Part shown: in pieces, positions 1 to 64,000 of the stretch
Position numbering within the stretch: position 1 is the first letter of the stretch
How the letters are laid out: each line of letters begins with the position of its first letter
Assembly: GCA_043814055.1 (NCBI GenBank)
Contig: JBDRKL010000012.1
Coordinates: forward strand, 89,170-153,169
Reading direction: 5' to 3'
Origin: an archaeon
Lineage (GTDB): Archaea; Undinarchaeota; Undinarchaeia; Undinarchaeales; JBDRKL01
Length of the DNA: 64,000 nt
The notes under the pieces: generated by a model
Told to the model about the DNA's origin: nothing
What the model saw: the letters and a program-made list of their open reading frames with translations, nothing else
The model's database searches: none
Translations under genes and position numbers: made by a program

Positions 1-1030
1 CCCGCTGAGCACCCAGGATGATATCGCGGCAGCGCTCGCTGAGGAGGAAAATGTTGAGATTTTCGCGTGGCACGGGCAGAACACTGAGGAGTTTTACTGG
101 AGCATTGAGCAGTGCCTTGAGTTCAAGCCGACCTTGACTTTGGACGATGGGGCTGACTTGATATTCACAGTGCACAACAAGCACCCAGAACTTGCTGACG
201 GGATTATTGGCGGAAGCGAGGAAACAACCACAGGAGTTCACAGGCTTAGGGCGATGTCTGATGCAGGGAAGCTCTTGTATCCGGTTATTGCAGTGAATGA
301 TGCAGAGACCAAATGGGACTTTGATAATGTTTACGGCACAGGGCAGAGCTCGCTTGACGGAATTTTGAGGGCGACTAATGTTCTGCTTGCTGGAAAGACT
401 TTTGTGGTTGCAGGGTACGGGCACTGCGGCAAGGGCTGCGGAATGCGCACAAAGGGAATGGGCTGCAATGTTATTGCAACTGAGGTTGACCCAATACAGG
501 CGCTCAAGGCAACTCTTGAGGGAATTAGGGTGATGAAGATGGATGACGCCGCAAAGGTCGGGGATATTTTCATAACCGCGACCGGAGTCAAGGACATTAT
601 TAGGAGGAATCATTTTGAGGTAATGAAGGACGGTGCGATTGTGTGCAACACCGGGCACTATGACTGCGAGATAAACATTCCTGAGCTGGACTCGCTGGCC
701 AAGAGCAAGAGGACCATAAGAGACAATTGCGAGGAATATACAATGAAAGACGGCAGAAGGATTTATCTGCTTGCACAAGGCAGGCTTGTCAATCTTGCGG
801 CAGCTGAGGGGCACCCAAGCGAAGTTATGGACATGAGCTTTGCGAACCAGTTCAACGCGATGATGCAGCTGGCAAAGGAAGGAAAAACCATGGGCAAAAA
901 GGTCTATGACACTACCAAGGAGCAGGACCAGGAAATAGCCGGAGTGAAGCTAAGCACAATGGGCATTGAAATAGACAAGCTCACAAAGGAACAGGAAGCG
1001 TATCTCACGGATTACAGCATGGGGACATAG
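1..1030 (+). CDS. ahcY: S-adenosyl-L-homocysteine hydrolase, 5'-truncated by window edge
   Basis: Frame is open from nt 2. Translation PLSTQDDIAAALAEEENVEIFAWHGQN...GKTFVVAGYGHCGKGCGMRTKGMGCNVIATEVDPIQALKA carries the NAD-binding Rossmann motif typical of AdoHcyase. Confidence 0.85.
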   Translation, partial: PLSTQDDIAAALAEEENVEIFAWHGQNTEEFYWSIEQCLEFKPTLTLDDGADLIFTVHNKHPELADGIIGGSEETTTGVHRLRAMSDAGKLLYPVIAVNDAETKWDFDNVYGTGQSSLDGILRATNVLLAGKTFVVAGYGHCGKGCGMRTKGMGCNVIATEVDPIQALKATLEGIRVMKMDDAAKVGDIFITATGVKDIIRRNHFEVMKDGAIVCNTGHYDCEINIPELDSLAKSKRTIRDNCEEYTMKDGRRIYLLAQGRLVNLAAAEGHPSEVMDMSFANQFNAMMQLAKEGKTMGKKVYDTTKEQDQEIAGVKLSTMGIEIDKLTKEQEAYLTDYSMGT

Positions 1031-1253
1031 AAAAGGTTCATAGGATGAGATAACCCCTTTATAAAGAGAACCCTTTATATACCCCCTTACTTATATAGTA
1101 CTTCCCCGCGATGGAGGGGGCTAAATTTTAGTCATGAGGTGGTAATTGAATGGCACCCAGCCCCTGAAGTTGGGGACTGGGTGTATTTCGAAGCGGCGGA
1201 AGTCGCTTCAAAAAAAAGAGGGAGGGAAATGCGGCATTTAATGCCGCTTCGAA

Positions 1254-1895
1254 ATGGCAAAAAAAACAACAAAAAAAAGTACAACAAAACCTGTTAAAAA
1301 ACAGGTTATTAAGAAATCTAAGACAACAAAACCTGTTAAAAGACAATTTATTAAGAAACCCAAGGTTAAGATTGAGAACGTGGTTGCGTCCGCTTCTGTG
1401 GATGCCGAAATAGACTTGGACAAAATTGCTGCAACGCTTCCGAATGCTGAGTATGAGCCGGAGCAGTTCCCAGGGCTTGTCCTAAGACTTACTGACCCCA
1501 AAGCCGCAATACTGGTCTTTTCCTCAGGAAAGATGGTCTGCACAGGCGCAAAAGAAGTAGCTATGATTAAGGTGGCAATAGACAAGACCATCAAGCAGAT
1601 AAAGACAACCGGAACCAAGGTTAGGGGGGAGGCAACCATAACTGTGCAGAATATTGTGGCAAGCTCTGACCTAGGCGTAGAGCTCAACCTGGACAAGATT
1701 GCTTTCTCGCTTCAGAACGCTGAGTTTGAGCCAGAGCAGTTTCCCGGGCTCGTGTTCCGCGTGTTTGACCCTAAAGTGGTGTTCCTGCTGTTCAGGTCTG
1801 GGAAGATAGTGTGCACTGGCGCAAAGAAGAAGATTGATGTTGAGCGCGGAGTCGCAAAGCTGATACAAGAACTCAAAAAGATAAAGGCGCTTTGA
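1254..1895 (+). CDS. tbp: TATA-box binding protein with lysine-rich N-terminal extension
   Basis: Two TBP direct repeats (IENVVASASVD...GKMVCTGAKE and VQNIVASSDLG...GKIVCTGAKK). The first ~40 aa are K-rich (TTKPVKKQVIKKSK/TTKPVKRQFIKKPK). Confidence 0.9.
   Translation: MAKKTTKKSTTKPVKKQVIKKSKTTKPVKRQFIKKPKVKIENVVASASVDAEIDLDKIAATLPNAEYEPEQFPGLVLRLTDPKAAILVFSSGKMVCTGAKEVAMIKVAIDKTIKQIKTTGTKVRGEATITVQNIVASSDLGVELNLDKIAFSLQNAEFEPEQFPGLVFRVFDPKVVFLLFRSGKIVCTGAKKKIDVERGVAKLIQELKKIKAL
1281..1364 (+). repeat. 42-bp x2 tandem duplication inside the TBP 5' coding region, encoding the K-rich tail
   Basis: acaacaaaacctgttaaaaaacaggttattaagaaatctaag followed directly by acaacaaaacctgttaaaagacaatttattaagaaacccaag. 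Confidence 0.8.
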
Positions 1896-1917
1896 ATCAT
1901 TTCATAATGGGGAGAAT

Positions 1918-3954
1918 ATGGAGAGAGATCCAATAGAACGATTTGAGGAATTTTTCCGAGAGAAATACTACGACGACCTACTGAAGGTTGCGCGTGAATA
2001 CCCTGACAAGAAATCTCTTGTCGTGGACTACGCGGAGCTGGACAAGCACGATGTTGAGCTGGCTGATCTGCTTCTCAAGGACCCAGAGGAGACCTTCAAG
2101 ATTGCCAAGGACGCCCTGATGGAGATTGACCTCCCTATTGAGGGAATCTACAGTATAAATGTGCGCTTCAAGAACTTGCCGAGCTCCCAGAACATAAATA
2201 TCCGCGACGTCAGGTCAGAGCACATAGACCACCTCATAACGCTTGAAGGGCTTGTGAAGAGTGCGGCGGACGTGAGGCCTGAGGCGATTAGGGTTGTGTA
2301 TGAATGCCCAGACTGCAAGAAGGAAATTGTTGTGGCACAGGGCGGGAAGAAGCTCAAGACCCCGTTTATGTGTGATGACCCGCAATGCGCCAGGAAAGGG
2401 CGGTTCAAACTGCTCAGGGCAGATTTGATTGACACGCAGAGCATAAAGATACAGGAGCCCCCTGAGACGATTATCGGCGGGGAGCAGCCATCACAGCTTT
2501 ACTCACAGCTCAGTGAGGATTTGGTTTCACCTTTTGAGAGGAAGAAGTCGCTGCCTGGAAACAGGGTCAAAATAACCGGAATTCTCAGGAAGAGGGCAAC
2601 GCACACGACTGCCGGCGCGCCCACCACAAGATTTGACTTGTATCTTGAAGCAAACCACATTGAGACTATTGAGCGCGAGTTTTCAGAGATAGAGCTGAGC
2701 AACAAGGATATTGAGGATATAAAGAAATTGTCAAAGGACAAGAAGCTTTACAAGAAGTTTGTTGATTCGCTTGCACCTTCCATCCAGGGTTATGAGGATG
2801 TGAAGGAGGCCATATTGCTGCAATTGTTCGGCGGGGTTCCTAAGATTCAGCCGGACGGAACCAGAATTAGGGAAAATATTCACTTGTTCCTTGTTGGTGA
2901 CCCAGCTGTTGGTAAGTCACAGCTGCTAAGGTATGTTGCTGAGTTGTCGCCAAAGGGCAGGTTTGTCTCTGGGCGAAAAGCGTCAGGGGTTGGTTTGACA
3001 GCAGCGGTTGTGCGCGATGAATTTGCCGGCGGCTGGACCCTTGAAGCAGGCGCGCTTATCCTTGCAAACAATGGAGTGGCTGCTGTTGACGAGTTTGACA
3101 AGATGGATGACGACGACAGGAGCGCTATGCTGGAAGCCATGGAGCAGGGGACGATTTCCATTGCCAAGGCAGGGATTGTAACAACGCTCAGGGCGAACAC
3201 AACTGTGCTTGCTGCAGCGAATCCAAAGTATGGAAGGTTTGACTTGTACAGGCCGCTACCTGACCAGATTGACTTGTCTCCGGTTATACTGAGCAGGTTT
3301 GACGTAAAGTTTCTGATACAGGACACGCCAGGCAGGGAAGCGGACGAGAAACTCGCTGATCACATTCTTAATTCGTTTATTTCTCCAAAAACTGTTGAGC
3401 CCGTGATAAAGGGGGAGTTCATCAGGAAGTATGTTGCTTACGCAAAGACACATTGCAAGCCAAAGATGACAAGGGAAGCACAAAAAATCATAAAGGACTT
3501 CTATGTGACTTGGAGGGGAAAACACGGCGGCGGGGACAGCGGGGACAACAAAGTTGCGCTTACTCCGAGGCAACTGGAAGCGCTTGTGCGAATGTCAGAA
3601 GCATCTGCCAAGGTGCGGCTTGCTGATAAGGTTACTGTTGAGGATGCGAGGCGCGGCACAAGGTTGCTTGAGTTCTCGCTGAGGCAGCTTGGCACTGAGC
3701 CTGAGACAGGGCAGATTGACATTGACAGGATAGAGGCGGGCACTAGTTCAATGCAGAGAAGCAAGATTTACACCATGCTCACAATTATTGAGGAGATTAC
3801 AAAGGACGTTGGCAAGAATGTTCCGGTTGAGGATATCCTGAAAGAGGCAAAAGACCGCGGCATAGAGGAGCTCGCGGCGCTTGAGCTTATTGGAAAATTA
3901 AAGGAGAAAGGTGATTTGTTTGAGCCAAAACCGGGCTACCTCCAAAAAGCGTAA
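1918..3954 (+). CDS. mcm: MCM replicative helicase
   Basis: Zn-finger region CPDCKKE..CDDPQC, Walker A GDPAVGKSQLL, arginine finger SRFD, and a C-terminal winged-helix tail KGDLFEPKPGYLQKA. Confidence 0.9.
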   Translation: MERDPIERFEEFFREKYYDDLLKVAREYPDKKSLVVDYAELDKHDVELADLLLKDPEETFKIAKDALMEIDLPIEGIYSINVRFKNLPSSQNINIRDVRSEHIDHLITLEGLVKSAADVRPEAIRVVYECPDCKKEIVVAQGGKKLKTPFMCDDPQCARKGRFKLLRADLIDTQSIKIQEPPETIIGGEQPSQLYSQLSEDLVSPFERKKSLPGNRVKITGILRKRATHTTAGAPTTRFDLYLEANHIETIEREFSEIELSNKDIEDIKKLSKDKKLYKKFVDSLAPSIQGYEDVKEAILLQLFGGVPKIQPDGTRIRENIHLFLVGDPAVGKSQLLRYVAELSPKGRFVSGRKASGVGLTAAVVRDEFAGGWTLEAGALILANNGVAAVDEFDKMDDDDRSAMLEAMEQGTISIAKAGIVTTLRANTTVLAAANPKYGRFDLYRPLPDQIDLSPVILSRFDVKFLIQDTPGREADEKLADHILNSFISPKTVEPVIKGEFIRKYVAYAKTHCKPKMTREAQKIIKDFYVTWRGKHGGGDSGDNKVALTPRQLEALVRMSEASAKVRLADKVTVEDARRGTRLLEFSLRQLGTEPETGQIDIDRIEAGTSSMQRSKIYTMLTIIEEITKDVGKNVPVEDILKEAKDRGIEELAALELIGKLKEKGDLFEPKPGYLQKA

Positions 3955-3956
3955 GA

Positions 3957-4023
3957 TAGGGGCTTCGCGAACTAAAGTGAGCGAACGCCCCAGCTCTACC
4001 TCCGCGAGCAGGCGGAGTGATTG
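3957..4023. repeat. Copy 1 of a ~70-nt structured intergenic repeat (GGCTTCGCGAACTAAAGTGAGCGAACGCC...CTCCGCGAGCAGGCGGAG)
   Basis: Contains the palindrome TTCGCGAA and the hairpin CTCCGC/GCGGAG. Two related copies lie at 43916-44085. Confidence 0.6.
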
Positions 4024-4033
4024 GAAATTAGGA

Positions 4034-4846
4034 ATGTTCTTTTCCGAGCTTTCACTGTTTCTGGGCGCGCAGATTTTGGGAGTTTATGTTGGATTTTCGC
4101 TCATAAACATGGGTTACACCTATGTGCAGGACACGGGCGCTTCGGTCTCAAGCTTTTTGATTTCCTTCACAATCGCAACATTGGTGCTTGTGTTAATGCT
4201 TAAGTTCCTGAAGAGCCACTTGTTCTTCAAGGGGCTTCTCGCGTTCCTGATATTCGTCGGCGCTGAAACCGTGTTCGCGGTTTTCATCTGGGAAGGCGCA
4301 GCGCTTTTGCTTGCCATAGCGCTTGTTGTTTTAAGATTTAAGCTGCCCAACGTGTTTATGCAAAACTTGGTGATGGTTATAGCCATAGCCGGGATTGGCG
4401 CGAACTTGGGGACGCTGTTCTCAGTTCCAGCTGTTTTGATAATACTCGCTGTTCTTTGCATCTATGACGTTGTTGCAGTGTACAAGACCAAGCACATGGT
4501 AAGCTTGTTTAAGGGAATGGTCAGTAAGGGCGTTCCATTTTCATTAATAGTGCCGGAGAGCATTGGGGATGTTAGGATTAATGTCAAGGATGCCGTGCCG
4601 GGAGAGGGGCGGTTTTTAATGCTTGGGACTGGAGATGTCGCGTTCCCTGTGATATTTGCTGTGGCTGCGCTACAGGTTGGGTTGATGAGTTCAGTGGCAG
4701 TTGTGGCAGGAGCTCTTGTCGGGCTTCTCACGATTCATTTGCTCCTTGTGAGCAAGAAGACCGGAGCAATTCCAGCTCTTCCGCCGATAACATTTTTCTC
4801 AGTAATTTTCTTCCTGATTTCGCTGTATTTTAATGGAGGGCTCTGA
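4034..4846 (+). CDS. Presenilin / signal-peptide-peptidase family intramembrane aspartyl protease (A22)
   Basis: Multi-TM protein with the YD motif (CIYDVVAVY), GxGD motif (LGTGDVAFP) and PAL motif (AIPALPP). I chose the ATG at 4034 because the 3911 start would overlap MCM and the repeat. Confidence 0.7.
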   Translation: MFFSELSLFLGAQILGVYVGFSLINMGYTYVQDTGASVSSFLISFTIATLVLVLMLKFLKSHLFFKGLLAFLIFVGAETVFAVFIWEGAALLLAIALVVLRFKLPNVFMQNLVMVIAIAGIGANLGTLFSVPAVLIILAVLCIYDVVAVYKTKHMVSLFKGMVSKGVPFSLIVPESIGDVRINVKDAVPGEGRFLMLGTGDVAFPVIFAVAALQVGLMSSVAVVAGALVGLLTIHLLLVSKKTGAIPALPPITFFSVIFFLISLYFNGGL

Positions 4847-5454
4847 TGGAGCTCGCAACGAAAATTCACATTAAGGATATACTTGACGGAAAATTCACTC
4901 CAGGGCAAGGCTACGAGTCTGGCACGCTGAAGACAACTGACGGGAAGGAAATCAAGAAAATTCATATTCTGGCCACTATTGTTGAAAAGTTCGTTGCGGA
5001 AGACAAGGGATTCGCGAGCATCACGCTGGACGACGCCACTGAGACAATAAAAGTCAAGGTATTCAAGGAGCACGTGGCGAAGATTGAGCCCCGGAAGGTT
5101 GGGGATATTATTGACGTGATGGGTGTGCTAAGAGAATATGAGGGCGAGGTTTATGTAATGCCGGATTTTATTAAGATTATTGATGACCCTAATTGGGAGA
5201 TATTGCGAAACTTGGAGCTTGATAAAAGGACTTTGCAGAAAGCAAATGAAAACACAGCGCTGGGAGCAGCCAGAGTGGAGATTGACCTTGGGCCGATAAT
5301 ACTTGAGAAAGTTGGAGCAGGTAGAATAGCAATTAAAGAATTGATAAATGATTTAAAGGAGCACGAAGAAGAGAATGTTCTTGGCAAGGTGCGAGAGCTG
5401 ATGATGAAGGGCGATTTGTACGAGCCAAAACCAGGAGTGATAAAAGCAGTATGA
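4846..5454 (+). CDS. RPA32-like ssDNA-binding protein (OB fold plus C-terminal winged helix)
   Basis: OB-fold-like segment ITLDDATETIKVKVF...VMGVLREYEGEVYV. The C-terminus KGDLYEPKPGVIKAV closely resembles the MCM C-terminal tail. Confidence 0.5.
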   Translation: MELATKIHIKDILDGKFTPGQGYESGTLKTTDGKEIKKIHILATIVEKFVAEDKGFASITLDDATETIKVKVFKEHVAKIEPRKVGDIIDVMGVLREYEGEVYVMPDFIKIIDDPNWEILRNLELDKRTLQKANENTALGAARVEIDLGPIILEKVGAGRIAIKELINDLKEHEEENVLGKVRELMMKGDLYEPKPGVIKAV

Positions 5455-5852
5455 GCTACGAAGACCTTTTAAAAAGAGCGAGGGAGAATTTGCCGGAACA
5501 GACCGCAGAAGATAACCGATTTGAGGCGCCGACGTTTCAGAGCTTTAACCAAGGTTCTCAAACCATCATCAAGAACTTCACTGAGGTTGCAGGAACGCTT
5601 GAGCGGGATGTTGCCCATTTAATGAAATTCATACTAGGAGAGTCAGGAGCTGCTGGCGATTTGGACGGGCACAGGCTGATACTGAAAGGCAGGAAGACCC
5701 AGGATTTTCTCAACCAAAAACTTGAGGTTTATATTAACAGGTTCTTGATTTGTGACCAGTGCGGAAAGCCGGACACTGAGCTGAGGAAAGAAGAGGGTGT
5801 TTTGAGAATTAAGTGCAAAGCGTGTGGGGCGAAATACACACCTAAAAGATGA
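5451..5852 (+). CDS. Translation initiation factor 2 beta subunit (aIF2-beta)
   Basis: C4 zinc ribbon CDQCGKPDTEL...CKACGA at the C-terminus. Size and the N-terminal helix region fit eIF2-beta. Confidence 0.8.
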   Translation: MSYEDLLKRARENLPEQTAEDNRFEAPTFQSFNQGSQTIIKNFTEVAGTLERDVAHLMKFILGESGAAGDLDGHRLILKGRKTQDFLNQKLEVYINRFLICDQCGKPDTELRKEEGVLRIKCKACGAKYTPKR

Positions 5853-6151
5853 TTAGCATAAAAGAAACTGAAACCACAGATGGAAAAGTTCTCGCCGCTT
5901 GCGACGAGGAATTGCTTGGGAAGAATTTTAAAGAGACCGGAAGGACTTTAGAGGTTAGAGAAAGTTTCTACGGCGGCAAGATTGTAACGATTGAGGAGTT
6001 TTCTGACAAATTACAAGCCTGCACGATTGCTAATTTGGTTGGGGATATTGTTGTTGGGAAAGCACTGGAGCTCGGACTGGTTGCTGAAAGCTCAGTTATT
6101 AGAATTCAAAATGTGCCGCACGCTCAGATATTATTCTTTAAAACAGCATAG
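5849..6151 (+). CDS. Conserved small archaeal protein of unknown function (possibly DUF424-like), translationally coupled to aIF2-beta
   Basis: ATGA overlap with the upstream gene. No recognisable catalytic motif. Confidence 0.4.
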
Positions 6152-6386
6152 TTTCCAGGTCAGCGCTGGCTATGTCAATTATTATTGGCTCTTTTCCATC
6201 CGCGCGCCTTATCACGGTCATTGGGATTGCGCGGTCCTTGAACTCCAGGACTGCAACCTCGGTTGGAGAACCCTTGAGCTCATCAGGAACATTCACGAGC
6301 ACAGGTGCGCCCATTGAAATCTGCAAAGAGCGGGCTCCAATGATGCGTGCGCGCTCAAAACGTGTAAGTTTGTTTGTAGGATACAT
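6138..6386 (-). CDS. rpoK: DNA-directed RNA polymerase subunit K (Rpb6/omega homolog)
   Basis: [25 protein letters not shown] matches the RpoK signature. The start at MYPTNK is an internal ATG of the longer listed ORF. Confidence 0.85.
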
Positions 6387-6455
6387 AAGCGAAATGATAT
6401 CTATTGAAAGGTATTTAAAGGTTAGTATGAGACACACATTGGAGAAAGTTGTTAC

Positions 6456-7109
6456 GTGTGTTCATCAACATCGGAGGCGATGTTGATGGAGCCGAAGAAA
6501 GAAGAGCTGGAACAACTCAAAGCCACAGGACTTGAGTACGTAGCGAAAGGGTGGCGCTCAAGCGTGTATAAAGCGCAAATGGGCAAGAAGGTTGCTGCGC
6601 TAAAGGTTTGCGAGGCTGGGACGGCTGTGAAGGAGGCCGAGATGCTCAGAGAAGCGAACAAAGTGGGCGTGGGGCCGGAGTTATATGGCAGTGCAGAGCA
6701 CATTGTTGCGATGGAGTTTATTGACGGGGTTCGCTATGCGGACTGGGTTGAAACCGCTGAGCCAGTTGATGTTAAAAAAGTTGTTTTGAAAATACTTGAG
6801 CAGTGCAGGGCGCTTGACAAAGCCGGGATTGTGCACGGCCAGCTCTCCACTGCGGAGAAGCATATTATTGTGAGGGGGAATATTCCGTATATTATTGATT
6901 TTGAAAAGGGCTCCGCAGAGGGGAATGCGCGCAATTTTACAGCTGTTTTGAACTTTATTTTGCTTAATCCGAACGGGTATGCGGCAAAGACAACAGTAGA
7001 AAAGCTTAATATAGACGCCAACGAAGTAAAGCGCTATGCCAGGGAATACTCAGAACACGGGGAAGAAGCCTACGCCAAAACCAGGCGGTGGATACAGACC
7101 GGGATTTAG
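6456..7109 (+). CDS. Atypical serine/threonine kinase, compact RIO-type or Bud32-like
   Basis: Nucleotide-binding loop GWRSSVYKA, catalytic loop [12 protein letters not shown], and metal-binding IIDFEKG. Its neighbours aIF1A and the KH/Dim2 protein favour a RIO1-like assignment. Confidence 0.6.
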
Positions 7110-7440
7110 GCCAGGATACCGCCCAGGTTTTAATAGGAACCAGGACGGAGATGGCTTTGTCCGCGTTCGCATGCCCAAGGAGCAATTTAGAGAGGTTTTG
7201 GGCACGGTTGAAGAGAACTATGGCAGCAAACTATTGATAAAGTGCAAGGATGGGCACGATAGGATTTGCAGAATTCCCGGCAAGATACGCTACAAGCTAA
7301 GGCTCAAGATTGGGGACATAGTACTTGTCAAGAAGTGGACAGTGCAGGAGAATGAGAAAGGCGATTACCTTTATCGGTACACTCCGGCACAAATTGCAAA
7401 GCTCAAGACGATGGGCATTTTGAAGGATGAGGATATGTGA
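7036..7440 (+). CDS. eif1a: Translation initiation factor 1A (aIF-1A) with a G/R/P-rich N-terminal extension
   Basis: S1/OB core FVRVRMPKEQ...KIRYKLRLKIGDIVLV. The only in-frame start upstream of the VRVRMP motif is the ATG at 7036, which overlaps the kinase gene by 74 nt. Confidence 0.7.
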   Translation: MPGNTQNTGKKPTPKPGGGYRPGFRPGYRPGFNRNQDGDGFVRVRMPKEQFREVLGTVEENYGSKLLIKCKDGHDRICRIPGKIRYKLRLKIGDIVLVKKWTVQENEKGDYLYRYTPAQIAKLKTMGILKDEDM

Positions 7441-7562
7441 AAGGGCGGAGCGTGGCGATTTTGGTTTTTAGAGCTGTGTGTTTTGAAGACTAAATCAATA
7501 TGCTGCGACGCAGTTACCTTTATATACCAAGAGAGATAAATAGCATATAGTCCTTCTGGATA

Positions 7563-8105
7563 GTGGTTAAAGTGGCAGAATACGTTAAAATACCAGCAGA
7601 GCGCATTGAGGTTTTGCTGGCAAACAAAGAGAAGATAAAGAGAGAGATTGAGAAGGGCACGAATACAGAACTTGAGATAGACGAAGAGGCCTGCGACGTA
7701 GAAATTATTGAAACCGAGAGAATGGAAGACCCCTTAGCTGTCTGGAAGGCGCGGGATATTGTAAAGGCAATTGGCCGCGGATTTGAGCCAGAGATTGCGA
7801 TGATGCTGCTGGACGAGAACAATGTGCTTAAGGTTATAGACCTGAAAGCGTTTGTTGGAAAAAGTAAGAATGCGGCGATAAGAATAAAGGGCCGCGTGAT
7901 TGGTCGCGAAGGAAAGTCCAAGAAGAAGATAAGCGAAATAACCGACACGGAAATGGTCGTATACAGCAAGACAGTGGCGATAATTGGAAAAATGGAGTAC
8001 GTTGAAATTGCCGCAAGGGCCGTAGACATGCTTGCGTCAGGCTCAATGCACGGCTCAGCATTCAAGATGGTTGAGGAAGAAATGGCAAAAGCGGTGACAA
8101 AGTAA
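7563..8105 (+). CDS. KH-domain pre-rRNA processing protein (Dim2/Pno1 homolog)
   Basis: Two KH modules with the GxxG loop (IGREGKSKKKI). GTG start. Confidence 0.7.
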   Translation: MVKVAEYVKIPAERIEVLLANKEKIKREIEKGTNTELEIDEEACDVEIIETERMEDPLAVWKARDIVKAIGRGFEPEIAMMLLDENNVLKVIDLKAFVGKSKNAAIRIKGRVIGREGKSKKKISEITDTEMVVYSKTVAIIGKMEYVEIAARAVDMLASGSMHGSAFKMVEEEMAKAVTK

Positions 8106-8180
8106 GATGAGACACAAAGCAAAAAATTTGTTAAGCAACTTCATTGTGTTCAAAGCAGGTAAAGGGGGTGAAACTTTGAA

Positions 8181-9932
8181 ATGGCAGGAGAAATAACAGC
8201 AGAAGCATTATTCAAGGAATTCCAGAGCGTTCAATTGAGCGAGTTCTTTAGGAAGAATAGGCAGTTTCTTGGCTATGTTGGAAAAATAAAGTCACTCACT
8301 ACGGTTATTCACGAGCTTGTTACTAATTCATTAGACGCGTGCGAGGAAGCGGGCATACTGCCTGACCTTCGGGTTATTGTTGAAGAGCTTGGAGTTGAGC
8401 ATTACAAGATTACTTGCCAGGACAACGGACCAGGAATCCCGGAAACACATCTGGAAAAAGTTTTCGGGCAATTACTCACAGGGACTAAATTTCACAGGAA
8501 TATTCAACTCAGAGGACAGCAGGGGCTTGGTGTCAGCGGAGCAGTGCTGTTCTCACAGATCACTACTGGCCAGCCGAGCAGGATAAAATCAGGAACAGGC
8601 AAAGGCACAGTTGTTGATGCCATGATTGAGATGGATATCAAGACGAACTCGCCAAAGATAATTTCAAAAAATGTTGAGCACGATTCCTGGAGGGGAACGC
8701 GCGTGGAAAGCGAATTCAAGGGGGTCCAATACTCAAAGGGCTCTAAAGGGCCGTTTGAATATGTCAGGTGGACCGCTGCCTCAAATCCACACGCGAAAAT
8801 TTACTTCAAGGACCCTGCGGGCAGTGAGATTGTGTTTGAGAGGGTTATTGACAAGATTCCGCAGACACCAAAGGAGATAAAGCCGCACCCGGAGGGGCTT
8901 GAGGCGCACGACCTGCTTGACCTAGCGCACAAGTCAACGGCAAGGCAGGTTTCAACGTTCCTGACCACAGAGCTCGCTCGAGTGAGCTCGCAGAAGGTCA
9001 CGGAGATGGAAGACATAATCAACAAGGACATGATTAGGGATTACTTGGTAGCTGCTGGAATTTCAAAGGAATCTGCTGAGACGCAAGCTGCTAGCATAAC
9101 CCCTAAAGAGTGGACTGAGAAGCACGCGGATAAGCCGCTCTTTGACACCCGCAGAAGCCCGAAGAGGATTGAGTGGAAAGACGCTGAACATCTCGTGAAT
9201 GCTTTCAAGAAAACCAAGTTTATGGCGCCGCCGAGTTCTGGATTAATTCCAATTGGGCAGAAAACTGTTGAGAAGGCGCTAACAAATCTGCTCGCGCCTG
9301 ACTTTGTTGAGGCAATCACACGAAACCCCACAGTTTACAAAGGCGGAATTCCGTTCATGGTTGAGGCTGCGATTGCATACGGCGGAAACTCAGGGAGAGA
9401 AGGAGCAGAAGGCGGGAGAAAAGTTGAATTGATGAGATTCGCAAACCGCGCTCCACTATTGTTTGACGCAGGCGGCTGCGCTTTAAACAAGTCAATGGAG
9501 TCAATTGACTGGAAGAGATACCACATAATGGATATGGACCACGCGCCGGTGACTGTTTTCATAAATCTCGTATCAACGCACGTACCTTACACATCCGCAG
9601 GGAAGCAGGCGATTGCAGAGGAGGACGAGGTTGTGGCAGAGGTGCGGTTCGCGCTGATGCAGATAGCAAGAACACTTCAAAAGTTCTTGTCCGGAAAGAG
9701 GCGGGCTTCAGAGAGGAACGCGAAGAAAAAGCTGTTTGAAAAATATATCCCAGAGACCGCGAAGGCGATATCAAAGCTCAGCGGCGCAAAAGAAGAGGAC
9801 CTGCGCAAGAATCTTGAGAAAATCGTTCTTGACCGGTTTGGAAAGGAATTCGCCGGCGGCGAGCCAGAGGAAGAAGAGACCGCTGCGTATGAGGAGATTC
9901 CTGAAGAGATTGAAGAGGAGGCGGAAGAATGA
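8181..9932 (+). CDS. top6B: DNA topoisomerase VI subunit B
   Basis: GHKL/Bergerat ATPase motifs ELVTNSLDACEEAG and DNGPGIP, with an acidic C-terminal tail. Confidence 0.9.
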   Translation: MAGEITAEALFKEFQSVQLSEFFRKNRQFLGYVGKIKSLTTVIHELVTNSLDACEEAGILPDLRVIVEELGVEHYKITCQDNGPGIPETHLEKVFGQLLTGTKFHRNIQLRGQQGLGVSGAVLFSQITTGQPSRIKSGTGKGTVVDAMIEMDIKTNSPKIISKNVEHDSWRGTRVESEFKGVQYSKGSKGPFEYVRWTAASNPHAKIYFKDPAGSEIVFERVIDKIPQTPKEIKPHPEGLEAHDLLDLAHKSTARQVSTFLTTELARVSSQKVTEMEDIINKDMIRDYLVAAGISKESAETQAASITPKEWTEKHADKPLFDTRRSPKRIEWKDAEHLVNAFKKTKFMAPPSSGLIPIGQKTVEKALTNLLAPDFVEAITRNPTVYKGGIPFMVEAAIAYGGNSGREGAEGGRKVELMRFANRAPLLFDAGGCALNKSMESIDWKRYHIMDMDHAPVTVFINLVSTHVPYTSAGKQAIAEEDEVVAEVRFALMQIARTLQKFLSGKRRASERNAKKKLFEKYIPETAKAISKLSGAKEEDLRKNLEKIVLDRFGKEFAGGEPEEEETAAYEEIPEEIEEEAEE

Positions 9933-10004
9933 GACGCAAAGTAAGAAATTTGAAAAGCAACTTCGCGTTTATTTCAAACCTGATGCAGGCGGGGAGGGTT
10001 TGAA

Positions 10005-11120
10005 ATGAGCGACGATGCAAAAAATAAGAGGAAGCTTGAAAAAGAGGAAGAATCCACTGAGAGAATAGGCGATTTTGGAAAGAATATTTCTGACACGATT
10101 CTTGCCGGGAAGTCCCCGGATTTCTCCATGCCAATAAGGTCAAAGAACAACGTCACATATGACGCTGGACATGGCTACCTTGAGCTTGGGGACAAGATGG
10201 CAAAGCGTTATTTCCTGAACGTGGCTCACACCAGAAAATTCATGCAGTCAATGCTCGTTGCCTCGGCGTGCAAGACGTATATTGAAAACGACAGGACAGT
10301 AGGAAAACGTGAGTTGTACTACAACCTGAAGCACTCACTGCCAAATTCAAGGGAGAACACTTTTGAGGATGACATTGAGTCCGGCACTGTGCTTGATGAT
10401 TTGGAGGCATCGCTTGACACCCTGCGTGAGAACCTGCACATTGAAGCAAAAGCGCGCGGGTCAATTTATGGAGACATAACGCTGAGCCAGGCAGGGGACA
10501 CTTTTGACTGCAGCAGGCTTGGCAGGGGCGGATGGGCTATTCCTGGATACACCGAGGACGTTGAGGTAGTCAACCACAAGGCGGATTTCATATTAGCAAT
10601 AGAGAACGATGCCATGATGTCCCGACTCATTCAGGAAAAGATTTACAAAAAGTTGAACTGCATCCTGATGACAGGAGAAGGCATGTTCCCGCGGGGCGTG
10701 AGGCGGTTCGTGAAGATACTGAGCGAGCGGCTCAAGCTGCCGGTCATAACTTTCGTTGACGGCGACCCGTACGGGTTTTACATATACTCTGTGCTGAAGT
10801 ATGGGTCAATCCAGCTTGCGCACTTGTCAAGGAGGTACGCGATACCGGATGCAAAGTATGTTGGAATGACAATGGATGATATTGACACTTACGAGCTGGG
10901 GAATGTTACGGAAAGGCTCAAGGAGATTGACAAGAAGAGAATCAGGGAGGAAATGGAGTACCCGTGGTTCAAGGGCAATGAGGTCTGGATGAGGCAGTTA
11001 AAAATGATGCTGGAGAAGGGTGTGCGTATTGAACAGCAAGCGCTTGCGAATAAATCACTGGACTTTGTCGCGAAGAAGTATCTGCCTGAGAAAATTGAGG
11101 CGGAGAAGTTCTTGTTTTAG
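10005..11120 (+). CDS. top6A: DNA topoisomerase VI subunit A (Spo11 homolog)
   Basis: Toprim region VDGDPYGFYIYSVLKYGS and a winged-helix catalytic Tyr region. Confidence 0.9.
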   Translation: MSDDAKNKRKLEKEEESTERIGDFGKNISDTILAGKSPDFSMPIRSKNNVTYDAGHGYLELGDKMAKRYFLNVAHTRKFMQSMLVASACKTYIENDRTVGKRELYYNLKHSLPNSRENTFEDDIESGTVLDDLEASLDTLRENLHIEAKARGSIYGDITLSQAGDTFDCSRLGRGGWAIPGYTEDVEVVNHKADFILAIENDAMMSRLIQEKIYKKLNCILMTGEGMFPRGVRRFVKILSERLKLPVITFVDGDPYGFYIYSVLKYGSIQLAHLSRRYAIPDAKYVGMTMDDIDTYELGNVTERLKEIDKKRIREEMEYPWFKGNEVWMRQLKMMLEKGVRIEQQALANKSLDFVAKKYLPEKIEAEKFLF

Positions 11121-11199
11121 TAGGCAGATATCAGTTTGTAGTTCGTAGTAACTACCAACCACTAACTTTAAAAAGAGCTAAGAATATAAGAGTTGTACA

Positions 11200-11370
11200 A
11201 TGGGAAAGAAAGAAAAGGTCAGCCTGCCGCCAATGGGCGGGGGATTGTTCAGGCCAACAGAAGGCGAAGGAACAGGACTAAAGCTCAAGCCAGAGCACGT
11301 AATTGGAGCTGTTATTTTTGTGATTGTTTTTGAGGTTTTTCTTCACTTTTACGGGAACTCGCTGTTTTAA
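11200..11370 (+). CDS. Preprotein translocase Sec61-beta subunit (56 aa), missing from the ORF track
   Basis: MGKKEKVSLPPMGGGLFRPTEGEGTGLKLKPEHVIGAVIFVIVFEVFLHFYGNSLF has the PxGxGL motif, KPEHVIG and a single C-terminal TM helix. Its 3' end overlaps the convergent Lrp gene. Confidence 0.75.
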   Translation: MGKKEKVSLPPMGGGLFRPTEGEGTGLKLKPEHVIGAVIFVIVFEVFLHFYGNSLF

Positions 11371-12397
11371 CTCCAGGAATTGAAAGTATTGGGGAATCAC
11401 GTTCAGTAAAAGATGAGCCGTAGGTTTGCGTCCGTTCTATGCCGGGAATTTTGATAATCTCTTTGATGATTTGCTTCATGATTTCACGCTCGCTTGAGCC
11501 GTGAGCCTTCGCAACTATGTTGAACTTTCCGGAGAGGATATGTGCCTGAGTGATATTTGGTATGGCTGCAAGAGCCTTCAGGATGTCGTCAAGCTTTATG
11601 TTCTTGTCTATTAGTTTGTCAGCTGAGATTGTTGAGACGAAGATGAAAGCGGTTGCAGGAAGGCCTATTTTTCCAGGGACTATTTTTGCGTGGTAGCCAA
11701 TGATAACCTCGTTTGTTTCAAGGCGGCGCCTGCGGTGGTGCACAGTGGTTGGAGGGATGTTAAGTTTTGAGCCAAGCTCACGGGAAGAGAGCATGCAATT
11801 CTGCTGAAGCTCAGCGAGGATTTTGCGGTCAGTGTTGTCAAGCTTGACCTCGCCTTCCTTGAGCACTGGGATTTCCTTTTTCACTGACTCGTGGATAGAA
11901 AGCTCGTGGCTGTCCAGGGCAGAGAGTCCGATGAAAAGCGTCTCGGTTCGGTTGATTCCAGGAACAGCTCGGATTTGGTCAATAAAGAGACGACCGATCT
12001 CCCAATCAGTGGCGCCTGTTGCCCTAACGAGTATGTCCAAATCCCCTGTGAGAATGTCAACGCTTGAGACGTTGTTAAGCTTTCCAATCTCGTGAGTGAT
12101 GTCATATACGCTCAGCTTTTCCTGCATCATCAGGTGTAGGGAGAGAATTTCAATAAGAATTAGGACTGATGTATTAAGGCCGACTGCGTTTGGATTTAAT
12201 TTTGCGTGGTATCCTGATATCACGCCGGTTGCCTCAAGTCGCTTGCGCCTGTGATGTGCAGTGGTTGAGGGGATTCCAACTTTTGAGCCAAGCTCACGGG
12301 AGGAGAGCATGCAATTCTGCTGAAGCTCAGCAAGAATCAAGCGGTCAGTGTTGTCAAGCTTGACCGGAGCTATGGGATTTGGGAGAGTTTCTTTCAT
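11312..12397 (-). CDS. Tandem-fused double Lrp/AsnC family transcription regulator (two HTH+RAM units in one chain)
   Basis: Two ~170-aa units each start VKLDNTDR(L/K)ILAELQQNCMLSSRELGSK. The DNA carries an ~83-nt near-identical repeat at 11768-11850 and 12278-12361. Confidence 0.85.
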   Translation of the reverse strand: MKETLPNPIAPVKLDNTDRLILAELQQNCMLSSRELGSKVGIPSTTAHHRRKRLEATGVISGYHAKLNPNAVGLNTSVLILIEILSLHLMMQEKLSVYDITHEIGKLNNVSSVDILTGDLDILVRATGATDWEIGRLFIDQIRAVPGINRTETLFIGLSALDSHELSIHESVKKEIPVLKEGEVKLDNTDRKILAELQQNCMLSSRELGSKLNIPPTTVHHRRRRLETNEVIIGYHAKIVPGKIGLPATAFIFVSTISADKLIDKNIKLDDILKALAAIPNITQAHILSGKFNIVAKAHGSSEREIMKQIIKEIIKIPGIERTQTYGSSFTERDSPILSIPGVKTASSRKSEEKPQKQSQK

Positions 12398-12430
12398 TTT
12401 GATATTGGCACATACAGTACAAAGTGTTAT

Positions 12431-12446
12431 TTTTGTACATTATACC
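12431..12446. promoter_or_regulatory. AT-rich box TTTTGTACATTA inside the imperfect palindrome GTACAAAGTGTTATTTTTGTAC, upstream of the Lrp gene. Candidate Lrp operator
   Basis: The same 12-mer recurs at 59086-59097 upstream of lysW. GTACAAGAT direct repeats are nearby. Confidence 0.4.
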
Positions 12447-12743
12447 ATAAATGAGTAGCTGTTTATATGTTTTTCTAATAATTTGCAATGTAAATCGCCT
12501 AAATAGGAACATACGTACAAGATAGCGAAGGAACGTATAAACAAGAAAATGGGTATTGATTGGATAATGTACAAGATTTAGTTAGTATTCGTTAGAATAT
12601 CATAAAATATACAATATTTTTTAAGAAACTTATATATAAGGAATAGTGTATAAGAAAGGCGTGGTGGAAATGAAACTATATGGAGAGAGAGGCGCAATAG
12701 AAAGTTTGAGAGCCAATTTGTATGGCAGAAAGGTGGTGGAGAA

Positions 12744-12971
12744 ATGGTAGTGGCTTTCATACTGGCCAATACAAAAACAGGGAAAGAGAGCGATGTAATA
12801 AACAGCCTGAAGGTTATGCCAGAGATTAAGGAGGCGCACAGCGTGTATGGAGACTATGACATTTACATACGGGCGGAGACTGAGAATCTTGAGCACCTGA
12901 ATGACTTCCTGCTCAAGAAAATACGCGGCGTTACAGGCATATCTTGCACGACCACGATGATTGGCCTTTAG
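12744..12971 (+). CDS. Stand-alone Lrp/AsnC C-terminal (RAM) domain protein
   Basis: 75 aa beta-alpha-beta-beta-alpha-beta effector domain (VYGDYDIYIRAETENLEHLNDFL). Divergent from the double-Lrp gene. Confidence 0.7.
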   Translation: MVVAFILANTKTGKESDVINSLKVMPEIKEAHSVYGDYDIYIRAETENLEHLNDFLLKKIRGVTGISCTTTMIGL

Positions 12972-13063
12972 GCTCTGGGGTCTGCTAGTTCTGAATAGAC
13001 GTGAGTATTGATTATAGAAAGTGTTAAAAGGGTTCGCGGAGAGAATAGTCTAGTTATAACATA

Positions 13064-13182
13064 GGGGGTGTGGTCTAGTTTGGTATGATACTTGCTTTGG
13101 GAGCAAGTGGTCCCCAGTTCAAAGGCGTGCGAAGCGTGACTTAACATGCGCTTGTGCGTGGAAAATCTGGGCACCCCCACCA
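13064..13182 (+). tRNA. tRNA-Pro (anticodon TGG) with a ~42-nt intron in the T-loop and encoded CCA
   Basis: Acceptor GGGGGTG/CACCCCC, D-loop AGTTTGGTA, anticodon arm CTTGC-TTTGGGA-GCAAG, T-stem CCCAG (13113-17)/CTGGG (13167-71) split by an insertion at 13124-13165. Discriminator A then CCA. Confidence 0.7.
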
Positions 13183-13288
13183 CTCCGCCTAGCCGCGGAG
13201 AAAGGCTGTCCCGCATCACACAACACACACTCGTGTGTGTGCATAAATCACCGCAATGCGGTGATTCATGTTTGTGATGCTGCGGGAC
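13183..13288. terminator. Nested long palindrome between the convergent tRNA-Pro and tmk genes, candidate bidirectional terminator or structured RNA
   Basis: CTCCGC..GCGGAG hairpin (13183-13200), then GTCCCGCATCACA...TGTGATGCTGCGGGAC (13208-13288) enclosing CACACACTCGTGTGTGTG and AATCACCGCAATGCGGTGATT. Confidence 0.5.
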
Positions 13289-13305
13289 TACTGGACAAGT
13301 ACATC

Positions 13306-13866
13306 TTAAACAAGATTTCTGATTTCATCCTGCACTAAATCAACCTCGCGCGAGGCGTCAATTATTTTGAAACCGCTTTCCTCCGCGAGTTTCAGGTAGT
13401 TCCCCCGGACTTTTGTAAGAAACTCAGTGTTCTCAAATTTTTCCTCAGTTGTGGTTCTGCCTGCTCCGACTTCGGGCGGGACGTCAAGCAGGATTACAAT
13501 GTCAGGCTTAGGGGCGAATGAATTCAATGATTTCAACCATTCCATATCTAGGCCCTGCGCGGCTTGGTAAGCGATTGTTGAATAGGTATAGCGCTCGCAG
13601 ATTACGGTTTTGCCCTGCTCAAGAGCTGGCTTTATTTCCTGCTCAACATGCTCAGCTCGGTCTGCGATGAAGAGCATTGTGTCAACGAGCGGCGGAGCAT
13701 CCTGCCTGAGATACTCGCGGAGAAGTTTTCCAATTTGGCCGTGGCTCGGCTCGGCGGTGTGCAGGACTTCTTTGCCATGCTCTTTCAGAAATTCAGTAAG
13801 AAGCTCTGCGTGGGTTGACTTGCCGCAGCCGTCTATGCCTTCAAAAACTATGAGCTTACCCGGCAT
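13306..13866 (-). CDS. tmk: Thymidylate kinase
   Basis: P-loop FEGIDGCGKST, DRY-like motif, lid region. Confidence 0.85.
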   Translation of the reverse strand: MPGKLIVFEGIDGCGKSTHAELLTEFLKEHGKEVLHTAEPSHGQIGKLLREYLRQDAPPLVDTMLFIADRAEHVEQEIKPALEQGKTVICERYTYSTIAYQAAQGLDMEWLKSLNSFAPKPDIVILLDVPPEVGAGRTTTEEKFENTEFLTKVRGNYLKLAEESGFKIIDASREVDLVQDEIRNLV

Positions 13867-15028
13867 TTTTCTCCACTACCTCGCCTGGCTTTGTGGTTGC
13901 TCCGGATTTTATTTTTCTGCCAGGGTATATTATTGAGCAGATTCCTGTTTTCACGTTGTCGCCAATTACTGCGCCGAATTTTCTCAGGCCTGTGTCAACC
14001 ATTTCACCGTTCACTTCCATCTTTATGTTCGCGTTATCGTGGCGCAGGTTTCCGATTATTGTTCCTGCTGCGATGTTGCAGTTTTCCCCTATGATTGAAT
14101 CTCCAACGTAATTCTGGTGTGGCAGGCAGGTATTGTTAAATATGACTGAATTTTTTATCTCAACACTCTGGCCTATTTTGCAATTGTTGCCGATTGTTGA
14201 ATACGGGCGGATGTAGCAGTTCGGGCCGATTCTGCAGTTAGTCCCAATAAGCACTGGGCCTTCTATGTAAGCTCCTGCGCGGATTATCGTGCCTTTGCCC
14301 GCGATTATCTTGCCCTTTAGTGTTGCGCCCTGCTCAACCTCAGCCTCATTCTTCCCTTCAATTTCATTTAGAAGCGACTGGTTTGCCTCAAGAATCTGCC
14401 ACGGGTAGCCGACCGGCTGCCAGAAGATTGCGTCAACGTATTTCAAGCTGCCAAGTTGAAGCGCAGCCTGCGGGAGTTCGTAATCGCCGCGCTCGGATTT
14501 CTCAAGTTTCAGTTCAAAGAATTTTTTTGGGAGGATGAAAGCGCCGGTGTTTACAAAGCCATCTGCTCCTGATTTTTCAGAGAATGAAATTACCTTGTCA
14601 TCATCCAGCTCTGCAACCCCGAATGCGGACGCATCTTTCACTTTTGCAAGAGCAACAGCGGGCGCGCCTTTTTCAATTAAGTTTTGTATTGTCCCGGCGT
14701 CTATTATGTCGTCTCCGTTTAGCACGAGGAAATCTTTCTTGATAAAATCTTTTGCAGCTGCAACTGCGTTCGCGGTTCCGAGCGGCTCTTTCTGCACTGC
14801 GTATTCAAGCTTGACCCCAGCGGTTTCGGTTCCAAGTGCGCCCTTGAGTGTTCCGTCCGGCTTCTGGACTATGACTGCCTCGCTGATGCCTGCTGTTTTC
14901 AGGGCTTCAAGTATGTGCACTATGATTGGCTTGATTGCAATAGGGATGAGCGACTTGAGCCGCGTCTCGGTCAGCGGGAGCATTCTGGCCCCGTCTCCTG
15001 CGGCAAGGATTACAGCTTTCATGGGCAC
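13856..15028 (-). CDS. Bifunctional sugar-1-phosphate nucleotidylyltransferase / acetyltransferase (archaeal GlmU-like)
   Basis: N-terminal AVILAAGDGARMLPLT nucleotidyltransferase fold plus C-terminal hexapeptide-repeat left-handed beta-helix. Confidence 0.75.
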   Translation of the reverse strand: MPMKAVILAAGDGARMLPLTETRLKSLIPIAIKPIIVHILEALKTAGISEAVIVQKPDGTLKGALGTETAGVKLEYAVQKEPLGTANAVAAAKDFIKKDFLVLNGDDIIDAGTIQNLIEKGAPAVALAKVKDASAFGVAELDDDKVISFSEKSGADGFVNTGAFILPKKFFELKLEKSERGDYELPQAALQLGSLKYVDAIFWQPVGYPWQILEANQSLLNEIEGKNEAEVEQGATLKGKIIAGKGTIIRAGAYIEGPVLIGTNCRIGPNCYIRPYSTIGNNCKIGQSVEIKNSVIFNNTCLPHQNYVGDSIIGENCNIAAGTIIGNLRHDNANIKMEVNGEMVDTGLRKFGAVIGDNVKTGICSIIYPGRKIKSGATTKPGEVVEKNAG

Positions 15029-15098
15029 TCATTTGAGAAAAGCCTCTCTTATAGTTTACTACAATAATAATTTAAGGCAGCGCGGACAAGTGGGAGTT

Positions 15099-15851
15099 AT
15101 GGGATTGGAGGAAGAACTGGTTGAGGTTTACAGGAAGGCAGCCTGCGAGCTGCCTGAGGATGTTCTAGCGGAGCTGAAGAAACGCGCAGGGGACAGGAAG
15201 ATTGATACTATTTTGGATAACTGCGAGATTGCGAAAGCTGAGAGCAAACCGATTTGTCAGGACACCGGGACTCCGGTTTGGTATGTTAAAAAGCCAACTG
15301 GAAAAAGCGAGGATGAAATCCGCACAGCGATTGAAAGCGCCACCAAGCGAGCTGTTGAAGAGGTTCCGCTTCGCGCTAATTCCGTCTGTCCTGTTACCGG
15401 GCAGAACTTTGGATTGATGCCATTCATACATTTTGAAGAGCACGAGAAAGATTTAATTCAGTTTGACCTGCTTTTGAAAGGCGGCGGCTCTGAGAACATT
15501 GGACAAACTTATTTTGTGAAGGAAATGGAGTTTAGCGCTGTGAAGAATTACGTGAAGGACGCGGTTGAGAAAGCCGGAGACCGTGGCTGCCCGCCCTATG
15601 TGCTTGGTGTTTGCGTTGGAGGTTCAAGGGATATTGTTTCTTATTACTCAAAGAGGATGCTGAGGCGGAAATTGGATGATGTTAATAAGAATCCGGTTGC
15701 AGCGGAGATGGAGAAAGAACTGGTTGAGGAATTTGATAATGTGATGGGTGTGAAAATTGGAATTACTAATAGGCACCCTGCGTCGTATTTTGTTGATGTT
15801 TGCTTTTCGTGCTGGGCGCTGAGGAGAGGTAGGTTGGAATGGAAATTATAG
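15099..15851 (+). CDS. Fe-S hydro-lyase alpha subunit (class I fumarate hydratase / tartrate dehydratase alpha)
   Basis: The CQDTGT motif is characteristic of class I fumarase alpha (ICQDTGTPVWYV). The start is the ATG at 15099. The upstream part of listed ORF 14535..15851 is antisense to the GlmU-like gene and was discarded. Confidence 0.75.
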   Translation: MGLEEELVEVYRKAACELPEDVLAELKKRAGDRKIDTILDNCEIAKAESKPICQDTGTPVWYVKKPTGKSEDEIRTAIESATKRAVEEVPLRANSVCPVTGQNFGLMPFIHFEEHEKDLIQFDLLLKGGGSENIGQTYFVKEMEFSAVKNYVKDAVEKAGDRGCPPYVLGVCVGGSRDIVSYYSKRMLRRKLDDVNKNPVAAEMEKELVEEFDNVMGVKIGITNRHPASYFVDVCFSCWALRRGRLEWKL

Positions 15852-16591
15852 TTCTTACAGAGGATATTGCTAGAGAAGGATTCCTTGCTGAGCATGGAGT
15901 TTCATTTTTGATTAAACATAATGGGAAAAAATTGCTTTTTGACACTGGACAAAGTGATGTTTTCATAAAAAATGCAGAGAAAATGGGAGTTATACTTGAT
16001 GTTGATGCGATTACACTAAGCCACGGGCATTATGATCACAGCAGGGGTTTGAAATATTTAGCTGGGAAAAAATTGAAGTTAATTGCTCATCCGCTTGCGT
16101 TTAAAGAGCAGATAGAAGAAGGACAGAACATTGGAACTCCAATGAGCAAAGAGGAAGCGCAGAAAGCATTTAATCTAATTGAAGCCGTTGAGCCGTACAA
16201 TATTTTTGACGAGGTTCTATTTTTAGGAGAGGTTCCAAGAGAGAGTGGATTTGAGCAGAATGAATACAATGAACTGCTTGATGATTCAGGGGTTGTGATA
16301 AAAACTAACAAAGGGCTCGTTGTTATTTCTGGCTGCGCGCATTCGGGCATTGTAAATATTATTGAGCATTCAAAAAGAGTTGCAGGTATTGAAAAAGTTT
16401 ATGCAGTTATTGGTGGATTTCACCTTCGAAAAACTTCGCAGGAGCAGATTGAAAAAACAATTGAGTATTTCAAGGAAGAGAGAATTGAAAAAATAATGCC
16501 CTGCCATTGTAATGATGCTGAAGCAATGACAGCTTTCCATAATGCTTTTGAATTTAAAAAACCGTGTGCAGGAGATGTGATAGAATTATGA
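15839..16591 (+). CDS. Metallo-beta-lactamase-fold hydrolase (low-GC gene lying between the fumarase alpha and beta genes)
   Basis: HxHxDH motif (LSHGHYDH), GCAHSG and GGFHL. Markedly AT-rich compared with its flanks. It overlaps both neighbours (13 nt and ATGA). Confidence 0.65.
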   Translation: MEIIVLTEDIAREGFLAEHGVSFLIKHNGKKLLFDTGQSDVFIKNAEKMGVILDVDAITLSHGHYDHSRGLKYLAGKKLKLIAHPLAFKEQIEEGQNIGTPMSKEEAQKAFNLIEAVEPYNIFDEVLFLGEVPRESGFEQNEYNELLDDSGVVIKTNKGLVVISGCAHSGIVNIIEHSKRVAGIEKVYAVIGGFHLRKTSQEQIEKTIEYFKEERIEKIMPCHCNDAEAMTAFHNAFEFKKPCAGDVIEL

Positions 16592-17022
16592 AAACAAGCG
16601 AGGATTTTTCAAAGCTCAAGAAGGGCGACGAGGTTTTGCTCTCTGGGAAAGTTTACATTGCCCGAGATTTGGCGCATAAAAAATTGCTTGAAGAGGATTT
16701 TGATTTGAAAATTGATGTTATTTACCACTGCGGACCTTTGTTTAAGGGCGATGAGATTGTTTCTGCAGGGCCGACCACTTCAAAGAGAATGGAACCATAC
16801 ACGAAAGAGGTTGTTGAGAAGTACGGGGTTCGCGGGATAATTGGGAAAGGCGGGATGGAAGTGCCTGAAGGTGTTGTTTATTTTGAAGCTGTGGGCGGAG
16901 CAGGAGCTCTGCTTGCGAAGAAAATTAAGAGCTGGAAGAAGATTGTTGACTTGGGACCGGTTGAGAGCATTCTTGAATGCGAGGTTGAGGAGTTTCCGGT
17001 TATAGTTTCATCTTCGCGCTGA
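16588..17022 (+). CDS. Fe-S hydro-lyase beta subunit (class I fumarate hydratase beta)
   Basis: GPTTSKRMEPYT...GIIGKGGM is typical of the fumarate/tartrate dehydratase beta (C-terminal) domain. Confidence 0.75.
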   Translation: MKTSEDFSKLKKGDEVLLSGKVYIARDLAHKKLLEEDFDLKIDVIYHCGPLFKGDEIVSAGPTTSKRMEPYTKEVVEKYGVRGIIGKGGMEVPEGVVYFEAVGGAGALLAKKIKSWKKIVDLGPVESILECEVEEFPVIVSSSR

Positions 17023-17623
17023 GCAGTTCATACGCCTTTGTAGCATCTTTTTCATCAACTATAAAAATCGTGTCAGTGTAGCAGGATATTACCTCAACTA
17101 TGTTTATACCTTCGGCTGAAAGGAGCCCTGTTGTATACTCAACAAAACCAAGTGTTTCTTCAACATCAATGGGGCTGATTAAAGCAATCTCCACAAGGTT
17201 CTTGCGTATTTCTATGGCGTTGACTACATCAACCTTTTCCAGATCCTCGTTGTTTATCACTAGAGTGTCGGCATTTGAGCCGCTTGAGGTATGAATTGGC
17301 TTGAAACCTTTAACTTTCAGCTCCCCCTTCTTGAAAGTTATGTCAACAACACAGTTCTTCATGCTGATTTGAGACTTTGAAAGGAGCTTCAGGAGTTTTG
17401 TTTCCTGGACGCTGGCTTCCTTGCTCAAAGTTTCAGCAAAGCGGCGGGCTGAGACAGCGATTGCATCGTTGCTGACTTTTCGGCCAAGGGTTTCAACTAT
17501 AGCGGGCTTTATTTTTTCAGCTAGAGCAGAGTAGTTTATTATGCCATTCTCCATTGCATACAACAAGTACGGCTTTTTCTCTAAGTTCTCGCGCACAGTT
17601 TTTGCGAGTGAGTTTTGCTTCAT
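17000..17623 (-). CDS. HTH + ACT domain putative regulator of amino-acid metabolism (COG2150-like)
   Basis: N-terminal HTH-like GIINYSALAEKI and C-terminal ACT-like modules. Paralog of 58372..59052. Divergent from dapF-argGH-carAB. Confidence 0.55.
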   Translation of the reverse strand: MKQNSLAKTVRENLEKKPYLLYAMENGIINYSALAEKIKPAIVETLGRKVSNDAIAVSARRFAETLSKEASVQETKLLKLLSKSQISMKNCVVDITFKKGELKVKGFKPIHTSSGSNADTLVINNEDLEKVDVVNAIEIRKNLVEIALISPIDVEETLGFVEYTTGLLSAEGINIVEVISCYTDTIFIVDEKDATKAYELLSAKMKL

Positions 17624-17633
17624 ACATATAATG

Positions 17634-17716
17634 TCGTATTTAAGACATATAAATATTGCGGTGATTTTAGAGAATACCACACAAAATTGGATTATTTTGT
17701 CTTATTTAAGACACAT
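17634..17716. promoter_or_regulatory. Two direct repeats TATTTAAGACA(T/C)AT (17634-17650 and 17698-17716) in the divergent promoter region, overlapping TATA-like sequences
   Basis: CGTATTTAAGACATAT and CTTATTTAAGACACAT, 64 nt apart. One sits ~15 nt from the ACT gene start and the other ~40 nt upstream of the dapF ATG. Confidence 0.45.
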
Positions 17717-17751
17717 TTTTGATATAGGATGTTGAGCACTTTTAGTGGGCT

Positions 17752-18618
17752 ATGAAATTAGAATTTAAAAAATATCATCATTGCGGAAACGACTTCGTTA
17801 TAGTTGATGATTTAACTGGGACGATCGAGCCAGAGTTTGCAAAGAAGCTCAGCAAAAACCTTCTCAAGAGAAAATATGCAATTGGGGGAAATGATTTACT
17901 TTATTTGAAAAGTGATGAAGATACTGATGCATTTATGCACATTTACAATGTCTCGGATGTTGAGGGGAGTATGTGCGGAAATGGCAGTCTTTGTGCTGGA
18001 AAATATCTCAGTGGAAAGCTTGGTAAAAATGAAATAAAAATAAAAACCTTGTCTGGAATTGTTAATATTAAAAAGATAGGCAATAACTTCTTTGAACTTG
18101 GGCTAGGACAGGTTTTTCACAAGTATGGCGAGCTTTCAAAGTTTTTCAAGTATCCTGGGCTGGCTAAAGAGGAAAGTGTGCTTGCAGTTGAATTTAACAT
18201 AAAAGAAGTTCCACCGTTTATTGGAAATGTTGTGCATGTTGGGGAACCACACTTGGTTGTTTTTGAAACTGAGGTAGATAAAGTGGATTTGCAGAAGTTT
18301 GGAGATGCTGTAAACAATTGCAAAAAACATTTTCCAGAATTTATAAACTTAAATCTTGTACAGATTTTGGACGAGAAAACAATAAAAATCCGCACATATG
18401 AGCGCAGCTGTTTTGAAGAAACCGATGCTTGCGCCACCGGAAGCACATGTGCAGCATATGTTTGCAAATTACTGGGAAATCTAAAAGAAGATATGATTAC
18501 TGTCAAGGTCAAGGGTGGAGAATTCAAAGTTTATGCAAAAAAGAATATGAATTATCTTGTTGGGAGCCCAGAGAAAGTTTTTGAAGGTCATGTAGCGATA
18601 CCAGAGGGGGAATTTTAG
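17752..18618 (+). CDS. dapF: Diaminopimelate epimerase
   Basis: The two catalytic Cys regions CGNDFVIVD and ETDACATGSTCAA. Low GC relative to the downstream argG. Confidence 0.8.
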   Translation: MKLEFKKYHHCGNDFVIVDDLTGTIEPEFAKKLSKNLLKRKYAIGGNDLLYLKSDEDTDAFMHIYNVSDVEGSMCGNGSLCAGKYLSGKLGKNEIKIKTLSGIVNIKKIGNNFFELGLGQVFHKYGELSKFFKYPGLAKEESVLAVEFNIKEVPPFIGNVVHVGEPHLVVFETEVDKVDLQKFGDAVNNCKKHFPEFINLNLVQILDEKTIKIRTYERSCFEETDACATGSTCAAYVCKLLGNLKEDMITVKVKGGEFKVYAKKNMNYLVGSPEKVFEGHVAIPEGEF

Positions 18619-18619
18619 A

Positions 18620-19813
18620 ATGAACCAAAAAATAATATTGGCATACAGTGGTGGACTTGATACATCGTTCTGTGTGCCATACCTGAAAGAGAAGGGATAC
18701 GACGTAATAACCCTGACAGTTGATACTGGAGGGCTGAACAAGGATGAGCTTGAGTATATCGAGAGCCATTCAAAGGAGCTTGGGGCTTCAAAGCACTACT
18801 TTGTTGACGCGAAGGATGAGGTTTATGAGAAAATCATAACCAATGTGATAAAAGCGAACGGGCTTTACCAGGGAGTTTACCCCCTGATGTGCTCGGACAG
18901 GTTCCTTTTTGGGAAGTATGCCAAGGAAATCGCGGACAAGGAGGGCACGAATGTTATAGCGCACGGCTGTACAGGCACTGGGAATGACCAGTTTCGTATA
19001 GAGCTTCCTGTGCTTGCAATGTATCCTGAGATTGAGATAGTTGCGCCAGTGAAGGAATTGGGGAGCACGCGTGATTATGAAATAGAATATCTGGAAAAGA
19101 AAGGGTTTGAAGTTCCGAAAGAGGTCAAGAAGTACACTTATAATCAGAATGTGTTTGGAGTTACGATTTCAGGCTCTGAGATTGACGAGAACAAGGAGAT
19201 TCCTGAGAGCGCGTGGGTAATGTCTAAAGTCACGAAGACTGAGCCGGAGTATGTTGAAATTGAATTTGAGAAAGGAGTCCCGGTTGGATTAGATGGTAAA
19301 AATTTGCCTGGGATTGAGATACTCGGAAAGCTGAATGAAGTTGCTGGAGCGCACGGATATGGCCAAGGATACTATATTGAAGATGAAATCCTTGGAATAA
19401 AGGGACAGCAGGCGTTTGAGGCTCCGGGTTTGATGCTAATTATAGAAGCACACAAAACATTGGAGAAATTGACGTTGACCAAGGAGCAGTTGAGCATTAA
19501 GCACGGGCTTGAGTATACTTGGGCTGAGTACGCGTATTTGGGCAAGCTGTTTGACCCAATGATGAAGGATGTTCAGGCGTTTTTTGATTCAACGCAAGAG
19601 TCCGTGAATGGAAAGGTAAAGATGAAGCTGGAGCACAAATCAGCTTTCCTGTGCGAGGTGCACAGCCCGAACTCGTTGATTGACGAAGATGTGGCGTTGT
19701 ATGCACAGAAGGCAACTTGGACCGGAGGGGACGTGAATGCATTCATGAAATTCTATGGGATGCAAAGCACAACGTTCAATAAAAAAAATGAAAAAACAAA
19801 TCTGGAAAACTGA
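18620..19813 (+). CDS. argG: Argininosuccinate synthase
   Basis: ILAYSGGLDTS PP-loop, ~397 aa. Confidence 0.9.
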   Translation: MNQKIILAYSGGLDTSFCVPYLKEKGYDVITLTVDTGGLNKDELEYIESHSKELGASKHYFVDAKDEVYEKIITNVIKANGLYQGVYPLMCSDRFLFGKYAKEIADKEGTNVIAHGCTGTGNDQFRIELPVLAMYPEIEIVAPVKELGSTRDYEIEYLEKKGFEVPKEVKKYTYNQNVFGVTISGSEIDENKEIPESAWVMSKVTKTEPEYVEIEFEKGVPVGLDGKNLPGIEILGKLNEVAGAHGYGQGYYIEDEILGIKGQQAFEAPGLMLIIEAHKTLEKLTLTKEQLSIKHGLEYTWAEYAYLGKLFDPMMKDVQAFFDSTQESVNGKVKMKLEHKSAFLCEVHSPNSLIDEDVALYAQKATWTGGDVNAFMKFYGMQSTTFNKKNEKTNLEN

Positions 19814-20963
19814 AAAAGAGAATGAATTGAATCCAACTATTCTGGAGTATAATTCAGGAGAGAATATCCAGCTTGACCAGGCTTTGCTCAAATATGACAT
19901 CAAAGTGAACAAAGCGCATGCGAATATGCTTGAGAAAACTGGGTTGATTTCAGCTGAAGAAAACAAAAAGATTCAGGAGGCATTGAACAAGATTCCAGAG
20001 GATTTTAAACTGGATCCGGAACTTGAAGACGTTCATATGAATGTTGAGTCTGCGCTTGGAGAAATTGGAAAGAAACTGCACACTAGCAAGAGCAGAAACG
20101 ACCAGGTTATGGCTGACCTGCAACTCTATATGAAAGACCAGATAGGAGAAATTGCTGGAGGACTGCAGGAGCTTCAGAAAGTTTTGAAAGAGAAAGCAGA
20201 TGAGTACAAAGGAGCAGAAATGCCGGCTTACACGCACATGCAGCCAGCGGTTTCCACCACGTTTGATGAATGGATTGGAGCTTATGCCTGCCTGTTTGAG
20301 TCAGACGTTGAGTTTTTTAATACTGCAAAAAAGTCTCTTTTTTGCCCGCTTGGCGCGTGCGCTGTGGCCGGCACCAATCTTCCAATAGACAAGAAAATGA
20401 CTGCAAAGGAGCTTGGGTTTGAAAAAAGCTTTGAGAATCCAATTGCAGTGATAAGCTCGCGCGGGGAGGTTGAGACACACTGCTTGTTCGGGCTTTCAAT
20501 GGCAATGTTGCACTTGAATAAGCTGGCGAATGACCTTCAGCTTTATTCCACATTTGAGTATGGAATGATTGAGCTAGCGGATGAAGTTTGCACTTCCAGT
20601 TCCATAATGCCGCAGAAGAAGAATCCAGACGTATTGGAGATTTTGCATTCTAAAAGTGTAGAGATTCACAGTTTGTTGATGCAAAACCTTATGATACTTA
20701 ATTCATTGACTTCTGGGTTTCACATGGATATGCAGCAGACCAAGAAGAATGTGATGCAAGGATTTGAGATTGTCCTGAAAAGTATTGAAGTTATGAAAAT
20801 TGTAATTGCCGGACTAAAAGCAAACCCGGAGAAGATGAAAGAGTTGGTTGAGGCAAGTGGCTGCAATGCGATTAAGGAAGTTGAGCAGCTTGTTTTAGGT
20901 GGGATGCCGTTCCGTGATGCGTATAAGAAAGTGAGGCAAAACTATATAACCGCGAATAGGTAA
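19788..20963 (+). CDS. argH: Argininosuccinate lyase
   Basis: Fumarase/aspartase family with TSKSRNDQV and the GSSIMPQKKNPD signature. The start is uncertain (19755 or 19788) and overlaps the argG end. Confidence 0.85.
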   Translation: MKKQIWKTEKENELNPTILEYNSGENIQLDQALLKYDIKVNKAHANMLEKTGLISAEENKKIQEALNKIPEDFKLDPELEDVHMNVESALGEIGKKLHTSKSRNDQVMADLQLYMKDQIGEIAGGLQELQKVLKEKADEYKGAEMPAYTHMQPAVSTTFDEWIGAYACLFESDVEFFNTAKKSLFCPLGACAVAGTNLPIDKKMTAKELGFEKSFENPIAVISSRGEVETHCLFGLSMAMLHLNKLANDLQLYSTFEYGMIELADEVCTSSSIMPQKKNPDVLEILHSKSVEIHSLLMQNLMILNSLTSGFHMDMQQTKKNVMQGFEIVLKSIEVMKIVIAGLKANPEKMKELVEASGCNAIKEVEQLVLGGMPFRDAYKKVRQNYITANR

Positions 20964-20995
20964 ATTCAATACCTAATTGTAGGAGAGATTTAAGA

Positions 20996-22102
20996 ATGGC
21001 TGATAAGAGTCTAATTGTGTTCAGGGACGGCGCTGTGCTAGAGGGGAGAAGCTTTGGCGCGCGGAAAACTGTTGTCGGCGAGATAGTTTTCAATACTGCT
21101 ATGACAGGTTACCAGGAATCGCTGACTGACCCTTCCTACCACAGGCAGATTCTGAACCAGACCTACCCGATTGTTGGAAATTACGGAATTGATGAGGAAA
21201 GTTTTGAGGGCAGCAAGCTCTGGGCCTCCGGGTTCCTGGTCAGGGACTTGTGCGAGAAGCCGTCGCATTATAAATCCATAAAAACTTTGGATGAATTTTT
21301 AAAAGAGCAGGATGTTCCCGGGGTTTGCGGGATTGACACAAGGGCAGTCACTGTGAAGCTGAGGAATGCTGGCTCAATGCTTGGCGCGATTGTGCCTTAT
21401 GAGGGAAAAAAGCCTGAGCTGGGAAAAATCAGGGAAGAAATCAGCTCGTTTGACTATGCAGGAGCGGACCTGGTCAAGGATTACGCAGAGGCTGAGTTCA
21501 AGGACAAGGAGAAAATTATCCACGGCAAAGGGAACACGTACAAGGTTGTGATGATTGACTGCGGAGTCAAGCTCGGGATTGTGCGCGAGATGGTGAAGCG
21601 CGATATTGAGGTTATAAGGGTTCACCCTGTGACAAGCGCTGAGAAGATTCTTGCAATGAAGCCGGACTGCGTGCACATTTCAAACGGACCTGGGAATCCT
21701 GAGACAATACTTTACGCAATAGAAACTGCGAAGAAGCTTGTGGGAAAAGTTCCAATGCACGGGATTTGCGTTGGTCACGGCGTTATTGCCGCGGCGTGCG
21801 GAGGGAAAAATTTCAAGATGAAGTTCGGCCACCGCGGAGGGAACCACGGGGTTAAGGATTTGAAAACCGGGAAGGTTTTCATCACTTCGCAGAACCACGG
21901 CTTCTGCGTGGATGGGGATTCGCTGAAAGGCACTGGGCTTGAGGTTACTGAAGTTAACTGCAATGATGGGACTGTGGAAGGAATGGATCATACAAAGTAT
22001 CCGATTTTTTCAACGCAGTACCATCCTGAGGCGAACCCAGGACCTTACGACGCGCTTGGGAAGTTTGACAGGCTTGTTGAGATGATAAAGGAGAACCGAT
22101 GA
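20996..22102 (+). CDS. carA: Carbamoyl-phosphate synthase small (glutaminase) subunit
   Basis: GATase catalytic triad region GICVGHG plus a CPSase small-chain N-domain. Confidence 0.9.
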   Translation: MADKSLIVFRDGAVLEGRSFGARKTVVGEIVFNTAMTGYQESLTDPSYHRQILNQTYPIVGNYGIDEESFEGSKLWASGFLVRDLCEKPSHYKSIKTLDEFLKEQDVPGVCGIDTRAVTVKLRNAGSMLGAIVPYEGKKPELGKIREEISSFDYAGADLVKDYAEAEFKDKEKIIHGKGNTYKVVMIDCGVKLGIVREMVKRDIEVIRVHPVTSAEKILAMKPDCVHISNGPGNPETILYAIETAKKLVGKVPMHGICVGHGVIAAACGGKNFKMKFGHRGGNHGVKDLKTGKVFITSQNHGFCVDGDSLKGTGLEVTEVNCNDGTVEGMDHTKYPIFSTQYHPEANPGPYDALGKFDRLVEMIKENR

Positions 22103-25100
22103 AAAGAGATGTGAAAAAAGTGCTTGTGATTGGCTCTGGCCCGATTGTGATAGGCCAGGCTGCAGAGTTTGACTACTCAGGAAGCCAGGCGCTAAAGGCG
22201 ATGAAAGAGGAAGGCGTCAAAACCGTGCTTGTCAATTCAAATCCCGCTACTATTCAGACTGACAGGGACATGGCTGATGCAGTTTACATAGAACCGCTGA
22301 CCCCCGAGATTGTTGAGAAAGTGATTGAAAAGGAGAAACCGGACGGAATTTTGTCCGGGATGGGAGGGCAGACAGCGTTGAATATAATTTCTGAATTGGC
22401 TGAACGCGGAGTTCTTGAAAAGCACAATGTTCAAGTGCTTGGGACTCCGGTTGATACGATTGAAACCAGCGAAAACAGGGAGTTGTTCAAGCAGATGATG
22501 CTCAAGATTGGGGAGCCGGTTCCGAAGTCAAAGAGCGTGAACACAGTTCAAGAGGCGCTGGATTTTGCAGAGGAAATAGGATATCCGGTTGTTGTAAGGC
22601 CGGCTTACACACTTGGCGGCTCAGGCGGCGGCATTGCCCACGACTTCGTTGACCTAGAGAGGATTGCAGGCAATGGCATTTCGCTGAGCAGGATAGGCCA
22701 GGTTCTCATAGAGGAATACCTGAGCGGCTGGAAGGAGATAGAGTACGAGGTTATGCGCGATTCTGCTGACAACTGCATAACCATCTGCAATATGGAGAAC
22801 CTTGACCCGATGGGAATACACACAGGGGATAGCATTGTTGTTGCGCCGTCGCAGACGCTGAGCGATGATGATTACCACATGCTGCGCTCGGCGAGCCTGA
22901 AAATTATCCGCGCGCTGAAAGTGGAGGGCGGGTGCAACATACAGTTTGCCCTTGACCCAAAAAGCAGCGATTATAGAATCATAGAAGTCAACCCGAGAGT
23001 TTCAAGAAGCTCAGCGCTCGCGTCAAAAGCAACCGGATACCCAATAGCACTCATCTCCGCTAAGATAGCAATTGGCAGAACGCTTGGTGAGATACCAAAC
23101 GCAGTAACTAAAGACACGCCAGCCTCTTTTGAGCCGGCGCTGGATTATATTGTTGTTAAAATACCAAGATGGCCATTTGAGAAGTTCCCAATGGCTGACA
23201 GAACCCTTGGAACCGAGATGCGCAGCACTGGTGAGGTGATGGCAATAGGCAGGACGTTTGAGGAGGCGCTGGACAAGGCAGTGAGGAGCTTGGATATTGG
23301 GAAGAAATTGATTGATGGGACTGGGGAGATGGATAAGGGGCACTTGAGAGAATTTTTGACAGTCGCAACTCACAAGCGGCTGTTCCACATAGTTGACGCG
23401 ATTAAGAGCGGATTTTCAGACGAGGAGATTGTTGAGCTCACAAAGATAGATCCGTGGTTTATCTGGAAAGTACGGAGCATTGTGGAGAGTGGAGATGGGA
23501 AAAAGAAAAAGTGCTACAAGATGGTGGACACTTGCGCGGCAGAGTTTGAGGCAAAGACGCCGTATTACTATTCGACTGAAGGCGATGTAAGTGAGAGCGT
23601 TGCATCAAACAAGAAGAAAATAATTATACTTGGCTCCGGGCCAATACGGATAGGACAGGGTATTGAGTTTGACTACTGCACTGTTCACGCGGTGTGGGCG
23701 CTTAGGGAGATGGGCATAGAGACAATTGTAATTAACAACAACCCAGAGACAGTTTCAACTGATTATGACACTTCGGATAAATTGTATTTTGAGCCGCTTG
23801 ATTTTGAGCACGTGATGAATGTTGTGAACGTGGAGAAACCAACAGGCATTATAACCCAGTTCGGCGGGCAGACAGCTGTAAATCTTTCTTTGCCTTTAGA
23901 AAAAGCAGGTGTTAAAGTCTTTGGAACCTCACCAAAAAGTATGGACTTGGCTGAGGACAGGACTAAATTCACAAAGGTTTTGAAAAAGCTCAAGATACCG
24001 CAGGCAAACTATGGTGTTGCACACAGCTTTGAAGATGCAAAGAAGGTTGTTGCCAGTATTGGCTATCCGGTTTTGGTCAGGCCGTCTTATGTTCTTGGTG
24101 GCAGGGCAATGGAGATAGTGCATAGCGAAGATGAACTTGTGAATTACATGAAAGAGGCCAGAAAAGTTTCTGAAAAGCGACCCATACTCATTGACCAATT
24201 TTTGCAGAATGCGATAGAAGTTGATGTTGATGCGGTGTGTGATGGAAGTGAAGTGCTTATTGGCGGCATCATGGAGCACATAGAGCAGGCAGGAGTGCAC
24301 TCTGGGGACAGCTCGTGCGTTGTGCCACCGCAGAGTTTGAGCAACGAGATTGTGAAGAAAATCAGGGATTACACTAAAAAGCTTGCGCTAGGTTTGAATG
24401 TTGTTGGGTTAATGAATGTGCAGTATGCGGTGAAAGATGAGGTGGTTTATGTTCTTGAGGCGAACCCGCGGAGCTCAAGGACAGTGCCGTTCATAAGCAA
24501 GGCAACAGGGATTCCGCTCGCGAAGATTGCGGCGCAGGTCATAGCCGGAAAGAAATTAAAAGAGTTAAAAGTGAAGAACAAAATTCTGAATCATGTTTCA
24601 GTTAAGTCCGTTGTTTTCCCGTTCAACAAGCTGCCTGGCTCTGACACCAAGCTCGGGCCTGAGATGAAGAGCACTGGAGAAAGCATGGGCATAGCTGACA
24701 GCTTCCCGGAGGCATTTTACAAGGCACAGCTCGGCGCAGGCGTTGAGATTCCATCAGATGGGTGTGTTTTTTTCGCTGTGAACCACGAGGACAAAGAGCA
24801 TATCACTGAGATAGCGCGCGGCTTTGAGGGGCTGGGGTTTGAGATACTTGCAGTTGGCCGAACTGCAAAAATTCTCCGCGTGGACGGCGTTTCAGTTAGA
24901 AAAGTCTTTAAGGCCAGCGAGGGAAACCTAAACATTGTTGACCTTATCAAGCGCGGAGAAGTGGACCTTGTGATTAACACGCCGACAAAAGGAGGATCAG
25001 CGAATAGGGATGGCTATAAGATACGGACGGCGTGCATACGCTCAAATGTTCCGTGCATAACAACGCTTGCAGGGGCAAGGGCTGCGCTCAAGGCGATTGA

Positions 25101-25152
25101 AAATGCAGGTAGGGGCGGGATGCAGGTTAAGCCGCTTGGGGATTACTACTGA
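22099..25152 (+). CDS. carB: Carbamoyl-phosphate synthase large subunit
   Basis: Duplicated ATP-grasp halves, oligomerisation and MGS-like domains, 1017 aa. ATGA-coupled to carA. Confidence 0.9.
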   Translation: MKRDVKKVLVIGSGPIVIGQAAEFDYSGSQALKAMKEEGVKTVLVNSNPATIQTDRDMADAVYIEPLTPEIVEKVIEKEKPDGILSGMGGQTALNIISELAERGVLEKHNVQVLGTPVDTIETSENRELFKQMMLKIGEPVPKSKSVNTVQEALDFAEEIGYPVVVRPAYTLGGSGGGIAHDFVDLERIAGNGISLSRIGQVLIEEYLSGWKEIEYEVMRDSADNCITICNMENLDPMGIHTGDSIVVAPSQTLSDDDYHMLRSASLKIIRALKVEGGCNIQFALDPKSSDYRIIEVNPRVSRSSALASKATGYPIALISAKIAIGRTLGEIPNAVTKDTPASFEPALDYIVVKIPRWPFEKFPMADRTLGTEMRSTGEVMAIGRTFEEALDKAVRSLDIGKKLIDGTGEMDKGHLREFLTVATHKRLFHIVDAIKSGFSDEEIVELTKIDPWFIWKVRSIVESGDGKKKKCYKMVDTCAAEFEAKTPYYYSTEGDVSESVASNKKKIIILGSGPIRIGQGIEFDYCTVHAVWALREMGIETIVINNNPETVSTDYDTSDKLYFEPLDFEHVMNVVNVEKPTGIITQFGGQTAVNLSLPLEKAGVKVFGTSPKSMDLAEDRTKFTKVLKKLKIPQANYGVAHSFEDAKKVVASIGYPVLVRPSYVLGGRAMEIVHSEDELVNYMKEARKVSEKRPILIDQFLQNAIEVDVDAVCDGSEVLIGGIMEHIEQAGVHSGDSSCVVPPQSLSNEIVKKIRDYTKKLALGLNVVGLMNVQYAVKDEVVYVLEANPRSSRTVPFISKATGIPLAKIAAQVIAGKKLKELKVKNKILNHVSVKSVVFPFNKLPGSDTKLGPEMKSTGESMGIADSFPEAFYKAQLGAGVEIPSDGCVFFAVNHEDKEHITEIARGFEGLGFEILAVGRTAKILRVDGVSVRKVFKASEGNLNIVDLIKRGEVDLVINTPTKGGSANRDGYKIRTACIRSNVPCITTLAGARAALKAIENAGRGGMQVKPLGDYY

Positions 25153-25643
25153 GGAAGCCTTGGCCGACGGCCGGTTTCTTTAACAAGCCGGTTAAATTTG
25201 TCCTGCAAATCTGTCATAGCGTATTCAATCAGCTCATCCAATTTGGAGATGTCTTCTTCTGTGACTTTCAAAAAAAGAGTGAATGAATGCTGGACGCCTT
25301 TTAATTGATTCAAGTTGTTTTGGGTGGTTTCAAAATCTCTGCGAAGTGAGGTGATTGTGAAGGGGGATGAATGGTTTTCCTTTAAAGAGCGTGCGATGCC
25401 TGCAATTCGGAATTCCTCGTGCTGTATTGAATCGTCTATTTGCGCCAGTATTCCTTTGAACTCTTCTTGCCGTGCGAGCAGAGCCTTTTTAAACGTATTC
25501 AAACCAGGCAGGATGGAATTGAAGTCCTTGTAGTCCTGATCAGAAATGCGGGCGCGTGACTTGGTAAAAAATTTGTCTGCCCACGCCCTGAGACCCTCTT
25601 CAAGTTCCTCAGTGAGGTGATTGTACCCCTTTTGATCACCCAT
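25146..25643 (-). CDS. Hypothetical coiled-coil protein (165 aa)
   Basis: No recognisable motif. Overlaps the carB stop by 7 nt on the opposite strand. Confidence 0.4.
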   Translation of the reverse strand: MGDQKGYNHLTEELEEGLRAWADKFFTKSRARISDQDYKDFNSILPGLNTFKKALLARQEEFKGILAQIDDSIQHEEFRIAGIARSLKENHSSPFTITSLRRDFETTQNNLNQLKGVQHSFTLFLKVTEEDISKLDELIEYAMTDLQDKFNRLVKETGRRPRLPQ

Positions 25644-25846
25644 ATGATAAAATAGTTGTTTTCGCTGTATAAAAGCTTTTATGGAAAGGTATAAATCACA
25701 TTTTAAACATGATATTTTAGATATGGGCGCAAAAACTTCAGTTCGGAGAAGCAGGCGGCTTTAGCCGCGCCCATCGGTATCTTTTTATTCACCCAAAGAT
25801 TATTAGTCTTCAGCCAATGGGCTGTTGACGGTGTAAGGCAAAAAAA

Positions 25847-26033
25847 GGATCCGTAGCCTAGTCTGGATAAGGCGACAGCCTTCTAACAACCGCAAAATCG
25901 GTTGACGCTTTGGGTCGCATTCCGCTTCGCGGAAGCGACCCGGCTCGCGCGTTCGCACGCGCTCGCTCGGTCAATTCGAGCAAGTTGGTTGGAAGCCAGC
26001 TGTAAATCAGGGGTTCAAATCCCCTCGGATCCA
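25847..26033 (+). tRNA. tRNA-Arg (anticodon TCT) with a 112-nt intron at canonical position 37/38
   Basis: Acceptor GGATCCG/CGGATCC, D-arm GCCT-AGTCTGGATA-AGGC, anticodon stem ACAGC (25875-79) with loop CTTCTA|A, 3' stem GCTGT at 25999-26003, T-arm AGGGG-TTCAAAT-CCCCT. Intron ~25886-25997. Confidence 0.8.
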
Positions 26034-26047
26034 CTCAAACCTAAAAT

Positions 26048-26297
26048 GGGCCAGTAGCCTAGTCTGGATACGAGGCGGAAGCAAGCTCCCGCTTGTTTCC
26101 AGCTCCGCTGGAAAAGGCGTCAGGCTTCGGACCAGCGGCAAATTCATTTGCTCTGGAAGGATACCTGAAGACCGAGGGTTCAAAACTCCGCCGCTGCGGA
26201 GGATAGCAGGGGGCTTGGTTAAAACCGAGCATTCCGCCAAAAGCGGAAGCCCCCTATAAAATGCAGCGCCGGACTGAAAATCCCTTCTGGCCCACCA
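26048..26297 (+). tRNA. tRNA-Arg (anticodon TCG) with three apparent introns (D-arm, anticodon 37/38, T-loop) and encoded CCA
   Basis: Acceptor GGGCCAG/CTGGCCC, D-stem GCCT, D-loop AGTCTGGATA, then a 44-nt insert (26071-26114) before AGGC-G. Anticodon stem TCAGG (26120-24) with loop CTTCGG, a ~32-nt insert, then A-CCTGA (26163-68). T-stem GAGGG (26174-78) pairs CCCTT (26282-86) across a ~90-nt insert. Confidence 0.6.
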
Positions 26298-26333
26298 TAA
26301 TCATTAAAACCAAGGAAAACCTACGGGAAAACA

Positions 26334-28496
26334 ATGGCAAAGAAAGAAAAGTCAAAAAAAGCGGTAAAGAAGAAGGTAATGCCGAAAACTCTAAAGAAGA
26401 AGGCAGCCATTAAGAAGAAACTAGTAGTGAAGAAGAAAGCTTTGATTAAGAAAAAAATTGTAGTGAAGAAGAAACCAGTGTCTAAGAAGAAAGTGACACC
26501 AAAGAAGAAGGTTTCAAAACCAAAGAAAGCCCTTGCAAAGAAAAAGCTGGTGGTGAAAAAGAAAGCTGCAAAACCGAAAGCCAAAAAGGCAGCGATTAAG
26601 AAGAAACCGGTAAAAGCAAAGAAAACTGTGAAGAAGACAACAGTTAAGAAGAAGGTTTCAATAAAAAAGAAGGCTGTAAAAGCCAAGAAAAAAGCAGCAA
26701 AACCTAAGAAGCCGCCGGAACCAAAAGAAGAGCAAGAACCTGAGAAACCAAATGAACCTACCTATGACCCGTGGCAGGAACTAAAGAATCAGGCACAAGC
26801 AGCGATTGAAGAAGCTGTGAAGACCGCGAAGATTAAGGTTCCATCAGAGGTAAATTTTGCAACTGCGATTGAAGAGCCGCCAAGCGCCAAGATGGGAGAT
26901 GTGGCTTGTAGCATTGCGTTTTCATTGGGAAGAGCATCTAAGAAGAACCCAAGACAGCTTGCGGAACTGCTCATATCAAAAGTAAAGAAGCCGCCAATTT
27001 TCAAGAAGGTTGCGCTCGCAGGAGCGTACATCAATTTCTTTCTGGATCACGATAAGTTCGCAAAGCACATTCTTGCAAAGGTTGTTGACGACGATTATGG
27101 CCGGGGAGGGAAGAAGGGCGACAAGGTAATGGCAGAGTTCTGCCAGGTTAACACGCACAAGGCGTTTCATATTGGGCATATTAGGGGAACCATACTTGGC
27201 GAGACTATTTCACGCATTTTGGAGTACAGCGGGTATGAAGTTGTGAGAGCAAATTACCAAGGGGACATTGGCTCGCACGTTGCAAAGTGGATGTGGTATT
27301 ATAACAAGTTCAAGAGTGGAGAGAGCCCGCATGGCAAGGGGGAAACCTGGCTTGCTAATATTTACCGGGCTGCCACGCAGGAGCTAAGGGAGCACCCTGA
27401 ATACGAGAAAGAGACCAGCGAGATTCTGCAGAAGCTTGAAGCCGGTGAAGATGAAAAACTGATGCAGGCCTGGCGGGAAACTCGGCAGTGGTCGCTTGAT
27501 GAGTATGAGAAAATTTACAAAGAGCTTGACGTGCGATTTGACCGATATTTCTTTGAGAGCGAGATGGGAAACTCTGGCAAGGAAATCGTGGACGAACTGC
27601 TCAAGAAAAAGATTGCAAAGATGAGCGAGGGCGCTATTGTGATAAATTTGGAGAAGTTTGGGCTCGGAACGTATCTTTTGCTTAAGAGCGACGGGACCGC
27701 GCTTTATTCCACCAAGGACCTGGCGCTTGCAAAGGCTAAGTTTGAAGAGTTTGGAATTGATATTTCACTTTATGTTGTTGGATCAGAGCAGCGGCTTTAT
27801 TTCCAGCAGCTGTTCAAGACGCTTGAGCTGATGGGCTTCAAGCGCGCGAAGAAGTGCCACCATCTTGCTTTTGACCTGATAAGCCTGAAGGAAGGCAAGA
27901 TGTCCTCAAGGGAAGGTACTGCCATTTTATATTCTGAGCTGAGAGACGGGATGTTCAAGAGGGCGCTTGAAGAAGTTATGGAAAGAAATCCGGAGATGGA
28001 CCCGCACGAACAGAAGATCATTGCGAATAAAGTTGCGTACGGCGCGATGAAGTTTGACATACTTAACATAAACAACAACAAGACAATATTCTTTGACTGG
28101 GAAAAAGCACTTGAATTTGAGGGCGAGACCGCGCCTTATGTGCAGTACGCCGGAGTTCGATGCAAGAGAATACTTGAGAAGGCTGGAAAAGTGCCTGAGA
28201 CTGGAAAAGTTGACTTCGGAAAGCTGAAGCTTGCAGCAGAGCACGAGCTTGTCAAGATGCTCGCGAGATTCCCTGGGGTTATTGCCACGGCTGCGAAGGA
28301 GTACAAACCGCACTTCATTGCGAATTATGTATATGGGCTAGCTGACAAGTTTAGCACTTTCTATACCGAGGCGCCTATAATGGACGCGGGAGATAAGGCA
28401 ACAAAAGATGCTCGGCTTATGCTGCTAAGCGCAACATATAAAACCCTTGAGAAAGCCCTATATCTGCTCGGAATAGAAATTCCTGAGCGTATGTAA
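26334..28496 (+). CDS. argS: Arginyl-tRNA synthetase with a ~145-aa polylysine N-terminal extension
   Basis: Class I HIGH motif (AFHIGHIRG), KMSK-like GKMSSREG, and a DALR anticodon-binding C-terminus. The N-terminus is KKK(L/I)VVKKK repeats. The antisense ORF 26321..26686 is an artefact of the repeats. Confidence 0.9.
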   Translation: MAKKEKSKKAVKKKVMPKTLKKKAAIKKKLVVKKKALIKKKIVVKKKPVSKKKVTPKKKVSKPKKALAKKKLVVKKKAAKPKAKKAAIKKKPVKAKKTVKKTTVKKKVSIKKKAVKAKKKAAKPKKPPEPKEEQEPEKPNEPTYDPWQELKNQAQAAIEEAVKTAKIKVPSEVNFATAIEEPPSAKMGDVACSIAFSLGRASKKNPRQLAELLISKVKKPPIFKKVALAGAYINFFLDHDKFAKHILAKVVDDDYGRGGKKGDKVMAEFCQVNTHKAFHIGHIRGTILGETISRILEYSGYEVVRANYQGDIGSHVAKWMWYYNKFKSGESPHGKGETWLANIYRAATQELREHPEYEKETSEILQKLEAGEDEKLMQAWRETRQWSLDEYEKIYKELDVRFDRYFFESEMGNSGKEIVDELLKKKIAKMSEGAIVINLEKFGLGTYLLLKSDGTALYSTKDLALAKAKFEEFGIDISLYVVGSEQRLYFQQLFKTLELMGFKRAKKCHHLAFDLISLKEGKMSSREGTAILYSELRDGMFKRALEEVMERNPEMDPHEQKIIANKVAYGAMKFDILNINNNKTIFFDWEKALEFEGETAPYVQYAGVRCKRILEKAGKVPETGKVDFGKLKLAAEHELVKMLARFPGVIATAAKEYKPHFIANYVYGLADKFSTFYTEAPIMDAGDKATKDARLMLLSATYKTLEKALYLLGIEIPERM

Positions 28497-28511
28497 TAGA
28501 GACAAAAGTGT

Positions 28512-28694
28512 GCCAGGGTAGCCTAGTTTGGATAAGGCGACAGCCTCCTAACAGCGGCAAATTCCGCTGGCAAATTGGGCCGCATTCGGCTTTCAGCCGA
28601 AGCGACCCGGCCCGCTGCGCGGGCAAAAGCCAATAGCGGAAAGCTGATGGAAGCAAGCTGTAAGTCGAGGGTTCAAATCCCTCCTCTGGTGCCA
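28512..28694 (+). tRNA. tRNA-Arg (anticodon CCT) with a 105-nt intron at 37/38 and encoded CCA
   Basis: Acceptor GCCAGGG/CTCTGGT (two G-U pairs), D-arm GCCT-AGTTTGGATA-AGGC, anticodon stem ACAGC with loop CTCCTA|A, 3' stem GCTGT (28657-61), T-arm GAGGG-TTCAAAT-CCCTC. Intron 28551-28655. Confidence 0.75.
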
Positions 28695-28699
28695 TAATA

Positions 28700-29182
28700 A
28701 TGACCTTAGTAGACGAATGCAAAATAAGGGACGCAGCGCCTGAAGATGTTGATGCAATCATAGAACTGTACAAGGAAGCCCTAGTCCCGATATGGGACAG
28801 GATACACAGGCCCTATGACCTTGTTAGGCTAAGGAGAACGCTTGAGAAACGGTTTGAAAAAGGGCATAGCGGTCTGGTGGTTGTTAGGGAGAACAAGATT
28901 ATTGGGTGCGTTCTGACCGCACTGCGAACCGGGAAGATATCCAATAAAAAAGTAATGAAAATATCGTCTCTTCTGGTCAAGCCGGAATTTTTTGGGAAAG
29001 GCTTAGGCCAGGAACTCATTAGAATCGTAGAAGACACAGCAAGGCAAAATGGCGTGGAGCGGATAAGACTGAAGTGCGCCTATAAGAACACTGCACTGGA
29101 GTTCTACAACAAAATGGGTTTTCAGGAAGACCAGATAAGCTTTATCAAGGAGCTAAAAACAAAAAAAGCCCCCGTAGTCTAG
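28700..29182 (+). CDS. GNAT family N-acetyltransferase (160 aa)
   Basis: Acetyl-CoA binding motif region (Q/R)xxGxG/A: FGKGLGQELIRIV. Its last ~15 nt overlap the 5' end of tRNA-Arg(GCG). Confidence 0.7.
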   Translation: MTLVDECKIRDAAPEDVDAIIELYKEALVPIWDRIHRPYDLVRLRRTLEKRFEKGHSGLVVVRENKIIGCVLTALRTGKISNKKVMKISSLLVKPEFFGKGLGQELIRIVEDTARQNGVERIRLKCAYKNTALEFYNKMGFQEDQISFIKELKTKKAPVV

Positions 29183-29241
29183 TTTGGATAGGATGTGAGC
29201 TTGCGGAGCTCGAGGCTTGGGTTCAAATCCCGACGGGGGCA
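29168..29241 (+). tRNA. tRNA-Arg (anticodon GCG), intron-less
   Basis: Acceptor GCCCCCG/CGGGGGC, D-arm GTCT-AGTTTGGATA-GGAT, anticodon arm TGAGC-TTGCGGA-GCTCG, T-arm TTGGG-TTCAAAT-CCCGA, discriminator A. Confidence 0.8.
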
Positions 29242-30717
29242 CTAATGTTTTCTTTTACTAAAACTCTTTTTGAACTCGTGGCGCCAGAGCTTGTCGCGGA
29301 ATGACTTTCGCTTTGAGTTGAAAAAGAAGACTGCAGCTATTATGAGGAGTATTACAACAGCTAAAAGCAGTTTTCCGCCTAAGGAGTCCAGCAACCTGAC
29401 CGGTTTTTCCTCAATTACAAATGCTGCAGATTCGCTCTCCGCAAGCCGCTGTTCATCCACAAGAATCGTGACCTTGAGCAAGTGGTCGCCAGGCGCTTCT
29501 GGGATGTCCCAGACGCTCAACACATCCTTTTTCTCGCCCCTGAGAAGCGTGAATGAATTAAAACCAATTTTATAAGAGTCCATATAGAAGTTTACCGTGC
29601 CCTGAATGTCAATGTTTCCTGTGTTCTCAAGCGCGGCAACCAAATCTACTTGGTCTCCAATGTACGCGGAGCTGGCGTTGAGCTTGAGGCCGGCAAGTAA
29701 TTTCTTTTCTTCCGCGACTGTGAAAGTCTTTGCGCACTTGCCCTTGTTGCCATACTCATCAGTTGCCTCTGCCTTTGCAGTGTACTGGCCGGGAGGGTCC
29801 TGCTTGCTTATCGGGGCTTCAAAAGAGAAGTGGCCGTTGCTATCTGAGATTGCGTCATATGTTGTTGAGATGTCCTCTGAGGTTGTAAACCAGGATTTTG
29901 TGCTTATTTTATCAAGTGGCTCGTCGTGCACATTGTCTATGGTTCCAAAGAGGACCACAACACCGCCTGGGTTTATGTTTGTCTTCTGGAGAGAACACGC
30001 CATCTTGAGCTCATCCGTGACAATGATGTCATCAATGATGGAGGTTCTTGCGTTCCCGTAGTTGTCAAGAAAGTTTGCTTCTAGTGAATATGTTCCAGGA
30101 GGGTCTGACGCTTTGAATGTGTAAGCGTAGGATATGTAGCCGTTCTTAAGGTCTGCGGAATCTGTAACAATGCCACCCAGACCGGACTCCTCAAGGCTTA
30201 TGGACGCTTTGCCCTCTACCGGGAACCCGTGGGCGTTAAGGACTATACTGCTGAACTCAAGGGTTTCGCCTCGGTTGAAGATGCGAGCGTTTATGCTACG
30301 CTCAACAAAGAGGTTCTCGGTTATGGTGAATTTGCCAGAGTAAAAATCTGCATAGGAATCGTAGCCGGTCTTTATCTTTACCTTGATTCTCCAGTCGTCC
30401 GCGGTGTTTATGGTGCTGGTTACGTCCCAGAGGAGTGTGCCCTTGGTGATTAGAGAGAATGAAACTGGGGTGTCTGCGAGGAAGGAGTATATTTTAGTGG
30501 TTATTGGAATTTCCTGGGAAGTAGAGTCGCTCACAGCAAGGAACTGGACCTCAGAGCCTGGAATGTTCTCGCCGAGCTCAATTGTTCCAGTAATCACGAT
30601 TTGGTCGCCGTAGTTGAACGTGCTGTTCGCCCGCGGGTTTGAAACTGTCATTCCAGCGTGAGCCCCGGATAGCACGATTAGAAATAACACTAGGGCGCAT
30701 AATGCAAGCTTTTTCAT
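29242..30717 (-). CDS. Secreted / cell-surface protein with N-terminal signal peptide and C-terminal TM anchor (491 aa)
   Basis: MKKLALCALVLFLIVLSGAHA signal and a C-terminal LLLAVVILLIIAAVFFF anchor followed by a basic tail. Beta-rich repeats suggest Ig/CARDB-like domains. Confidence 0.5.
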   Translation of the reverse strand: MKKLALCALVLFLIVLSGAHAGMTVSNPRANSTFNYGDQIVITGTIELGENIPGSEVQFLAVSDSTSQEIPITTKIYSFLADTPVSFSLITKGTLLWDVTSTINTADDWRIKVKIKTGYDSYADFYSGKFTITENLFVERSINARIFNRGETLEFSSIVLNAHGFPVEGKASISLEESGLGGIVTDSADLKNGYISYAYTFKASDPPGTYSLEANFLDNYGNARTSIIDDIIVTDELKMACSLQKTNINPGGVVVLFGTIDNVHDEPLDKISTKSWFTTSEDISTTYDAISDSNGHFSFEAPISKQDPPGQYTAKAEATDEYGNKGKCAKTFTVAEEKKLLAGLKLNASSAYIGDQVDLVAALENTGNIDIQGTVNFYMDSYKIGFNSFTLLRGEKKDVLSVWDIPEAPGDHLLKVTILVDEQRLAESESAAFVIEEKPVRLLDSLGGKLLLAVVILLIIAAVFFFNSKRKSFRDKLWRHEFKKSFSKRKH

Positions 30718-30757
30718 ATTCTCCCAAGGATGGGTATGAATTTTGAGTATTTAAGGG

Positions 30758-31657
30758 TTACTTTGTGATTTGAGTTCCTGCTTTTCCGCCAAGAGCTTTC
30801 TCAATATCGCTGAGGTGGCAGATTATTGCACGCTCGCCGCCGGATTCAATAAAGTTTATTGCGGCTTGAATTTTCGGGCCCATTGAGCCCGCTGGGAAAG
30901 AATCCATGTGTTTTTTTGCTTCTTTAACCGTGAGTTTGTCAAGGAGCTTTTGGTTTGGCTTGCCGAAGTTGAGGTATGCGCCTTTCGTGTCCGTGACTAT
31001 TAACAAAATATCTGCTCCGATTTCCTCGCCGAGCTTCGCGCTTGCAAGGTCCTTGTCTATGACTGCTTCTATGCCATGGTAGTTGTGCTCTTCCCTTTTT
31101 ATCACAGGAATTCCGCCCCCGCCGCAGGTTACAACCAGGAAGCCGGCCTTGAGGAGCTCCTTGATTTTGTAAGAGCCGACAATCCTTATTGGTTTTGGAG
31201 ATGCCACGACTTTGCGCCAGCCCTTTGCGGTTTTCACAAAGCCTGGTTTTTTGTTTTTGTAAGCAGGGCCGATTGGCTTTGTCGGGTTCTTGAACGCTGG
31301 GTCGTTCGCGTCAACCTGAACGTAAGTTGAAAGGGTGGAGAGGAGCGGGTGCATAATTCCGATTTTCATTAATTCGTTATCAAGTGTTTTCTCAATCATG
31401 TAACCGATTTGACCCTGAGTCATAGCGACCAGGACTTCAAGGGGCATTTCAGGGACTTCAGAAGTTGCCTGCTGCTGGAGAAGAAGGTTGCCGACCTGGG
31501 GTCCGTTGCCGTGCGTGATTACAAGATTGTATTTGCCGTATAATTTCGCGACCTTGCTCAGCGGGATTTCAAGGTTGTTGAACTGCTCGCTCACGTTCCC
31601 TTCCTGACCTTTCTGGATGAGGGCGTTGCCTCCGAGCGCGATAATTAGAGTTTTCAT
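30758..31657 (-). CDS. arcC: Carbamate kinase
   Basis: Amino-acid kinase family with LIIALGGNAL at the N-terminus, ~300 aa, typical carbamate kinase length and motifs. Confidence 0.75.
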   Translation of the reverse strand: MKTLIIALGGNALIQKGQEGNVSEQFNNLEIPLSKVAKLYGKYNLVITHGNGPQVGNLLLQQQATSEVPEMPLEVLVAMTQGQIGYMIEKTLDNELMKIGIMHPLLSTLSTYVQVDANDPAFKNPTKPIGPAYKNKKPGFVKTAKGWRKVVASPKPIRIVGSYKIKELLKAGFLVVTCGGGGIPVIKREEHNYHGIEAVIDKDLASAKLGEEIGADILLIVTDTKGAYLNFGKPNQKLLDKLTVKEAKKHMDSFPAGSMGPKIQAAINFIESGGERAIICHLSDIEKALGGKAGTQITK

Positions 31658-31745
31658 TAATTTTGTATTATTTTGAGGGGTAATATGCTTTTTTGTTTGT
31701 GGAAAAACAAAATGTTTATGAAGGAATGAATTTAAATGAAATAAA

Positions 31746-32486
31746 ATGGCAGTAACAAGCTATAGGAGAGACGGCGCTTTGCTTTTGGACAAGCTTTTCC
31801 CAGGGTTCGGGTTGGATGTTAAGATTTATGAAATCTGGAGGGATTTTGACTTAGATGATTACAAGATGGGGAAAGACGATCGTCTTATGGTGAGAACATT
31901 CGGCAGTAATTCTCCAAATGTTAGAAACCCAGATATAATTGTTAAGAATACTGCGGATGCGCTTAAGTTTATGAAAAGGCAGGCTAAGAAAAATCGGTTT
32001 GGATACATAGGTCAAAGGACCATGAATGAAAATGATATAAAATATTCTGTGAGTGGCTCGCTTGATTATAGGAGAATTCCTTCATTAGCATTCACAATAC
32101 GAGAAGTGGACAAAGGATTCATATTGAATAATATGGAAACAGATGAGCGCGGAACAACTACACGAGAGGCAAAGGTGCTTGTTGAGTTCAAATATGATTA
32201 TTTCTCCGCAACTCCGAAAGCTCCTAGCTTGTCACCACCTAATTTTCCGAAGAGCGAGCTTAGAAAACTGAAGAAAACTGTACTTCAGGTAGTGAAGTTC
32301 GCAAAAATAGTTGATGATAATTACACTAAAAACTATGCGAAGAAGGACCTAATGCCAAATTTCCTTTTGTATGTTTCAAAGAAGGGCGACATTTTGCCAG
32401 TTGATTTAAAGCAGAAATACAATTTGAAGAGTACACAAAGAAAAATCTGGATGGGGATTAAAGTTTCCCCATCAAAAACAGCATAA
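31746..32486 (+). CDS. Hypothetical protein (246 aa), cysteine-free, low GC, sitting between arcC and argF
   Basis: No recognisable domain. Its base composition (~38% GC) differs from the flanking ~50% GC genes. Confidence 0.4.
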   Translation: MAVTSYRRDGALLLDKLFPGFGLDVKIYEIWRDFDLDDYKMGKDDRLMVRTFGSNSPNVRNPDIIVKNTADALKFMKRQAKKNRFGYIGQRTMNENDIKYSVSGSLDYRRIPSLAFTIREVDKGFILNNMETDERGTTTREAKVLVEFKYDYFSATPKAPSLSPPNFPKSELRKLKKTVLQVVKFAKIVDDNYTKNYAKKDLMPNFLLYVSKKGDILPVDLKQKYNLKSTQRKIWMGIKVSPSKTA

Positions 32487-33390
32487 TCGCGTTCTGGGCG
32501 TGCATTCTGTTCTCCGCCTGGTCGTACACGATGCTCTGCGGTCCGTCAATCACGTCAGCTGTTTGCTCAAGCCCACGGGCTGCTGGGAGGCAGTTCATGA
32601 AAATCGCGTCCGGCTTTGCCTTGCTCATGAAGTCCGCGTTAATTTGGTACGGCATGAACTTTGCCTTGCGCGCTTCCATCTGGTCTTCTGGAATGTGGTA
32701 GGACATCCAGGAGTCAGTGTAGACCACATCCGCGTCCTTTGCTGCCTCAGCTGCGTCGTGTGTTACGATTACTTTGCCTCCAGAGGTTTTGCAGAGCTCT
32801 TTGCACTCGTCAAGAACTTCCTGCTCAGGGGAATATTCAGCACCCTCTGGGCAGGCTACTGCGATTTCAAAGCCCATCACAGCTGCTGCGCGCATCAGGT
32901 CGTAGGTCACGTTGTTGTGGCAGTCGCCGGAGTATGCCATCTTGATTCCTTCCAGACTTCCTTTCTTTTCAACTATTGCTTGGAGGTCGCAGATGATTTG
33001 GCACGGGTGCGCGAAGTCGTCAAGCGCGTTTATTACTGGCACGTTGGATTCTTCAGAGAATTCTTTAAGGTCTTCCTTCTTGTTCACGCGGGCCATAATT
33101 ATGTCAACATATCTTGAGGCGCACTTCGCAGTGTCCTTGATGTTCTCTTTCTTGCCGAGCGGGGAGTCCTTGATGCTGTAGAATATTGCGTGGCCACCGA
33201 GGCGAGTCATACCGGTTTCAAAGGAGACGCGGGTGCGCAGAGAGGGTTTCTCAAAGAGCATTAGAAGGGTCTTACTCTTCATTGTTGTGTTGTAATTCTC
33301 AGGGTTCTTTTTTATGTCAATTGCTTTTTCAATAATAGTTGCAATCTCGTCCTTTGTAAAATCAGATACTTTTAGCAAATGTCTTGTCAT
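32458..33390 (-). CDS. argF: Ornithine carbamoyltransferase
   Basis: STRTR carbamoyl-phosphate motif, HPCQ and an SMG-like ornithine-binding region. The antisense ORFs 32500-33181 were discarded. Confidence 0.9.
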   Translation of the reverse strand: MTRHLLKVSDFTKDEIATIIEKAIDIKKNPENYNTTMKSKTLLMLFEKPSLRTRVSFETGMTRLGGHAIFYSIKDSPLGKKENIKDTAKCASRYVDIIMARVNKKEDLKEFSEESNVPVINALDDFAHPCQIICDLQAIVEKKGSLEGIKMAYSGDCHNNVTYDLMRAAAVMGFEIAVACPEGAEYSPEQEVLDECKELCKTSGGKVIVTHDAAEAAKDADVVYTDSWMSYHIPEDQMEARKAKFMPYQINADFMSKAKPDAIFMNCLPAARGLEQTADVIDGPQSIVYDQAENRMHAQNAIMLFLMGKL

Positions 33391-33502
33391 TCATCTCACC
33401 TTGGCACAAGTAAGGATGTATCGTTTATAAGAGTATTTATAAAAAATTTTTAAAAGGTTTTATAAATCAATATTTCTTAGTTGGTGCAAGGAGGGATTTA
33501 AA

Positions 33503-34840
33503 ATGGCAGAAAAAAAGAAAGTATTGATTATGGGTGCGGCAGGCACAGATTTCCATGTTTTTAACACGTACTATCGGGACAACGATGAGTATGAGGTTGT
33601 GGCGTTCACAGCCGAACAGATTCCAGGGATTGGAGGAAGAATCTATACAAAGGAACTTGCAGGGGATTTGTATCCTGATGGGATTCCAATTTTTGATGAA
33701 TCAGAACTTCCAAAACTCATAAAGGAAAAGGGAGTTGAGCTCGTGGTATTTGCATACCACGATTTGACTTATGAGTATGTTATGCACCGCGCGTCCATTG
33801 TGAATGCGAACGGTGCAGACTTCATGCTGACCGGGACGAAGAAGAGGATGATAAAATCAGAGAAGCCTGTTATTGCAGTGTGCGCTGTGAGAACTGGTTG
33901 TGGCAAGTCGCAGACAGCGAGAAAGATTTGCGACATAATGCTGAAGAAAGGCTACAAGATTGTTGCAATAAGGCACCCGATGCCTTATGACCAGGATTTG
34001 AATTCGCAAACCTGCCAGAGATTTGCAAGCCGCGAGGATTTGGACAAGTACAGGTGCACTATTGAGGAGAGGGAAGAGTACGAGCCATACATAGAGCGCG
34101 GCATGGTGATTTATGCCGGGGTGGATTATGAGAAGATTCTGCGCGAGGCAGAGAAAGAGGCGGACATAATCCTCTGGGACGGGGGGAACAATGACTTCTC
34201 GTTCTACAAGCCAGATTTGTACATAACTGTTGCAGACCCTAGGCGACCTGGCCACGAGATTTCTTACTATGCAGGTGAAATAAATTCGCGGCTTGCTGAC
34301 TATGTTATAATAAATAAGGTTGACAGCGCGGAAGAGAAGGACATCAAGACTGTTGAGAAAAATATCAAGAGCGTCAATCCGAATGCAATTATTATCAGGG
34401 CTGAGTCAAAACTGACTCTGGATGATGCTGAGGCGATTAAAGGCAGGCGGGTTCTTGTGGTTGATGACGGACCAACGCTCACACACGGCGGACTGCCTAC
34501 AGGAGCTGGCTACTTCGCAGCGAAGAGGAACGGGGCAAAGGAGATAATTGACCCAAGGCCTTACGCGGTTGGTTCTATAAAGGCAACTTTTGAAAAGTAT
34601 CCGCAGACAACCGAGGTTCTGCCAGCGATGGGTTATGGAGATGAGCAGATTAAAGAGCTTGAAGAGACCATAAACGCTGCGGACTGTGATGTGGTGGTTG
34701 ATGGCAGTCCGGTTGACTTGGCAAAGATTGTCAAGGTGAACAAGCCGATTATAAGGGTAACCTATGACCTTGAAGAGATTGGCGAGCCAAATCTTGAAAC
34801 TGTCCTGGACGAGTTTGAGCAAAAGTTCATAAAGAAGTAA
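33503..34840 (+). CDS. Cyclic 2,3-diphosphoglycerate synthetase family protein (COG2403 P-loop NTPase)
   Basis: N-terminal Rossmann-like LIMGAAGTD, Walker A AVRTGCGKSQT, ~445 aa. The assignment is by family resemblance only. Confidence 0.45.
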   Translation: MAEKKKVLIMGAAGTDFHVFNTYYRDNDEYEVVAFTAEQIPGIGGRIYTKELAGDLYPDGIPIFDESELPKLIKEKGVELVVFAYHDLTYEYVMHRASIVNANGADFMLTGTKKRMIKSEKPVIAVCAVRTGCGKSQTARKICDIMLKKGYKIVAIRHPMPYDQDLNSQTCQRFASREDLDKYRCTIEEREEYEPYIERGMVIYAGVDYEKILREAEKEADIILWDGGNNDFSFYKPDLYITVADPRRPGHEISYYAGEINSRLADYVIINKVDSAEEKDIKTVEKNIKSVNPNAIIIRAESKLTLDDAEAIKGRRVLVVDDGPTLTHGGLPTGAGYFAAKRNGAKEIIDPRPYAVGSIKATFEKYPQTTEVLPAMGYGDEQIKELEETINAADCDVVVDGSPVDLAKIVKVNKPIIRVTYDLEEIGEPNLETVLDEFEQKFIKK

Positions 34841-34844
34841 GTAG

Positions 34845-35492
34845 TTGCACTACAGCATGATACTTGAACTGCATATGCATTCGCACTACTCGGACGGCAT
34901 GTATTCTCCGCGGGTTATGGCAAAGCATGTAAAGAAGCTTGACTTGGATGGTTTTGCTCTTGTTGACCACGAGACTGTGAAGGGGCACAAGGATGCGAGG
35001 GCTGCTGCGAAGGAATTTGGTTTGGAGTTTGTTCCTGGAATAGAAGTTGCCGCGGACAAGGGGCACATTCTCGGGCTTGGAGTCACTGAGTACATAGACA
35101 AGGGGCCTGTTGAGGATGTTCTTGAGGAGATTAAGAGCCAGGGCGGGGTGAGCGTTGCAGCGCACCCGTATGATTTTTTCAGGCACGGCATAGGCGGAGA
35201 TTTGCGCAAGTTCAAGTTTGATTATGTTGAGGGGTTCAACTCGCGGGTTGTGCTCTTGTTTTTGAATTACTTCGCGCAGAAAGCAGCGAAGGAGCTGAAA
35301 CTGCCGATGACCGCAGGCTCGGACGCACACGACCTGGCATGCCTTGGATTGGGGACAACCAGAGTTGATTCAATTGAGGACTTGTATAAGGGAAAAGCGC
35401 AGATGCATAAGACAGAGTGGGCTGGTATAAGGCGCATATCTGTTGAGAAAACGCAGAGGATACTCCGATCTGTTAGAGAGAGCACTGCCTAG
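34845..35492 (+). CDS. PHP-domain metal-dependent phosphoesterase
   Basis: HMHSHYSDG N-terminal His motif and AHPYD, typical of the PHP/histidinol-phosphatase fold. Confidence 0.7.
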   Translation: MHYSMILELHMHSHYSDGMYSPRVMAKHVKKLDLDGFALVDHETVKGHKDARAAAKEFGLEFVPGIEVAADKGHILGLGVTEYIDKGPVEDVLEEIKSQGGVSVAAHPYDFFRHGIGGDLRKFKFDYVEGFNSRVVLLFLNYFAQKAAKELKLPMTAGSDAHDLACLGLGTTRVDSIEDLYKGKAQMHKTEWAGIRRISVEKTQRILRSVRESTA

Positions 35493-35519
35493 AGCCAGAA
35501 TAAATATTTTCTGAAATTC

Positions 35520-35729
35520 TTACATCAACTGCTCTATCTTGCGGACTATCGGCACTGTGAAGAGCAGAAGCCCGAGCCAGAGCACGAAGATGCCCAGCAC
35601 GAAGTTCGCCCAGCCTGCGCTCATTATCACAATGATGCCGAATGCGAGCACAAGAGCTCCGATAAAGCTGAGGATTATTTCCTCAATAGCGAACATCAGC
35701 CGCTTCTCCGCTTTGCTTGTCTTTGCCAT
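35520..35729 (-). CDS. Small two-TM membrane protein (69 aa), hypothetical
   Basis: Hydrophobic segments only. Confidence 0.35.
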   Translation of the reverse strand: MAKTSKAEKRLMFAIEEIILSFIGALVLAFGIIVIMSAGWANFVLGIFVLWLGLLLFTVPIVRKIEQLM

Positions 35730-35803
35730 GGGGCGGAATAAGTTGAACCCTATTAAATACTTTTTCCCAAGATATTTATAGAGGTTTATCCACGTGAAAG
35801 GGT

Positions 35804-36574
35804 ATGAAAAGAATACTGCTTCTTGGAATTGTATTGCTTGTTATTTTGACCAGTTCGGCATATGCACAAATGCCCGGCGATGACTGCGTGGTTGGAAAAG
35901 TTGATGCCTCAGTGGCTTATGACGGGACAGCGCACGTCAAGATGATTTACAGGTTCACCTGCAGCGGCACGATTGACTATACAGGGCAGGTTACCAAGAT
36001 GCTCATAAGCCTTCCCTTGAATGATGTGAAAAATGTAGAGGTAGAGGATGGGCTTGGGTCAATGAAAGTTCTTGAGGGACCGGAGTATGTCAAAGTTGAG
36101 AAGGATTCTGACGAATCCAAAATTGGAATCATATTTAGAAAAGGGCTTTTGATTAATAGGGAGACCAATGATTATGACATTGCGATTGAGTTTGACACAG
36201 ACTCGCTTGTCACAGAAGGGGAGAGTGTGAATAGCATTAGCTCCGGGGTGCTTGTTGCGAATCCCAAAGTCACGATAATAACCAGCGGAATGACTGAAAC
36301 CGTACTGCCAGTGAACGCTTTTGATTTCGCGCTCAAGCTGGACGAAGAGGCGAGCATACAAAGCGTGAAGCCGAGCGTTTGTGCAATAGAGGGCGGTGAC
36401 GTTGAATGCGCAGACTTGAGTAAACAGGAGATGGAGCAGCTTGAAATAAGCTGGACTGGCGGAAGCACAGGCTGGGGCGGGAAGATTCAGGGATTCACAA
36501 AGAAATACCTGCCCGCTGCTGGGGATTTCTTAGGCAGCTTGTTTGGTAATATAAAGGATATGCTGGACAAGTAA
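35804..36574 (+). CDS. Secreted hypothetical protein with signal peptide (256 aa)
   Basis: MKRILLLGIVLLVILTSSAYA signal. TAATG-coupled to the downstream AN1 zinc-finger gene. Confidence 0.45.
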   Translation: MKRILLLGIVLLVILTSSAYAQMPGDDCVVGKVDASVAYDGTAHVKMIYRFTCSGTIDYTGQVTKMLISLPLNDVKNVEVEDGLGSMKVLEGPEYVKVEKDSDESKIGIIFRKGLLINRETNDYDIAIEFDTDSLVTEGESVNSISSGVLVANPKVTIITSGMTETVLPVNAFDFALKLDEEASIQSVKPSVCAIEGGDVECADLSKQEMEQLEISWTGGSTGWGGKIQGFTKKYLPAAGDFLGSLFGNIKDMLDK

Positions 36575-36855
36575 TGAGTATAGAAGCGGTTATTTTTGCT
36601 GTAATCGGGCTGATAGTTGCGATTATTGCGTATTTTACTTATTTTAGGGAGCTAGGAATTCCGAAGGTAAGGATGCCGAAAAAGAAATCTGTTGCTGAGA
36701 TTACGCCGCCGAATAAAAAGAAGCTGAGCCCGGTGAGCGGGAAGTGCGCAAAGTGCAGGAAGAAAGTTACAATGCCGTTCAGGTGCAAGCATTGCGAGGG
36801 GCTTTATTGCGATGATCACAGGCTGCCTGAGAATCATGATTGTAAGGAGTTATAG
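36574..36855 (+). CDS. Membrane-anchored AN1-type zinc-finger protein (93 aa)
   Basis: N-terminal TM helix, then CAKCRKKV...FRCKHCEGLYCDDHRLPENHDC, a C6H2 AN1 pattern. Confidence 0.6.
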   Translation: MSIEAVIFAVIGLIVAIIAYFTYFRELGIPKVRMPKKKSVAEITPPNKKKLSPVSGKCAKCRKKVTMPFRCKHCEGLYCDDHRLPENHDCKEL

Positions 36856-36946
36856 CTAAATCGCAATCTATATATAGCACTTTATTCACCCTTATGGAGT
36901 AGTAACAAGGAGTTGGGAGACTCTAACACGTAGTGAGGACAATGTA

Positions 36947-37789
36947 ATGATATGGATGCTTGCAGCTGTACCAGTGATTCTGATTTTGGGAGGCTTGGGT
37001 CTAGCTGCAAAATCGCCAAAGGGCATTATAATCGGCAAGCTTATTTTTGAGTTTCGCGAATACGAGCGAGGCGTAGTCTTCCGGTTTGGTAAGTTTCATA
37101 GAGTTGTTGGCCCCGGCTGGGTTTTTGTGATTCCCACTATTGAGAAATTCGTTTTGTACGACCTGCGTACTGAGACAATTGATATTCCTCCGCAGGAGGT
37201 TATTACCAAGGACGCGGTAAAGCTGCTTATTGATGCTGTCATTTTTATGCGTGTTGAGGACCCTGTAAAAGCCGAGCTGTATGTTGAAGAGGATTACAGG
37301 AAGGCTGTTGAGGAATATACCAAGGGCAGAATCCGAAACGTTATTGGCAGTGTTGAACTCGGCGAGCTATATGCCAAAATAGGGGAGATTAACGAAACGC
37401 TCAAGAAGGATGTCCAGAACATCGCAGAACGCTGGGGAGTCATGATTACGGATATTGAACTTATTGATGTTACCCCGCCCCCAGAGGTTGTAGAAGCAAT
37501 GCAAGCCCAGGAGATTGCGGAGAGGTACAAGGCTGCGGCTGCTGAAGAGGCTAAAACCACTCAGATTAGAATAGGTGCGATTCAGGAGGCTGCGGGCAAG
37601 TTGACAGCGCCTGCGCTGACTTACCTTTACCTGAACGCGCTCAAGGACATTGCAAACGGCCAGGCTTCAAAGCTCATATTCCCACTTGAATTCTCAAAGC
37701 TGGCTGAAGGCATTTCAAAGGGAATCGGCGGCAAGGCTACAGACCTGGAGGCGCTGGCTGAGAAAGTTCTGGTGAATGTAAAGGGATAA
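36947..37789 (+). CDS. SPFH/band-7 (stomatin/prohibitin-like) membrane protein
   Basis: N-terminal TM plus SPFH domain (ERGVVFRFGKFHRVVGPGW...), with a C-terminal coiled coil. Confidence 0.8.
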   Translation: MIWMLAAVPVILILGGLGLAAKSPKGIIIGKLIFEFREYERGVVFRFGKFHRVVGPGWVFVIPTIEKFVLYDLRTETIDIPPQEVITKDAVKLLIDAVIFMRVEDPVKAELYVEEDYRKAVEEYTKGRIRNVIGSVELGELYAKIGEINETLKKDVQNIAERWGVMITDIELIDVTPPPEVVEAMQAQEIAERYKAAAAEEAKTTQIRIGAIQEAAGKLTAPALTYLYLNALKDIANGQASKLIFPLEFSKLAEGISKGIGGKATDLEALAEKVLVNVKG

Positions 37790-37791
37790 AA

Positions 37792-38025
37792 ATGGATGAA
37801 TATATTCTGGCGAACAAAAATGACCTGAAAAACGTGTCGGAGAGAACAAGAACTCTTAAAATCAGCTGTAGCCTGAAGCATCAGGACGCGGCCGATATTA
37901 TGAAAAGATGCCGGCTGCTTGAGGAGATTATTTTTGACCACAAGGCATTTGGCGAGACAGAGGACTCGGCAAAGGAGTATCTCAACAAATGGGTTTTTGT
38001 TGACACAGACGCAAGGCTTATTTAA
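37792..38025 (+). CDS. Small hypothetical protein, paralog A (77 aa)
   Basis: Shares the block TR(T/I)L.(I/V).C.L..(Q/H).AA(D/E)(I/V)(M/L).RCR.LE..IFD with the next gene. Confidence 0.4.
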   Translation: MDEYILANKNDLKNVSERTRTLKISCSLKHQDAADIMKRCRLLEEIIFDHKAFGETEDSAKEYLNKWVFVDTDARLI

Positions 38026-38047
38026 ATTCCCGTTCTATTTCTTTTTC

Positions 38048-38425
38048 ATGCTTATTGAATCCACGCTGGAGCACAAAGAGGATGTTTGGCAGGTTCCAGG
38101 AAATACGCGAATTTTGCACGTTCACTGCAAGCTGGACAGGCACTCCGCAGCTGAGGTTTTGGCTAGATGCAGGGAGTTAGAGGTTGTGATTTTTGACGCG
38201 AACGCTCACACGCTGATTGATGAGGAAACTAAAACATATTTAAGCGAGCGAGTATTTTTAGAGATAGAGGGAGAGCTCAGGGAACACAAAGTTTCGCGCG
38301 AAGAGGCGCACAAGATTCGCGAGCTTTACATGCGGGGCGACCATAGCATTGACGAGCTCGCCAGGGAATTTGAGCTGGATAGGGATATGGTATGGCAAAT
38401 AATAAAGGAGAAAGCACATGGCTGA
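38048..38425 (+). CDS. Small hypothetical protein, paralog B with a C-terminal HTH-like tail (126 aa)
   Basis: N-terminal domain homologous to 37792..38025, plus IDELAREFELDRDMVWQIIK, which resembles a sigma-region-4-like HTH. I chose the internal ATG at 38048. Confidence 0.4.
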   Translation: MLIESTLEHKEDVWQVPGNTRILHVHCKLDRHSAAEVLARCRELEVVIFDANAHTLIDEETKTYLSERVFLEIEGELREHKVSREEAHKIRELYMRGDHSIDELAREFELDRDMVWQIIKEKAHG

Positions 38426-38846
38426 AGATAAAACAATGGTAACTGTTGACGTCCTTGTATCGGACGAGAAGAACGAGAAGTTTCTGCTCGTGAAGAGGAA
38501 GAACGAGCCTTTCGCAGGAAAGTGGGCGCTGCCAGGCGGATTCGTTGAGGCAAACGAGACTGTTGAGCAGGCAGCAGTGCGGGAAGTGAAAGAGGAGCTG
38601 GACATTGATGTTGAGCTGGAAGGACTCCTTGGGGTTTACTCAGAGCCGGGAAGGGATCCGCGAGGTCACACGGTTTCTATTGTGTTCTTTGGGAAGAAGA
38701 AAAGCGGCAAGGAGAAAGCTGGGAGCGACGCAGAGGACTTTATGTGGGCGCTTCTTGGAAAGACAGATTCAATTGACTTTGCCTTTGACCACGCGGTTAT
38801 GGCAGAGGATTTCAAAATCATATATATGAGCGAGCCTGAAAAATGA
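38418..38846 (+). CDS. NUDIX hydrolase
   Basis: Nudix box GKWALPGGFVEANETVEQAAVREVKEELDI. Confidence 0.85.
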   Translation: MAEDKTMVTVDVLVSDEKNEKFLLVKRKNEPFAGKWALPGGFVEANETVEQAAVREVKEELDIDVELEGLLGVYSEPGRDPRGHTVSIVFFGKKKSGKEKAGSDAEDFMWALLGKTDSIDFAFDHAVMAEDFKIIYMSEPEK

Positions 38847-40756
38847 AAACCCTAATACAACACTGCGACTACGTGAAGTTCAAGGTAACGAAGAAGACCA
38901 AGCTGGCGCAGGAAATACCAAAAGAGCTTGAGCAGGGAGAAGTTAAGGAGTGCTTGTTCGTGAGATTTGCAACTGAGAAAGAGGATGATGGGAATGAGAA
39001 GGAGCTTGCGAAGAAAGTTGTTGAGGACTTGAAAGGGGTTGCTGAGCAGGTAAAAGTGAAAAAAGTCCTGCTTTATCCGTATGTGCATTTGCTTTATGGG
39101 TCGGAGCCGAGTAATGTTAAAACCGCGCTGAGCGTCCAGGATTTGGTAGAAGACGGGCTGAAGGAAGATGGATTTGAGGTTTTCAAGGCGCCGTTCGGGT
39201 GGTACAAGGAATTTGAGATGAAGTGCAAGGGCCATCCGCTGAGTGAGTTGTCAAGAATTATACGCGCAGGGGATTTGGTCCAGAAGAAAGAGGGAAGTCA
39301 AGAGCTTTCCGAGGCGCTGAAAGTTGAGGAGAAAATAAAATCCAAATTTTACATTATAGAGCCGAATGGGAAGAAGCACGAGATAGTACACGAGGCCGGG
39401 GAGATTAAGGGATTTGATTTTTCAAAGCACCCCAAGCTTGAGAAGTTGTGCAAATATGAATTGGCCAAGAGCAGGGTGAGCGACAAGGCGCCGCCGCACA
39501 TTGAAATTATGCGGAAGCTTGAGCTTGCTGACTACGAACCAGGGTCTGACCCTGGCAATTTGAGATTTTATCCCAATGGACGATTGATTAAGAGCCTGCT
39601 TGAGGATTATGTCACGCGGGAGACTGTTGCTTACGGCGCAATGGAAGTTGAGGCGCCGATAATGTATGACTATGAACAGCCTACTTTGAAAAAGTACATT
39701 GACAGGTTTCCGGCGAGGCAGTATGTTGTTGAAACACCGAACAAGAATTGCTTTTTGAGGTTCGCAGCTTGCCTTGGGCAGTTTTTGATGGCGCACGACG
39801 CCACGATTTCATACAAAGACCTGCCGCTCAGAATGTATGAGATGACCAGGTATAGTTTCAGGGTTGAGAAGCGCGGCGAGCTTTCCGGCTTGAGAAGGCT
39901 GCGCGCGTTCACAATGCCGGACTGCCACGCGTTCTGCGCGGATGTTAAAACCGCTATAACCGAGATGCAGACAAGGTATAAGCTCGCTGGAAATATTCAA
40001 AAAGGAATTGGCTTTGAAAAAGATGACATGGAAATTTCGCTCAGGGTTGTGAAGGAGTTTGAGAACGATTTGAAGCCGATGGTTGACGCAATACTCAAGG
40101 AGTGGAAGAAGCCGATTATGGTGGAGGAATGGGACAAGAGGTTCTTCTACTTCATATTCAAGCACGAGTGGAACTTCATAGACGCGCTGGACAAGGCCGC
40201 GTGCCTGACCACGGACCAGATTGATGTTGAGAACGCTGAGACTTATGACTTGAAATACACTGGCGAAGATGGGAAAGAGCACAGGCCTGTTATCCTGCAC
40301 CTTTCACCGAGCGGCTCAATTGAGCGAGTGATGTACGCGCTTTTGGAAAAAGCATATATGCAGGCGAAAACCGGGAAAAAGGCGATGCTGCCGGTGTGGC
40401 TCAGCCCAAGTCAAGTGAGAGTTTGTGCGGTTTCGGATGAGTACGTGAAGCTCTGCGAGAAAATTGCAGACATGCTGGATAAGGAATGCATCCGCGTTGA
40501 TATTGATGACAGGTCGGAGAGCGTTGGGAAGAAGATTTCCCAGGCAGAGCAGGACTGGGTGCCTTATACTCTTGTGATTGGAGACCAGGAAGCGAAAAGC
40601 AAGAAGATTCCGGTAAGAGTGAGAAAGAGCGGCAAGGTTGAGGAGATGGCGCTTGAGGAGTTAGTTAAGGTTATAAAGAAGGAAACTGAATGCATGCCGT
40701 ATAGGAGACTTAGCTTGCCTAAGTATTTGAGCAAGAGACCAAAATTTGTGGGGTGA
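38843..40756 (+). CDS. thrS: Threonyl-tRNA synthetase, archaeal type with N-terminal editing domain
   Basis: Class II motif 2 FRVEKRGELSGLRRLRAFTMPDCHAF, motif 3, and a C-terminal anticodon-binding domain. 637 aa. Confidence 0.85.
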   Translation: MKTLIQHCDYVKFKVTKKTKLAQEIPKELEQGEVKECLFVRFATEKEDDGNEKELAKKVVEDLKGVAEQVKVKKVLLYPYVHLLYGSEPSNVKTALSVQDLVEDGLKEDGFEVFKAPFGWYKEFEMKCKGHPLSELSRIIRAGDLVQKKEGSQELSEALKVEEKIKSKFYIIEPNGKKHEIVHEAGEIKGFDFSKHPKLEKLCKYELAKSRVSDKAPPHIEIMRKLELADYEPGSDPGNLRFYPNGRLIKSLLEDYVTRETVAYGAMEVEAPIMYDYEQPTLKKYIDRFPARQYVVETPNKNCFLRFAACLGQFLMAHDATISYKDLPLRMYEMTRYSFRVEKRGELSGLRRLRAFTMPDCHAFCADVKTAITEMQTRYKLAGNIQKGIGFEKDDMEISLRVVKEFENDLKPMVDAILKEWKKPIMVEEWDKRFFYFIFKHEWNFIDALDKAACLTTDQIDVENAETYDLKYTGEDGKEHRPVILHLSPSGSIERVMYALLEKAYMQAKTGKKAMLPVWLSPSQVRVCAVSDEYVKLCEKIADMLDKECIRVDIDDRSESVGKKISQAEQDWVPYTLVIGDQEAKSKKIPVRVRKSGKVEEMALEELVKVIKKETECMPYRRLSLPKYLSKRPKFVG

Positions 40757-40760
40757 AAAA

Positions 40761-41558
40761 ATGAAAATTGATTTTAGTACAGCTGTAAAAAATGGTTTGA
40801 AATATTCTATTTTGAAGGATCGCGTTGCAATTTATTTCGCACTTCTCGCGGTCTATATGATTGGAATGGTTTACCCAATGTATAGATTAATCGGCGCAAT
40901 AAGCGGACTTGCTGCAGGCGGCGGGCCAGAGATTTTCATAACGCTAATAGGACCGCTATTAACCATGATTTTTGTGATATTCATATTCACGCTGATAAGC
41001 ATATGGGTCAATATGGCTTATGTGCAGGATTATGCAACTGGCGCAAAGCAGGGTGGGCTTATGAAAGCCTTCTCTGACGTGAAGAAATACTACTGGAGAA
41101 TGCTCGCGGTAACCATTGTTATAGTGATAATATCCGCATTGCTTGGGGCAATCCCTTACATCGGCTGGATATTCTCGTTCTTGTTGTCGTGGGTGTTCCT
41201 ATTCGCAACACAATTTGTTATACTAGGAAATAAAAAGTTCAGGGACGTGTTCTCAACCTGCTGGGAAACTTTCAAGCAGCACCATTGGGATATTGTTGTG
41301 TTGTGGGTTGTTGGGGCGCTTGTTGGCATGGTTATAATGGGAATATTCGCAATACCACTGATAGGAATGTCCTTGAGCATTGTACTGCCGTACTTGATGG
41401 GAAATAATCCAATGGGTGCGTTGACCGCATTTATGGACAATCTTGCGCTGATAGGAATTGGTGCATTCATCGCATTGATTGGAGCGAGCATCAGCACCGT
41501 GTTCTCAGTTGGATTCTTCACCGACGGATACCTGCAGATATTCAAGAAGAAAAAGTAA
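40761..41558 (+). CDS. Polytopic membrane protein, hypothetical (~265 aa)
   Basis: 6-7 predicted TM helices. I used the ATG at 40761 just after the thrS stop rather than the listed TTG at 40746. Confidence 0.45.
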   Translation: MKIDFSTAVKNGLKYSILKDRVAIYFALLAVYMIGMVYPMYRLIGAISGLAAGGGPEIFITLIGPLLTMIFVIFIFTLISIWVNMAYVQDYATGAKQGGLMKAFSDVKKYYWRMLAVTIVIVIISALLGAIPYIGWIFSFLLSWVFLFATQFVILGNKKFRDVFSTCWETFKQHHWDIVVLWVVGALVGMVIMGIFAIPLIGMSLSIVLPYLMGNNPMGALTAFMDNLALIGIGAFIALIGASISTVFSVGFFTDGYLQIFKKKK

Positions 41559-41565
41559 TATTGAA

Positions 41566-41604
41566 GAAAGAGCGGGGGCGGAAAGCTCCCGCAATTTCCT
41601 TTTT
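41566..41604. terminator. Hairpin plus T-tract between convergent genes
   Basis: GAGCGGGGGCGGAAAGCTCCCGC followed by AATTTCCTTTTTTTAAATT. Confidence 0.4.
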
Positions 41605-42036
41605 TTAAATTCTAATAAATTTAGGCAGTTTTTTCTTGTCGTGCTTTCTCAGCCCGCCTGTGAACATTTTTGGAATGTGCTTTAGCTCGTGGATTAGGAC
41701 TTCGTCCTGCTTGTGCTGCGGGAGCTTGTCAAAGCGCTCGGAAAGAACTTCAATTACGTAGCGCGGATTCATATAGAGCGCGAGCTGCCAGATTTTTGGA
41801 AAGCTCCAGATTCGGGCGAGGATTCTTTCAGAGGTTGAGCCGTGGGAGCGGAAGCAATAAATGCGCTCTGGGGTTACGTTTGGAAAGTCCTCGGCTAGGT
41901 CTATTATTCTCCTTTTGATATCCGGGGCGTGGATGTATTTGATTACCATAAAACTAAATAAGTGGCATGACCTTTTAAGCTTATATGGAAATCCTGTACT
42001 GGAACAAGGACTCAGCGGCGCTGAATATTGTGTCAC
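41605..42036 (-). CDS. Putative zinc metallopeptidase-like protein (HExxH, DUF45/SprT-like)
   Basis: The HELKH motif is the only recognisable element. The true start may be an internal Met. Confidence 0.3.
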   Translation of the reverse strand: MTQYSAPLSPCSSTGFPYKLKRSCHLFSFMVIKYIHAPDIKRRIIDLAEDFPNVTPERIYCFRSHGSTSERILARIWSFPKIWQLALYMNPRYVIEVLSERFDKLPQHKQDEVLIHELKHIPKMFTGGLRKHDKKKLPKFIRI

Positions 42037-42728
42037 GATTGGAAGATATGCAGAGCATTATGATTGAGAAAGACGAGAGTTTGCTTTACTTAGAGAAATT
42101 AGATGAGGATGCTGACTTTTTCGTGATTCCGAGCATGCACAAGAGCGAAGCGGAGAAGTGTTCTTTGACTGTGCACGCGTGCGGGAACTTTGGGAATGCT
42201 GATTTTGGAGGGAACCCTGCTGAACTGGAGAGAACTTGGCCTTCCGCGCTCGCTGTTGGTTTGAGGAGCATGGCGCAAGCTGGTTTGGATGATTATGAAG
42301 TTTGCATGGAAGTTACGCATCACGGTCCGAGCGGGCTGGGCAAGCCACTGGTCTGGATTGAGATTGGCTCTGGGGAAGAGCAGTGGATGGATGAACGGGC
42401 TGGGGAAGTTGTTGCGAAAGCGATTAGAGCTATTTATGATAATAAAACTGAGTTTGAGAATTACATTGGGTTCGGCGGGCCGCACTACGCGCCGAGCTTC
42501 ACGAATTTGGTCTTGGAGAATGAGAAGATTGCAATAGGGCATATTCTGCCGAGCTACCAGGCAGAGCATATTACTAAGGAAATTGTTGAGGAGATGCTTG
42601 AGAAGAGTTCTGCAAAGAAAGCAGTGTTTGACTGGAAAGGGTTGAAGCGCGGGGCGAGGAATAAAGTGCTTGGAATTTTAGATGAGCTGGGTGTTGAGTA
42701 TTGCAAGACGAGTGAATTGAGAGTGTAG
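41985..42728 (+). CDS. Putative archaeal-type D-aminoacyl-tRNA deacylase (DtdA-like)
   Basis: The overall ~250-aa architecture and the conserved SMHKSE / HHGPS / GGPHY blocks resemble archaeal DTD. Assigned from memory of the family, not verified. Confidence 0.35.
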   Translation: MEILYWNKDSAALNIVSRLEDMQSIMIEKDESLLYLEKLDEDADFFVIPSMHKSEAEKCSLTVHACGNFGNADFGGNPAELERTWPSALAVGLRSMAQAGLDDYEVCMEVTHHGPSGLGKPLVWIEIGSGEEQWMDERAGEVVAKAIRAIYDNKTEFENYIGFGGPHYAPSFTNLVLENEKIAIGHILPSYQAEHITKEIVEEMLEKSSAKKAVFDWKGLKRGARNKVLGILDELGVEYCKTSELRV

Positions 42729-42762
42729 AAACTTTATAAGGCAGGAAGAATTACAGAGTCTT

Positions 42763-43740
42763 ATGAAAAAACTTCCTGTAATAGCTGTTATAATTGCAAT
42801 TATTATGATATCCGGCTGTATAGACTTGCCAATAACGCCGGAGTCCGAGATTTTGGAATATGAATTATATGGGGACGGGAGCATAAAACAAACCTCAATT
42901 CAAACCGGGCTGCTGAAGGGTAATGCTGATGATTGGCCGAGCGACTGCACGCAGAACATGACTAAAATGCTAAATGCGATGAAGGCTATGATGGAGGCTG
43001 GAATGAGCATGCAGACCGAGAGTGGAGAAATGTCAGCTGATGAACAGGCAAAAACTGAAAAAGCTATAGCCGCGTTTGACAGGTATGTTGATAGTATAAG
43101 CTGCAAATTTGAAAAATCCGGGGATAGCGGAACTATAACGATAAGCTCAACGCAGAATTATGATGACATCCAGGCACTTAGTGAGATGAGTGAGGCAAGT
43201 GGGCAGGGCTCAGAACCAAGTACAGGGGCAAAGAAGAAAGACGGGAAGATTTATACTAACATAAACTTGTCAAGTGGGCTGTTCGGCGACAGCAGCAGTA
43301 CGCCATCTTTAAAAGAGGTGCGCATAAAGGTCCAGGGAGATGTTGAGACTATGCCGCTGGGTTATGAGATGGACGGCGATGTGTATGTTTACAAGAACCC
43401 AAGCGTAACAGAACTAGCGATTGTTTATGCAAGAAGCGGTGGGATAAGTTTGACAGACCCAATTGTATTAGGCGGGATTGTAGCCGCTATTTTGGTTGTT
43501 GTGATAATTGTGGTTCTTGTTATCAAGAAGAGGAAGAAAAAAGTCAAAGAACAGGAGACTGCTGAAGAAGAACCGCAGCTGCAGCCGATTGGTGAATCCC
43601 AATTAAACCTTTCTCCTGCTGTAATTGATTATGTCAGGGCGATGAGGGCGCAGGGCTACCCGGATGAGCAGATTGGGCAGGCGTTGCTTGCCGGAGGGCA
43701 TCCACAGGAAAAGGTCTATGCGTATTTGAGAAACAGATAA
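42763..43740 (+). CDS. Lipoprotein-like surface protein with a C-terminal TM anchor and short cytoplasmic tail (325 aa)
   Basis: A Cys lipobox-like residue follows the signal (ISGCIDL). The C-terminal TM is GGIVAAILVVVIIVVLVI, followed by KKRKKK. Confidence 0.45.
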   Translation: MKKLPVIAVIIAIIMISGCIDLPITPESEILEYELYGDGSIKQTSIQTGLLKGNADDWPSDCTQNMTKMLNAMKAMMEAGMSMQTESGEMSADEQAKTEKAIAAFDRYVDSISCKFEKSGDSGTITISSTQNYDDIQALSEMSEASGQGSEPSTGAKKKDGKIYTNINLSSGLFGDSSSTPSLKEVRIKVQGDVETMPLGYEMDGDVYVYKNPSVTELAIVYARSGGISLTDPIVLGGIVAAILVVVIIVVLVIKKRKKKVKEQETAEEEPQLQPIGESQLNLSPAVIDYVRAMRAQGYPDEQIGQALLAGGHPQEKVYAYLRNR

Positions 43741-43818
43741 CTAATTGGGGATGTCTAAACTAGCGAAAATGTCTTTAATAAGCAAGATTATAGAATAGAC
43801 ACTCGGGAGAATAATATT

Positions 43819-43915
43819 AGCCCCGTGGTGTAGTGGCCAAGCATACGAGCCTCTGGAGGGTTTTAAAACTCAGGGTGAGCTGGTGACAACGGTTCGAATC
43901 CGTTCGGGGCTACCA
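43819..43915 (+). tRNA. tRNA-Gln (anticodon CTG) with a ~21-nt intron at 37/38 and encoded CCA
   Basis: Acceptor AGCCCCG/CGGGGCT, D-arm GTGT-AGTGGCCAA-GCAT, anticodon stem CGAGC with loop CTCTGG|(intron AGGGTTTTAAAACTCAGGGTG)|A, 3' stem GCTGG (one G-G mismatch), T-arm AACGG-TTCGAAT-CCGTT. Confidence 0.6.
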
Positions 43916-44095
43916 TAAAAACATAACAAGGTGACTTCGCGAACAAAGTGAGCGAATGTCGCCTAAAGCGCCAGCCGATTTCGCGGCTGTTCGCCAATCC
44001 GTTCGGGGCTACCATAACAGATAGAGGCTTCGCGACTAAAAGGAGCGAATGCATCCGGCCTAACTCCGCGGCCAGGCGGAGCGTGTGGGGCTACC
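43916..44095. repeat. Two tandem units made of a ~70-nt structured repeat plus a duplicated tRNA-Gln 3' end (att-scar-like)
   Basis: A 22-nt exact copy of the tRNA 3' end AATCCGTTCGGGGCTACCATAA lies at 43996-44017, and a 10-nt copy GGGGCTACCA at 44086-44095. The spacers carry the CTTCGCGA(AC)..AAAG(T)GAGCGAA and CTCCGCG..CAGGCGGAG motifs shared with 3957-4023. Confidence 0.6.
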
Positions 44096-44106
44096 AAAAA
44101 ACTAAA

Positions 44107-45234
44107 ATGATAACCGAGGACGAATGCTTTGAAATTTGGGACAAGATACGATTAGACCATCGTGTTAGGGCGCACTCCAAGATTGTCAAACAGAACTCTG
44201 TAACTATTGCAAAAGAGCTGCAGAGAGCTGGGATAGAAGTGGATATTCCGCTAATAATCGCTGGCGCGCTGCTTCATGATATTGGCCGCTCTGAGTCTCA
44301 TAATGTTGAGCATGGGTACAAAGGAGGGAAAATTCTGCGCAATCTTGGAGTACCTGAGCCGATTTGCAAGATAGCCGAGAGGCACGTTGGGGCAGGGATA
44401 AGCGCTGACGAAGCGCCTGCCCTTGGTTTGCCCGGGGTTGATTTCATTCCAGAGACGCTTGAGGAGAAAATTGTGTGCTACGCAGACTCGCTCATAGACC
44501 ACGACCACATTGTTGATTACGAACTGAAGCTGAGCAGATGGATAACGGAGTTCGGCGAGATTTCCGGGATTGTGAACAGATTTATTTTGCTGAACCAGGA
44601 GCTTAGCAAGTATGCCACTTCCAGCGAGATGAAAGTGGAGGAGGAGTGGGCAAAGAAGAATGGAATGACCATGGCGGACATGATGGAGAACGCAGGGAGT
44701 TCGGTTGCGGAGACCCTTGTTGAGGGAATGGAGCTAAAGGGAAAAGAGGTAGTTGTGCTTTGCGGGCCAGGGAACAACGGAGGCGATGGCTTGGTTGCCG
44801 CGCGCTATTTGAACAAGTTTGCAAAAGTCAGGGTTTTCATGTTCGGGACTCCGAACAGCGAGGAAGCAGCGCATAATCTGGACTTGCTCAAGAAAGGGAA
44901 GGTTGAGATAAAAGAGGTTCACTATTCTGACGAACTTGGAGAAGTTCGAGGCGACATTGTTATTGATGCGCTCATCGGGACAGGGGTTAAGGGAGACATA
45001 AGAAGACCGGCTTCAATCGGCATAAAGAAAATAAATGAGATGAATGCGTATACTGTTTCAATTGACGTACCTTCGGGAGTGAATCCGGATACAGGGGCGG
45101 AGTCAAATCTTTTTGTTAAGCCGGATTTGGTTGTGTGTATTCATAGGTTCAAGAAAGGATTGGTTGGAAAGTACAAGCTTGGGAAGGTAGTTGTTGTTGA
45201 CATCGGGCTTCCTGAGAAACGGCAAGTATTTTAA
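44107..45234 (+). CDS. HD-domain phosphohydrolase fused to a YjeF-N (NAD(P)H-hydrate epimerase) domain
   Basis: N-terminal HD motif LLHDIGRSESH...H. C-terminal VVLCGPGNNGGDGLVAARYL is the YjeF_N signature. The ATG at 44107 was chosen because the listed 43948 start runs through the tRNA-derived repeats. Confidence 0.65.
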   Translation: MITEDECFEIWDKIRLDHRVRAHSKIVKQNSVTIAKELQRAGIEVDIPLIIAGALLHDIGRSESHNVEHGYKGGKILRNLGVPEPICKIAERHVGAGISADEAPALGLPGVDFIPETLEEKIVCYADSLIDHDHIVDYELKLSRWITEFGEISGIVNRFILLNQELSKYATSSEMKVEEEWAKKNGMTMADMMENAGSSVAETLVEGMELKGKEVVVLCGPGNNGGDGLVAARYLNKFAKVRVFMFGTPNSEEAAHNLDLLKKGKVEIKEVHYSDELGEVRGDIVIDALIGTGVKGDIRRPASIGIKKINEMNAYTVSIDVPSGVNPDTGAESNLFVKPDLVVCIHRFKKGLVGKYKLGKVVVVDIGLPEKRQVF

Positions 45235-45256
45235 TAATCACGTATAGTGAGAGCCT

Positions 45257-46423
45257 ATGATAGATGGAAAAAGAGTGGAAGAACTGCTGGCAAAAGCTGA
45301 AAACGGCGATCTAGACGCGATAAGAGAGATTGTTGTTAAACTCATTGAACCATCAGGCGCCAAAATAGATCTTCCAGACCTGAGGAAAATGGAAGCGTCG
45401 CTTGCTGGCTTAGATATTGGCACAACGATTGCGATAGTAAAAGCGATAAAAGAAGTTGTGGAATACCTGCACAGAGAGGGCTACATAGAAATTCCCTCCT
45501 TAGGGGATAAGAACGAAACAGGGAGCGAGATATACTACTATTACCTTGACAACGGAGTCAAGAACCACATCAAGAACTATTTGAGCGAACAGATAAGGGA
45601 AGCAGAGGTAGCAGAAGAAAACAGAGAAGCGGTTGCATACAAGTACGGGCTTGTTTTTGGGGAAGTGCAGAAAAGGGACATAAAGGTTGACGCTTTTTTC
45701 TCATTTGAGGATCTGAGGACTTCATCACTGGAACTCAAGGACGAGATTGAGGCGTGCATTGACGCACTGGTTGAGATAGATGCTGGCATAAAAAAGAAGT
45801 ATTCATACAGCAAGGTCAGCACTTTTATTGTAGCGCTTTCAAAACTCATTGAGAACCTAGGGGATGTTTCCGCTACGGATCTTCTGCTTGCTGTGAGGGG
45901 CAAGAAGATAGCCGCGCCAGGGTTTATGAAATGGCTGGACAGGGTTCCTAAGGAGAAGTCCAGGAAAGAGTCATTTGAAACACACATAAAAAGCCGGCTT
46001 CTAGGGATTTACGTAAGAAGTAGGCATATCCAGAAAAGAAACACTCCGCTCAGATGGCTTGATGGGTATTACTGCATGGAGAAACAGAGTGGGGAAAGCG
46101 GTGCCTATGTTACAAAACCGGAGAAGAAAATTTACATAGAAACCAATTACAAGGATTTTATTGAGCAGACTTTGAAGGGGCTGAGGAAGTATGCAAACAA
46201 GGGACCTCCAATCGCGCTCTGCTTTGCAGGGTATGAAAAAACAGAGAACGAAGAGGAACTGAAAAAGAGCATGAAAAGCCCGAAAATGGACGAGACCAGC
46301 AGCACCTGCCTCGCCTACATAGACAAAGAGCTTTACAGGATTCTTTGCAAAAAGGCCCCGAAGGAAAAAGTGGACAAGAAAAAAATAGGGGATACCTTTT
46401 GCTTTGAGACCCAGCAAATCTAA
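45257..46423 (+). CDS. Hypothetical protein (388 aa)
   Basis: No recognisable motif. Convergent with scpA, ending 4 nt into it. Confidence 0.4.
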   Translation: MIDGKRVEELLAKAENGDLDAIREIVVKLIEPSGAKIDLPDLRKMEASLAGLDIGTTIAIVKAIKEVVEYLHREGYIEIPSLGDKNETGSEIYYYYLDNGVKNHIKNYLSEQIREAEVAEENREAVAYKYGLVFGEVQKRDIKVDAFFSFEDLRTSSLELKDEIEACIDALVEIDAGIKKKYSYSKVSTFIVALSKLIENLGDVSATDLLLAVRGKKIAAPGFMKWLDRVPKEKSRKESFETHIKSRLLGIYVRSRHIQKRNTPLRWLDGYYCMEKQSGESGAYVTKPEKKIYIETNYKDFIEQTLKGLRKYANKGPPIALCFAGYEKTENEEELKKSMKSPKMDETSSTCLAYIDKELYRILCKKAPKEKVDKKKIGDTFCFETQQI

Positions 46424-47091
46424 GCCTTGTTTTTCACAATATAAAACTCGCCGAACAATTTCTCCTGCTCAAGAGTTATCTTGTGCTCGTTTGCCAGGTG
46501 CAGTATTGGCATAAAAACGTCAACTATCTCATCGCGAGTTCTGTTAGGTGTGAATTCAGAGAATGCAATTCGATTCGATGTGTTTTCAATTATTTTCTTA
46601 TGAAGATCCTCAATCTGCTGGCTTATGTCAAATTCAGGTAAGTCCAGCACGAACTTCTGCATCTTTATGCGCGGTGGCTTTGGCGCGAGACCCTTGCTGA
46701 GCGCGCCGAGCAAATCGGTTAAGGTTACTTTCCTGTGCGGCTTGCGGCGGAGGCGGATATCAAGCAAGGGCACTTCGCCCTGCTCTTCCTCTTCAACTTC
46801 GCTTGGGAACTCGCTGTCCCATTCTTCCATCAGGTTATCAAGTGCTTCCTCTTCCTCGCGGGGCATCAGCTGCTCGGACTGCATCCTGAGCAGAACTGAC
46901 GCGGCAAGTATGATTCGGGCTGGAATTCGCAAATCAAGCTGTTTCATCTTGCGGATGCGCTCTATATAGGTCTCAGTGAGCTTGACAATGTCTATATCCC
47001 AGGGGTCAAGGTCTTCAGATTTGACAATGTCTAGGAGAACGTATTCCCAGGCGCGTTCGGACTGGAGGATTTGCTCTATGTTAAGTTCCAT
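46420..47091 (-). CDS. scpA: Segregation and condensation protein A (kleisin)
   Basis: N-terminal DLDPWDIDIVKLTETYIE and a C-terminal winged-helix region, downstream of smc. Confidence 0.8.
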   Translation of the reverse strand: MELNIEQILQSERAWEYVLLDIVKSEDLDPWDIDIVKLTETYIERIRKMKQLDLRIPARIILAASVLLRMQSEQLMPREEEEALDNLMEEWDSEFPSEVEEEEQGEVPLLDIRLRRKPHRKVTLTDLLGALSKGLAPKPPRIKMQKFVLDLPEFDISQQIEDLHKKIIENTSNRIAFSEFTPNRTRDEIVDVFMPILHLANEHKITLEQEKLFGEFYIVKNKA

Positions 47092-47146
47092 TCAGACTCC
47101 CCTCTTTGTGACTGAATGTCACGAAAAGCTTCGCTTTTCTGTTCCA

Positions 47147-49696
47147 TTATTCATCCCTCGCGATTTCTTCCATCTTCGGGTTGAACTCGGCTTTGGTTCC
47201 CTTTGGCTGCTCGGTGTACTTTTTAGCAGTTTCTGCGTCTCCAAGCTCTATGCCAACTATTCGCGAGGTGCCTTCTGCGGTCATTGAGACCCCATAGAGC
47301 CGCTCTGCTTTCTTGATAACCGAGTTGTTGTGGCTTATCACGAGTATCTGCGCGTTGCCGAGCACTTCAGTGAGCATGTTGACAAATCGCATTGAATTCG
47401 CTTGGTCCAGCGCGGCGTCAACCTCGTCAAGAACATAGAACGGGGCAGGCTTGTATTTCTGGAGCGCGAAGAGGAATGCGAGAGCTGTTATGACTTTTTC
47501 TCCGCCGGACATTGAATCTATGCTGAGGAGTTTCTTCCCTGCGGGTTTTGCCTCCACGATTATTCCGCCCGCGAGCGGGTCCTCCTGATCCTCAAGAAGA
47601 AGTTTTGCCTCTCCATTCGGCGAGAGGTGCGGGAATATTGCTGAGAATTCCGTTGAGACCTTGGTGTAAACTTCCATGAACACATATTTTTTCTTGCCTT
47701 CAATTTCTGCTATGAATTCCAGAACTGACCTTCGTTCATCCTGAAGTTTTGTGAAGCGAATGTTGAAGCTCTCATATTCGCCTTTTGCCTCGGCGAACAT
47801 TTCTATTGCCTTCATGTTGACCGGTTCAAGCGCAGTGATTTCTTTTGATATTTCGCTTAGGCGCTTTTCCATTACCCTCAGGTCGCCTTCCTTGAACTCG
47901 CCAGTCTCAAAGCGCTTCATGCTGTTTTTCGCATCAGATAACTGGGCGTCTATGCGTGCTTTTTCAACGCGGAGGTCGCCAATGATTTGCTGGAGCAATT
48001 CTCGCTCGGATGCAAGCTCCCCTCGCTTGAGTTTCATCCGGTCAAGCTCTGCTTGTAAATCTGTGCGCTTTTTCTGAAGGTTGTTAAAGTCAGCGCCGAT
48101 TTCCTCTGCCTTTTGCTCTGTCTTCTCAAGTTGCTCCCGCCAGGAATCCAGTTCAAGTTTTGTTTCCTCAATTTCATCAAGGAGCTTGTCACGGCCTTTT
48201 GCAAGCTCGTCAACCCCTGAGCTTTCGTTGCTGTCCTTCTTGTAAGACCCCCCAGTGACCGCGCCACTCTTCTCGGCTATGTCCCCGTCAAGAGAAACCA
48301 TTCGGAACCTGCCGATGAGGGATTTCACATCGCGAAGCTTGTCAACGATATAGGTGTTTCCGAGTATGTAGGAGAAGATGTTCTTGTACTTGAAGTCAAA
48401 CTCAACCAGATTTACTGCAAGGCCGACCACGCCGCGGGTTTTCATGTCCTTTATTTCAGGGCCGCGGATTTTGTTGAGCGGCAGGAAAGTTGCCCTGCCG
48501 AGCCTGTTCTTCTTTAGGAAATCCACGCACTTGAGCGCAACTTCCTCGTTGTCAACCACTATGAAGTTAACGCGGTTGCCCATTGCGGACTTTATGGCGC
48601 GCTCGTACTTTGGCTCAACCCTGAGAAGTTCTCCGACCGTGCCGTGGATTCCCTGAACTTCTTCCTTGAGCGAAATCACGCGGTCTCCGGCCTTGTCGGT
48701 TGAAAGGGACTGCATCTTCGTGACCAGTGTGTCAAGGCGGCTTATCTCGGACTGCTTTGATTCTATCTTGCTTTCGCCGATTGAAATCTGGCTGTGCAGG
48801 CGTGCAACTTCGAATTTCACACCAAGCTGCTCCTCGCCGCCCTCCTTGATTATTTTCGTGTCAAGGTTCTTGAGCTCGTTGTCGTTCTTTGAAAGAGTTG
48901 TGTCTATCACCTCAAGTTCCTTTTTTGTAGCGGAGAATTTTGAATTCTCGGCTGTTAGTTTTTCATTTGTTTTTGAGCTCTCTGCTTCTATTTTCTTGAG
49001 CTTTGTGAACGCGAGGCTTGCCTCAAGCTCTGTTGCTTCCTTCTTGAGCGAGTTGTAGCGCTCGGCATCATTCTTTTCTTTTTCAAGGTCTTCCAGGTGC
49101 TTCTTGCGCTCGGACATCACGATTACGAGCTCCTTTATCCTGGACTCAACCTCGTCAAGGTCTTTCTTTGCCTTGTCGCGCTTCTCGTCATACTCAGAGA
49201 TGCCGCATATTTCGTCAAGGATTTGCCGGCGCTGGAGTGGGGACATTTCTATGAAGTTCGTGATGTCACCCTGCAGTACTATGTTGTGGCCCTGTGGGTT
49301 GAATAATGCGGTTGAAAGAATGTCAGTAACTTGCGTGCGGGTTGTCTTGTTGCCGTTTATCTTGAATGCCATTGTGCCCTTGCGCGTGAGCCGGCGGGAG
49401 ATTTTCACGGTTTCCTCGTCAAATGGAAGCTTCTTTTCCTTGTTGTCAAGGATGAGGGAAACTTCCATAAAATTTGCAGGCGCCTTGTTCTTGCCGCCGT
49501 TATAAATTAGGTGGGTCAGGCGCTCAGCGCGCATTGAGCTCGCAGAGCTCAAGCCAAGGACAAAGCAGATGGCGTCGCAGATATTTGACTTGCCGGAGCC
49601 GTTTGGGCCGACCACCGCGGTGAAACCGCTAGAGAGTGGAATAGAGATGTGCCTGTCAAATGACTTGAATCCCTGAAGCTCCAGTTCCTTAATCAT
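47147..49696 (-). CDS. smc: SMC chromosome segregation ATPase (compact, ~849 aa)
   Basis: Walker A GPNGSGKSN, hinge domain, signature LSGGEK, Walker B LDEVDAALD, H-loop. I chose the start MIKELELQGFKSF (internal ATG at 49696). The coiled-coil arms are shorter than in typical SMC. Confidence 0.85.
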   Translation of the reverse strand: MIKELELQGFKSFDRHISIPLSSGFTAVVGPNGSGKSNICDAICFVLGLSSASSMRAERLTHLIYNGGKNKAPANFMEVSLILDNKEKKLPFDEETVKISRRLTRKGTMAFKINGNKTTRTQVTDILSTALFNPQGHNIVLQGDITNFIEMSPLQRRQILDEICGISEYDEKRDKAKKDLDEVESRIKELVIVMSERKKHLEDLEKEKNDAERYNSLKKEATELEASLAFTKLKKIEAESSKTNEKLTAENSKFSATKKELEVIDTTLSKNDNELKNLDTKIIKEGGEEQLGVKFEVARLHSQISIGESKIESKQSEISRLDTLVTKMQSLSTDKAGDRVISLKEEVQGIHGTVGELLRVEPKYERAIKSAMGNRVNFIVVDNEEVALKCVDFLKKNRLGRATFLPLNKIRGPEIKDMKTRGVVGLAVNLVEFDFKYKNIFSYILGNTYIVDKLRDVKSLIGRFRMVSLDGDIAEKSGAVTGGSYKKDSNESSGVDELAKGRDKLLDEIEETKLELDSWREQLEKTEQKAEEIGADFNNLQKKRTDLQAELDRMKLKRGELASERELLQQIIGDLRVEKARIDAQLSDAKNSMKRFETGEFKEGDLRVMEKRLSEISKEITALEPVNMKAIEMFAEAKGEYESFNIRFTKLQDERRSVLEFIAEIEGKKKYVFMEVYTKVSTEFSAIFPHLSPNGEAKLLLEDQEDPLAGGIIVEAKPAGKKLLSIDSMSGGEKVITALAFLFALQKYKPAPFYVLDEVDAALDQANSMRFVNMLTEVLGNAQILVISHNNSVIKKAERLYGVSMTAEGTSRIVGIELGDAETAKKYTEQPKGTKAEFNPKMEEIARDE

Positions 49697-49816
49697 AGGT
49701 TCTGTATAAATCGCTGCACGTATTAAATGTTTTGGAAAAGAGGAAGGAGGAAACACTTAAATATGCGTTTTAATTAGGGGATATCTCAGAAGCCTGCTTG
49801 GGCTAGGGAGGTTGGC

Positions 49817-50824
49817 ATGAAACATTGGATGTTGCGCAAAGACGCTGTCTTTGCCTGGGCTCTCGTCTTGGTAGTTGTGGTCAGCGGATGCACAGGCAAC
49901 GGGGGTGAAAAGGACATAGCCACCATAACTCTTTACGGTTTCAGTGTTTTGGAGGAGGTTCACGCACAGAGAATAATACCAGGGTTTCAGGCCTACTGGA
50001 AGGAAAAGACTGGGCAGGACGTGAATTTTGAAACTTCTTTTGCAGGCTCAGGAACTATCACTAACCAGATTATAGCCGGAACCCCGGCAGAGGTTGCATA
50101 CCTGTCGCATGAGCTTGACGCAATCAGGCTCAGGGAAGCAGGGCGAGTTTCAACCGATTGGACGGGCTTCCAGCACGATGGTATAGTTTCCCAGACACCT
50201 TTTATCATAGTTGTTCGCAAGGGGAATCCAAAGGGGATACAGGACTGGGCAGACCTGACTAATGAGGGCGTTGGAGTGATACACGCAGACCCTTCAACCT
50301 CGGGCGGCGCAATGTGGAGCATATACGGAATGTATGGCTCAGTGCTGAAGACCGGCGGCAGCAGTGAGGAAGCGGCAGAGCTCCTCAGGGGCGTGGACAA
50401 GAACGTGGTGAGCATGCCATCCTCTGCAAGGAAGGCAATGACAACTTTTGAGGCCGGCATTGGCGACGCGCTGATAACATATGAGGAGGAAGCCCTGCTC
50501 GCGATTAGGGACGGCAACGAGTATGAGATAGTTGCGCCGAAGAGCACGATAATATCCGAGAACCCTGTTGTGATTGTTGACGCAAACGTTGCGGAAGGCG
50601 AGAGAGAGCTTGTGCTGGGTTTCATAGATTACCTGTGGTCAGAGGACGCGCAGGCGGCGCTGGGCGATTATGGCTTTGTATCGCACTATGACAGCATAAA
50701 TGCAAAGCACCCAGAGCTTGTCACAATAGAGGAACCCTTTAAGATAGATTACCTTGGCGGCTGGGAGAAGGCAAAAGCAGACCTAATAGACGGGGTGTGG
50801 AGCGGAATACAGCAGGAAGAATAA
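49817..50824 (+). CDS. Sulfate/thiosulfate ABC transporter substrate-binding protein
   Basis: Signal/lipobox VVSGCTG. Blocks VVRKGNPKGIQDWADL and GIGDALITYEEEALLA closely parallel E. coli Sbp/CysP. Confidence 0.75.
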   Translation: MKHWMLRKDAVFAWALVLVVVVSGCTGNGGEKDIATITLYGFSVLEEVHAQRIIPGFQAYWKEKTGQDVNFETSFAGSGTITNQIIAGTPAEVAYLSHELDAIRLREAGRVSTDWTGFQHDGIVSQTPFIIVVRKGNPKGIQDWADLTNEGVGVIHADPSTSGGAMWSIYGMYGSVLKTGGSSEEAAELLRGVDKNVVSMPSSARKAMTTFEAGIGDALITYEEEALLAIRDGNEYEIVAPKSTIISENPVVIVDANVAEGERELVLGFIDYLWSEDAQAALGDYGFVSHYDSINAKHPELVTIEEPFKIDYLGGWEKAKADLIDGVWSGIQQEE

Positions 50825-50876
50825 GTGCAAGGAAACCCTTAAATAGGAAATCCCCGATAGTGGAAAGGACATTATA

Positions 50877-51713
50877 ATGACCAGATTTAACAAGGAGGCT
50901 CTGGAGCGCGCCAACGTCAACTCCGCGACAAAATACGCATTGATTGGCCTTGTGATTGGTTTTTTCTTAATCTTGGTTTTGTTCCCAATCGGCTCAATGT
51001 TCCTCTACTCCGCAGGCGGCGGGTTCGGGGCGTTTATTGAGAACATAACCTCGCCAGCCGCACTGTTCTCGCTGAAGTTCAGCATAATACTGGCACTTAC
51101 CACGACTGTGTGCAACGTGGCTATAGGAACTCTGGTCGCGTTCGTTCTTGTCAGGTACACCTTCTTTGGCAAGAACGTGCTGAACGCTCTGGTTGACCTG
51201 CCCATAGCGATACCGACCGCAGTCACTGGGTTCACGCTGCTGCTGCTCTACGGACCCATGGGGATGGCAGGGGGCTTCCTGGCGCGGCACGGCATAAACA
51301 TCATGTTCGCATTCCCTGGCATATTGCTTGCCCACATTTTCATCACATTCCCCTTTGTGGTCCGGGCTGTCGGCGCAGTGCTTGAGGGTGTTGAGGCGAG
51401 CTATGAAGAGGCGGCGAAGACTCTTGGGGCGTCCGGGCTTCAGGTGTTCAGGTACGTCACTCTCCCCTCAATAATGCCTGGCCTGGTGTCAGGGTCAATC
51501 CTCTCGTTCGCGCGGTCGCTTGGCGAGTTCGGCGCAACCATAATGGTATCTGGAAATCTGGCCATGAACACGCAGACTGCGCCGCTTTACATATTCTCAA
51601 GGTTCAATAGTGGCGACCTGGAAGGAGCGAGCGCGGTCGCGATGATACTCGCGATTGTCTCGTTCGCAATGCTCTACATCCTAAAAACGCTTACGGAGGG
51701 TGGTGAGAAATGA
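50877..51713 (+). CDS. Sulfate ABC transporter permease (CysT/CysW family)
   Basis: Six TM helices and the EAA-like loop EEAAKTLGASGLQVFRYVTLP. Confidence 0.75.
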   Translation: MTRFNKEALERANVNSATKYALIGLVIGFFLILVLFPIGSMFLYSAGGGFGAFIENITSPAALFSLKFSIILALTTTVCNVAIGTLVAFVLVRYTFFGKNVLNALVDLPIAIPTAVTGFTLLLLYGPMGMAGGFLARHGINIMFAFPGILLAHIFITFPFVVRAVGAVLEGVEASYEEAAKTLGASGLQVFRYVTLPSIMPGLVSGSILSFARSLGEFGATIMVSGNLAMNTQTAPLYIFSRFNSGDLEGASAVAMILAIVSFAMLYILKTLTEGGEK

Positions 51714-51783
51714 GACGCGAAGTTTTGAATTTTGACCAGTTTCGCGTTAATTTCAAAGCTGGTGAAGGAGGTGAGACTTTGAA

Positions 51784-52917
51784 ATGAGCAAGAGAGGAGG
51801 CAGGGGCAGGGCAGCGGTGACCATCAAGGGACTCACGAAAAAGTACGGCGAGAACGTGGTTGTTGACAATGCCAGTTTCTCAGTGAGGAAAGGCGAATTT
51901 TTAGTCATACTGGGACCGAGCGGCTGCGGCAAGACCACGCTATTGAGGATTATGGGCGGACTTACCAGGCAGACTTCTGGCGACGTCTTCTTTGGAAAGA
52001 ATCTCGTGAACAACCTGCCGCCGCAGAAGCGGGATATTGGATTTTTGTTCCAGCAGTACACGCTGTTCAAGTACATGACAATAGAGGAGAACGTGGAGTT
52101 CGGACTGAAGATAAAAAAAGTGGACAAGAAAGTGAGAGAGAAGCGCGCCAGGGAGCTGATTGACCTTGTCGGACTTTCCGAGCACTCAGAAAAGCTGCCG
52201 AGCCAGCTTTCAGGCGGGCAGCAGCAAAGGGTTGCGCTCGCAAGGGCGCTTGCAAGGAAGCCGAACCTGCTCCTGCTTGACGAGCCATTCGGCGCTCTTG
52301 ACGCAAAGATACGGCAGAAAATGCGCGGGGATATCAAGCAGATTCAGAAAGAATTGGGAATTACAACAATACTGGTGACGCACGACCAGGAGGAGGCATT
52401 TGAGCTCGGAGACAGGATTGTTGTTATGAACCGGGGGAAGATAGAGCACATCGGAACTCCGCAGGAACTTTACGACCACCCGAAGACTTCATTCGTTGCG
52501 CGATTTATTGGAATGGTTAATATTTTGGATGGGAAAATTGAGAAGAATCATGTTAAAATTGGGTACTTTGACCTGGATTTGAACGGGAACAAGGGGTTCA
52601 AGGAGGGAGACATTGTTAAGGTCCTGATACGGCCAGAGGAGATTGAAGTTGAGAAGGCGCTGGTTGACATGAAGAAGACTGAGGAGCTTACAACAGGGAA
52701 GATAATGAGCATGACTTTTCTAGGGCCGCTTGTAAGAATGAGGTTGAGCTTAGGTCGCGGAGTTTCTGTTAATGCAGTGAAGCCGAAGACAGAAGTGGCG
52801 GAGAAAGAGTTTAAGGAAGGAGATGCTGTTTTTGTGAACATACCGAGTTACAAGATATTCCCAGAAGAGGCAGAAGTTCTGATAAGTTCGCCTGTATCAA
52901 AGATATTGACAGTATAG
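51784..52917 (+). CDS. Sulfate/molybdate-type ABC transporter ATP-binding protein with C-terminal TOBE domain
   Basis: Walker A GPSGCGKTT, signature LSGGQQQRVALARAL, Walker B LLLDEPFGALD. Confidence 0.8.
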   Translation: MSKRGGRGRAAVTIKGLTKKYGENVVVDNASFSVRKGEFLVILGPSGCGKTTLLRIMGGLTRQTSGDVFFGKNLVNNLPPQKRDIGFLFQQYTLFKYMTIEENVEFGLKIKKVDKKVREKRARELIDLVGLSEHSEKLPSQLSGGQQQRVALARALARKPNLLLLDEPFGALDAKIRQKMRGDIKQIQKELGITTILVTHDQEEAFELGDRIVVMNRGKIEHIGTPQELYDHPKTSFVARFIGMVNILDGKIEKNHVKIGYFDLDLNGNKGFKEGDIVKVLIRPEEIEVEKALVDMKKTEELTTGKIMSMTFLGPLVRMRLSLGRGVSVNAVKPKTEVAEKEFKEGDAVFVNIPSYKIFPEEAEVLISSPVSKILTV

Positions 52918-52918
52918 G

Positions 52919-54103
52919 TTAAACTGCTGTCAAAAGTTTTGGAACGTGCTTTAGTAGGCTTGGACGCTTTCCGAAGATTTTTGCCAAAAGCGTAAACTGG
53001 CTGGCTCGCGTTATGTCAAGTATTTGGTCCCCGGATAAATGTTCTGCCAAGTAGTCCAAGTCTTTGTCTGAAAGTTTTTCTATTACGCTTTTCATGATTG
53101 CAACGCGTTTGAGTCGTTTTCCTTCAATTGCAAACCATTCCTCATCATACTGCTTTAGCGTATTTCGTGTGTAATCATTTGCATCAATCGCACGCTTTAT
53201 TGTTTTTGACGCGATTTCTCCTGCCCTCATTGACTCAGGTATGCCACCACCGTGTACTGCATTGACCTGGTGAGCAGCGTCACCAACTAGAACCAGACCA
53301 TCTGTTGAAAGCTGATCCACTGGCCCGCCTACCGGGATGTTGCCGGTGTTTATCTCCAGAATTGACCCTTTTTTCAGATTGTCTTTGCTTTGGATGAATT
53401 TTTTCAAGTAGTAAAGTGCAGATCCATTGGTACCCCGCGTTCCAATTCCAACATTTGCCACGTGCTTTCCTTTTGGAAATATCCAAATGTAGCCACCTGG
53501 TGCTATTTCATTGCCCATGTATACTTCAAGCTGGTCTTCGCTAATAGGGTCTATGTTGCACATTTCAAATTGGGCGCCAGAACAGGTGTCTTGTAAAAGG
53601 TGTTTTGTGTTTAATCCAGCCCAACGACCAACAAGAGATTCAACACCATCAGCTGCGACCACGACTTTTGCTTTTACATCCCATACTCCATCGTAGCCAC
53701 TCAGTTTTACCCCAGTGACCTGATTGCCATTTTTAATAAGACCAGTTGCCCGCACCCCTGCTTGTACCTTTGCTCCATTCTCGGCAGCCAACTCAGCGAG
53801 ACGCTTGTCAAAAATTTTCCGCTCAATGACATAGCCACCATAGGGCTTGTACTCTATGTCAACACGCTTTAGTGAGGGGGAGAACATTATAGCGCCCATT
53901 ATTTTCTGGCGCGCCCACTCTGGTTCAGGCTTCAGGCCGACACGCTTCATTCCGCCGACTGTCAGGCCTTCTCCACATCTTTTTGGAGCTCCAATTTCTT
54001 TTCGCTTTTCTACAAGAAGGGTATCCAGCCCTGCTGCGGCACAATATTTTGCAGTTGAACTCCCCCCAGGACCAGCTCCAACAACAACTACGTCGTATTC
54101 CAT
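52919..54103 (-). CDS. Geranylgeranyl reductase family flavoprotein (digeranylgeranylglycerophospholipid reductase-like)
   Basis: FAD-binding VVVVGAGPGGSSTA and the RCGEG motif typical of GGR. Confidence 0.8.
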   Translation of the reverse strand: MEYDVVVVGAGPGGSSTAKYCAAAGLDTLLVEKRKEIGAPKRCGEGLTVGGMKRVGLKPEPEWARQKIMGAIMFSPSLKRVDIEYKPYGGYVIERKIFDKRLAELAAENGAKVQAGVRATGLIKNGNQVTGVKLSGYDGVWDVKAKVVVAADGVESLVGRWAGLNTKHLLQDTCSGAQFEMCNIDPISEDQLEVYMGNEIAPGGYIWIFPKGKHVANVGIGTRGTNGSALYYLKKFIQSKDNLKKGSILEINTGNIPVGGPVDQLSTDGLVLVGDAAHQVNAVHGGGIPESMRAGEIASKTIKRAIDANDYTRNTLKQYDEEWFAIEGKRLKRVAIMKSVIEKLSDKDLDYLAEHLSGDQILDITRASQFTLLAKIFGKRPSLLKHVPKLLTAV

Positions 54104-54281
54104 TATTTCTCACCTATGGATAGTGCAGTCATTGGACAAAACTTTACGCATATTCCGCACTCATTGCATTTCGTTTCATCTATGACTAAGCCTGAGCCAA
54201 CATAGTTCAAAGCCTGTTGTGGGCATAGTCCAACGCATCCAGCGCACGAAGCGCACTTGTCCTTGTTAAGTTTTACTGCCA
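54104..54281 (-). CDS. 2x[4Fe-4S] ferredoxin (59 aa), missing from the ORF track
   Basis: Reverse-strand translation MAVKLNKDKCASCAGCVGLCPQQALNYVGSGLVIDETKCNECGICVKFCPMTALSIGEK carries two CxxCxxCxxxCP motifs. Its stop overlaps the GGR start (TAATG). Confidence 0.75.
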
Positions 54282-54314
54282 TTTCAAAGTTTCTCCAATT
54301 TCAACAGATTTGAA

Positions 54315-54400
54315 ACTTCGGACGCGCAGCGCAAATTCGCAACAGCGAATTGCGCAACCCGCTTTGCGGGTTGCGTCCGAAGCACGCACACCTTGTGTGC
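54315..54400. ncRNA. Structured element between aspS and the ferredoxin gene, possibly a three-way-junction RNA, terminator or attenuator
   Basis: A 10-bp outer stem CTTCGGACGC (54315-24)/GCGTCCGAAG (54372-81) encloses the hairpins GCGCAAATTCGC..GCGAATTGCGC and AACCCGC-TTT-GCGGGTT. A second hairpin CGCACAC-CTT-GTGTGCG lies at 54383-54400. Confidence 0.4.
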
Positions 54401-54444
54401 GATGTCAGCACGGTCGCAGATTTCAAGGTCTGTGCTTGATTTGA

Positions 54445-55740
54445 TCACGGTTTTAATCTCTTCACGTCCCTTGGGAAAAGAACAGCCTCTCTTATGTTGT
54501 CAAGCCCGCAGATGACCATCACTAGGCGGTCAACGCCTATCGCCCAGCCCGCGTGCGGGGGCATTCCGAGACGGAAGAACTTTGTGATTTCCTCAAAGCT
54601 CTTTGGATCCAGGCCTTTTTCCCTAAGCCTCTTCTCGTACATTTCATGGTCATGGATTCGCCTGCCGCCTGATGCCATCTCAATTGAGTCCATTATCAGG
54701 TCAAAGCCGTATGAAAGTTTTGGATCCTTGTCGTGCGGGTGAATGTAATAAGGCTTCTGCTCAAGCGGATATTCATAGACGATTATCGGCTTTTTATAGA
54801 TTTCCGTAAGCTTCTTCTCACCCTCGGGCGGAATGTCCTCGCCGAACTTGACGCCTATTTTTTTCACAGCCTCAGTATAAGAGACGCGCTCAAAAGGCGC
54901 CTTTGGAATCTTTAGGTCAACCCCTAGGAGCTCAAGTTCTTGTGCGCAGTTCTTTTTTACCTGCGTGTAAATGTGCTCTACAACGCCTTCAAGGATTTTC
55001 CATGTGTCCTCCTCGGTTGCAAAACCCATTTCAATATCCATCTGGGTTACTTCAGCAAGGTGCCTTGGAGTGTCGCTCGGCTCTGCGCGGAACACCGGGC
55101 CAATTTCAAAAACTTTCTCAAAGCAGGAAGTCATTAATTCCTTGTAAAGCTGCGGGCTCTGGCGCAGGTAAGCGTTCTCCTCAAAGTATTTCACTGGAAA
55201 GAGCTCGGCGCCGCCCTCTGTCGCTGTTGCGATTATTTTTGGAGTTTCAATTTCCATGAATTTGTTCTGCCTGAAGTATTCGCGGGCTGAAGCAAGAACC
55301 TGGTCACGGATTTTGAATATCGCGACAACTTTTGGCTTTCTCAGGTCCAGGACTCGGTTGTTCAATCGCGTGTCAAACTCTGCAGGAGTTTTTTCAGTTA
55401 TTTCAAGCGGGAGCGGGGTGATTGAAGTGTTGAGGACTTTTAGATCGTTCAGAAGAATTTCAACGCCGCGGTTGGTTTTGTCGCTCTTCTTTGCAGTTCC
55501 CTTGACTGCGATTACGTCCTCGCGGTTGAGATTCTGGACTGCCTCAAGAAATTTGTTGTCCTTCAAAACAGTTACCTGGCAGTCGCCCTCGCGGTCAGCT
55601 AGTATGATGAAGGCGAGGTTGCCGTGGAGGCGGAGCTCGCGAACCCAGCCCATAAGCGTGACTTCCTTGTTGTCAAGCTTAGGGGTTATTTCATTGGTGT
55701 AGTGCGACTTTTTCCAGTCTGATATTGTGTCCATTGCCAT
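54445..55740 (-). CDS. aspS: Aspartyl-tRNA synthetase, archaeal/eukaryotic type
   Basis: N-terminal OB anticodon-binding domain, QSPQ motif, class II motif 2 FRAEPSDTPRHLAEVTQMD, motif 3 GGRRIHD...GMPPHAGWAIGVDRL. Confidence 0.85.
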   Translation of the reverse strand: MAMDTISDWKKSHYTNEITPKLDNKEVTLMGWVRELRLHGNLAFIILADREGDCQVTVLKDNKFLEAVQNLNREDVIAVKGTAKKSDKTNRGVEILLNDLKVLNTSITPLPLEITEKTPAEFDTRLNNRVLDLRKPKVVAIFKIRDQVLASAREYFRQNKFMEIETPKIIATATEGGAELFPVKYFEENAYLRQSPQLYKELMTSCFEKVFEIGPVFRAEPSDTPRHLAEVTQMDIEMGFATEEDTWKILEGVVEHIYTQVKKNCAQELELLGVDLKIPKAPFERVSYTEAVKKIGVKFGEDIPPEGEKKLTEIYKKPIIVYEYPLEQKPYYIHPHDKDPKLSYGFDLIMDSIEMASGGRRIHDHEMYEKRLREKGLDPKSFEEITKFFRLGMPPHAGWAIGVDRLVMVICGLDNIREAVLFPRDVKRLKP

Positions 55741-55788
55741 GTCCCAACTAGAGTAGGTAATGCGCTATTTTAAGGTTATTGTTCCCAG

Positions 55789-56349
55789 CTAAAGCGGAAG
55801 CACTTTCCTGCCGTAAACCTCGTTGAGCACCTGGCCGCACGCCGCGTATATCGCGCTGAAGCCGCAGAAGATGCCCTCGTAGCCAGCGAAGGTTTTTATC
55901 GCTGCGCTTCCGGTGTAGTCGCCCAATGCGAGAAGCCAGAACAGCACAAAGAGCGTGAAGAACACGACCTGAAGCGAGCGGTTCAGCTTGAGCGAGCCGA
56001 TGAACATGTAGAACGTGAAGAGCCCCCACATGAAAAAGTACGCAGCCATTGCCGTGCTACTTGGAGCAGTTGCCCAGCCAAGTGTCGGCATTACAATAAG
56101 CGCGACAAGTGTGAGCCAGAAGAGCCCGTAGGACGTGAACGCTGTGGTCCCGAACGTGTTGCCTTTCTTGAACTCCATTATCCCGGCGATTATCTGGGCG
56201 ATTCCGCCGTAGAAGATGCCTATTGCGAGTATCATTCCTCCAAGAGCAAAAAAGCCGGCGTTATGCAGGTTCAGCAGCACGGTTGTCATGCCGAAACCCA
56301 TCAGCCCAAGAGGCGCTGGGTTTGCAAGTTTATCCATTTTTTTATTCAC
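55789..56349 (-). CDS. GPR1/FUN34/YaaH family acetate/succinate transporter
   Basis: Signature [24 protein letters not shown] and six TM helices. Confidence 0.75.
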
Positions 56350-56350
56350 C

Positions 56351-56632
56351 TCATAGGTTGTAGAAGAGTATCCAAATGAATATCCAGAATACTATGTACG
56401 GGTAGGCCCCATTTGAGAGCCACCATTTCCTGTCGTACTTTTTTTCTCCTGAAGCGCTTGTCTCGGGCTTAAGGCTGAACGCCTTCTGGACCGCCTGACC
56501 TGTTGCGAAGAGCACGACTATCATCATGAACAGTATTACGATATTGCTCGTGAGCATATTTGATACATATCCAATTATTATACCCATTACAATGTGTATT
56601 AGCATTGTTTTGAGCTCCATAGTAAGTTTCAT
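56351..56632 (-). CDS. Small membrane protein (93 aa), hypothetical, coupled to neighbours
   Basis: Three hydrophobic segments. Its start overlaps the rnhB stop. Confidence 0.35.
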
Positions 56633-57294
56633 TATTTGAAATCCTCCAAGCTTTTTTGCTTCTTTTTACCGATTGTACCGGTTACTGTCCCCCAGGTTTT
56701 CCGAACTATGTCGGGATAGTTTTCATTCTGTTTGAGCCAATTGCTTAAAAACTTTTGCGTGGTGGGGTCAGCTGGGTATCCTGAGCCGACTGCTCCATAT
56801 TTTGCCTCAAGGCTTTTGACTTCAGAGTCTCGCGTTACTTTTGCAAGGATTGATGCGGCTGAGACTATTGGATAGTTTTCGTCTGCCTTGTGCTCAAGGG
56901 TCAGGGTTGTATCAACGCGAAGGTGCTTGTTCAACCGGGCCCGGAACGTCAAGGGGTTTGAGTCAACACAGTCAAGATACGCGTGGCTTGGCTTGAAGTG
57001 GTTTATGAGCTCTGCCATCTTGGCAGCCTCAAGGTCGTTTAGGTTTGCGGTTCCGCTCATTCGCACTGCATCTATCTCAATTGATTTTACCTTGATGAGC
57101 TTGTGGTCTGCAAGGGTTTCTTTTATTATGCCCTGAAGCTCTTCGCGGCGCTTTGGAGTCAGGAGCTTTGAGTCGCGGACTTTTAGCGCCCTGAGTTTTG
57201 GCAGGTCCTGCTCGTCAATAAGAGCGCCGCATATCACAAGCGGACCCAGCACGGCTCCGCGGCCTGCCTCGTCTATTCCTAAAATCTTAGCCAT
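56632..57294 (-). CDS. rnhB: Ribonuclease HII
   Basis: LGIDEAGRGAVLGPLV catalytic DEDD region. Confidence 0.85.
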   Translation of the reverse strand: MAKILGIDEAGRGAVLGPLVICGALIDEQDLPKLRALKVRDSKLLTPKRREELQGIIKETLADHKLIKVKSIEIDAVRMSGTANLNDLEAAKMAELINHFKPSHAYLDCVDSNPLTFRARLNKHLRVDTTLTLEHKADENYPIVSAASILAKVTRDSEVKSLEAKYGAVGSGYPADPTTQKFLSNWLKQNENYPDIVRKTWGTVTGTIGKKKQKSLEDFK

Positions 57295-57370
57295 TGTTCC
57301 CGCACTGAATTGGCGTTTGTTTTATTAAGGTTTGCTATCGCAAAATTATTTTAAGGGGTGGTGTTTATGA

Positions 57371-58375
57371 GTGGCTATGTACGACGAGGCCGAATCAAAA
57401 AAACTGCAGGACAAAATATTTGACGTGCGCAATGAGAATCCGAAGAGCGGCGCCTGGTGGTGGTGGTTCTGGCTGTTCTTCTGGAAGAACCCTGAGAATC
57501 CAGCGAAGCCGAAGCAGCTGATGATACTCTGGAGCACCAAGCAGGAACGCAGGATTAGGTGCAATTCACTTGATATCAAATTGGACCATTCCCTGGAGAA
57601 GGAGAGCAATTGGAAAGTAATGGACGGGGCAGTGGCAGCGTGGTATTTTGACGGGAAGGAAATGCACCACGATCATTTGTTGGAGCAGTGCAACCTGAAT
57701 CTTGATGATTCTGTGGTTACTAAGGAACCAAAAACGTCGTTTACTGGAAAATTGGATAATTATAATGTCAAGATTGGGAAAGACATGGACTTTAGGGCGC
57801 AGTTGAAGGAGAAGAATGATTTCACAATGCCTGAGTACCACGAGAACGAGTACCTGAAGGGAAAATATAATTACAAGATTTTGAGGATGAATAAGATGAG
57901 CCTGGGCGGGAGAGTTGACGGAAAAGCGATAAGCGGAAGCGCATATTTCCAGAGGGTTTTTGTCAACTCGCCGGCTGTGCCGTGGCATTGGGGCGTGTTC
58001 CATTTCCCAAAGGGCGAAATTCTGACTTATTACAGGCCGCACGTAATGGGAATTCCTGTGAAGAAGGACATCGCGTTCTGGGACGGGAAGGAACTGCACG
58101 AGTTCAGGGATATCAAGGTCAGGGCGGTTGGGGCAGAAACTCCGGTATTTTTTGTCTCTGGCAAGAACGAAACAAAGAAGATTCAGTTTGGCGTGCACAC
58201 CTATTCTCACTCGTCCTGGACGTTCAGGAAGCCGCTGCAGAAGCTTGTTTACAATGAGTATCCTGCACTTTTGAAGGGTTTGGTTTTGGAAGACAAGACA
58301 GGGAAGAACTTGTTAAAGAGAAACGTTGGAGAAGGGGTTGGGAATGCTGAGCACACTACCGGTCTGTTGTTTTAG
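57371..58375 (+). CDS. Hypothetical protein (334 aa) with an extreme tryptophan cluster near the N-terminus
   Basis: SGAWWWWFWLFFWKNPENP carries 6 Trp in 11 residues. No other recognisable motif. Confidence 0.4.
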   Translation: MAMYDEAESKKLQDKIFDVRNENPKSGAWWWWFWLFFWKNPENPAKPKQLMILWSTKQERRIRCNSLDIKLDHSLEKESNWKVMDGAVAAWYFDGKEMHHDHLLEQCNLNLDDSVVTKEPKTSFTGKLDNYNVKIGKDMDFRAQLKEKNDFTMPEYHENEYLKGKYNYKILRMNKMSLGGRVDGKAISGSAYFQRVFVNSPAVPWHWGVFHFPKGEILTYYRPHVMGIPVKKDIAFWDGKELHEFRDIKVRAVGAETPVFFVSGKNETKKIQFGVHTYSHSSWTFRKPLQKLVYNEYPALLKGLVLEDKTGKNLLKRNVGEGVGNAEHTTGLLF

Positions 58376-59052
58376 GATTTGCTCTGCTCGATGAGCTTGT
58401 TCAAAGCTTCGAACGCGTGGGTTGCGTCTTTTTTTCGGACAAGGATTGAGAGCTCTGTTGTGGTTGAAACAATATCTATTATGTTTATGCCGTGAATTGA
58501 GATTTGTCTTGTAACGTGCGAGATTATGCCTGGTATGTCCCACCAGCTTGGGGGGGCCATTATGTGGAGCTCGACAGCATCGCGTTCTTCTACGAGTATT
58601 TTCTTGCCCTGAAGCTTTTTGAGCAGGGTGTCGGCGTGTTTTTCTTCGATTATAATTGAAATTTCTGAAACTCCCTGAATAACGCTCAGGAGCTCGCCCT
58701 TTTTTGTGTCCACTTTTTTTGAGATTTCATTAAGGATTGTGAAGATGTCGTTGGTTTTTTCAACAGAGATGTCAGCGACACCGGATTTTAAATTAACTGT
58801 GCATTCACGGAGGACATCATTTATTTTTTCCTCGAATTTTGAATCTTGTGCGGCTTTTGTGTAGCGTTTTACTGCCATAATAACTGCTTGTGGATTTACC
58901 TCAATGCAGAGTTCATCCTCAAGCTCAGGAAGCAGGTCTCTAGCCAATGCGCTCTGATTGACTAAACCGCGAGCTAGGAAGCTCTCCAGCATTGGCATGG
59001 CTGAGATTTTAGTCTCAACTAAGTGGGAAATTGATTTTTTCACATATATCAC
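58372..59052 (-). CDS. HTH + ACT domain putative regulator (paralog of 17000..17623)
   Basis: GLVNQSALARDL matches GIINYSALAEKI of the paralog. GTG start. Divergent from the lysW operon. Confidence 0.55.
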   Translation of the reverse strand: MIYVKKSISHLVETKISAMPMLESFLARGLVNQSALARDLLPELEDELCIEVNPQAVIMAVKRYTKAAQDSKFEEKINDVLRECTVNLKSGVADISVEKTNDIFTILNEISKKVDTKKGELLSVIQGVSEISIIIEEKHADTLLKKLQGKKILVEERDAVELHIMAPPSWWDIPGIISHVTRQISIHGINIIDIVSTTTELSILVRKKDATHAFEALNKLIEQSKS

Positions 59053-59085
59053 CTTTTTTTAACAGTTCTTAGTTAAACAGTTACA

Positions 59086-59110
59086 TTTTGTACATTACCT
59101 ATATAAAGGT
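59086..59110 (+). promoter_or_regulatory. TTTTGTACATTA box followed directly by the TATA-like CCTATATAAAGG, ~100 nt upstream of lysW
   Basis: The same 12-mer appears in the Lrp gene promoter at 12431-12442. A strong RBS GGAGGTGA lies 7 nt before the lysW ATG. Confidence 0.4.
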
Positions 59111-59210
59111 TTTCATACACTGAAGTAAAGCATGGAACTCCTAGTGATTACTCGGAAGCCTCGCAAGGATTGAGCTAGAGTGGAGTTTCCTCATTTTGGA
59201 GGTGATTAAT

Positions 59211-59375
59211 ATGGTAAATTGTGTAGAATGCAACGCGGCTGTTGAACTGCCATCGGATGCACGGCAGGGAGAGATAGTGGACTGCCCAGAGTGCGGGATA
59301 GAACTTGAGATAGTTAACCCAGGAACTGGAGAAGTAAGAGTAGCTGAAGCTACAGAAGAGGACTGGGGCGAATGA
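59211..59375 (+). CDS. lysW: Amino-group carrier protein LysW/ArgW (54 aa), missing from the ORF track
   Basis: [54 protein letters not shown] has the zinc ribbon CxxC...CxxC and a C-terminal EDWGE. ATGA-coupled to the next gene. Confidence 0.8.
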
Positions 59376-60211
59376 GAATAGGTTTCCTTTACTCAAGAAT
59401 AAGAGAAGAAGAGAAGCTTTTGCTTAATGAGCTTGAGCATCGTGGAATAGACGTTGAGATGCTTGATGACCGCGAGCTTGTTTTCAGGCCGGGGCAAGAT
59501 GAATTTGACCTAGATGTTGTACTTGAAAGAAGTGTTTCTCATTCAAGGGCGTTGTATGCGTTAAGAATGTTCAGACAGGCAGGTGTTCCGTGTGTGAATG
59601 AGTATGATACTGCATTGACTTGTGGGGACAAGCTGCTCACAAGCGTTGCACTGCAAGAGAATGATGTGAGAACTCCAAGGATTGAAGTAGCATTTACGCC
59701 TGAAAGTGCACTAAGAGCTATTGAAGAAATGGGTTATCCTGTTGTGATGAAACCGGTTGTTGGCTCTTGGGCTCGGCTTGTTACAAAAATAAACGACAGA
59801 GATGCAGCGGAAGCAATTCTTGAACACAAAGATGTGCTTGGAACCGCGTATTTGCACTCAATTTACTATATTCAGGAGTATGTTGAAAAGCCCGGAAGGG
59901 ATATACGGGCTTTTGTGATTGGAGATAAGGTAATTGGAGCTATTTACAGAAATTCGCCTCATTGGATAACGAACACGAGCAGGGGCGGGACTGCAAGCAA
60001 TTGTCCTGTTACGAATGAGCTTAGAGATGTTGCAGTGAATGCAGCGGAAGCAGTTGGCGGCGGGATAGTTGCGCCAGATTTGATGGAGACCCCAAACGGA
60101 TTGACTGTGCACGAGGTAAACTACACTATGGAATTCAGGAACAGCATAGAGCCAACTGGAGTGGATATTCCTGCAAGGATTGTTGATTATATTGAGGAGG
60201 TGGCAAGATGA
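59372..60211 (+). CDS. lysX: LysX/ArgX, RimK-type ATP-grasp ligase that attaches glutamate or aminoadipate to LysW
   Basis: ATP-grasp fold, 279 aa, immediately downstream of lysW. Confidence 0.8.
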
Positions 60212-61209
60212 GAGTAAGTATTGTTGGAGGCTCTGGATATACTGGCGGGGAATTGGTTAGGATTCTGCTGAACCACCCAGAGGTTGAGCTTGGGGAGATT
60301 ACATCAAGGAGTTTTGCCGGTCGGAGCCTGTGGAAGGCGCACCCTAATCTGAGGAATGTGCAGCATAGGTTTAGTGAGTACTCTGCAGATAGGGTTGGGG
60401 AATCTGATGTGGTTTTTACTTGCTTGCCGCATACTGCTTCAATGGGGATCGTACCAGAACTTGTTGAGAATACAAGAGTTGTGGATCTTGGGGCTGACTT
60501 CAGGCTCAGGTCTGCTGAGGTGTATAGGGAGTGGTACGGAGTTGAGCACACAGCGCCTGAGCTTTTGGAAAATGCTGTTTATGGGATTCCTGAGCTGCAC
60601 GGGGATGAAATGAGAAATGCGAACTTGGTAGCTGGGGCTGGGTGCGAGGCCACTTCGTCTATTTTGGCGCTTGCTCCGCTGAGAGGGAACCTGCAGAGCG
60701 TGATTGTGGATGCAAAGATTGGCGGCTGCGCTGCTGGAAGAACTGCAAATGCTGGGACGCATTATCCCGAGAGGGCGAATGCAGTGAGGCCTTATGCTCC
60801 TGAGAAGCACAGGCATGCTGCTGAGATAGAGCAGGAGGTTGGCGTGAGCGTGGAGATGACTGCGCATGCAGTTGGAATGGTTCGCGGAATTCTTACGACT
60901 AATCATGTGCTTGGGTATGAGGAGGGAGAGCTGAATGAAACCCTGAAGGCGTACAGGGATTTCTACAATGATTCGCCTTTTGTTAGGGTAACTCCAACCG
61001 CGGTGAACAATCTGCCGAATCCAAAGTATGTGCTTGGCTCAAATTACTGCGACGTTGGGCTTGCGCAGAGCGGGAATCGCTTGGTTGTATTCTCGGCGCT
61101 GGACAACATGATGAAAGGGGCTTCTGGGCAGGCAGTGCAGTGCATGAATATCATGTTCGGTTTTGAAGAAACGCAGGGACTGGAGGCCCTTCCAATCTAT
61201 CCAATATGA
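60208..61209 (+). CDS. argC: N-acetyl-gamma-glutamyl-phosphate reductase homolog (ArgC/LysY)
   Basis: [21 protein letters not shown]-binding region and a catalytic Cys region. Confidence 0.85.
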
Positions 61210-61970
61210 TGATCGTAGTAAAAGTTGGCGGTAGCGTGCTCAGTAACATAGAACAGATCGCCAGAGATTTGAAAGAAAGAGAGTTTGTCCTAGTGCACGG
61301 AATCGGCCCGCAGATGGATGAGATGCAGCGTGCGATGGGAGTGGAGCCGCAGTGGCACTACTCGCCTAGCGGGATAAAGTTCAGGTACACGGATGCAGAG
61401 GCAATGCGATTGTTCAATATGGTCGCGTCTGGGATGAGCAATGAAGTTGTTGTTGCACTACAGGCGCAGGGTATTGATTCCGTGGGGGTTGTTGCTGCGC
61501 TGAATGCAAGGAGGAAGGAGCGGATTAGGATAGTGGAGAACGGGCGAAAGAGAATGCTTGAAGGGGATTACAGCGGGAAGATTGAAAGCTGTAGTGCTGA
61601 AGTGCTACAGAATCTTATCTCCAGCGGGATTGCGCCTGTTGTACCGCCGATTGCAATAAGTGAGAATCATGAGCTCGTTAATGTGAACGGGGACAGGGCA
61701 GCCGCTGTTATAGCAAGAGACTTGGAAATTGATACAATTGTAAATCTGAGTGATATTCCTGGGGTATTGAGAGGTAGTAGAGTTATTAGGAGAGTTGGCA
61801 GAGATGAACTTGAAGCATTGCGCAGAGAAGTGGATGGAGGAATGACTATGAAGCTTCTCGCAGTTCAAGAAGCGTTTGACTTTGGAGCAAAGAAAGTAAT
61901 AATTGCACCTGGGAATGTTGAGAACCCAGTAGAAAACGCGCTGAAAGGCAGGGGGACGGTGTTTGAATGA
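61206..61970 (+). CDS. argB: Acetylglutamate kinase homolog (ArgB/LysZ)
   Basis: Amino-acid kinase family VVKVGGSVL, 254 aa. Confidence 0.85.
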   Translation: MMIVVKVGGSVLSNIEQIARDLKEREFVLVHGIGPQMDEMQRAMGVEPQWHYSPSGIKFRYTDAEAMRLFNMVASGMSNEVVVALQAQGIDSVGVVAALNARRKERIRIVENGRKRMLEGDYSGKIESCSAEVLQNLISSGIAPVVPPIAISENHELVNVNGDRAAAVIARDLEIDTIVNLSDIPGVLRGSRVIRRVGRDELEALRREVDGGMTMKLLAVQEAFDFGAKKVIIAPGNVENPVENALKGRGTVFE

Positions 61971-63112
61971 GCCTGGCAAAGACATATGGAATGAGAGGAA
62001 TTGAACTTGTTCGTGGCAGCGGAGCTTTGGTTTATGATTTGGAGGGAAACGAATATGTTGACTGCACTGCAGGGGTCGGAGTTGTGCTGCTCGGGCATGC
62101 GCACCCAGAACTAACAAGAGCGATAAGCGAGCAGACACAGAGGCTGGTGACATGCTACGGGATTTTTGACAATGATGTGAGGAATGAATTTGCAAGGAGA
62201 TTTGAAGCGGTTACCCCTGGAAATTTGAATACCTTCTTCTTGTCTAATTCAGGCTCAGAGAGTGTTGAGTGCGCTTTGAAGTTAGTTAGGAGGTATACTG
62301 GGCGAACAGAAGTTGTTGCTATGAGCAGAGCGTTTCATGGGAGGACTCTTGGGGCGTTGAGCGCAATTTGGAAGCCAGCGTACAGAAAAGCGTTTGAGCC
62401 GCTTGTGCCTGGTTTTTCGCATGTGAAGTATGGAGATTCAGAGGGATTGAGGAATGTAGTTAGTGAGAGCACTGCTGCGGTTATAGTTGAGCCAGTACAG
62501 GGCGAGGCTGGGGTTGTGCTACCGCCTGAAGGGTATCTACAAGAAGTGAGGGAAATCTGCAATGAAAGTGGTGCCTTGCTCATATTTGATGAGGTGCAGA
62601 GCTTTGGAAGAACTGGAAATTATTTCGCAGCGCAGACTTTTGGAGTTACTCCAGACATTGCGTGTGTTGCAAAAGGTGTTGCAGGTGGGGTTCCGATGGG
62701 AGTTACTGCAAGCACAGAGGAAATCTTTTCAGCTCTGGGGGTGGGAGAGCACGGCTCCACCTTTGGGGGGAATCCGCTTTCCTGCGCTGCAGGAATTGCG
62801 ACTTTGAATGTTTTGCAGAGTGAGAATTTGATTGAACGCGGGGCTGAGATGGGACAGCGGCTTCTTGCAGGGCTTAGAAAAATTGAAAATGAGAGCATCA
62901 GGGAAGTTCGCGGAATTGGGGCAATGGTCGCGCTTGAGGCAAGGTTTCCGTGCGGGGGCGCATTAAAGAGTTGTATGGAAAATGGTGTTTTGGTGCTTGC
63001 GTCTGGGCGAAATGTTATGAGGTTCCTACCGCCACTTGTGATTAGCGAAGAGCAAGTTGATACGGTGATTGAGGTAGTGAGGTCGAGTTTAAATGCAAAT
63101 AGCACTGCTTGA
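61967..63112 (+). CDS. argD: Acetylornithine / acetyl-lysine aminotransferase (ArgD/LysJ)
   Basis: Class III PLP aminotransferase with the PLP lysine region FDEVQSFGRTG. Confidence 0.85.
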   Translation: MSLAKTYGMRGIELVRGSGALVYDLEGNEYVDCTAGVGVVLLGHAHPELTRAISEQTQRLVTCYGIFDNDVRNEFARRFEAVTPGNLNTFFLSNSGSESVECALKLVRRYTGRTEVVAMSRAFHGRTLGALSAIWKPAYRKAFEPLVPGFSHVKYGDSEGLRNVVSESTAAVIVEPVQGEAGVVLPPEGYLQEVREICNESGALLIFDEVQSFGRTGNYFAAQTFGVTPDIACVAKGVAGGVPMGVTASTEEIFSALGVGEHGSTFGGNPLSCAAGIATLNVLQSENLIERGAEMGQRLLAGLRKIENESIREVRGIGAMVALEARFPCGGALKSCMENGVLVLASGRNVMRFLPPLVISEEQVDTVIEVVRSSLNANSTA

Positions 63113-63719
63113 TTGCCACAAGAATCGAATTTGTGAATCTGAAAAAATAGCGAGAGCTCTGCCGTGTGAGGTTGATATTTTTGAAGTTAGGAAGTTTCAA
63201 TTTCCTAACATGGAAAACTATGATGCACTCGTTATTAGCGGAGCTGATAGATTTAGAGAGGAACATTTGTGGATTAGAAAAACACAAGAGTTTGTGAAAG
63301 GGCTCAGCGTTCCGATTTTGGGAATTTGTTTTGGAAACCATTTGCTAGCGAGCATTTATGGATATAATTTGATTGAAGCAAATGAGCCTGAAGTTGGATG
63401 GTATGAGATTGAAGTTGTGCAAAATCATCCATTATTTAATGGTTTGCCGGAAAGATTTGCGGTTTTTCAGCACCACAAAAGATTCGTTGAGAGTGGACCA
63501 AGAATCCTTGCTAGAAATGAAAATGGAGTTCAGGCAATTGAATATGCAGAAAATGTTTATGGAATACAATTTCACCCAGAGGAAAGCCCAGAAAGCGGTA
63601 TGGAGTATTTGAGAACGGATCCACATTGCGAGAATTTTGAAGCTGCGATTAGGGTAATTCCTAACGAATACATAGAAAGGGGAATTTTTGAGAATTTTAT
63701 TAGCTGTTGTAGGAATTAA
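63093..63719 (+). CDS. Class I glutamine amidotransferase-like protein
   Basis: GATase1 catalytic Cys region ILGICFGNHLL and HH...E later. Overlaps the argD 3' end by 20 nt. Confidence 0.6.
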   Translation: MQIALLDCHKNRICESEKIARALPCEVDIFEVRKFQFPNMENYDALVISGADRFREEHLWIRKTQEFVKGLSVPILGICFGNHLLASIYGYNLIEANEPEVGWYEIEVVQNHPLFNGLPERFAVFQHHKRFVESGPRILARNENGVQAIEYAENVYGIQFHPEESPESGMEYLRTDPHCENFEAAIRVIPNEYIERGIFENFISCCRN

Positions 63720-63765
63720 ACTAACAGAAACCATTAAATAAACCGCAATTGATTGACTATGACAC

Positions 63766-63948
63766 AGCGGGGTAGGGCAGCCTGGAGTGCCCGCGAGGCT
63801 CATAACAACCTTTTTCCGACCTTCGGCCGCAAAAAGCTTGACCAAAAAGAAATCGCTTTGCGATTTCGTGCCACTGCGCGGCAATTAAAAATCTGCGCAG
63901 AGGGTTGAGAGACACCTCGAGGTCGATGGTTCAAGTCCATCCCCCGCT
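63766..63948 (+). tRNA. tRNA-Met or Ile2 (anticodon CAT) with a ~109-nt intron at 37/38
   Basis: Acceptor AGCGGGG/CCCCGCT, D-arm GGGC-AGCCTGGAGT-GCCC, anticodon stem CGAGG with loop CTCATA|A, 3' stem CCTCG (63914-18), T-arm GATGG-TTCAAGT-CCATC. The anticodon stem lacks the GGG/CCC of initiator tRNA. Confidence 0.7.
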
Positions 63949-64000
63949 ACTAATCACAAAAGTGGCTTCACAAAGTGGAGAGCCACCTTGGGAGGTGCGG

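Follow-up and report, generated by a model that had tools for sequence, protein, structure and literature searches.

A double Lrp/AsnC regulator and a divergent RAM-domain gene

The window, that is the whole 64-kb stretch of archaeal DNA analysed here, contains only two ORFs of the Lrp family. The 361-aa regulator is encoded among the genes for topoisomerase VI-A, Sec61beta and thymidylate kinase, a tRNA-like gene and a RAM-only gene (Table 1). Pfam finds each of its domains twice: the HTH_AsnC-type domain (PF13404; aa 14-55 and 186-227; 4e-27, 94 bits), the RAM domain (AsnC_trans_reg, PF01037; two stretches; 1.5e-18, 67 bits) and, likewise in two stretches, HTH_24. The halves are in register with an offset of 172 aa or 516 nt. 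The beta-alpha-beta-beta-alpha-beta fold of RAM appears twice in the secondary structure of the AF2 model (pLDDT 79.3, pTM 0.76; alignment depth of 21 sequences), and the tail from aa 347 is predicted to be disordered. These matches bear out the original prediction of a single-chain regulator with two HTH+RAM units.

Table 1. Positions in the window of the genes, tracts and candidate regulatory elements
Feature	Position	Strand	Remarks
Double Lrp/AsnC regulator gene	11312..12397	-	ORF of 361 aa
Regulator chain layout			unit 1, ~aa 12-160; linker, aa 159-183; unit 2, ~aa 184-335
Gene-conversion tract, copy 2	11765..11848	-	codons 184-211, HTH helices 1-2 of unit 2
Gene-conversion tract, copy 1	12281..12364	-	codons 12-39, HTH helices 1-2 of unit 1
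Box A, candidate operator	12433..12447	-	TGGTAT-AAT-GTACAA, read towards the regulator gene
TATA-like element AACATATAAACA	12460..12471	-	probable regulator core promoter (inferred); inverted repeat I2
Box B, candidate operator	12560..12574	+	TTGGAT-AAT-GTACAA, read towards the RAM-only gene
TATA box of RAM-only gene, CTTATATATAAGG	12630..12642	+	inferred; conservation in L034
Stand-alone RAM-domain gene	12744..12971	+	75 aa; PF01037 at 2e-15
ACT-domain protein gene	58372..59052	-	N-terminal 4-helix DUF7523 + double ACT domain (Pfam); divergent from lysW
Box C, TAATGTACAAAA	59086..59097	-	beside the common TATA, on the ACT-domain gene side
Near-palindromic TATA element CCTATATAAAGG	59097..59108	.	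sole TATA of the 158-bp ACT-lysW spacer
lysW - lysX/argX - argC/lysY - argB/lysZ - argD/lysJ - GATase operon	59211..63719	+	ORFs; LysW-carrier pathway

In a PDB search, each half matched solved Lrp regulators with TM of 0.8-0.9 and 25-29% identity, each of which is a single unit 140-190 aa long. FL11 (PH1519) of Pyrococcus, Ss-LrpB and ST1022/Grp have the same HTH_AsnC + RAM fold as each half, but here two units are fused in 361 aa and their RAM domains are not equivalent. Both recognition helices, PSTTAHHRRKRLE and PPTTVHHRRRRLE, are basic. The NCBIfam model for E. coli-type Lrp gave 135 bits, below its own cut-off of 233, and, judged from its sequence, the protein is a generic member of Lrp/AsnC.

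The divergent RAM-only gene was also foreseen in the original prediction, and both the Pfam match and synteny in five loci agree with it. PF01037 spans residues 9-73 of its 75-aa product, which has a single RAM domain and no DNA-binding domain. In L001, L029 and L034, an orthologue with 59-60% identity diverges from the regulator gene, and a divergent RAM-only gene is present in L035 too; the regulator is a fused double in three of the five loci. Compared with the two RAM halves of the regulator, the 75-aa protein shows only 23-28% identity. RAM-only neighbours were looked for beside two distant tandem Lrps (P0003 and P0006) and none was found, suggesting that the RAM pairing is not general among tandem Lrps.

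The demi-FFRPs DM1, DM2 and DM3 of Pyrococcus horikoshii and STS042 are likewise RAM proteins without HTH, whereas here the RAM-only gene consistently lies next to, and diverges from, the gene for its presumed partner in all five loci. DM1 forms hetero-octamers with the full-length FL11 in vitro (PMC2995911), so that a RAM-only modulator would have a parallel. On the model of the Pyrococcus pair FL11/DM1, we tentatively suggest that the RAM-only protein may join the regulator assembly by RAM-RAM contacts and change its oligomeric state or effector response, a possibility to be taken seriously but held below an even chance.

A mirror pair of boxes around the divergent promoters

It had been claimed that an identical 12-mer is located at the regulator promoter and upstream of lysW. 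Indeed, TTTTGTACATTA occurs exactly at 12431-12442 and 59086-59097 (both on the plus strand), and an inverted copy with one mismatch is found at 12565-12576. The 10-mer TAATGTACAA has exactly three exact copies in 64 kb, which are at the three box sites only. Box A is a 15-bp pseudo-palindrome located 36-50 nt upstream of the regulator ATG, and box B is its mirror copy, 127 bp away from centre to centre. The operators of archaeal FFRPs are palindromes of 13-15 bp with the form abcdeWWWedcba (PMC2715240); box A agrees with this form with arm matches of 4/6 and 6/6, and box B also fits it, both candidate boxes having an AAT centre. On the other hand, the residue-to-base rules for FFRPs (Thr36 to T at b, His39 to A at c; PMC2715240) predict a TTA.. 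arm, whereas boxes A and B show TGT...

A 20-nt inverted repeat (I1; 12433-12452 and 12555-12574, 17/20 matching), accompanied by the nested repeat I2, was matched or beaten in only 2 of 300 shuffles. Such a significant inverted pair of boxes around divergent promoters makes autoregulation plausible, and the divergent, probably autoregulated gene layout is typical of the archaeal Lrp/AsnC family. With regard to core promoters, the TATA-like element assigned to the regulator has a mirror partner at 12532-12543. In L034, CATATAAA likewise precedes the ATG of the syntenic single-unit Lrp, by 35 nt. For the regulator gene itself there is a choice of three different TATA-like elements. The putative TATA box of the RAM-only gene is also kept in L034, as AACTTATATAGACC, with the ATG of that gene 30-40 nt further downstream.

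That the 12-mer is simply a part of the generic BRE/TATA context was rejected within the 64-kb window: TGTACA occurs only 10 times, and typical promoters read CC-TTTAAATA without the TGTACA box. A fourth box site (18350-18362) falls within the coding sequence of dapF and is probably a chance match. Across the loci compared, TGTACA occurs twice per control region in three of three tandem-Lrp loci and is absent from both of the two single-unit loci. In L001 and L029, the control region holds four repeats of the palindrome ATGTRAA-W-TTTRCAA. The final one, TTGCGAAATTTGCAA, comes after the TATA box and before the ATG of the regulator gene, and it fits the FFRP operator form (PMC2715240). However, these two loci are not independent evidence, because they are close relatives and their repeats came from tandem duplication.

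From the arrangement of the boxes, we lean towards the reading that the fused protein binds boxes A and B, the mirror pseudo-palindromes T(G/T)G(T/G)AT-AAT-GTACAA that flank the back-to-back core promoters, and would thereby repress or tune its own gene and the RAM-only gene. Archaeal Lrp repressors bound near the transcription start block recruitment of RNA polymerase, and box A, near the predicted start, would be in such a position.

The ACT-lysW promoter

The second exact copy of the 12-mer is located far from the regulator, which is encoded 46 kb away from the lys cluster. It is one base from CTATATAAAGG, and the start codon of lysW (ATG at 59211) follows 113 nt downstream. Box C consists of the right half-site and the centre only (the left arm matches at 1/6); its centre is AAT as in boxes A and B, while the centre in the relatives is ATT. 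The form CC+TATA is readable in both orientations, and thus CCTATATAAAGG could serve the ACT gene, lysW or both. In the lysW operon, the NCBIfam LysW domain model gave 68 bits, below the cut-off of 75, and LysX_arch gave 339 bits, above the cut-off of 275.6; the identical operon layout is present in L030. We also considered whether a structured RNA leader precedes lysW, but there was no Rfam family and the folding z-score was +0.9. The conserved box of this promoter carries TATTGTACAAAAT.

The support for box C as a target of the fused regulator depends on how the match is evaluated. Given the 10-mer defined by the inverted repeat, an analytic Markov estimate puts the number of further copies expected by chance at 0.009 for the other intergenic regions and 0.06 for the remainder of the window. 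An unconditioned test, in which any local match of this intergenic region with the others is counted, was not significant (P ~0.4), and four unrelated 11-mers are common to intergenic regions by chance. It is rather doubtful in our judgement that the fused regulator also acts at this half-site beside the TATA common to the ACT gene and the lysW operon. If it does, occupancy of box C, which lies between the TATA and the start of the ACT gene, would repress the ACT gene, and occupancy just upstream of the BRE/TATA of lysW could activate lysW.

A better chance, close to even, is given to the reading that box C is a conserved promoter element of the ACT gene and the lysine operon which is read by another factor and is no operator of the tandem Lrp. 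The identity of boxes A and C would then be due to chance, or the other factor may act at the tandem-Lrp promoter too. The half-site nature of box C and the unconditioned test agree with this. Moreover, box C is kept as TA(A/T)TGTACAAAAT in L030/L032, L033 and L036, and four genomes, with 53-72% protein identity, keep the element TATATA(GG/CC)TA(A/T)TGTACAAAAT ahead of the ACT gene. No tandem-Lrp orthologue from the L030, L033 and L036 samples was recovered in searches of 5.8 billion proteins and 1.84 billion representatives. In L034, a close relative lineage, the syntenic Lrp gene is a single unit and its control region lacks TGTACA, so that the box at lysW may belong to another factor. Since box C is kept where the syntenic regulator is a single unit without its own box, the link between the fused regulator and lysW is only suggestive; still, L030 and L034 are separate contigs, which may or may not be one organism.

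Candidates for another reader are the Lrp encoded at the syntenic site, whatever its architecture, the basal machinery, for which the box would be a promoter element close to the TATA, or, if its N-terminal helical domain binds DNA, the ACT-domain protein. In all four genomes, the ACT gene stands back to back with lysine-pathway genes (LysW or homocitrate-synthase genes), which is the typical layout of a local regulator. Against this, the ACT-domain protein (AF2 model, pLDDT 86) has no recognisable DNA-binding fold and its putative second helix is acidic. Its ACT part resembles aspartokinase regulatory subunits in the fold search, and the PDB matches were of the double ACT module only; on this ground, we rejected it as an obvious DNA-binding regulator. 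The box is also absent from other promoters in the window, arguing against a general promoter element, and the third exact intergenic copy of the 10-mer is hardly expected by the conditioned estimate.

The original prediction regarded the regulator as LysM-like. LysM of Sulfolobus is an Lrp-type activator of lysWXJK that belongs to the same family, and one candidate box copy adjoins the TATA element of the lysW operon here. However, LysM is a single unit encoded within the lysYZM-WXJK cluster, whereas here the regulator is a double unit (at 11.3-12.4 kb), far from lysW (at 59.2 kb), and no Lrp-family gene is near lysW within the window. The regulator also failed the NCBIfam LysM model NF040947 (71.5 bits, cut-off 180). 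The LysM box is of the GTACGA-WWW-TCGTAC type and lies 11 bp upstream of the BRE (PMC3597687); such a motif was not found in 59053-59210, where the GTACAA half-site directly abuts the TATA. The likeness to LysM was thus not supported, and we reject LysM orthology on the equivalog score and the published LysM box (PMC3597687).

A probable covalent pseudo-dimer

The top PDB matches of the whole chain are NirDL (4ch7 and 4czc; E=3e-15, TM 0.59/0.67, ~350 columns, 13% identity), and the AF2 model, a prediction from the 21-sequence alignment, superposes on the NirDL pseudo-dimer. To our knowledge, no single-chain tandem of two Lrp-like units other than NirDL has a solved structure. Its overall tandem pseudo-dimer arrangement, as in the siroheme decarboxylases NirDL / AhbA-AhbB, is similar to that of our protein, which could suggest that the latter is an enzyme or a non-DNA-binding scaffold with the Lrp fold. 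We consider this very improbable. NirDL is an enzyme with its own Pfam models and heme context, both of which are missing here: the NirDL-type models PF22451 (HTH) and PF17805 (AsnC_trans_reg2) gave no match to the regulator at E<=0.01, and no heme or siroheme pathway genes were found near it in the window. The low identity to NirDL, the scores of the canonical PF13404 and PF01037, the basic recognition helices and the identity of each half to Lrp regulators also argue against an enzyme.

The minimal DNA-binding unit of Lrp/AsnC is a dimer joined via the RAM domains, and the RAM interfaces bind amino-acid or metabolite effectors. As a DNA-binding regulator, the fused protein may be regarded as the usual Lrp homodimer turned into a single chain, HTH-RAM-linker-HTH-RAM, whose two units would pair within the molecule as a pseudo-dimer. 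The fusion and the non-equivalent RAM domains suggest that the symmetric homodimer was replaced by an obligate pseudo-heterodimer. No characterised tandem Lrp regulator was found in the literature searched.

Concerted evolution of the two HTH domains

The original prediction noted an 83-nt stretch of about 90% identity between the halves and attributed it to recent duplication or gene conversion. The stretch stood, measured here as 84 nt with 78 identical (93%). The same codon is used in 23 of 26 identical-residue codons of this tract, against 8 of 16 in the RAM part (P ~5e-6), and past codon 45 the third-position identity between the halves drops to 10-50%. The orthologue in L029 has 17 of 21 identical codons in another segment (helix 3/wing; P ~8e-4), and the L001 orthologue has no tract. 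Only HTH patches, synonymous sites included, are homogenised.

The RAM halves of the regulator are 27-28% identical to each other. Across orthologues, the identity of RAM is 0.37-0.41 between orthologous halves versus 0.21-0.28 between paralogous halves, so that the RAM halves cluster by orthology with those of the 46%-identical orthologues (three orthologous loci). The first 28 residues of HTH show the reversed pattern, 0.96 within the genome of the window versus 0.57-0.68 between genomes. The tandem form is older than the split from L001/L029. The duplication is old, because the RAM halves are so diverged and group by orthology across three loci, and the near-identical tract here and the different tract in L029 indicate that the two HTHs evolve in concert. 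At the sequence level, these comparisons demonstrate that the duplication is ancient, that the RAM domains diverged into two distinct orthologous lineages, and that the HTH-coding segments were repeatedly homogenised by short intragenic gene-conversion tracts.

Thus, of the two origins proposed, gene conversion is upheld, and recent duplication is refuted by RAM divergence, clustering by orthology and the synonymous sites; the suggested comparison of half-domains in orthologues found old divergence in RAM and homogenisation of HTH patches only. Recent whole-unit duplication is ruled out by the RAM divergence, the orthology grouping and the limits of the tract. That the 84-nt identity reflects such a duplication, or purifying selection on the protein alone, is hardly credible even though HTH is generally the most conserved part of Lrp proteins, since protein-level selection cannot explain the shared synonymous choices in the tract, the tandem form predates the L001/L029 split, L029 has a different tract and L001 none, and identity is low beyond codon 45 and in RAM.

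Implications and distribution

With diverged RAMs and homogenised HTHs, the chain has two non-equivalent sensors and two nearly equivalent DNA-reading heads. We regard as probable the core of this picture, namely two Lrp units fused into a pseudo-dimeric regulator, HTHs that evolve in concert, a partner gene with RAM only and a promoter that the regulator itself probably controls, leaving the lysW link aside. An unlikely extension is an obligate asymmetric sensor, in which the two RAMs and the free RAM subunit would integrate different amino-acid signals, recurrent conversion would keep the heads equivalent for pseudo-palindromic GTACAA boxes, and the whole would, via the half-site at the common TATA, switch between the aspartokinase-beta-like ACT protein and the LysW-carrier arginine/lysine operon of this DPANN-related (Undinarchaeales-like) archaeon.

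Among the regulators of archaea that respond to amino acids, Lrp/AsnC proteins are the most widespread, and their logic rests on symmetric dimers assembling into octamers. A covalent pseudo-dimer would fix the stoichiometry and free the two sensor domains to diverge. The practical value is limited, because tandem Lrps are common, the three known members are all from uncultured archaea and the tie to lysine/arginine biosynthesis is only proposed. On the other hand, this family is a clean natural case of concerted evolution inside one gene, and the fixed pairing with a RAM-only gene should offer a tractable way into the puzzle of what stand-alone RAM proteins do.

The tandem gene was found in three independent assemblies, giving an orthologue family of three members, and the tandem Lrp architecture is otherwise common in databases. 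A scan of the contig collection found distant, mostly bacterial single-unit Lrp genes and no orthologues, and L039 and L040, which have a syntenic topoisomerase VI-A gene, carry no Lrp module there. We also considered whether the single-unit Lrp of L034 arose from collapse of the tandem gene by repeat recombination. This origin is unsupported, as its RAM is ~30% identical to both halves of the regulator.

Architecture and classification of the regulator

The locus represents an uncharacterised and very sparsely sampled family, a variant of the well-known Lrp/AsnC kind, in which a single-chain regulator has a dedicated RAM-only partner. The window is archaeal with a G+C content of 47%; among named relatives, its topoisomerase VI-A comes closest to those of Candidatus Undinarchaeales MAGs (74% identity). 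The NCBI entry for the regulator, on a 153-kb contig, is titled 'MAG: AsnC family transcriptional regulator [archaeon]'. Each Pfam domain matches in two stretches, and the halves align in register when shifted by 172 aa, so the protein consists of two complete Lrp/AsnC units arranged head-to-tail, as originally predicted. This gene and the RAM-only gene are the only Lrp-family ORFs across the 64 kb.

The AlphaFold2 model of the regulator, from an input alignment of 21 sequences, reached pLDDT 79 and pTM 0.76, with low confidence in two parts, the linker at aa 159-183 and the tail starting at aa 347. The whole chain aligned best in the PDB with NirDL (TM 0.59/0.67, 13% identity), the one solved structure in which Lrp-like units form a single-chain tandem, an organization that the regulator shares. 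Each half alone resembled Lrp regulators (25-29% identity, TM 0.8-0.9), and sequence matches in the PDB were single-unit regulators only (140-190 aa). We classify the regulator as a putative DNA-binding Lrp/AsnC member, because NirDL-specific Pfam models did not match it, its recognition helices are strongly basic and it has no heme-pathway context. A LysM-like identity had also been proposed, but orthology to LysM was rejected at 71.5 bits against the equivalog cut-off of 180. The tandem architecture as such is not rare: its length class (295-376 aa) makes up roughly one third of the best 150 representatives, and two HTH and two RAM stretches were present in all 8 distant tandem-length proteins scanned and in the orthologue P0031. 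A literature search for a characterised tandem Lrp regulator of such architecture found none among the papers covered.

At its 3' end the regulator gene runs 59 nt into the convergent Sec61beta gene. Disorder is predicted for the extra C-terminal tail, which the orthologues lack. The start codon of Sec61beta is in turn overlapped by TTGTACAA.

Coordinates of features in the window and, where named, on contigs of relatives
Feature	Position	Strand	Remarks
TTGTACAA	11193-11200		
Sec61beta gene	11200-11370		overlap 11312-11370
Regulator ORF	11312-12397	-	361 aa; two Pfam stretches each of HTH_AsnC-type, HTH_24, AsnC_trans_reg
Box A	12433-12447	-	candidate operator
Box B	12560-12574	+	candidate operator
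Outer inverted repeat	12433-12452 / 12555-12574		17/20
Inner inverted repeat	12460-12471 / 12532-12543		11/12
Direct repeat	12653-12672 / 12727-12746		74 nt
Upstream ORF	12670-12750		26 codons
RAM-only gene	12744-12971	+	75 aa, RAM domain alone; PF01037, 2e-15
ACT-domain gene	58372-59052	-	4-helix N-terminal domain (DUF7523) + double ACT module
ACT-domain paralogue	17000-17623	-	DUF7523 + double ACT
Box C	59086-59097	-	
lysW ATG	59211		
LysW/LysX cluster	59372-63719		
Spacer modules	L001 322-1050; L029 331-1059		
Single-unit Lrp locus	L034 9479-13095		
LysW operon	L030 4230-9843		
tRNA genes with insertions	25847-26033; 43819-43915; about 28510-28695; about 13060-13190		
Rfam tRNA calls	25847-26033; 43819-43912		first, 187 nt

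Concerted evolution of the HTH segments

Codons 12-39 and 184-211 of the regulator are identical at 78 of 84 nt. The same codon is used at 23 of the 26 same-residue positions in this tract, compared with a background of 8/16 in the RAM part (P about 5e-6), and past about codon 45 the halves agree at only 10-50% of third positions. Recent duplication or gene conversion had been suggested; the codon agreement argues for conversion, and the internal repeat is a conversion tract. Recent duplication was rejected, because the two RAM domains share only 27-28% identity and group by orthology, and only HTH patches are alike.

The regulator has two orthologues, P0002 on contig L001 (46% identity) and P0031 on L029 (79% identity to P0002), both from JGI sample 3300033064; these were the only matches at E<1e-30 in searches of 5.8 billion proteins and 1.84 billion representatives. 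Among the three tandem genes, identities of the RAM halves group by orthology (N-N 0.34-0.38, C-C 0.40-0.41, N-C 0.21-0.30), whereas the first 28 HTH residues show the opposite pattern (0.96 within the window genome, 0.79 within L001, 0.57-0.68 between genomes). Moreover, the P0031 gene has a separate tract located elsewhere, in the part for the recognition helix and wing (17/21 identical codons, P about 8e-4); no conversion tract was found in the L001 gene. Because of the orthologous grouping of RAM halves, its reversal in the HTH and the different position of the L029 tract, the tandem duplication is old, with the two HTH-coding segments homogenised recurrently and in patches. These comparisons show a clear case of concerted evolution of the two DNA-binding heads.

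RAM-only partner

The predicted stand-alone, divergent RAM gene was likewise found. Its protein is more conserved than the regulator: divergent RAM-only genes beside the regulator position in L001, L029 and L034 encode proteins of 59-60% identity. L035 has a divergent RAM-only gene as well. By analogy with Pyrococcus DM1 and FL11, which form hetero-octamers in vitro (PMC2995911), the RAM-only protein probably joins the assembly of the regulator. A recent spin-off from the regulator was rejected, since it shares only 23-28% identity with each RAM half.

In L034, whose topoisomerase VI-A is 87% identical to that of the window, the syntenic slot adjoining Sec61beta is occupied by a 159-aa single-unit Lrp with the divergent RAM-only gene. 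The RAM domain of this Lrp is about 30% identical to either regulator half, so its gene is not a simple collapse product of the tandem gene. On the far side of a radical SAM gene, L034 carries another tandem Lrp, a distant one (322 aa, 25% identity), and after it a further RAM-only gene (68% identity to that of the window over 47 aa). Upstream of the window's RAM-only gene, a direct repeat duplicates the Shine-Dalgarno sequence and ATG and creates a small ORF; the stop of this ORF and the start of the RAM-only gene overlap (ATGGTAG). L001 and L034 are without them.

Candidate operators in the control region

The 346-bp spacer between the two genes has a nested mirror structure, whose outer score was reached by only 2 of 300 shuffles. 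The outer arms, read towards each gene, are TGGTAT-AAT-GTACAA (box A) and TTGGAT-AAT-GTACAA (box B), with centres 127 bp apart, and both match abcdeWWWedcba, the known operator pattern of archaeal FFRPs (PMC2715240). The inner arms resemble TATA elements, and CATATAAA is also present 35 nt before the L034 Lrp ATG; if the inner arm is the promoter, box A would lie close to the transcription start of the regulator, in a repressor position. With 10 sites per 64 kb, TGTACA is rare in the window; the three tandem-Lrp spacers have two copies each, the two single-unit spacers none. The L001 and L029 spacers (about 730 bp) comprise four modules, which are about 155 bp long and each contain a palindrome ATGTRAA-W-TTTRCAA; the last palindrome (TTGCGAAATTTGCAA in L001) lies between TATA box and ATG. 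The box pair, its repressor-like position, the TGTACA distribution and these palindromes make autoregulation via putative GTACAA-type boxes plausible. The published FFRP residue-to-base rules do not predict a GTACAA-type arm. The modules are collinear between L001 and L029, and all of them contain TTTTTGGAACA, a TATA-like element and the palindromic box.

The copy at lysW

Every sequence statement of the original prediction was confirmed, including the exact TTTTGTACATTA in both the regulator and lysW promoters, and its interpretation was partly supported. Box C, TAATGTACAAAA, lies one base away from CCTATATAAAGG, the only TATA element of the 158-bp spacer between lysW and the divergent ACT-domain gene; being near-symmetric, CCTATATAAAGG could fire both ways. 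Box C is on the side of the ACT-domain gene, between TATA and its expected start, and just upstream of the lysW BRE/TATA. The double ACT module resembles aspartokinase regulatory subunits, and every orthologue (53-72% identity) is placed divergently to LysW/LysX or homocitrate-synthase genes. Since the promoters of these orthologues conserve TATATA(GG/CC)TA(A/T)TGTACAAAAT, box C is evidently a real, conserved cis-element.

Given the repeat-defined 10-mer, one would expect 0.009 further copies in the remaining intergenic DNA and 0.06 elsewhere in the window. When any word common to the regulator spacer and other spacers was searched for blindly, about 40% of shuffles reached this score, and four unrelated 11-mers are common to intergenic regions by chance. 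Assignment of box C to the tandem Lrp is weakened, because it is a single palindrome arm, both large protein searches found no tandem-Lrp orthologue from the samples carrying L030, L033 and L036, and in the closest relative lineage the Lrp is single-unit and its control region lacks such a box. Action of the regulator at the lysW/ACT promoter is thus rather doubtful, and its control of the LysW pathway is put forward as a hypothesis.

Each of the two paralogues that combine DUF7523 with a double ACT is encoded divergently to an operon of amino-acid biosynthesis (lysW-argX-argC-argB-argD for one, dapF-argG for the other), and such proteins may act in the LysW pathway as so far uncharacterised regulators or regulatory subunits. 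The window cluster has one LysW/LysX pair, and an L030 operon contains LysW genes and ATP-grasp ligases in duplicate, two of each. These counts suggest that lysine and arginine have separate carriers in L030 and that the window has a single, possibly bifunctional one.

Finally, tRNA genes of the window carry long or unusually placed insertions, and two more tRNA-like stretches, one ending ...CACCA, were called neither by ARAGORN nor by Rfam at gathering score.

Follow-up and report, generated by a model that had tools for sequence, protein, structure and literature searches.

In archaea the splice sites of an interrupted tRNA are borne by the BHB motif, in which a 4-bp helix lies between two 3-nt bulges that hold the sites of cleavage, and at the canonical intron position the anticodon's first two nucleotides are found inside this helix (PMC4090602). 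Among the non-canonical positions at which introns recur in archaeal tRNAs is 59/60 (PMC4090602). The closest described case is that of ARMAN-2, a member of the DPANN superphylum, where the pre-tRNA-Cys(GCA) has an intron at 59/60 that is cleaved in vitro by the cognate tRNA splicing endonuclease, EndA, and where the pre-tRNA-Pro(GGG) is interrupted by introns at 53/54 and at 59/60, in association with a BHB of the hBHBh' type (PMC3239211). The epsilon2 EndA has been reported from ARMAN-1, ARMAN-2 and Candidatus Mancarchaeum only, and the DPANN lineages with an L3-loop EndA possess more disrupted tRNA genes, some of which are suspected to have been missed (PMC5829648). In Pyrobaculum islandicum a proline tRNA with the UGG anticodon is interrupted at 25/26, 37/38 and 56/57 (Sugahara et al. 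2007, 2008, reviewed in PMC4090602). The paper describing the Undinarchaeota makes no mention of introns.

How, then, does an interrupted proline tRNA gene from an Undinarchaeota-like archaeon compare with these systems? The gene lies in a stretch of 64 kb, all of which was analysed and which is referred to as the window; the TopoVI-A protein encoded there is 100% identical to a MAG protein on a 153-kb contig and 74-76% identical to Candidatus Undinarchaeales proteins and the tmk product is 63% identical to an Undinarchaeales protein. With ARMAN-2 the gene shares the DPANN superphylum, the T-loop position 59/60 and a proline tRNA, but ARMAN-2 belongs to the Micrarchaeota and its tRNA is the GGG isoacceptor with two adjacent introns, whereas the window gene has a UGG anticodon, a single 42-nt intron and, again unlike ARMAN-2, one non-Watson-Crick pair in the central helix. 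The likeness to the Crenarchaeota, and to the Thermoproteales among them, is in the use of BHB introns at recurrent non-canonical sites that include 59/60, in the occurrence of several introns per gene and in the high proportion of interrupted tRNA genes. Those organisms, in contrast, are hyperthermophilic TACK archaea with an (alpha-beta)2 EndA, and many of their introns form near-identical families, which is evidence of transposition, whereas the proline intron is without a detectable relative. The resemblance extends to the canonical hBHBh' intron at 37/38, with its 5-bp stem, its 4-bp helix made by pairing loop nucleotides 1-4 with the intron's 3' part, and its two 3-nt bulges cut after the second nucleotide, except that in tRNA-Pro the motif is built on the T-arm and not on the anticodon arm. 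The T-loop intron of tRNA-Pro is real and, with its site already documented in other archaea, ordinary for the field.

The tRNA-Pro(UGG) gene and its insert

The initial annotation described the locus as a tRNA-Pro(UGG) gene that encodes its CCA and has an intron inside the T-loop: the T-stem halves CCCAG and CTGGG are perfect but stand 49 nt apart rather than the normal 7, and the loop is opened by TTCAAA (13118-13123) and closed by GAAAAT (13161-13166). The sequence reads in just this way (Table 1), through to a 3' end of CACCCCC-A-CCA at 13182. When the 42 nt of the insert are taken out ARAGORN returns a 77-nt tRNA-Pro(tgg), with a perfect cloverleaf ending in CCA and an intact 7-nt T-loop. 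For the unspliced locus there is no ARAGORN call, with or without intron mode, and no Rfam match at the gathering score of 29; a permissive Rfam search aligns the 5' part alone, from 13064 to 13116, at 21.2 bits against that gathering score. An alternative cloverleaf without an intron, which would have spoken against the interrupted gene, is provided neither by ARAGORN in either mode nor by Rfam, and the intron reading stands. Besides tRNA, no other Rfam family matches the locus, even at E <= 10. A self-splicing or homing intron of group I or group II was also considered and rejected, in that the 42 nt hold no ORF and match no Rfam intron model.

Table 1. Coordinates within the window of the tRNA-Pro(UGG) gene, of the elements of its intron and of the other tRNA genes.
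Feature	Position	Strand	Description	Basis or occurrence
tRNA-Pro(UGG) gene	13064-13182	+	GGGGGTG TG GTCT AGTTTGGTA TGAT A CTTGC TTTGGGA GCAAG TGGTC CCCAG TTCAAA [42 nt] T CTGGG CACCCCC A CCA; 42-nt intron at 59/60	
Exon 1	13064-13123	+	tRNA positions 1-59: acceptor 5' strand, D-arm, anticodon arm, variable loop, T-stem 5' strand, U54-A59	ARAGORN cloverleaf of spliced form
Anticodon TGG (Pro)	13098-13100	+	Loop TTTGGGA, stem CTTGC/GCAAG	
BHB outer helix h, 5' strand (T-stem CCCAG)	13113-13117	+	Pairs with CTGGG at 13167-13171 (CUGGG in RNA)	
BHB central helix H, 5' strand (U54 U55 C56 A57)	13118-13121	+	Against GGAA: U-A, U-A, C-G, A.G mismatch	
5' bulge B1 (A58 A59|G)	13122-13124	+	5' splice site after 13123	
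Intron, 42 nt, at 59/60	13124-13165	+	GGCGTGCGAAGCGTGACTTAACATGCGCTTGTGCGTGGAAAA	Missing in L085/L125, L126, L127, L128, L133, L008
Intron hairpin	13125-13159	+	h' GCGTGCGA (13125-13132) / TTGTGCGT (13152-13159), 8 bp, 4 G.U	MFE folds
Inner intron helix	13134-13138 / 13145-13149		GCGTG / CATGC, loop ACTTAA	
BHB central helix H, 3' strand (GGAA)	13160-13163	+	Intronic	
3' bulge B2 (A A|U60)	13164-13166	+	3' splice site after 13165	
Exon 2	13166-13182	+	U60, T-stem 3' strand, acceptor 3' strand, discriminator A73, CCA at 13180-13182	
tRNA-Arg(UCU)	25847-26033		112-nt intron, 37/38	
tRNA-Arg(UCG)	26048-26297	+	Three introns: 26071-26114 (21/22); 26132-26163 (anticodon region); 26185-26280 (59/60, 96 nt)	
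tRNA-Arg(CCU)	28512-28694		105-nt intron, 37/38	
tRNA-Arg(GCG)	29168-29241		No intron	
tRNA-Gln(CUG)	43819-43915		21-nt intron, 37/38	
Initiator tRNA-Met(CAU)	63766 to about 63950		109-nt intron 63805-63913, 37/38	

Two further features are found on either side of the gene. Between its 3' end and that of the convergent tmk gene, at 13208-13288, there is a very stable branched hairpin (the segment 13183-13305 folds at -57.8 kcal/mol, z = -5.8), which has no Rfam match and could be either a terminator acting in both directions or a small RNA. Upstream, the TATA-like 10-mer GATTATAGAA is present at 13010-13019, 45-54 nt before tRNA-Pro, and again at 43786-43795, 24-33 nt before tRNA-Gln. As promoter evidence this 10-mer was set aside: its significance is doubtful because a third exact copy is located within a coding region (22969), and it shows no enrichment once a single mismatch is tolerated.

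Presence and absence of the intron among relatives

The nature of the insert is most easily appreciated from an orthologue in which it is missing. This is the tRNA-Pro(UGG) gene of a Candidatus Undinarchaeota archaeon (L085, CAZWSR010000001.1), which is intronless, matches the spliced product of the window gene at 76 of 77 nucleotides, the sole difference being at tRNA position 9 in exon 1, and reaches 65.8 bits against the Rfam tRNA model RF00005. Across the junction it reads GTTCAAA|TCTGGG. The window aligns to it by blastn in two pieces, the first ending at 13123 and the second resuming over 13163-13182, where the 3-nt overlap with the last AAA of the intron arises because the junction is ambiguous along an A run. 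As these pieces flank 13124-13165, the 42 nt are, by sequence comparison, a clean insertion into an otherwise conserved gene. On sequence the junction can be placed anywhere from 56/57 to 59/60, with the same product throughout.

An exon-pattern scan of species-representative genomes gave at least 120 loci, mostly from the Nitrososphaerota, and among the matches listed (at least 120 tRNA-Pro(UGG) genes, with L085 as one of them) the T-loop is uninterrupted in all. The corresponding scan of JGI metagenomes gave one contig (L125), which is intronless and the same as L085 over the region read. An intron-bearing allele of tRNA-Pro is found in none of the matches listed from either the species-representative genomes or the JGI metagenomes.

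Further relatives were reached through the neighbouring tmk gene (L126, L127, L128, L130 and L133), while the TopoVI-A route to synteny led to loci where the downstream genes differ. Counting L125 together with L085, tRNA-Pro(UGG) is intronless in six relatives (Table 1). The single tRNA-Pro(UGG) of the relatives adjoins genes for tmk and an AsnC-family regulator, and the same neighbours are present in the window. The window gene is inverted relative to tmk, such that the two are convergent, whereas in L126, L127 and L128 tRNA-Pro is on the same strand as tmk and in L085 there is yet another arrangement of the pair; by this gene order, local rearrangement has occurred around the tRNA-Pro gene. 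The encoded CCA of tRNA-Pro is common to the window and L085 but not to the other relatives.

The absence of the T-loop intron does not mean that all of these relatives have uninterrupted genes. For instance, the tRNA-Pro(UGG) of L130 (2766-2868) is interrupted in the D-loop, at 20/21 or 21/22, by an intron of 31 nt (GGTA[ACTGCAAGCAAAGCTTGCTTGCGTCAGAAAA]TGAT, with the intron in brackets), and yet its exons are identical to those of the intronless L126 gene and the two loci are collinear with 83% DNA identity. In L127 the genes for tRNA-Arg(UCG) and tRNA-Arg(UCU) are intronless, whereas in the window they contain three introns and one intron, respectively. In the same locus, a gene that ARAGORN calls Gly(tcc), at 145-238, is on by-hand reading a tRNA-Arg(CCU) with an 18-nt canonical intron. 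Because the relatives are either intronless or differently interrupted, the T-loop intron in the window is probably, and most simply, a recent gain in its lineage; more generally the gain or loss of introns looks recent in the group, whose intron content these comparisons indicate to be fluid.

The splice site as a predicted BHB motif on the T-arm

The pairing of the insert with the T-arm was assessed with a scripted BHB template, made up of a 5-bp stem (h), a central helix (H) in which loop nucleotides 1-4 pair with intron nucleotides n-5 to n-2, a 3-nt bulge on each strand that is cut after its second nucleotide, and a helix within the intron (h'). The template agrees with the published definition of the motif (PMC4090602). 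As a control, it recovers, for tRNA-Arg(UCU), tRNA-Arg(CCU) and tRNA-Gln(CUG), the 37/38 junctions that yield canonical tRNAs when the introns are removed. On the T-arm of tRNA-Pro it returns an h' of eight contiguous pairs, GCGUGCGA/UUGUGCGU, in which four of the eight are G.U and which abuts the bulges directly. The Pro intron has the features of the hBHBh' type, that is, a 3-4-3 BHB, slightly relaxed, with outer helices on both sides. The relaxation in the modelled motif amounts to three Watson-Crick pairs together with A.G in H. This h(5)-H(4)-B(3) arrangement that was predicted for the precursor accommodates both of the T-loop introns in the window, that of tRNA-Pro with its A.G mismatch.

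The ambiguity of the junction along the A run is resolved in favour of 59/60 because the BHB geometry selects that register. In the folded model the splice site is thereby the T-arm counterpart of 37/38, and what makes 59/60 a geometric copy of the canonical position is that a 5-bp stem with a 7-nt loop matches the shape of the anticodon arm. The BHB conformer of the Pro T-arm has a calculated energy of -20.3 kcal/mol, which is 2.9 above the MFE of -23.2, and in the MFE structure the three H pairs are open. None of 200 shuffles of the T-arm segment folds as well as the real sequence (z = -3.3), and only 0.3% of 42-nt shuffles give at least three in-register pairs with U54-C56 in combination with an abutting helix of 4 bp or more, where the real helix has 8 bp. 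On the opposite strand the G.U pairs of h' become C.A mismatches, so that this G.U-rich helix cannot form there and the structure is specific to RNA of the + strand, an argument that selection has acted there on the RNA.

Taken with the intronless orthologues, the insert is very probably a BHB intron at 59/60, with the T-stem serving as an outer helix and with excision by EndA followed by ligation of the RtcB type. In this process the gene would be transcribed into a precursor whose T-stem stays intact as one outer helix, with U54-U55-C56 pairing to the GAA close to the intron's 3' end to give the central helix and the remainder of the intron forming a hairpin as the second outer helix. The two 3-nt bulges, A58 A59|G and A A|U60, would then present the splice sites, EndA would cut both of them, and an RtcB-type ligase would join the exons into a 77-nt tRNA that already has its CCA.

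Interrupted tRNA genes in the window

The tRNA set of the window was assembled from a custom acceptor/T-arm scan together with the standard tools, ARAGORN and Rfam. There are seven tRNA genes, all of which are canonical after splicing; introns are present in six of them, eight in total with two at 59/60, and four of the seven genes encode CCA. ARAGORN reports two of the seven, one of which is miscalled, and Rfam at its gathering score three. The initiator tRNA-Met is overlooked by both and is detected by the custom scan alone. The miscalled gene is the one at 43819-43915, which ARAGORN labels Pro(tgg) and which was rejected as a second tRNA-Pro(UGG), since removal of its 21-nt intron at 37/38 turns it into tRNA-Gln(CUG). 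The 64-kb window has no second tRNA-Pro.

The tRNA-Arg genes form a group of their own. Those for UCU, UCG, CCU and GCG (25847-29241) flank the arginyl-tRNA synthetase gene at 26334-28496, an organisation that is likewise found in L127. The introns of Arg(UCU) and Arg(CCU), of 112 and 105 nt, are homologous and unusually long, and have in common the hairpin module GGGYCGCATTC...GAAGCGACCC; inspection by eye revealed no C/D-box motifs in them.

The neighbourhood of tRNA-Gln contains repeats. The last 19 nt of this tRNA, from A58 to CCA, followed by TAA (AATCCGTTCGGGGCTACCATAA), recur as an exact repeat at 43996-44017, 99 nt downstream, and as a degenerate one at 44078-44099, and the spacer is repeated too, with CTTCGCGAACAAAGTGAGCGAATG at 43935 and 44028 (83% identical). 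The repeats over 43897-44099 look like fossil attachment sites or a tandem duplication of the tRNA 3' end, and the duplicated ends may hint at the integration of an element. An ORF resembling a phage metallopeptidase lies at 41605-42036 on the minus strand, about 1.8 kb upstream.

Could the 42 nt have simply inactivated the tRNA-Pro gene, leaving an unspliced pseudogene with Pro UGG decoding taken over by another copy or by isoacceptors elsewhere? Such an outcome would sit well with the fact that the standard tRNA finders miss the locus, and also with the Pfam survey, in which none of the 50 window ORFs covered matches EndA (tRNA_int_endo) or RtcB, although these genes may lie elsewhere in the genome. 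It is nonetheless a very improbable one. A gene that had been released from function would not be expected to keep undecayed exons and an intact cloverleaf, 76 of 77 nucleotides of which are those of intronless L085, nor to have acquired an insert with a BHB in exact register and a strand-specific helix. The tmk and AsnC-family neighbours are, moreover, those of the single tRNA-Pro(UGG) of the relatives, and the window offers no other tRNA-Pro to replace it. A working splicing system is implied by the five other tRNA genes in the window that are interrupted in a splice-competent manner, and the reading of the insert as a BHB intron is the one retained.

The companion intron in tRNA-Arg(UCG)

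The second intron at 59/60 in the window is that of tRNA-Arg(UCG), a gene whose anticodon-region intron has an ambiguous junction, from 37/38 to 40/41, and which becomes a canonical tRNA-Arg(tcg) when all three of its introns are removed. In its T-loop intron the central helix is UUCA/UGAA, with four of four pairs Watson-Crick, B1 is AA|A and B2 is AA|U, and the BHB conformer (-50.6 kcal/mol) is within 0.4 of the MFE (-51.0). The initial annotation had noted that the same site is used in the two tRNAs, and this is borne out, with the Arg(UCG) intron, like that of tRNA-Pro, ending GAAAA|T and with one BHB template fitting both. It had proceeded from there to a lineage-specific splice site or a mobile intron inserted at a conserved location. 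The former gives way to the earlier record of 59/60 in archaea (PMC4090602), ARMAN-2 included (PMC3239211).

What of the latter, a single family of mobile introns that homes or transposes to the T-loop site, of which the Pro and Arg(UCG) introns would be copies? The common position and the common GAAAA|U end are what such a family would display, there is a precedent in the Thermoproteales for transposition of introns between tRNA genes (PMC4090602), and some of the tRNA-Arg introns in the window are indeed homologous to one another. The kinship of introns was measured by pairwise local alignments with shuffle controls and by blastn-short searches of the window and nine related loci. The Pro and Arg(UCG) introns at 59/60, of 42 and 96 nt, have no more similarity than their shuffled controls (z = -0.4), and against every other intron in the window, that of the initiator tRNA-Met among them, and the D-loop intron of L130 the Pro intron gives z values of -0.6 to 2.4, with no resemblance to any. 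No second copy of it was found by blastn-short in the window or the nine related loci, and 42 nt are too short for a homing endonuclease. Relatedness is confined to the tRNA-Arg introns, between UCU and CCU (z = 18) and between CCU and the anticodon-region intron of UCG (z = 7), and for these a duplication of tRNA-Arg genes would explain the kinship equally well.

The likeness in the 3' ends, which on comparison of the two introns does not reach beyond chance elsewhere, follows in the BHB model from the demands of the motif itself. The GAA of GAAAAU pairs with U54-U55-C56, the next AA is in the 3' bulge and the U is U60, so that the shared end is explained by pairing and bulge without common descent. 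Since the exon strand of the central helix is the conserved UUCA, introns at 59/60 must end in (N)GAA-NN. A mobile family is thus as remote an explanation as a pseudogene, and the two T-loop introns are better viewed as separate BHB introns that comply with the same geometry.

Least probable is an artefact of assembly or binning, in which the 42 nt would be a chimeric join or mis-assembly within the tRNA gene of a MAG, for although the window does come from a MAG (the one with NCBI proteins MFH1424984.1 and MFH1424988.1) and the intron-bearing allele is absent among the matches listed from two public collections, neither an in-register BHB with an 8-bp helix nor the restoration of a perfect tRNA on removal is expected of a random join, and the contig extends over 153 kb with seven further splice-competent introns in the window.

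Implications

The Pro intron reveals no new splice site, mechanism or mobile element. Its main message is for gene inventories: with ARAGORN reporting two of the seven tRNA genes in the window, one of them wrongly, and Rfam three, the tRNA sets of DPANN MAGs are likely to be undercounted wherever interrupted genes are missed, a point on which a similar warning has been given (PMC5829648). With this locus, the archaea in which introns in the T-arm are tolerated come to include an Undinarchaeota-like lineage, and this tolerance implies that the splicing endonuclease of the lineage would accept a slightly relaxed BHB at a non-canonical site.

The presence of the intron in one orthologue and its absence in others provides dated examples of intron gain or loss. 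A broader and more tentative proposal, which falls a little short of being probable, is that this sub-lineage of the Undinarchaeota is in the midst of, or has recently passed through, a burst of tRNA-intron gain of the kind associated with the Thermoproteales. If this were true, the clean pairs of genes with and without an intron could make the mechanism of intron gain in archaeal tRNAs tractable, and might also be used to ask whether an intron in the T-arm shields a tRNA gene against integrating elements.

Follow-up and report, generated by a model that had tools for sequence, protein, structure and literature searches.

The 64,000-nucleotide stretch of DNA analysed here (the window) comes from a small-genome, Undinarchaeota-like DPANN archaeon and carries an arginyl-tRNA synthetase gene (argS) flanked by four tRNA-Arg genes, three of which are obscured by a long intron or by several. 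We read this arrangement as a clade-conserved arginine-decoding module, in which a tRNA-Arg(UCU)-tRNA-Arg(UCG) pair is followed by argS-tRNA-Arg(CCU)-(GNAT)-tRNA-Arg(GCG), set within an arginine-metabolism island and with coupled expression; we give this reading a probability of about 0.5. On sequence grounds it appears supported by four real tRNA-Arg genes, tight same-strand packing, conservation among relatives, transcription signals, and a codon usage in which AGG, read by tRNA-Arg(CCU), is the commonest arginine codon (36%). We found no description of this argS/tRNA-Arg arrangement in the searchable literature. The block spans 25847-29242, with all genes on the + strand and successive gaps of 14, 36, 15, 5 and -15 nt:

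25847-26033, +, tRNA-Arg(UCU); 112-nt intron (25886-25997) at canonical position 37/38; CCA not encoded
26048-26297, +, tRNA-Arg(UCG); CCA encoded; three introns, given in the next three lines
26071-26114, +, intron in the D-loop, 44 nt
26131-26162, +, intron at 37/38, 32 nt
26185-26280, +, intron in the T-loop at about 59/60, 96 nt
26334-28496, +, argS, 720-aa arginyl-tRNA synthetase (ArgRS)
28512-28694, +, tRNA-Arg(CCU), 15 nt past the argS stop; 105-nt intron (28551-28655) at 37/38; CCA encoded
28700-29182, +, GNAT-family acetyltransferase, 160 aa (Pfam Acetyltransf_1, 9.5e-17)
29168-29242, +, tRNA-Arg(GCG); intronless; found by ARAGORN and Rfam (58.3 bits)

With default settings, ARAGORN called one of the four tRNA-Arg genes, tRNA-Arg(GCG) at 29168-29242. 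Rfam added 25847-26033 at the gathering score (51.9 bits, with a 114-nt insertion) and 28512-28691 with permissive filters (45.9 bits), reaching three of the four at best, and tRNA-Arg(CCU) was also recovered by ARAGORN in intron mode. Unspliced tRNA-Arg(UCG) was called neither by ARAGORN, in default or intron mode, nor by Rfam, permissive filters included. We cut the introns out by hand and ran the spliced sequences through ARAGORN, which returned clean cloverleafs for tRNA-Arg(UCU), tRNA-Arg(UCG) and tRNA-Arg(CCU). ARAGORN and Rfam thus bear out the positions and arginine identity that an initial annotation had proposed for all four genes. CGG makes up 10% of arginine codons and must be read by wobble of the UCG tRNA or by an unseen tRNA.

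The synthetase assignment made there also held, as argS scores 501.9 bits against TIGR00456 (cut-off, 261.65 bits) and its product has the Pfam domains Arg_tRNA_synt_N, tRNA-synt_1d, and DALR_1. The catalytic core occupies residues 146-720, preceded by a poly-Lys N-terminal extension (residues 1-145; 66 Lys, 0 Arg, pI 10.8). Across the Lys-rich part only frame 0 is open, with 15 and 9 stops in the other two frames, and analogous extensions occur in P0002, P0004, and P0005. The GNAT gene begins 5 nt past tRNA-Arg(CCU), and its final 15 nt overlap tRNA-Arg(GCG). An NCBIfam equivalog search with this ORF gave none at or above cut-off, and its position is not kept in relatives, which have another ORF or nothing there.

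Assuming a genome of about 1 Mb, the probability that four given genes all fall within 1 kb of argS by chance is about 3e-10, but conservation in relatives is the stronger argument against chance. Among 14 Undinarchaeota-type loci with ArgRS identities of 53-70%, 11 retain the order UCU-UCG-argS-CCU-GCG; the set includes several close relatives and so represents fewer than 14 independent lineages. Adjacency is kept in 12 loci each for UCG and argS (UCG ending 9-251 nt before argS) and for argS and CCU (CCU starting 0-81 nt past the argS stop). Among 77 loci of other archaea and bacteria, at most three have an Arg-like tRNA within 500 nt of argS. The relatives therefore do not show a random tRNA cluster that also occurs without argS, the outcome named beforehand as refuting. 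Weighing on the other side, the ThrRS and Asp/AsnRS genes of the window have no adjoining cognate tRNA, so no general rule forces such pairing. Because the same order recurs across a phylum-level clade, argS and its tRNA-Arg genes look like a selected module rather than a chance cluster.

It is possible, though we consider it doubtful, that selection played no part: the tRNA-Arg genes would have arisen by local duplication beside argS, and their order would simply have persisted in small, slowly rearranging genomes. As local duplication would predict, the UCU and CCU tRNAs have almost the same D-arm and anticodon arm and share homologous introns; longer-range synteny (tmk ... PHP) is also partly retained among loci, and in some lineages a tRNA is displaced or absent (L081, L001, and L085). 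However, these closest paralogues lie on opposite sides of argS, which is not expected from simple tandem duplication, and spacings of 0-16 nt suggest functional packing. Flanking genes, moreover, have repeatedly come and gone or changed place and orientation (in L002 and L087, carAB sits elsewhere and in reverse orientation, and differing ORFs are inserted between the tRNAs), whereas UCG-argS and argS-CCU survive at ArgRS identities down to 53%.

The UCU intron has a perfect bulge-helix-bulge, read from the sequence, with stem ACAGC/GCUGU, central helix CUUC/GAAG, 3-nt bulges UAA and CCA, and outer helix CAACC/GGUUG. The 112-nt UCU and 105-nt CCU introns are homologous to each other, and the UCU genes of L002 and L086 contain homologues of them. 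This long 37/38 intron is a conserved three-hairpin RNA: the RNAalifold consensus of the four sequences contains 31 base pairs, and at 10 of them both sides have changed with pairing preserved; the covariance model R1 scores 93-110 bits on its own training copies. An intron-like element also adjoins tRNA-Gln, between 22-nt direct repeats of the tRNA 3' end and outside any tRNA; this copy looks mobile. In L086, one D-loop intron is common to both CCU and GCG. Disrupted tRNA genes of Thermoproteales and DPANN are known for multiple and noncanonical introns and intron transposition (PMC5829648, PMC3239211, PMC4090602). The genes described here resemble them in that D-loop, 37/38, and T-loop introns all occur, a single gene can contain as many as three, and different tRNAs share intron sequence. 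They differ in the unusual length of the introns (96-137 nt), in a three-hairpin 37/38 intron RNA conserved between deeply separated lineages with compensatory changes, and in the copy outside any tRNA.

Integrating elements and mobile introns are drawn to tRNA genes, so the cluster might be a by-product of repeated insertion and duplication around them and not an expression unit. The cargo between the tRNAs does vary (membrane-protein family X, AlaXM-like ORFs, a Rieske ORF, GNAT, and an intein/LAGLIDADG-like ORF), and the shared D-loop intron and the repeat-bracketed element fit this explanation. It accounts for cargo and introns but not for all the cognate tRNAs staying by argS in a fixed order clade-wide, and we regard it as improbable.

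Coupled expression of the module was considered from its transcription signals, with promoters and terminators called as consensus matches only. The 36-nt spacer before argS (26298-26333, +) contains a TATA-like box, cATTAAAAcc, with its hexamer starting 30 nt before the argS ATG. Of the 14 loci, 11 share such a hexamer at -28 to -38 relative to the ATG, most often between -29 and -31; in L093 it is found at -22, and in L081 there is a box of visually similar appearance. Taken more loosely, a TATA-like box about 30 nt upstream of argS is counted in 12 of the 14. This suggests a putative argS promoter and a near-leaderless argS mRNA. Within the window, no TATA-like box occurs within 60 nt upstream of tRNA-Arg(CCU), and none precedes CCU in six lineages with a gap of 0-16 nt from the argS stop. 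In L083, L086, L003, and L093 the gap is 38-81 nt and contains a TATA-like box, so CCU may have its own transcription there. A T-run scan of the window found no oligo-T terminator between tRNA-Arg(UCG) and argS. The earliest noncoding oligo-T on the + strand comes right after tRNA-Arg(GCG), as TGTTTTCTTTT at 29246-29256 and TTTTT at 29267-29271; the only earlier run, T6, is inside the GNAT ORF. Oligo-T directly follows CCU in L002, L081, L087, L091, and L093.

From the observed spacing and sequence motifs, we infer as likeliest an argS-tRNA co-transcript that would couple ArgRS to its tRNA substrates. UCU and UCG would form a single precursor RNA, which, as no oligo-T follows the pair, would read on into the argS promoter region. 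Transcription of argS would start from its own TATA box, giving the (near-)leaderless mRNA, and run on through tRNA-Arg(CCU); here it would also span GNAT and tRNA-Arg(GCG), stopping at the oligo-T tracts past 29242. RNase P, tRNase Z, and splicing endonuclease would release the tRNAs, with the same cuts defining the 3' end of the argS mRNA, and ArgRS and its substrates would be produced in coupled fashion. ArgRS requires bound tRNA-Arg even for arginine activation. Counting against the module, an argS promoter makes linkage to the upstream tRNA pair unnecessary for argS expression, CCU is displaced by 1.6-2.1 kb in L085 and L081, apparently harmlessly, and L002, L085, and L093 carry GCG on the other strand.

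The same geometry could serve autoregulation in cis, with ArgRS, aided here by its poly-Lys tail, binding tRNA-Arg on its own transcript and tuning translation, processing, or decay, on the model of ThrRS, which acts on a tRNA-like operator. On a read-through RNA, UCG would lie about 36 nt before the start codon and CCU 15 nt past the stop. Genuine cognate tRNAs lie 0-45 nt from both ends of the argS ORF in many lineages, and the terminator-free UCG-argS spacer and the Lys-rich appended domain would also suit such control. Yet the idea is conjecture: with a conserved TATA box at about -30, most argS mRNA is expected to carry no upstream tRNA, and the arrangement persists although the Lys tail is absent from most relatives, making this role unlikely.

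The surroundings of the module are as follows:

18620-25152, +, argG, argH, carA, and carB (Pfam; argH TIGR00838, 332 bits), directly upstream of the module
25146-25643, -, 165-aa ORF of unknown function, between carB and tRNA-Arg(UCU)
29242-30717, secreted Ig/MG2-like protein, 491 aa, between the block and arcC
30758-31657, -, arcC, carbamate kinase (TIGR00746, 364.8 bits; cut-off, 358.25)
31746-32486, +, 246-aa ORF of unknown function, between arcC and argF
32458-33390, -, argF, ornithine carbamoyltransferase (TIGR00658, 374.6 bits)
59211-63112, +, lysW-lysX/argX-argC-argB(lysZ)-argD(lysJ), the LysW-carrier route to ornithine
15839-16591, metallo-beta-lactamase-fold ORF, unrelated, separating two fumarase subunits

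The module thus adjoins arginine-making genes (argGH, carAB, and the lysW operon) and arcC and argF, which are typical of arginine/citrulline breakdown. Pfam and TIGR matches agree with the initial annotation on argG-argH-carA-carB upstream and arcC and argF downstream, although it had omitted the GNAT gene and the 491-aa ORF. Its lysW operon is upheld by the EEDWGE C-terminal end of the LysW ORF and by TIGR02144, TIGR01850, NF010662, and TIGR00707, all above cut-off. The 165-aa ORF has no Pfam or NCBIfam match and no homologue among the ORFs neighbouring the tRNA-argS block in related loci. Upstream of argS, argG-argH-carA-carB also occurs in L086, L091, and L093 and partly in L003, L082, L083, L085, and L092; carAB is directly upstream in about 9 of 14 loci, arcC and/or argF downstream in 7 of 14, and the trio arcC/246-aa ORF/argF also occurs in L001. 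Both groups, argGH-carAB and arcC-argF, thus recur in many loci, but rearranged. The observation itself is confirmed and its interpretation partly supported. Of the proposed co-regulation or co-inheritance of arginine supply and decoding, the recurring surroundings stand, and co-regulation is suggested by the sequence signals, which do not fit a single simple operon, as argS has its own promoter box. There is no sign that the genes were inherited together as a horizontally transferred cassette; ArgRS relatives rank as vertical descent would predict. The class I fumarase pair does have both subunits, with an overlooked ORF between them (15839-16591), and its link to the arginine cluster is a weak, speculative add-on.

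Several known systems share parts of this arrangement. In the E. coli tufB operon (thrU-tyrU-glyT-thrT-tufB), whose co-transcription was shown experimentally, no link exists between the tRNAs and the specificity of the protein. As there, tRNA and translation-apparatus genes are packed here on one strand and would be processed from a shared transcript, but in this archaeon the tRNAs are the enzyme's own substrates and lie on both sides, and co-transcription is a prediction. The pylT-pylS genes, linked to pylBCD, likewise join a synthetase to its cognate tRNA and to biosynthesis of the same amino acid; pyl is, however, a transferable cassette for a noncanonical amino acid with a single tRNA, whereas a core housekeeping synthetase with four isoacceptors and apparently vertical inheritance is found here. 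As in mitochondrial tRNA punctuation or archaeal tRNA-like processing elements, tRNAs 0-16 nt from a stop codon would set mRNA ends through RNase P/Z, although only one or two mRNAs are concerned here and the tRNAs at their ends are substrates of the enzyme that is encoded. As in thrS operator or T-box control, a tRNA (or tRNA-like) structure beside the synthetase coding region could tie expression to tRNA status, but these are bona fide tRNA genes, not a leader riboswitch or mimic, and regulation would be hypothetical. The Corynebacterium glutamicum argS-lysA operon also links argS to amino acid biosynthesis, but there the partner pathway is that of lysine and no tRNA genes are included, whereas here they are part of the arrangement.

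The open reading frame (ORF) at 26334-28496 encodes a true arginyl-tRNA synthetase (ArgRS), based on its match to TIGR00456 (501.9 bits against a cut-off of 261.65). Its translation carries the N-terminal Add-1, catalytic, and DALR anticodon-binding domains (Pfam PF03485, PF00750, and PF05746), as well as the FHIGH and GKMSSR motifs. As the initial annotation had proposed, argS is flanked by four tRNA-Arg genes, two upstream and two downstream, which we confirmed with Rfam and with ARAGORN on spliced forms:

25847-26033, + strand: tRNA-Arg(UCU), one intron at 25886-25997 (112 nt, position 37/38)
26048-26297, + strand: tRNA-Arg(UCG), three introns at 26071-26114 (44 nt, D-loop), 26131-26162 (32 nt, position 37/38), and 26185-26280 (96 nt, T-loop)
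28512-28694, + strand: tRNA-Arg(CCU), one intron at 28551-28655 (105 nt, position 37/38)
29168-29242, + strand: tRNA-Arg(GCG), intronless

No standard tRNA finder detected all four genes. Default ARAGORN missed three, returning only tRNA-Arg(GCG) and one other tRNA from the whole window. Rfam RF00005 added 25847-26033 at its gathering score of 29, with a 114-nt insertion 3' of the anticodon, and 28512-28691 once permissive filters were used; the scores were 58.3 bits for GCG, 51.9 for UCU, and 45.9 for CCU, and the unspliced UCG gene was not detected by this model. Reading the sequence explains the difficulty, because introns interrupt three of the four genes. We therefore cut out the introns manually, and the spliced UCU, UCG, and CCU genes each gave a clean tRNA-Arg cloverleaf in ARAGORN. 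We rejected the names assigned by ARAGORN's intron mode, which called the UCU gene tRNA-Pyl(cta) and a tRNA-Gln gene tRNA-Pro; the introns had been misplaced, and manual splicing corrected both.

The arginine identity of the four genes was upheld by these cloverleafs and by their anticodons. The anticodon loops (CUUCUAA, CUUCGGA, CUCCUAA, and UUGCGGA) each center an Arg anticodon, NCU or NCG, within 7 nt. A20 and C35 are the identity elements of tRNA-Arg; both are present, with an A following G18-G19 in the D-loops AGUCUGGAUA and AGUUUGGAUA. If wobble is allowed, these anticodons can cover all six Arg codons. Reading CGG, which makes up 10% of Arg codons, needs either wobble by U34 of the UCG tRNA or a tRNA-Arg(CCG) encoded beyond the DNA seen here; no such gene was found in the window or, in any of the relatives, within 6-10 kb of argS. 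The commonest Arg codon is AGG (36%), which is read by the CCU tRNA.

To place this arrangement in context, we compared the window with 13 further Undinarchaeota-type argS loci (14 in all, numbered with the prefix L), locating their tRNAs by ARAGORN intron mode, exon BLAST, a D-loop/acceptor-stem scanner, and inspection by eye. The full order UCU-UCG-argS-CCU-GCG is present in 11 of the 14. The remaining three are L083, which has three tRNA-Arg genes on a contig that stops just past CCU, and L001 and L081, which have only CCU and GCG and are rearranged upstream of argS. A distance of 9-251 nt separates the UCG 3' end from the argS start, and one of 0-81 nt the argS stop from the CCU start, each in 12/14 loci. 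Because some loci are close relatives (L085/L093, L001/L088, and L002/L087), the number of independent lineages is nearer 9-10. Outside the clade, an Arg-like tRNA lies within 500 nt of argS in at most 3 of 77 loci (other DPANN, Euryarchaeota, and Chloroflexota) in the same genome scan, whose loose scanner over-calls; the arrangement is therefore a clade trait, not a property of this type of ArgRS. A metagenome scan with the conserved 5' exon was uninformative, returning only two contigs, both of one unrelated A-rich DPANN lineage, in which the tRNA lies beside what by eye is a thermosome-like (chaperonin) ORF, not argS.

The linkage could be a frozen duplication history maintained without selection, a reading that we consider possible and somewhat doubtful. 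UCU and CCU are obvious paralogues with a common intron, as such a history would predict, yet argS lies between them, and the junctions have persisted longer than the neighboring genes. The surroundings do vary: the ORFs inserted in the UCU-UCG and CCU-GCG intervals differ across loci, and carAB is directly upstream in most loci and inverted and downstream in L002 and L087. A hotspot for mobile DNA would account for this variable cargo and for the introns but not for a fixed set of cognate tRNAs, and we regard it as unlikely. Horizontal transfer of the block as a cassette is unsupported. The nearest ArgRS relatives (70%, 64%, then 53-58% identity), of which the named ones are DPANN archaea of the Undinarchaeota ('Naiadarchaeum' and 'Undinarchaeales'), rank as vertical descent predicts, and the GC content of argS (0.455-0.475) is close to that of the window (0.469).

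From UCU to GCG, the block lies wholly on the + strand, with gaps of 14, 36, 15, 5, and -15 nt; the 5- and -15-nt gaps flank a GNAT acetyltransferase gene located between CCU and GCG. We rejected the GNAT gene as a conserved member of the module, as it is missing from this position in relatives. Since the host is an archaeon, we scanned for TATA-like hexamers and oligo-T tracts rather than for sigma-70 promoters. A TATA-like hexamer is found about 30 nt before the argS ATG in 12 of the 14 loci, mostly starting at -29 to -31, and the box upstream of argS in L081 is similar by eye. Given this hexamer, argS very likely has its own promoter, independent of the upstream tRNAs, and a leaderless or near-leaderless mRNA. 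For CCU, the picture depends on spacing: in six lineages, including the window, the gene begins 0-16 nt past the argS stop with no TATA-like box in range, and where the gap is 38-81 nt (four lineages), such a box lies inside it. Oligo-T tracts are archaeal termination signals. They directly follow CCU in L002, L081, L087, L091, and L093. Within the window, there is none directly after UCU, UCG, argS, or CCU; the sole run of at least five T's inside the block is within the GNAT ORF, and two T-tracts come after GCG.

The segment argS-CCU-GNAT-GCG thus matches the layout of a mixed tRNA-mRNA operon of the tufB type, with all genes on the same strand, gaps of 15, 5, and -15 nt, no TATA-like box for CCU, and oligo-T only after GCG. 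These features suggest two transcripts. UCU and UCG would form a dicistronic tRNA unit that runs into the argS promoter, and argS, tRNA(CCU), GNAT, and tRNA(GCG) would make up the second transcript; RNase P, tRNase Z, and the splicing endonuclease would free the tRNAs from it and set the mRNA 3' end. We favor this two-transcript reading, with ArgRS and its tRNAs coupled, at a probability of about 0.5 from the sequence. ArgRS is among the few synthetases that require bound tRNA even for amino acid activation, so coupling would be biochemically sensible, the more so because CCU reads the commonest Arg codon. Against coupling, displaced or opposite-strand tRNAs are tolerated in some lineages, and the ThrRS and Asp/AsnRS genes in the window have no cognate tRNA adjoining them, which also led us to reject general aaRS-tRNA pairing in this genome. 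Alternatively, ArgRS could regulate its own synthesis in cis by binding tRNAs embedded in its own transcript, which we think improbable.

Synthetase and tRNA genes are usually dispersed over the genome. The arrangement is related to known mixed tRNA-mRNA operons and to aaRS-tRNA gene pairs such as pylTS, and what sets it apart is a housekeeping synthetase bracketed by all its isoacceptors through phylum-scale divergence, amid genes of its own amino acid pathway. In minimal, regulator-poor genomes, the linkage itself may be useful through coupled dosage of a tRNA-dependent enzyme, or tRNA processing may serve to shape an mRNA. Our searches of the literature on Undinarchaeota tRNAs, adjacency of argS and tRNA-Arg, aaRS-cognate tRNA synteny, and co-transcription found no published description of it, and absence from the searchable literature is no proof of novelty. 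The paper describing the Undinarchaeota never mentions arginine or introns and gives low tRNAscan-SE counts for its metagenome-assembled genomes (15 and 17 tRNAs in two rows of Table 1) (PMC7414124). Such low counts may partly reflect undetected disrupted genes, not incompleteness alone.

The initial annotation had placed the block within an arginine supercluster. The linkage is indeed conserved, but as a core module within a looser arginine island, not as a single supercluster. Upstream of the block are argG, argH, carA, and carB (identified by Pfam and, for argH, also by an NCBIfam equivalog), and beyond GCG are genes for a secreted Ig/MG2-like protein, carbamate kinase, an ORF of unknown function, and ornithine carbamoyltransferase (OTC). 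Co-regulation of arginine supply and decoding is plausible. The lysW-lysX(argX)-argC-argB-argD operon reported at 59211-63112 was also borne out. Its family profiles are above cut-off (TIGR02144, 338.8 bits against 275.6; TIGR01850, 383.6 against 233.6; NF010662, 197.1 against 194; TIGR00707, 414.7 against 410.05) except for LysW, which is slightly under (NF041070, 67.6 bits against 75) and ends in EEDWGE. The set for LysW-mediated arginine biosynthesis is therefore present in one operon. Both subunits of the fumarase noted near the block are present as well, but they are parted by an unrelated metallo-beta-lactamase-fold ORF (15839-16591). The alpha-type ORF (in the region 14535-17022) either is extended by about 190 residues at the N terminus or has a mis-set start; the beta-type subunit lies at 16564-17022, and in L086 the two subunits are adjacent.

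Of the genes expected for a catabolic arginine deiminase pathway, arcC and OTC are present, and no arginine deiminase was recognized among the window's annotated ORFs. Alongside arcC and argF, the window has two conserved ORFs of unknown function (31746-32486, 246 aa; 33503-34840, 445 aa), as does L001; L087 and L088 also have the 445-aa one. As no deiminase was recognized, one of these ORFs could supply a missing step.

Further disrupted tRNA genes lie in the window:

13064-13182, + strand: tRNA-Pro(UGG), 42-nt T-loop intron (13124-13165), missed by ARAGORN and Rfam alike; the spliced form is a clean cloverleaf
43819-43915, + strand: tRNA-Gln(CUG), 21-nt intron at 43857-43877 (position 37/38) with a perfect bulge-helix-bulge; called tRNA-Pro(tgg) by ARAGORN, and Gln by ARAGORN after splicing
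63766-63950, + strand: tRNA-Met(CAU), 109-nt intron at position 37/38 (about 63805-63913)

The tRNA-Pro gene adjoins tmk in the window and in several relatives. The tRNA-Met intron has the same closing helix as the Arg introns (CAACC/GGUUG) and a similar multi-hairpin layout, with little sequence similarity.

We examined the intron junctions for the bulge-helix-bulge, defined as two 3-nt bulges flanking a 4-bp helix. Sequence and folds show a perfect motif (hBHBh') for the UCU intron and one central-helix mismatch for the CCU intron and the 37/38 intron of UCG. The T-loop introns of tRNA-Arg(UCG) and tRNA-Pro instead have a common stem/UUCAAA-helix-GAAAAU/stem layout in which we saw no strict 3-4-3 motif. 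Such relaxed motifs would require a broad-specificity endonuclease, which is absent from the window. Disrupted tRNA genes are a known DPANN trait (PMC5829648; PMC3239211). The disrupted genes of the window are new members of this known group. What may be new is the long, conserved, structured intron.

Three hairpins form in each of the long 37/38 introns of UCU (window, L002, and L086) and CCU (window), which are homologous, and 10 of 31 consensus pairs stay paired despite changes on both sides, in an alignment of only four sequences. No Rfam family matched them even at E<=1. The haloarchaeal tRNA-Trp intron is a C/D-box guide RNA; we rejected this role for the long introns because they have neither C/D boxes nor an Rfam match at that threshold. 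The conserved RNA is a candidate new structured-RNA family. An intron-only covariance model (R1) detected one copy outside its training set, at 43880-43990 on the - strand (50 bits, E ~1e-12), just 3' of tRNA-Gln. At this site, two exact 22-nt copies of the tRNA-Gln 3' end (AATCCGTTCGGGGCTACCATAA) form direct repeats, at 43897-43918 and 43996-44017, and beyond them come a degenerate third repeat (44078-44099) and a second partial element. Copies of the tRNA-Arg intron hairpins, in reverse orientation, are bracketed by these repeats, and the structure may be the trace of a small element with tRNA genes as its target. A GC-AUUC-hairpin-GAAG-C motif also occurs in the UCG T-loop intron of the window and L086. 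In L086, CCU and GCG (11775-12057) have an identical D-loop intron, suggesting that an intron passed from one isoacceptor to another.

The first 145 residues of the window ArgRS (26334-26768) form an N-terminal extension with 66 Lys, no Arg, and a pI of 10.8. Analogous tails of about 90-110 aa are found on three related ArgRS proteins (P0002, P0004, and P0005), and the majority of the clade has no tail. The TATA-binding protein (1254-1895) has a Lys-rich N-terminal tail of about 33 aa (1254-1355). Both tails recall the Lys-rich tRNA-binding appendages of eukaryotic synthetases. We can envision a self-referential ribonucleoprotein circuit in which ArgRS, with a tRNA-binding poly-Lys tail in this lineage, would bind the cognate tRNAs in its own primary transcripts and tune its synthesis to tRNA-Arg processing or charging, and in which the three-hairpin intron RNA would be functional and possibly mobile, released as a circle, and not a spacer. 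Taken jointly, these proposals are a long shot; if true, they would amount to previously undescribed aaRS-tRNA wiring in a genome that encodes very few regulators.

A family of polytopic membrane proteins (about 150-190 aa, no Pfam or NCBIfam match) recurs within the module in relatives and is absent from the window. One group of these proteins is encoded in the UCU-UCG interval, and a second, paralogous group in the CCU-GCG interval. The members of the family are as follows:

L081: 13983-14519
L082: 3668-4207
L083: 9352-9894
L085: 9198-9740 and 13517-14071
L087: 9434-9961
L088: 8512-9114 and 9152-9733
L091: 8626-9072
L092: 5281-5838
L093: 5261-5803

Two lineages have an AlaXM-like alanyl-tRNA editing protein between UCU and UCG (L082, 676-1335; L091, 5019-5720). 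At the UCG position of L093 (5842-5965), the tRNA has a UCG-type body but the anticodon loop CUUCUGA (UCU), reflecting either an anticodon switch or an assembly error. L088 has a second cognate adjacency in the clade, where tRNA-His(GUG) precedes hisS by 59 nt, both on the - strand (806-2223). The argG gene of L086 encodes a fusion with a GNAT domain (2066-3742, 558 aa), and in L087, a 249-aa ORF with weak intein/LAGLIDADG-like matches (6473-7222) lies directly upstream of tRNA-Arg(UCU).
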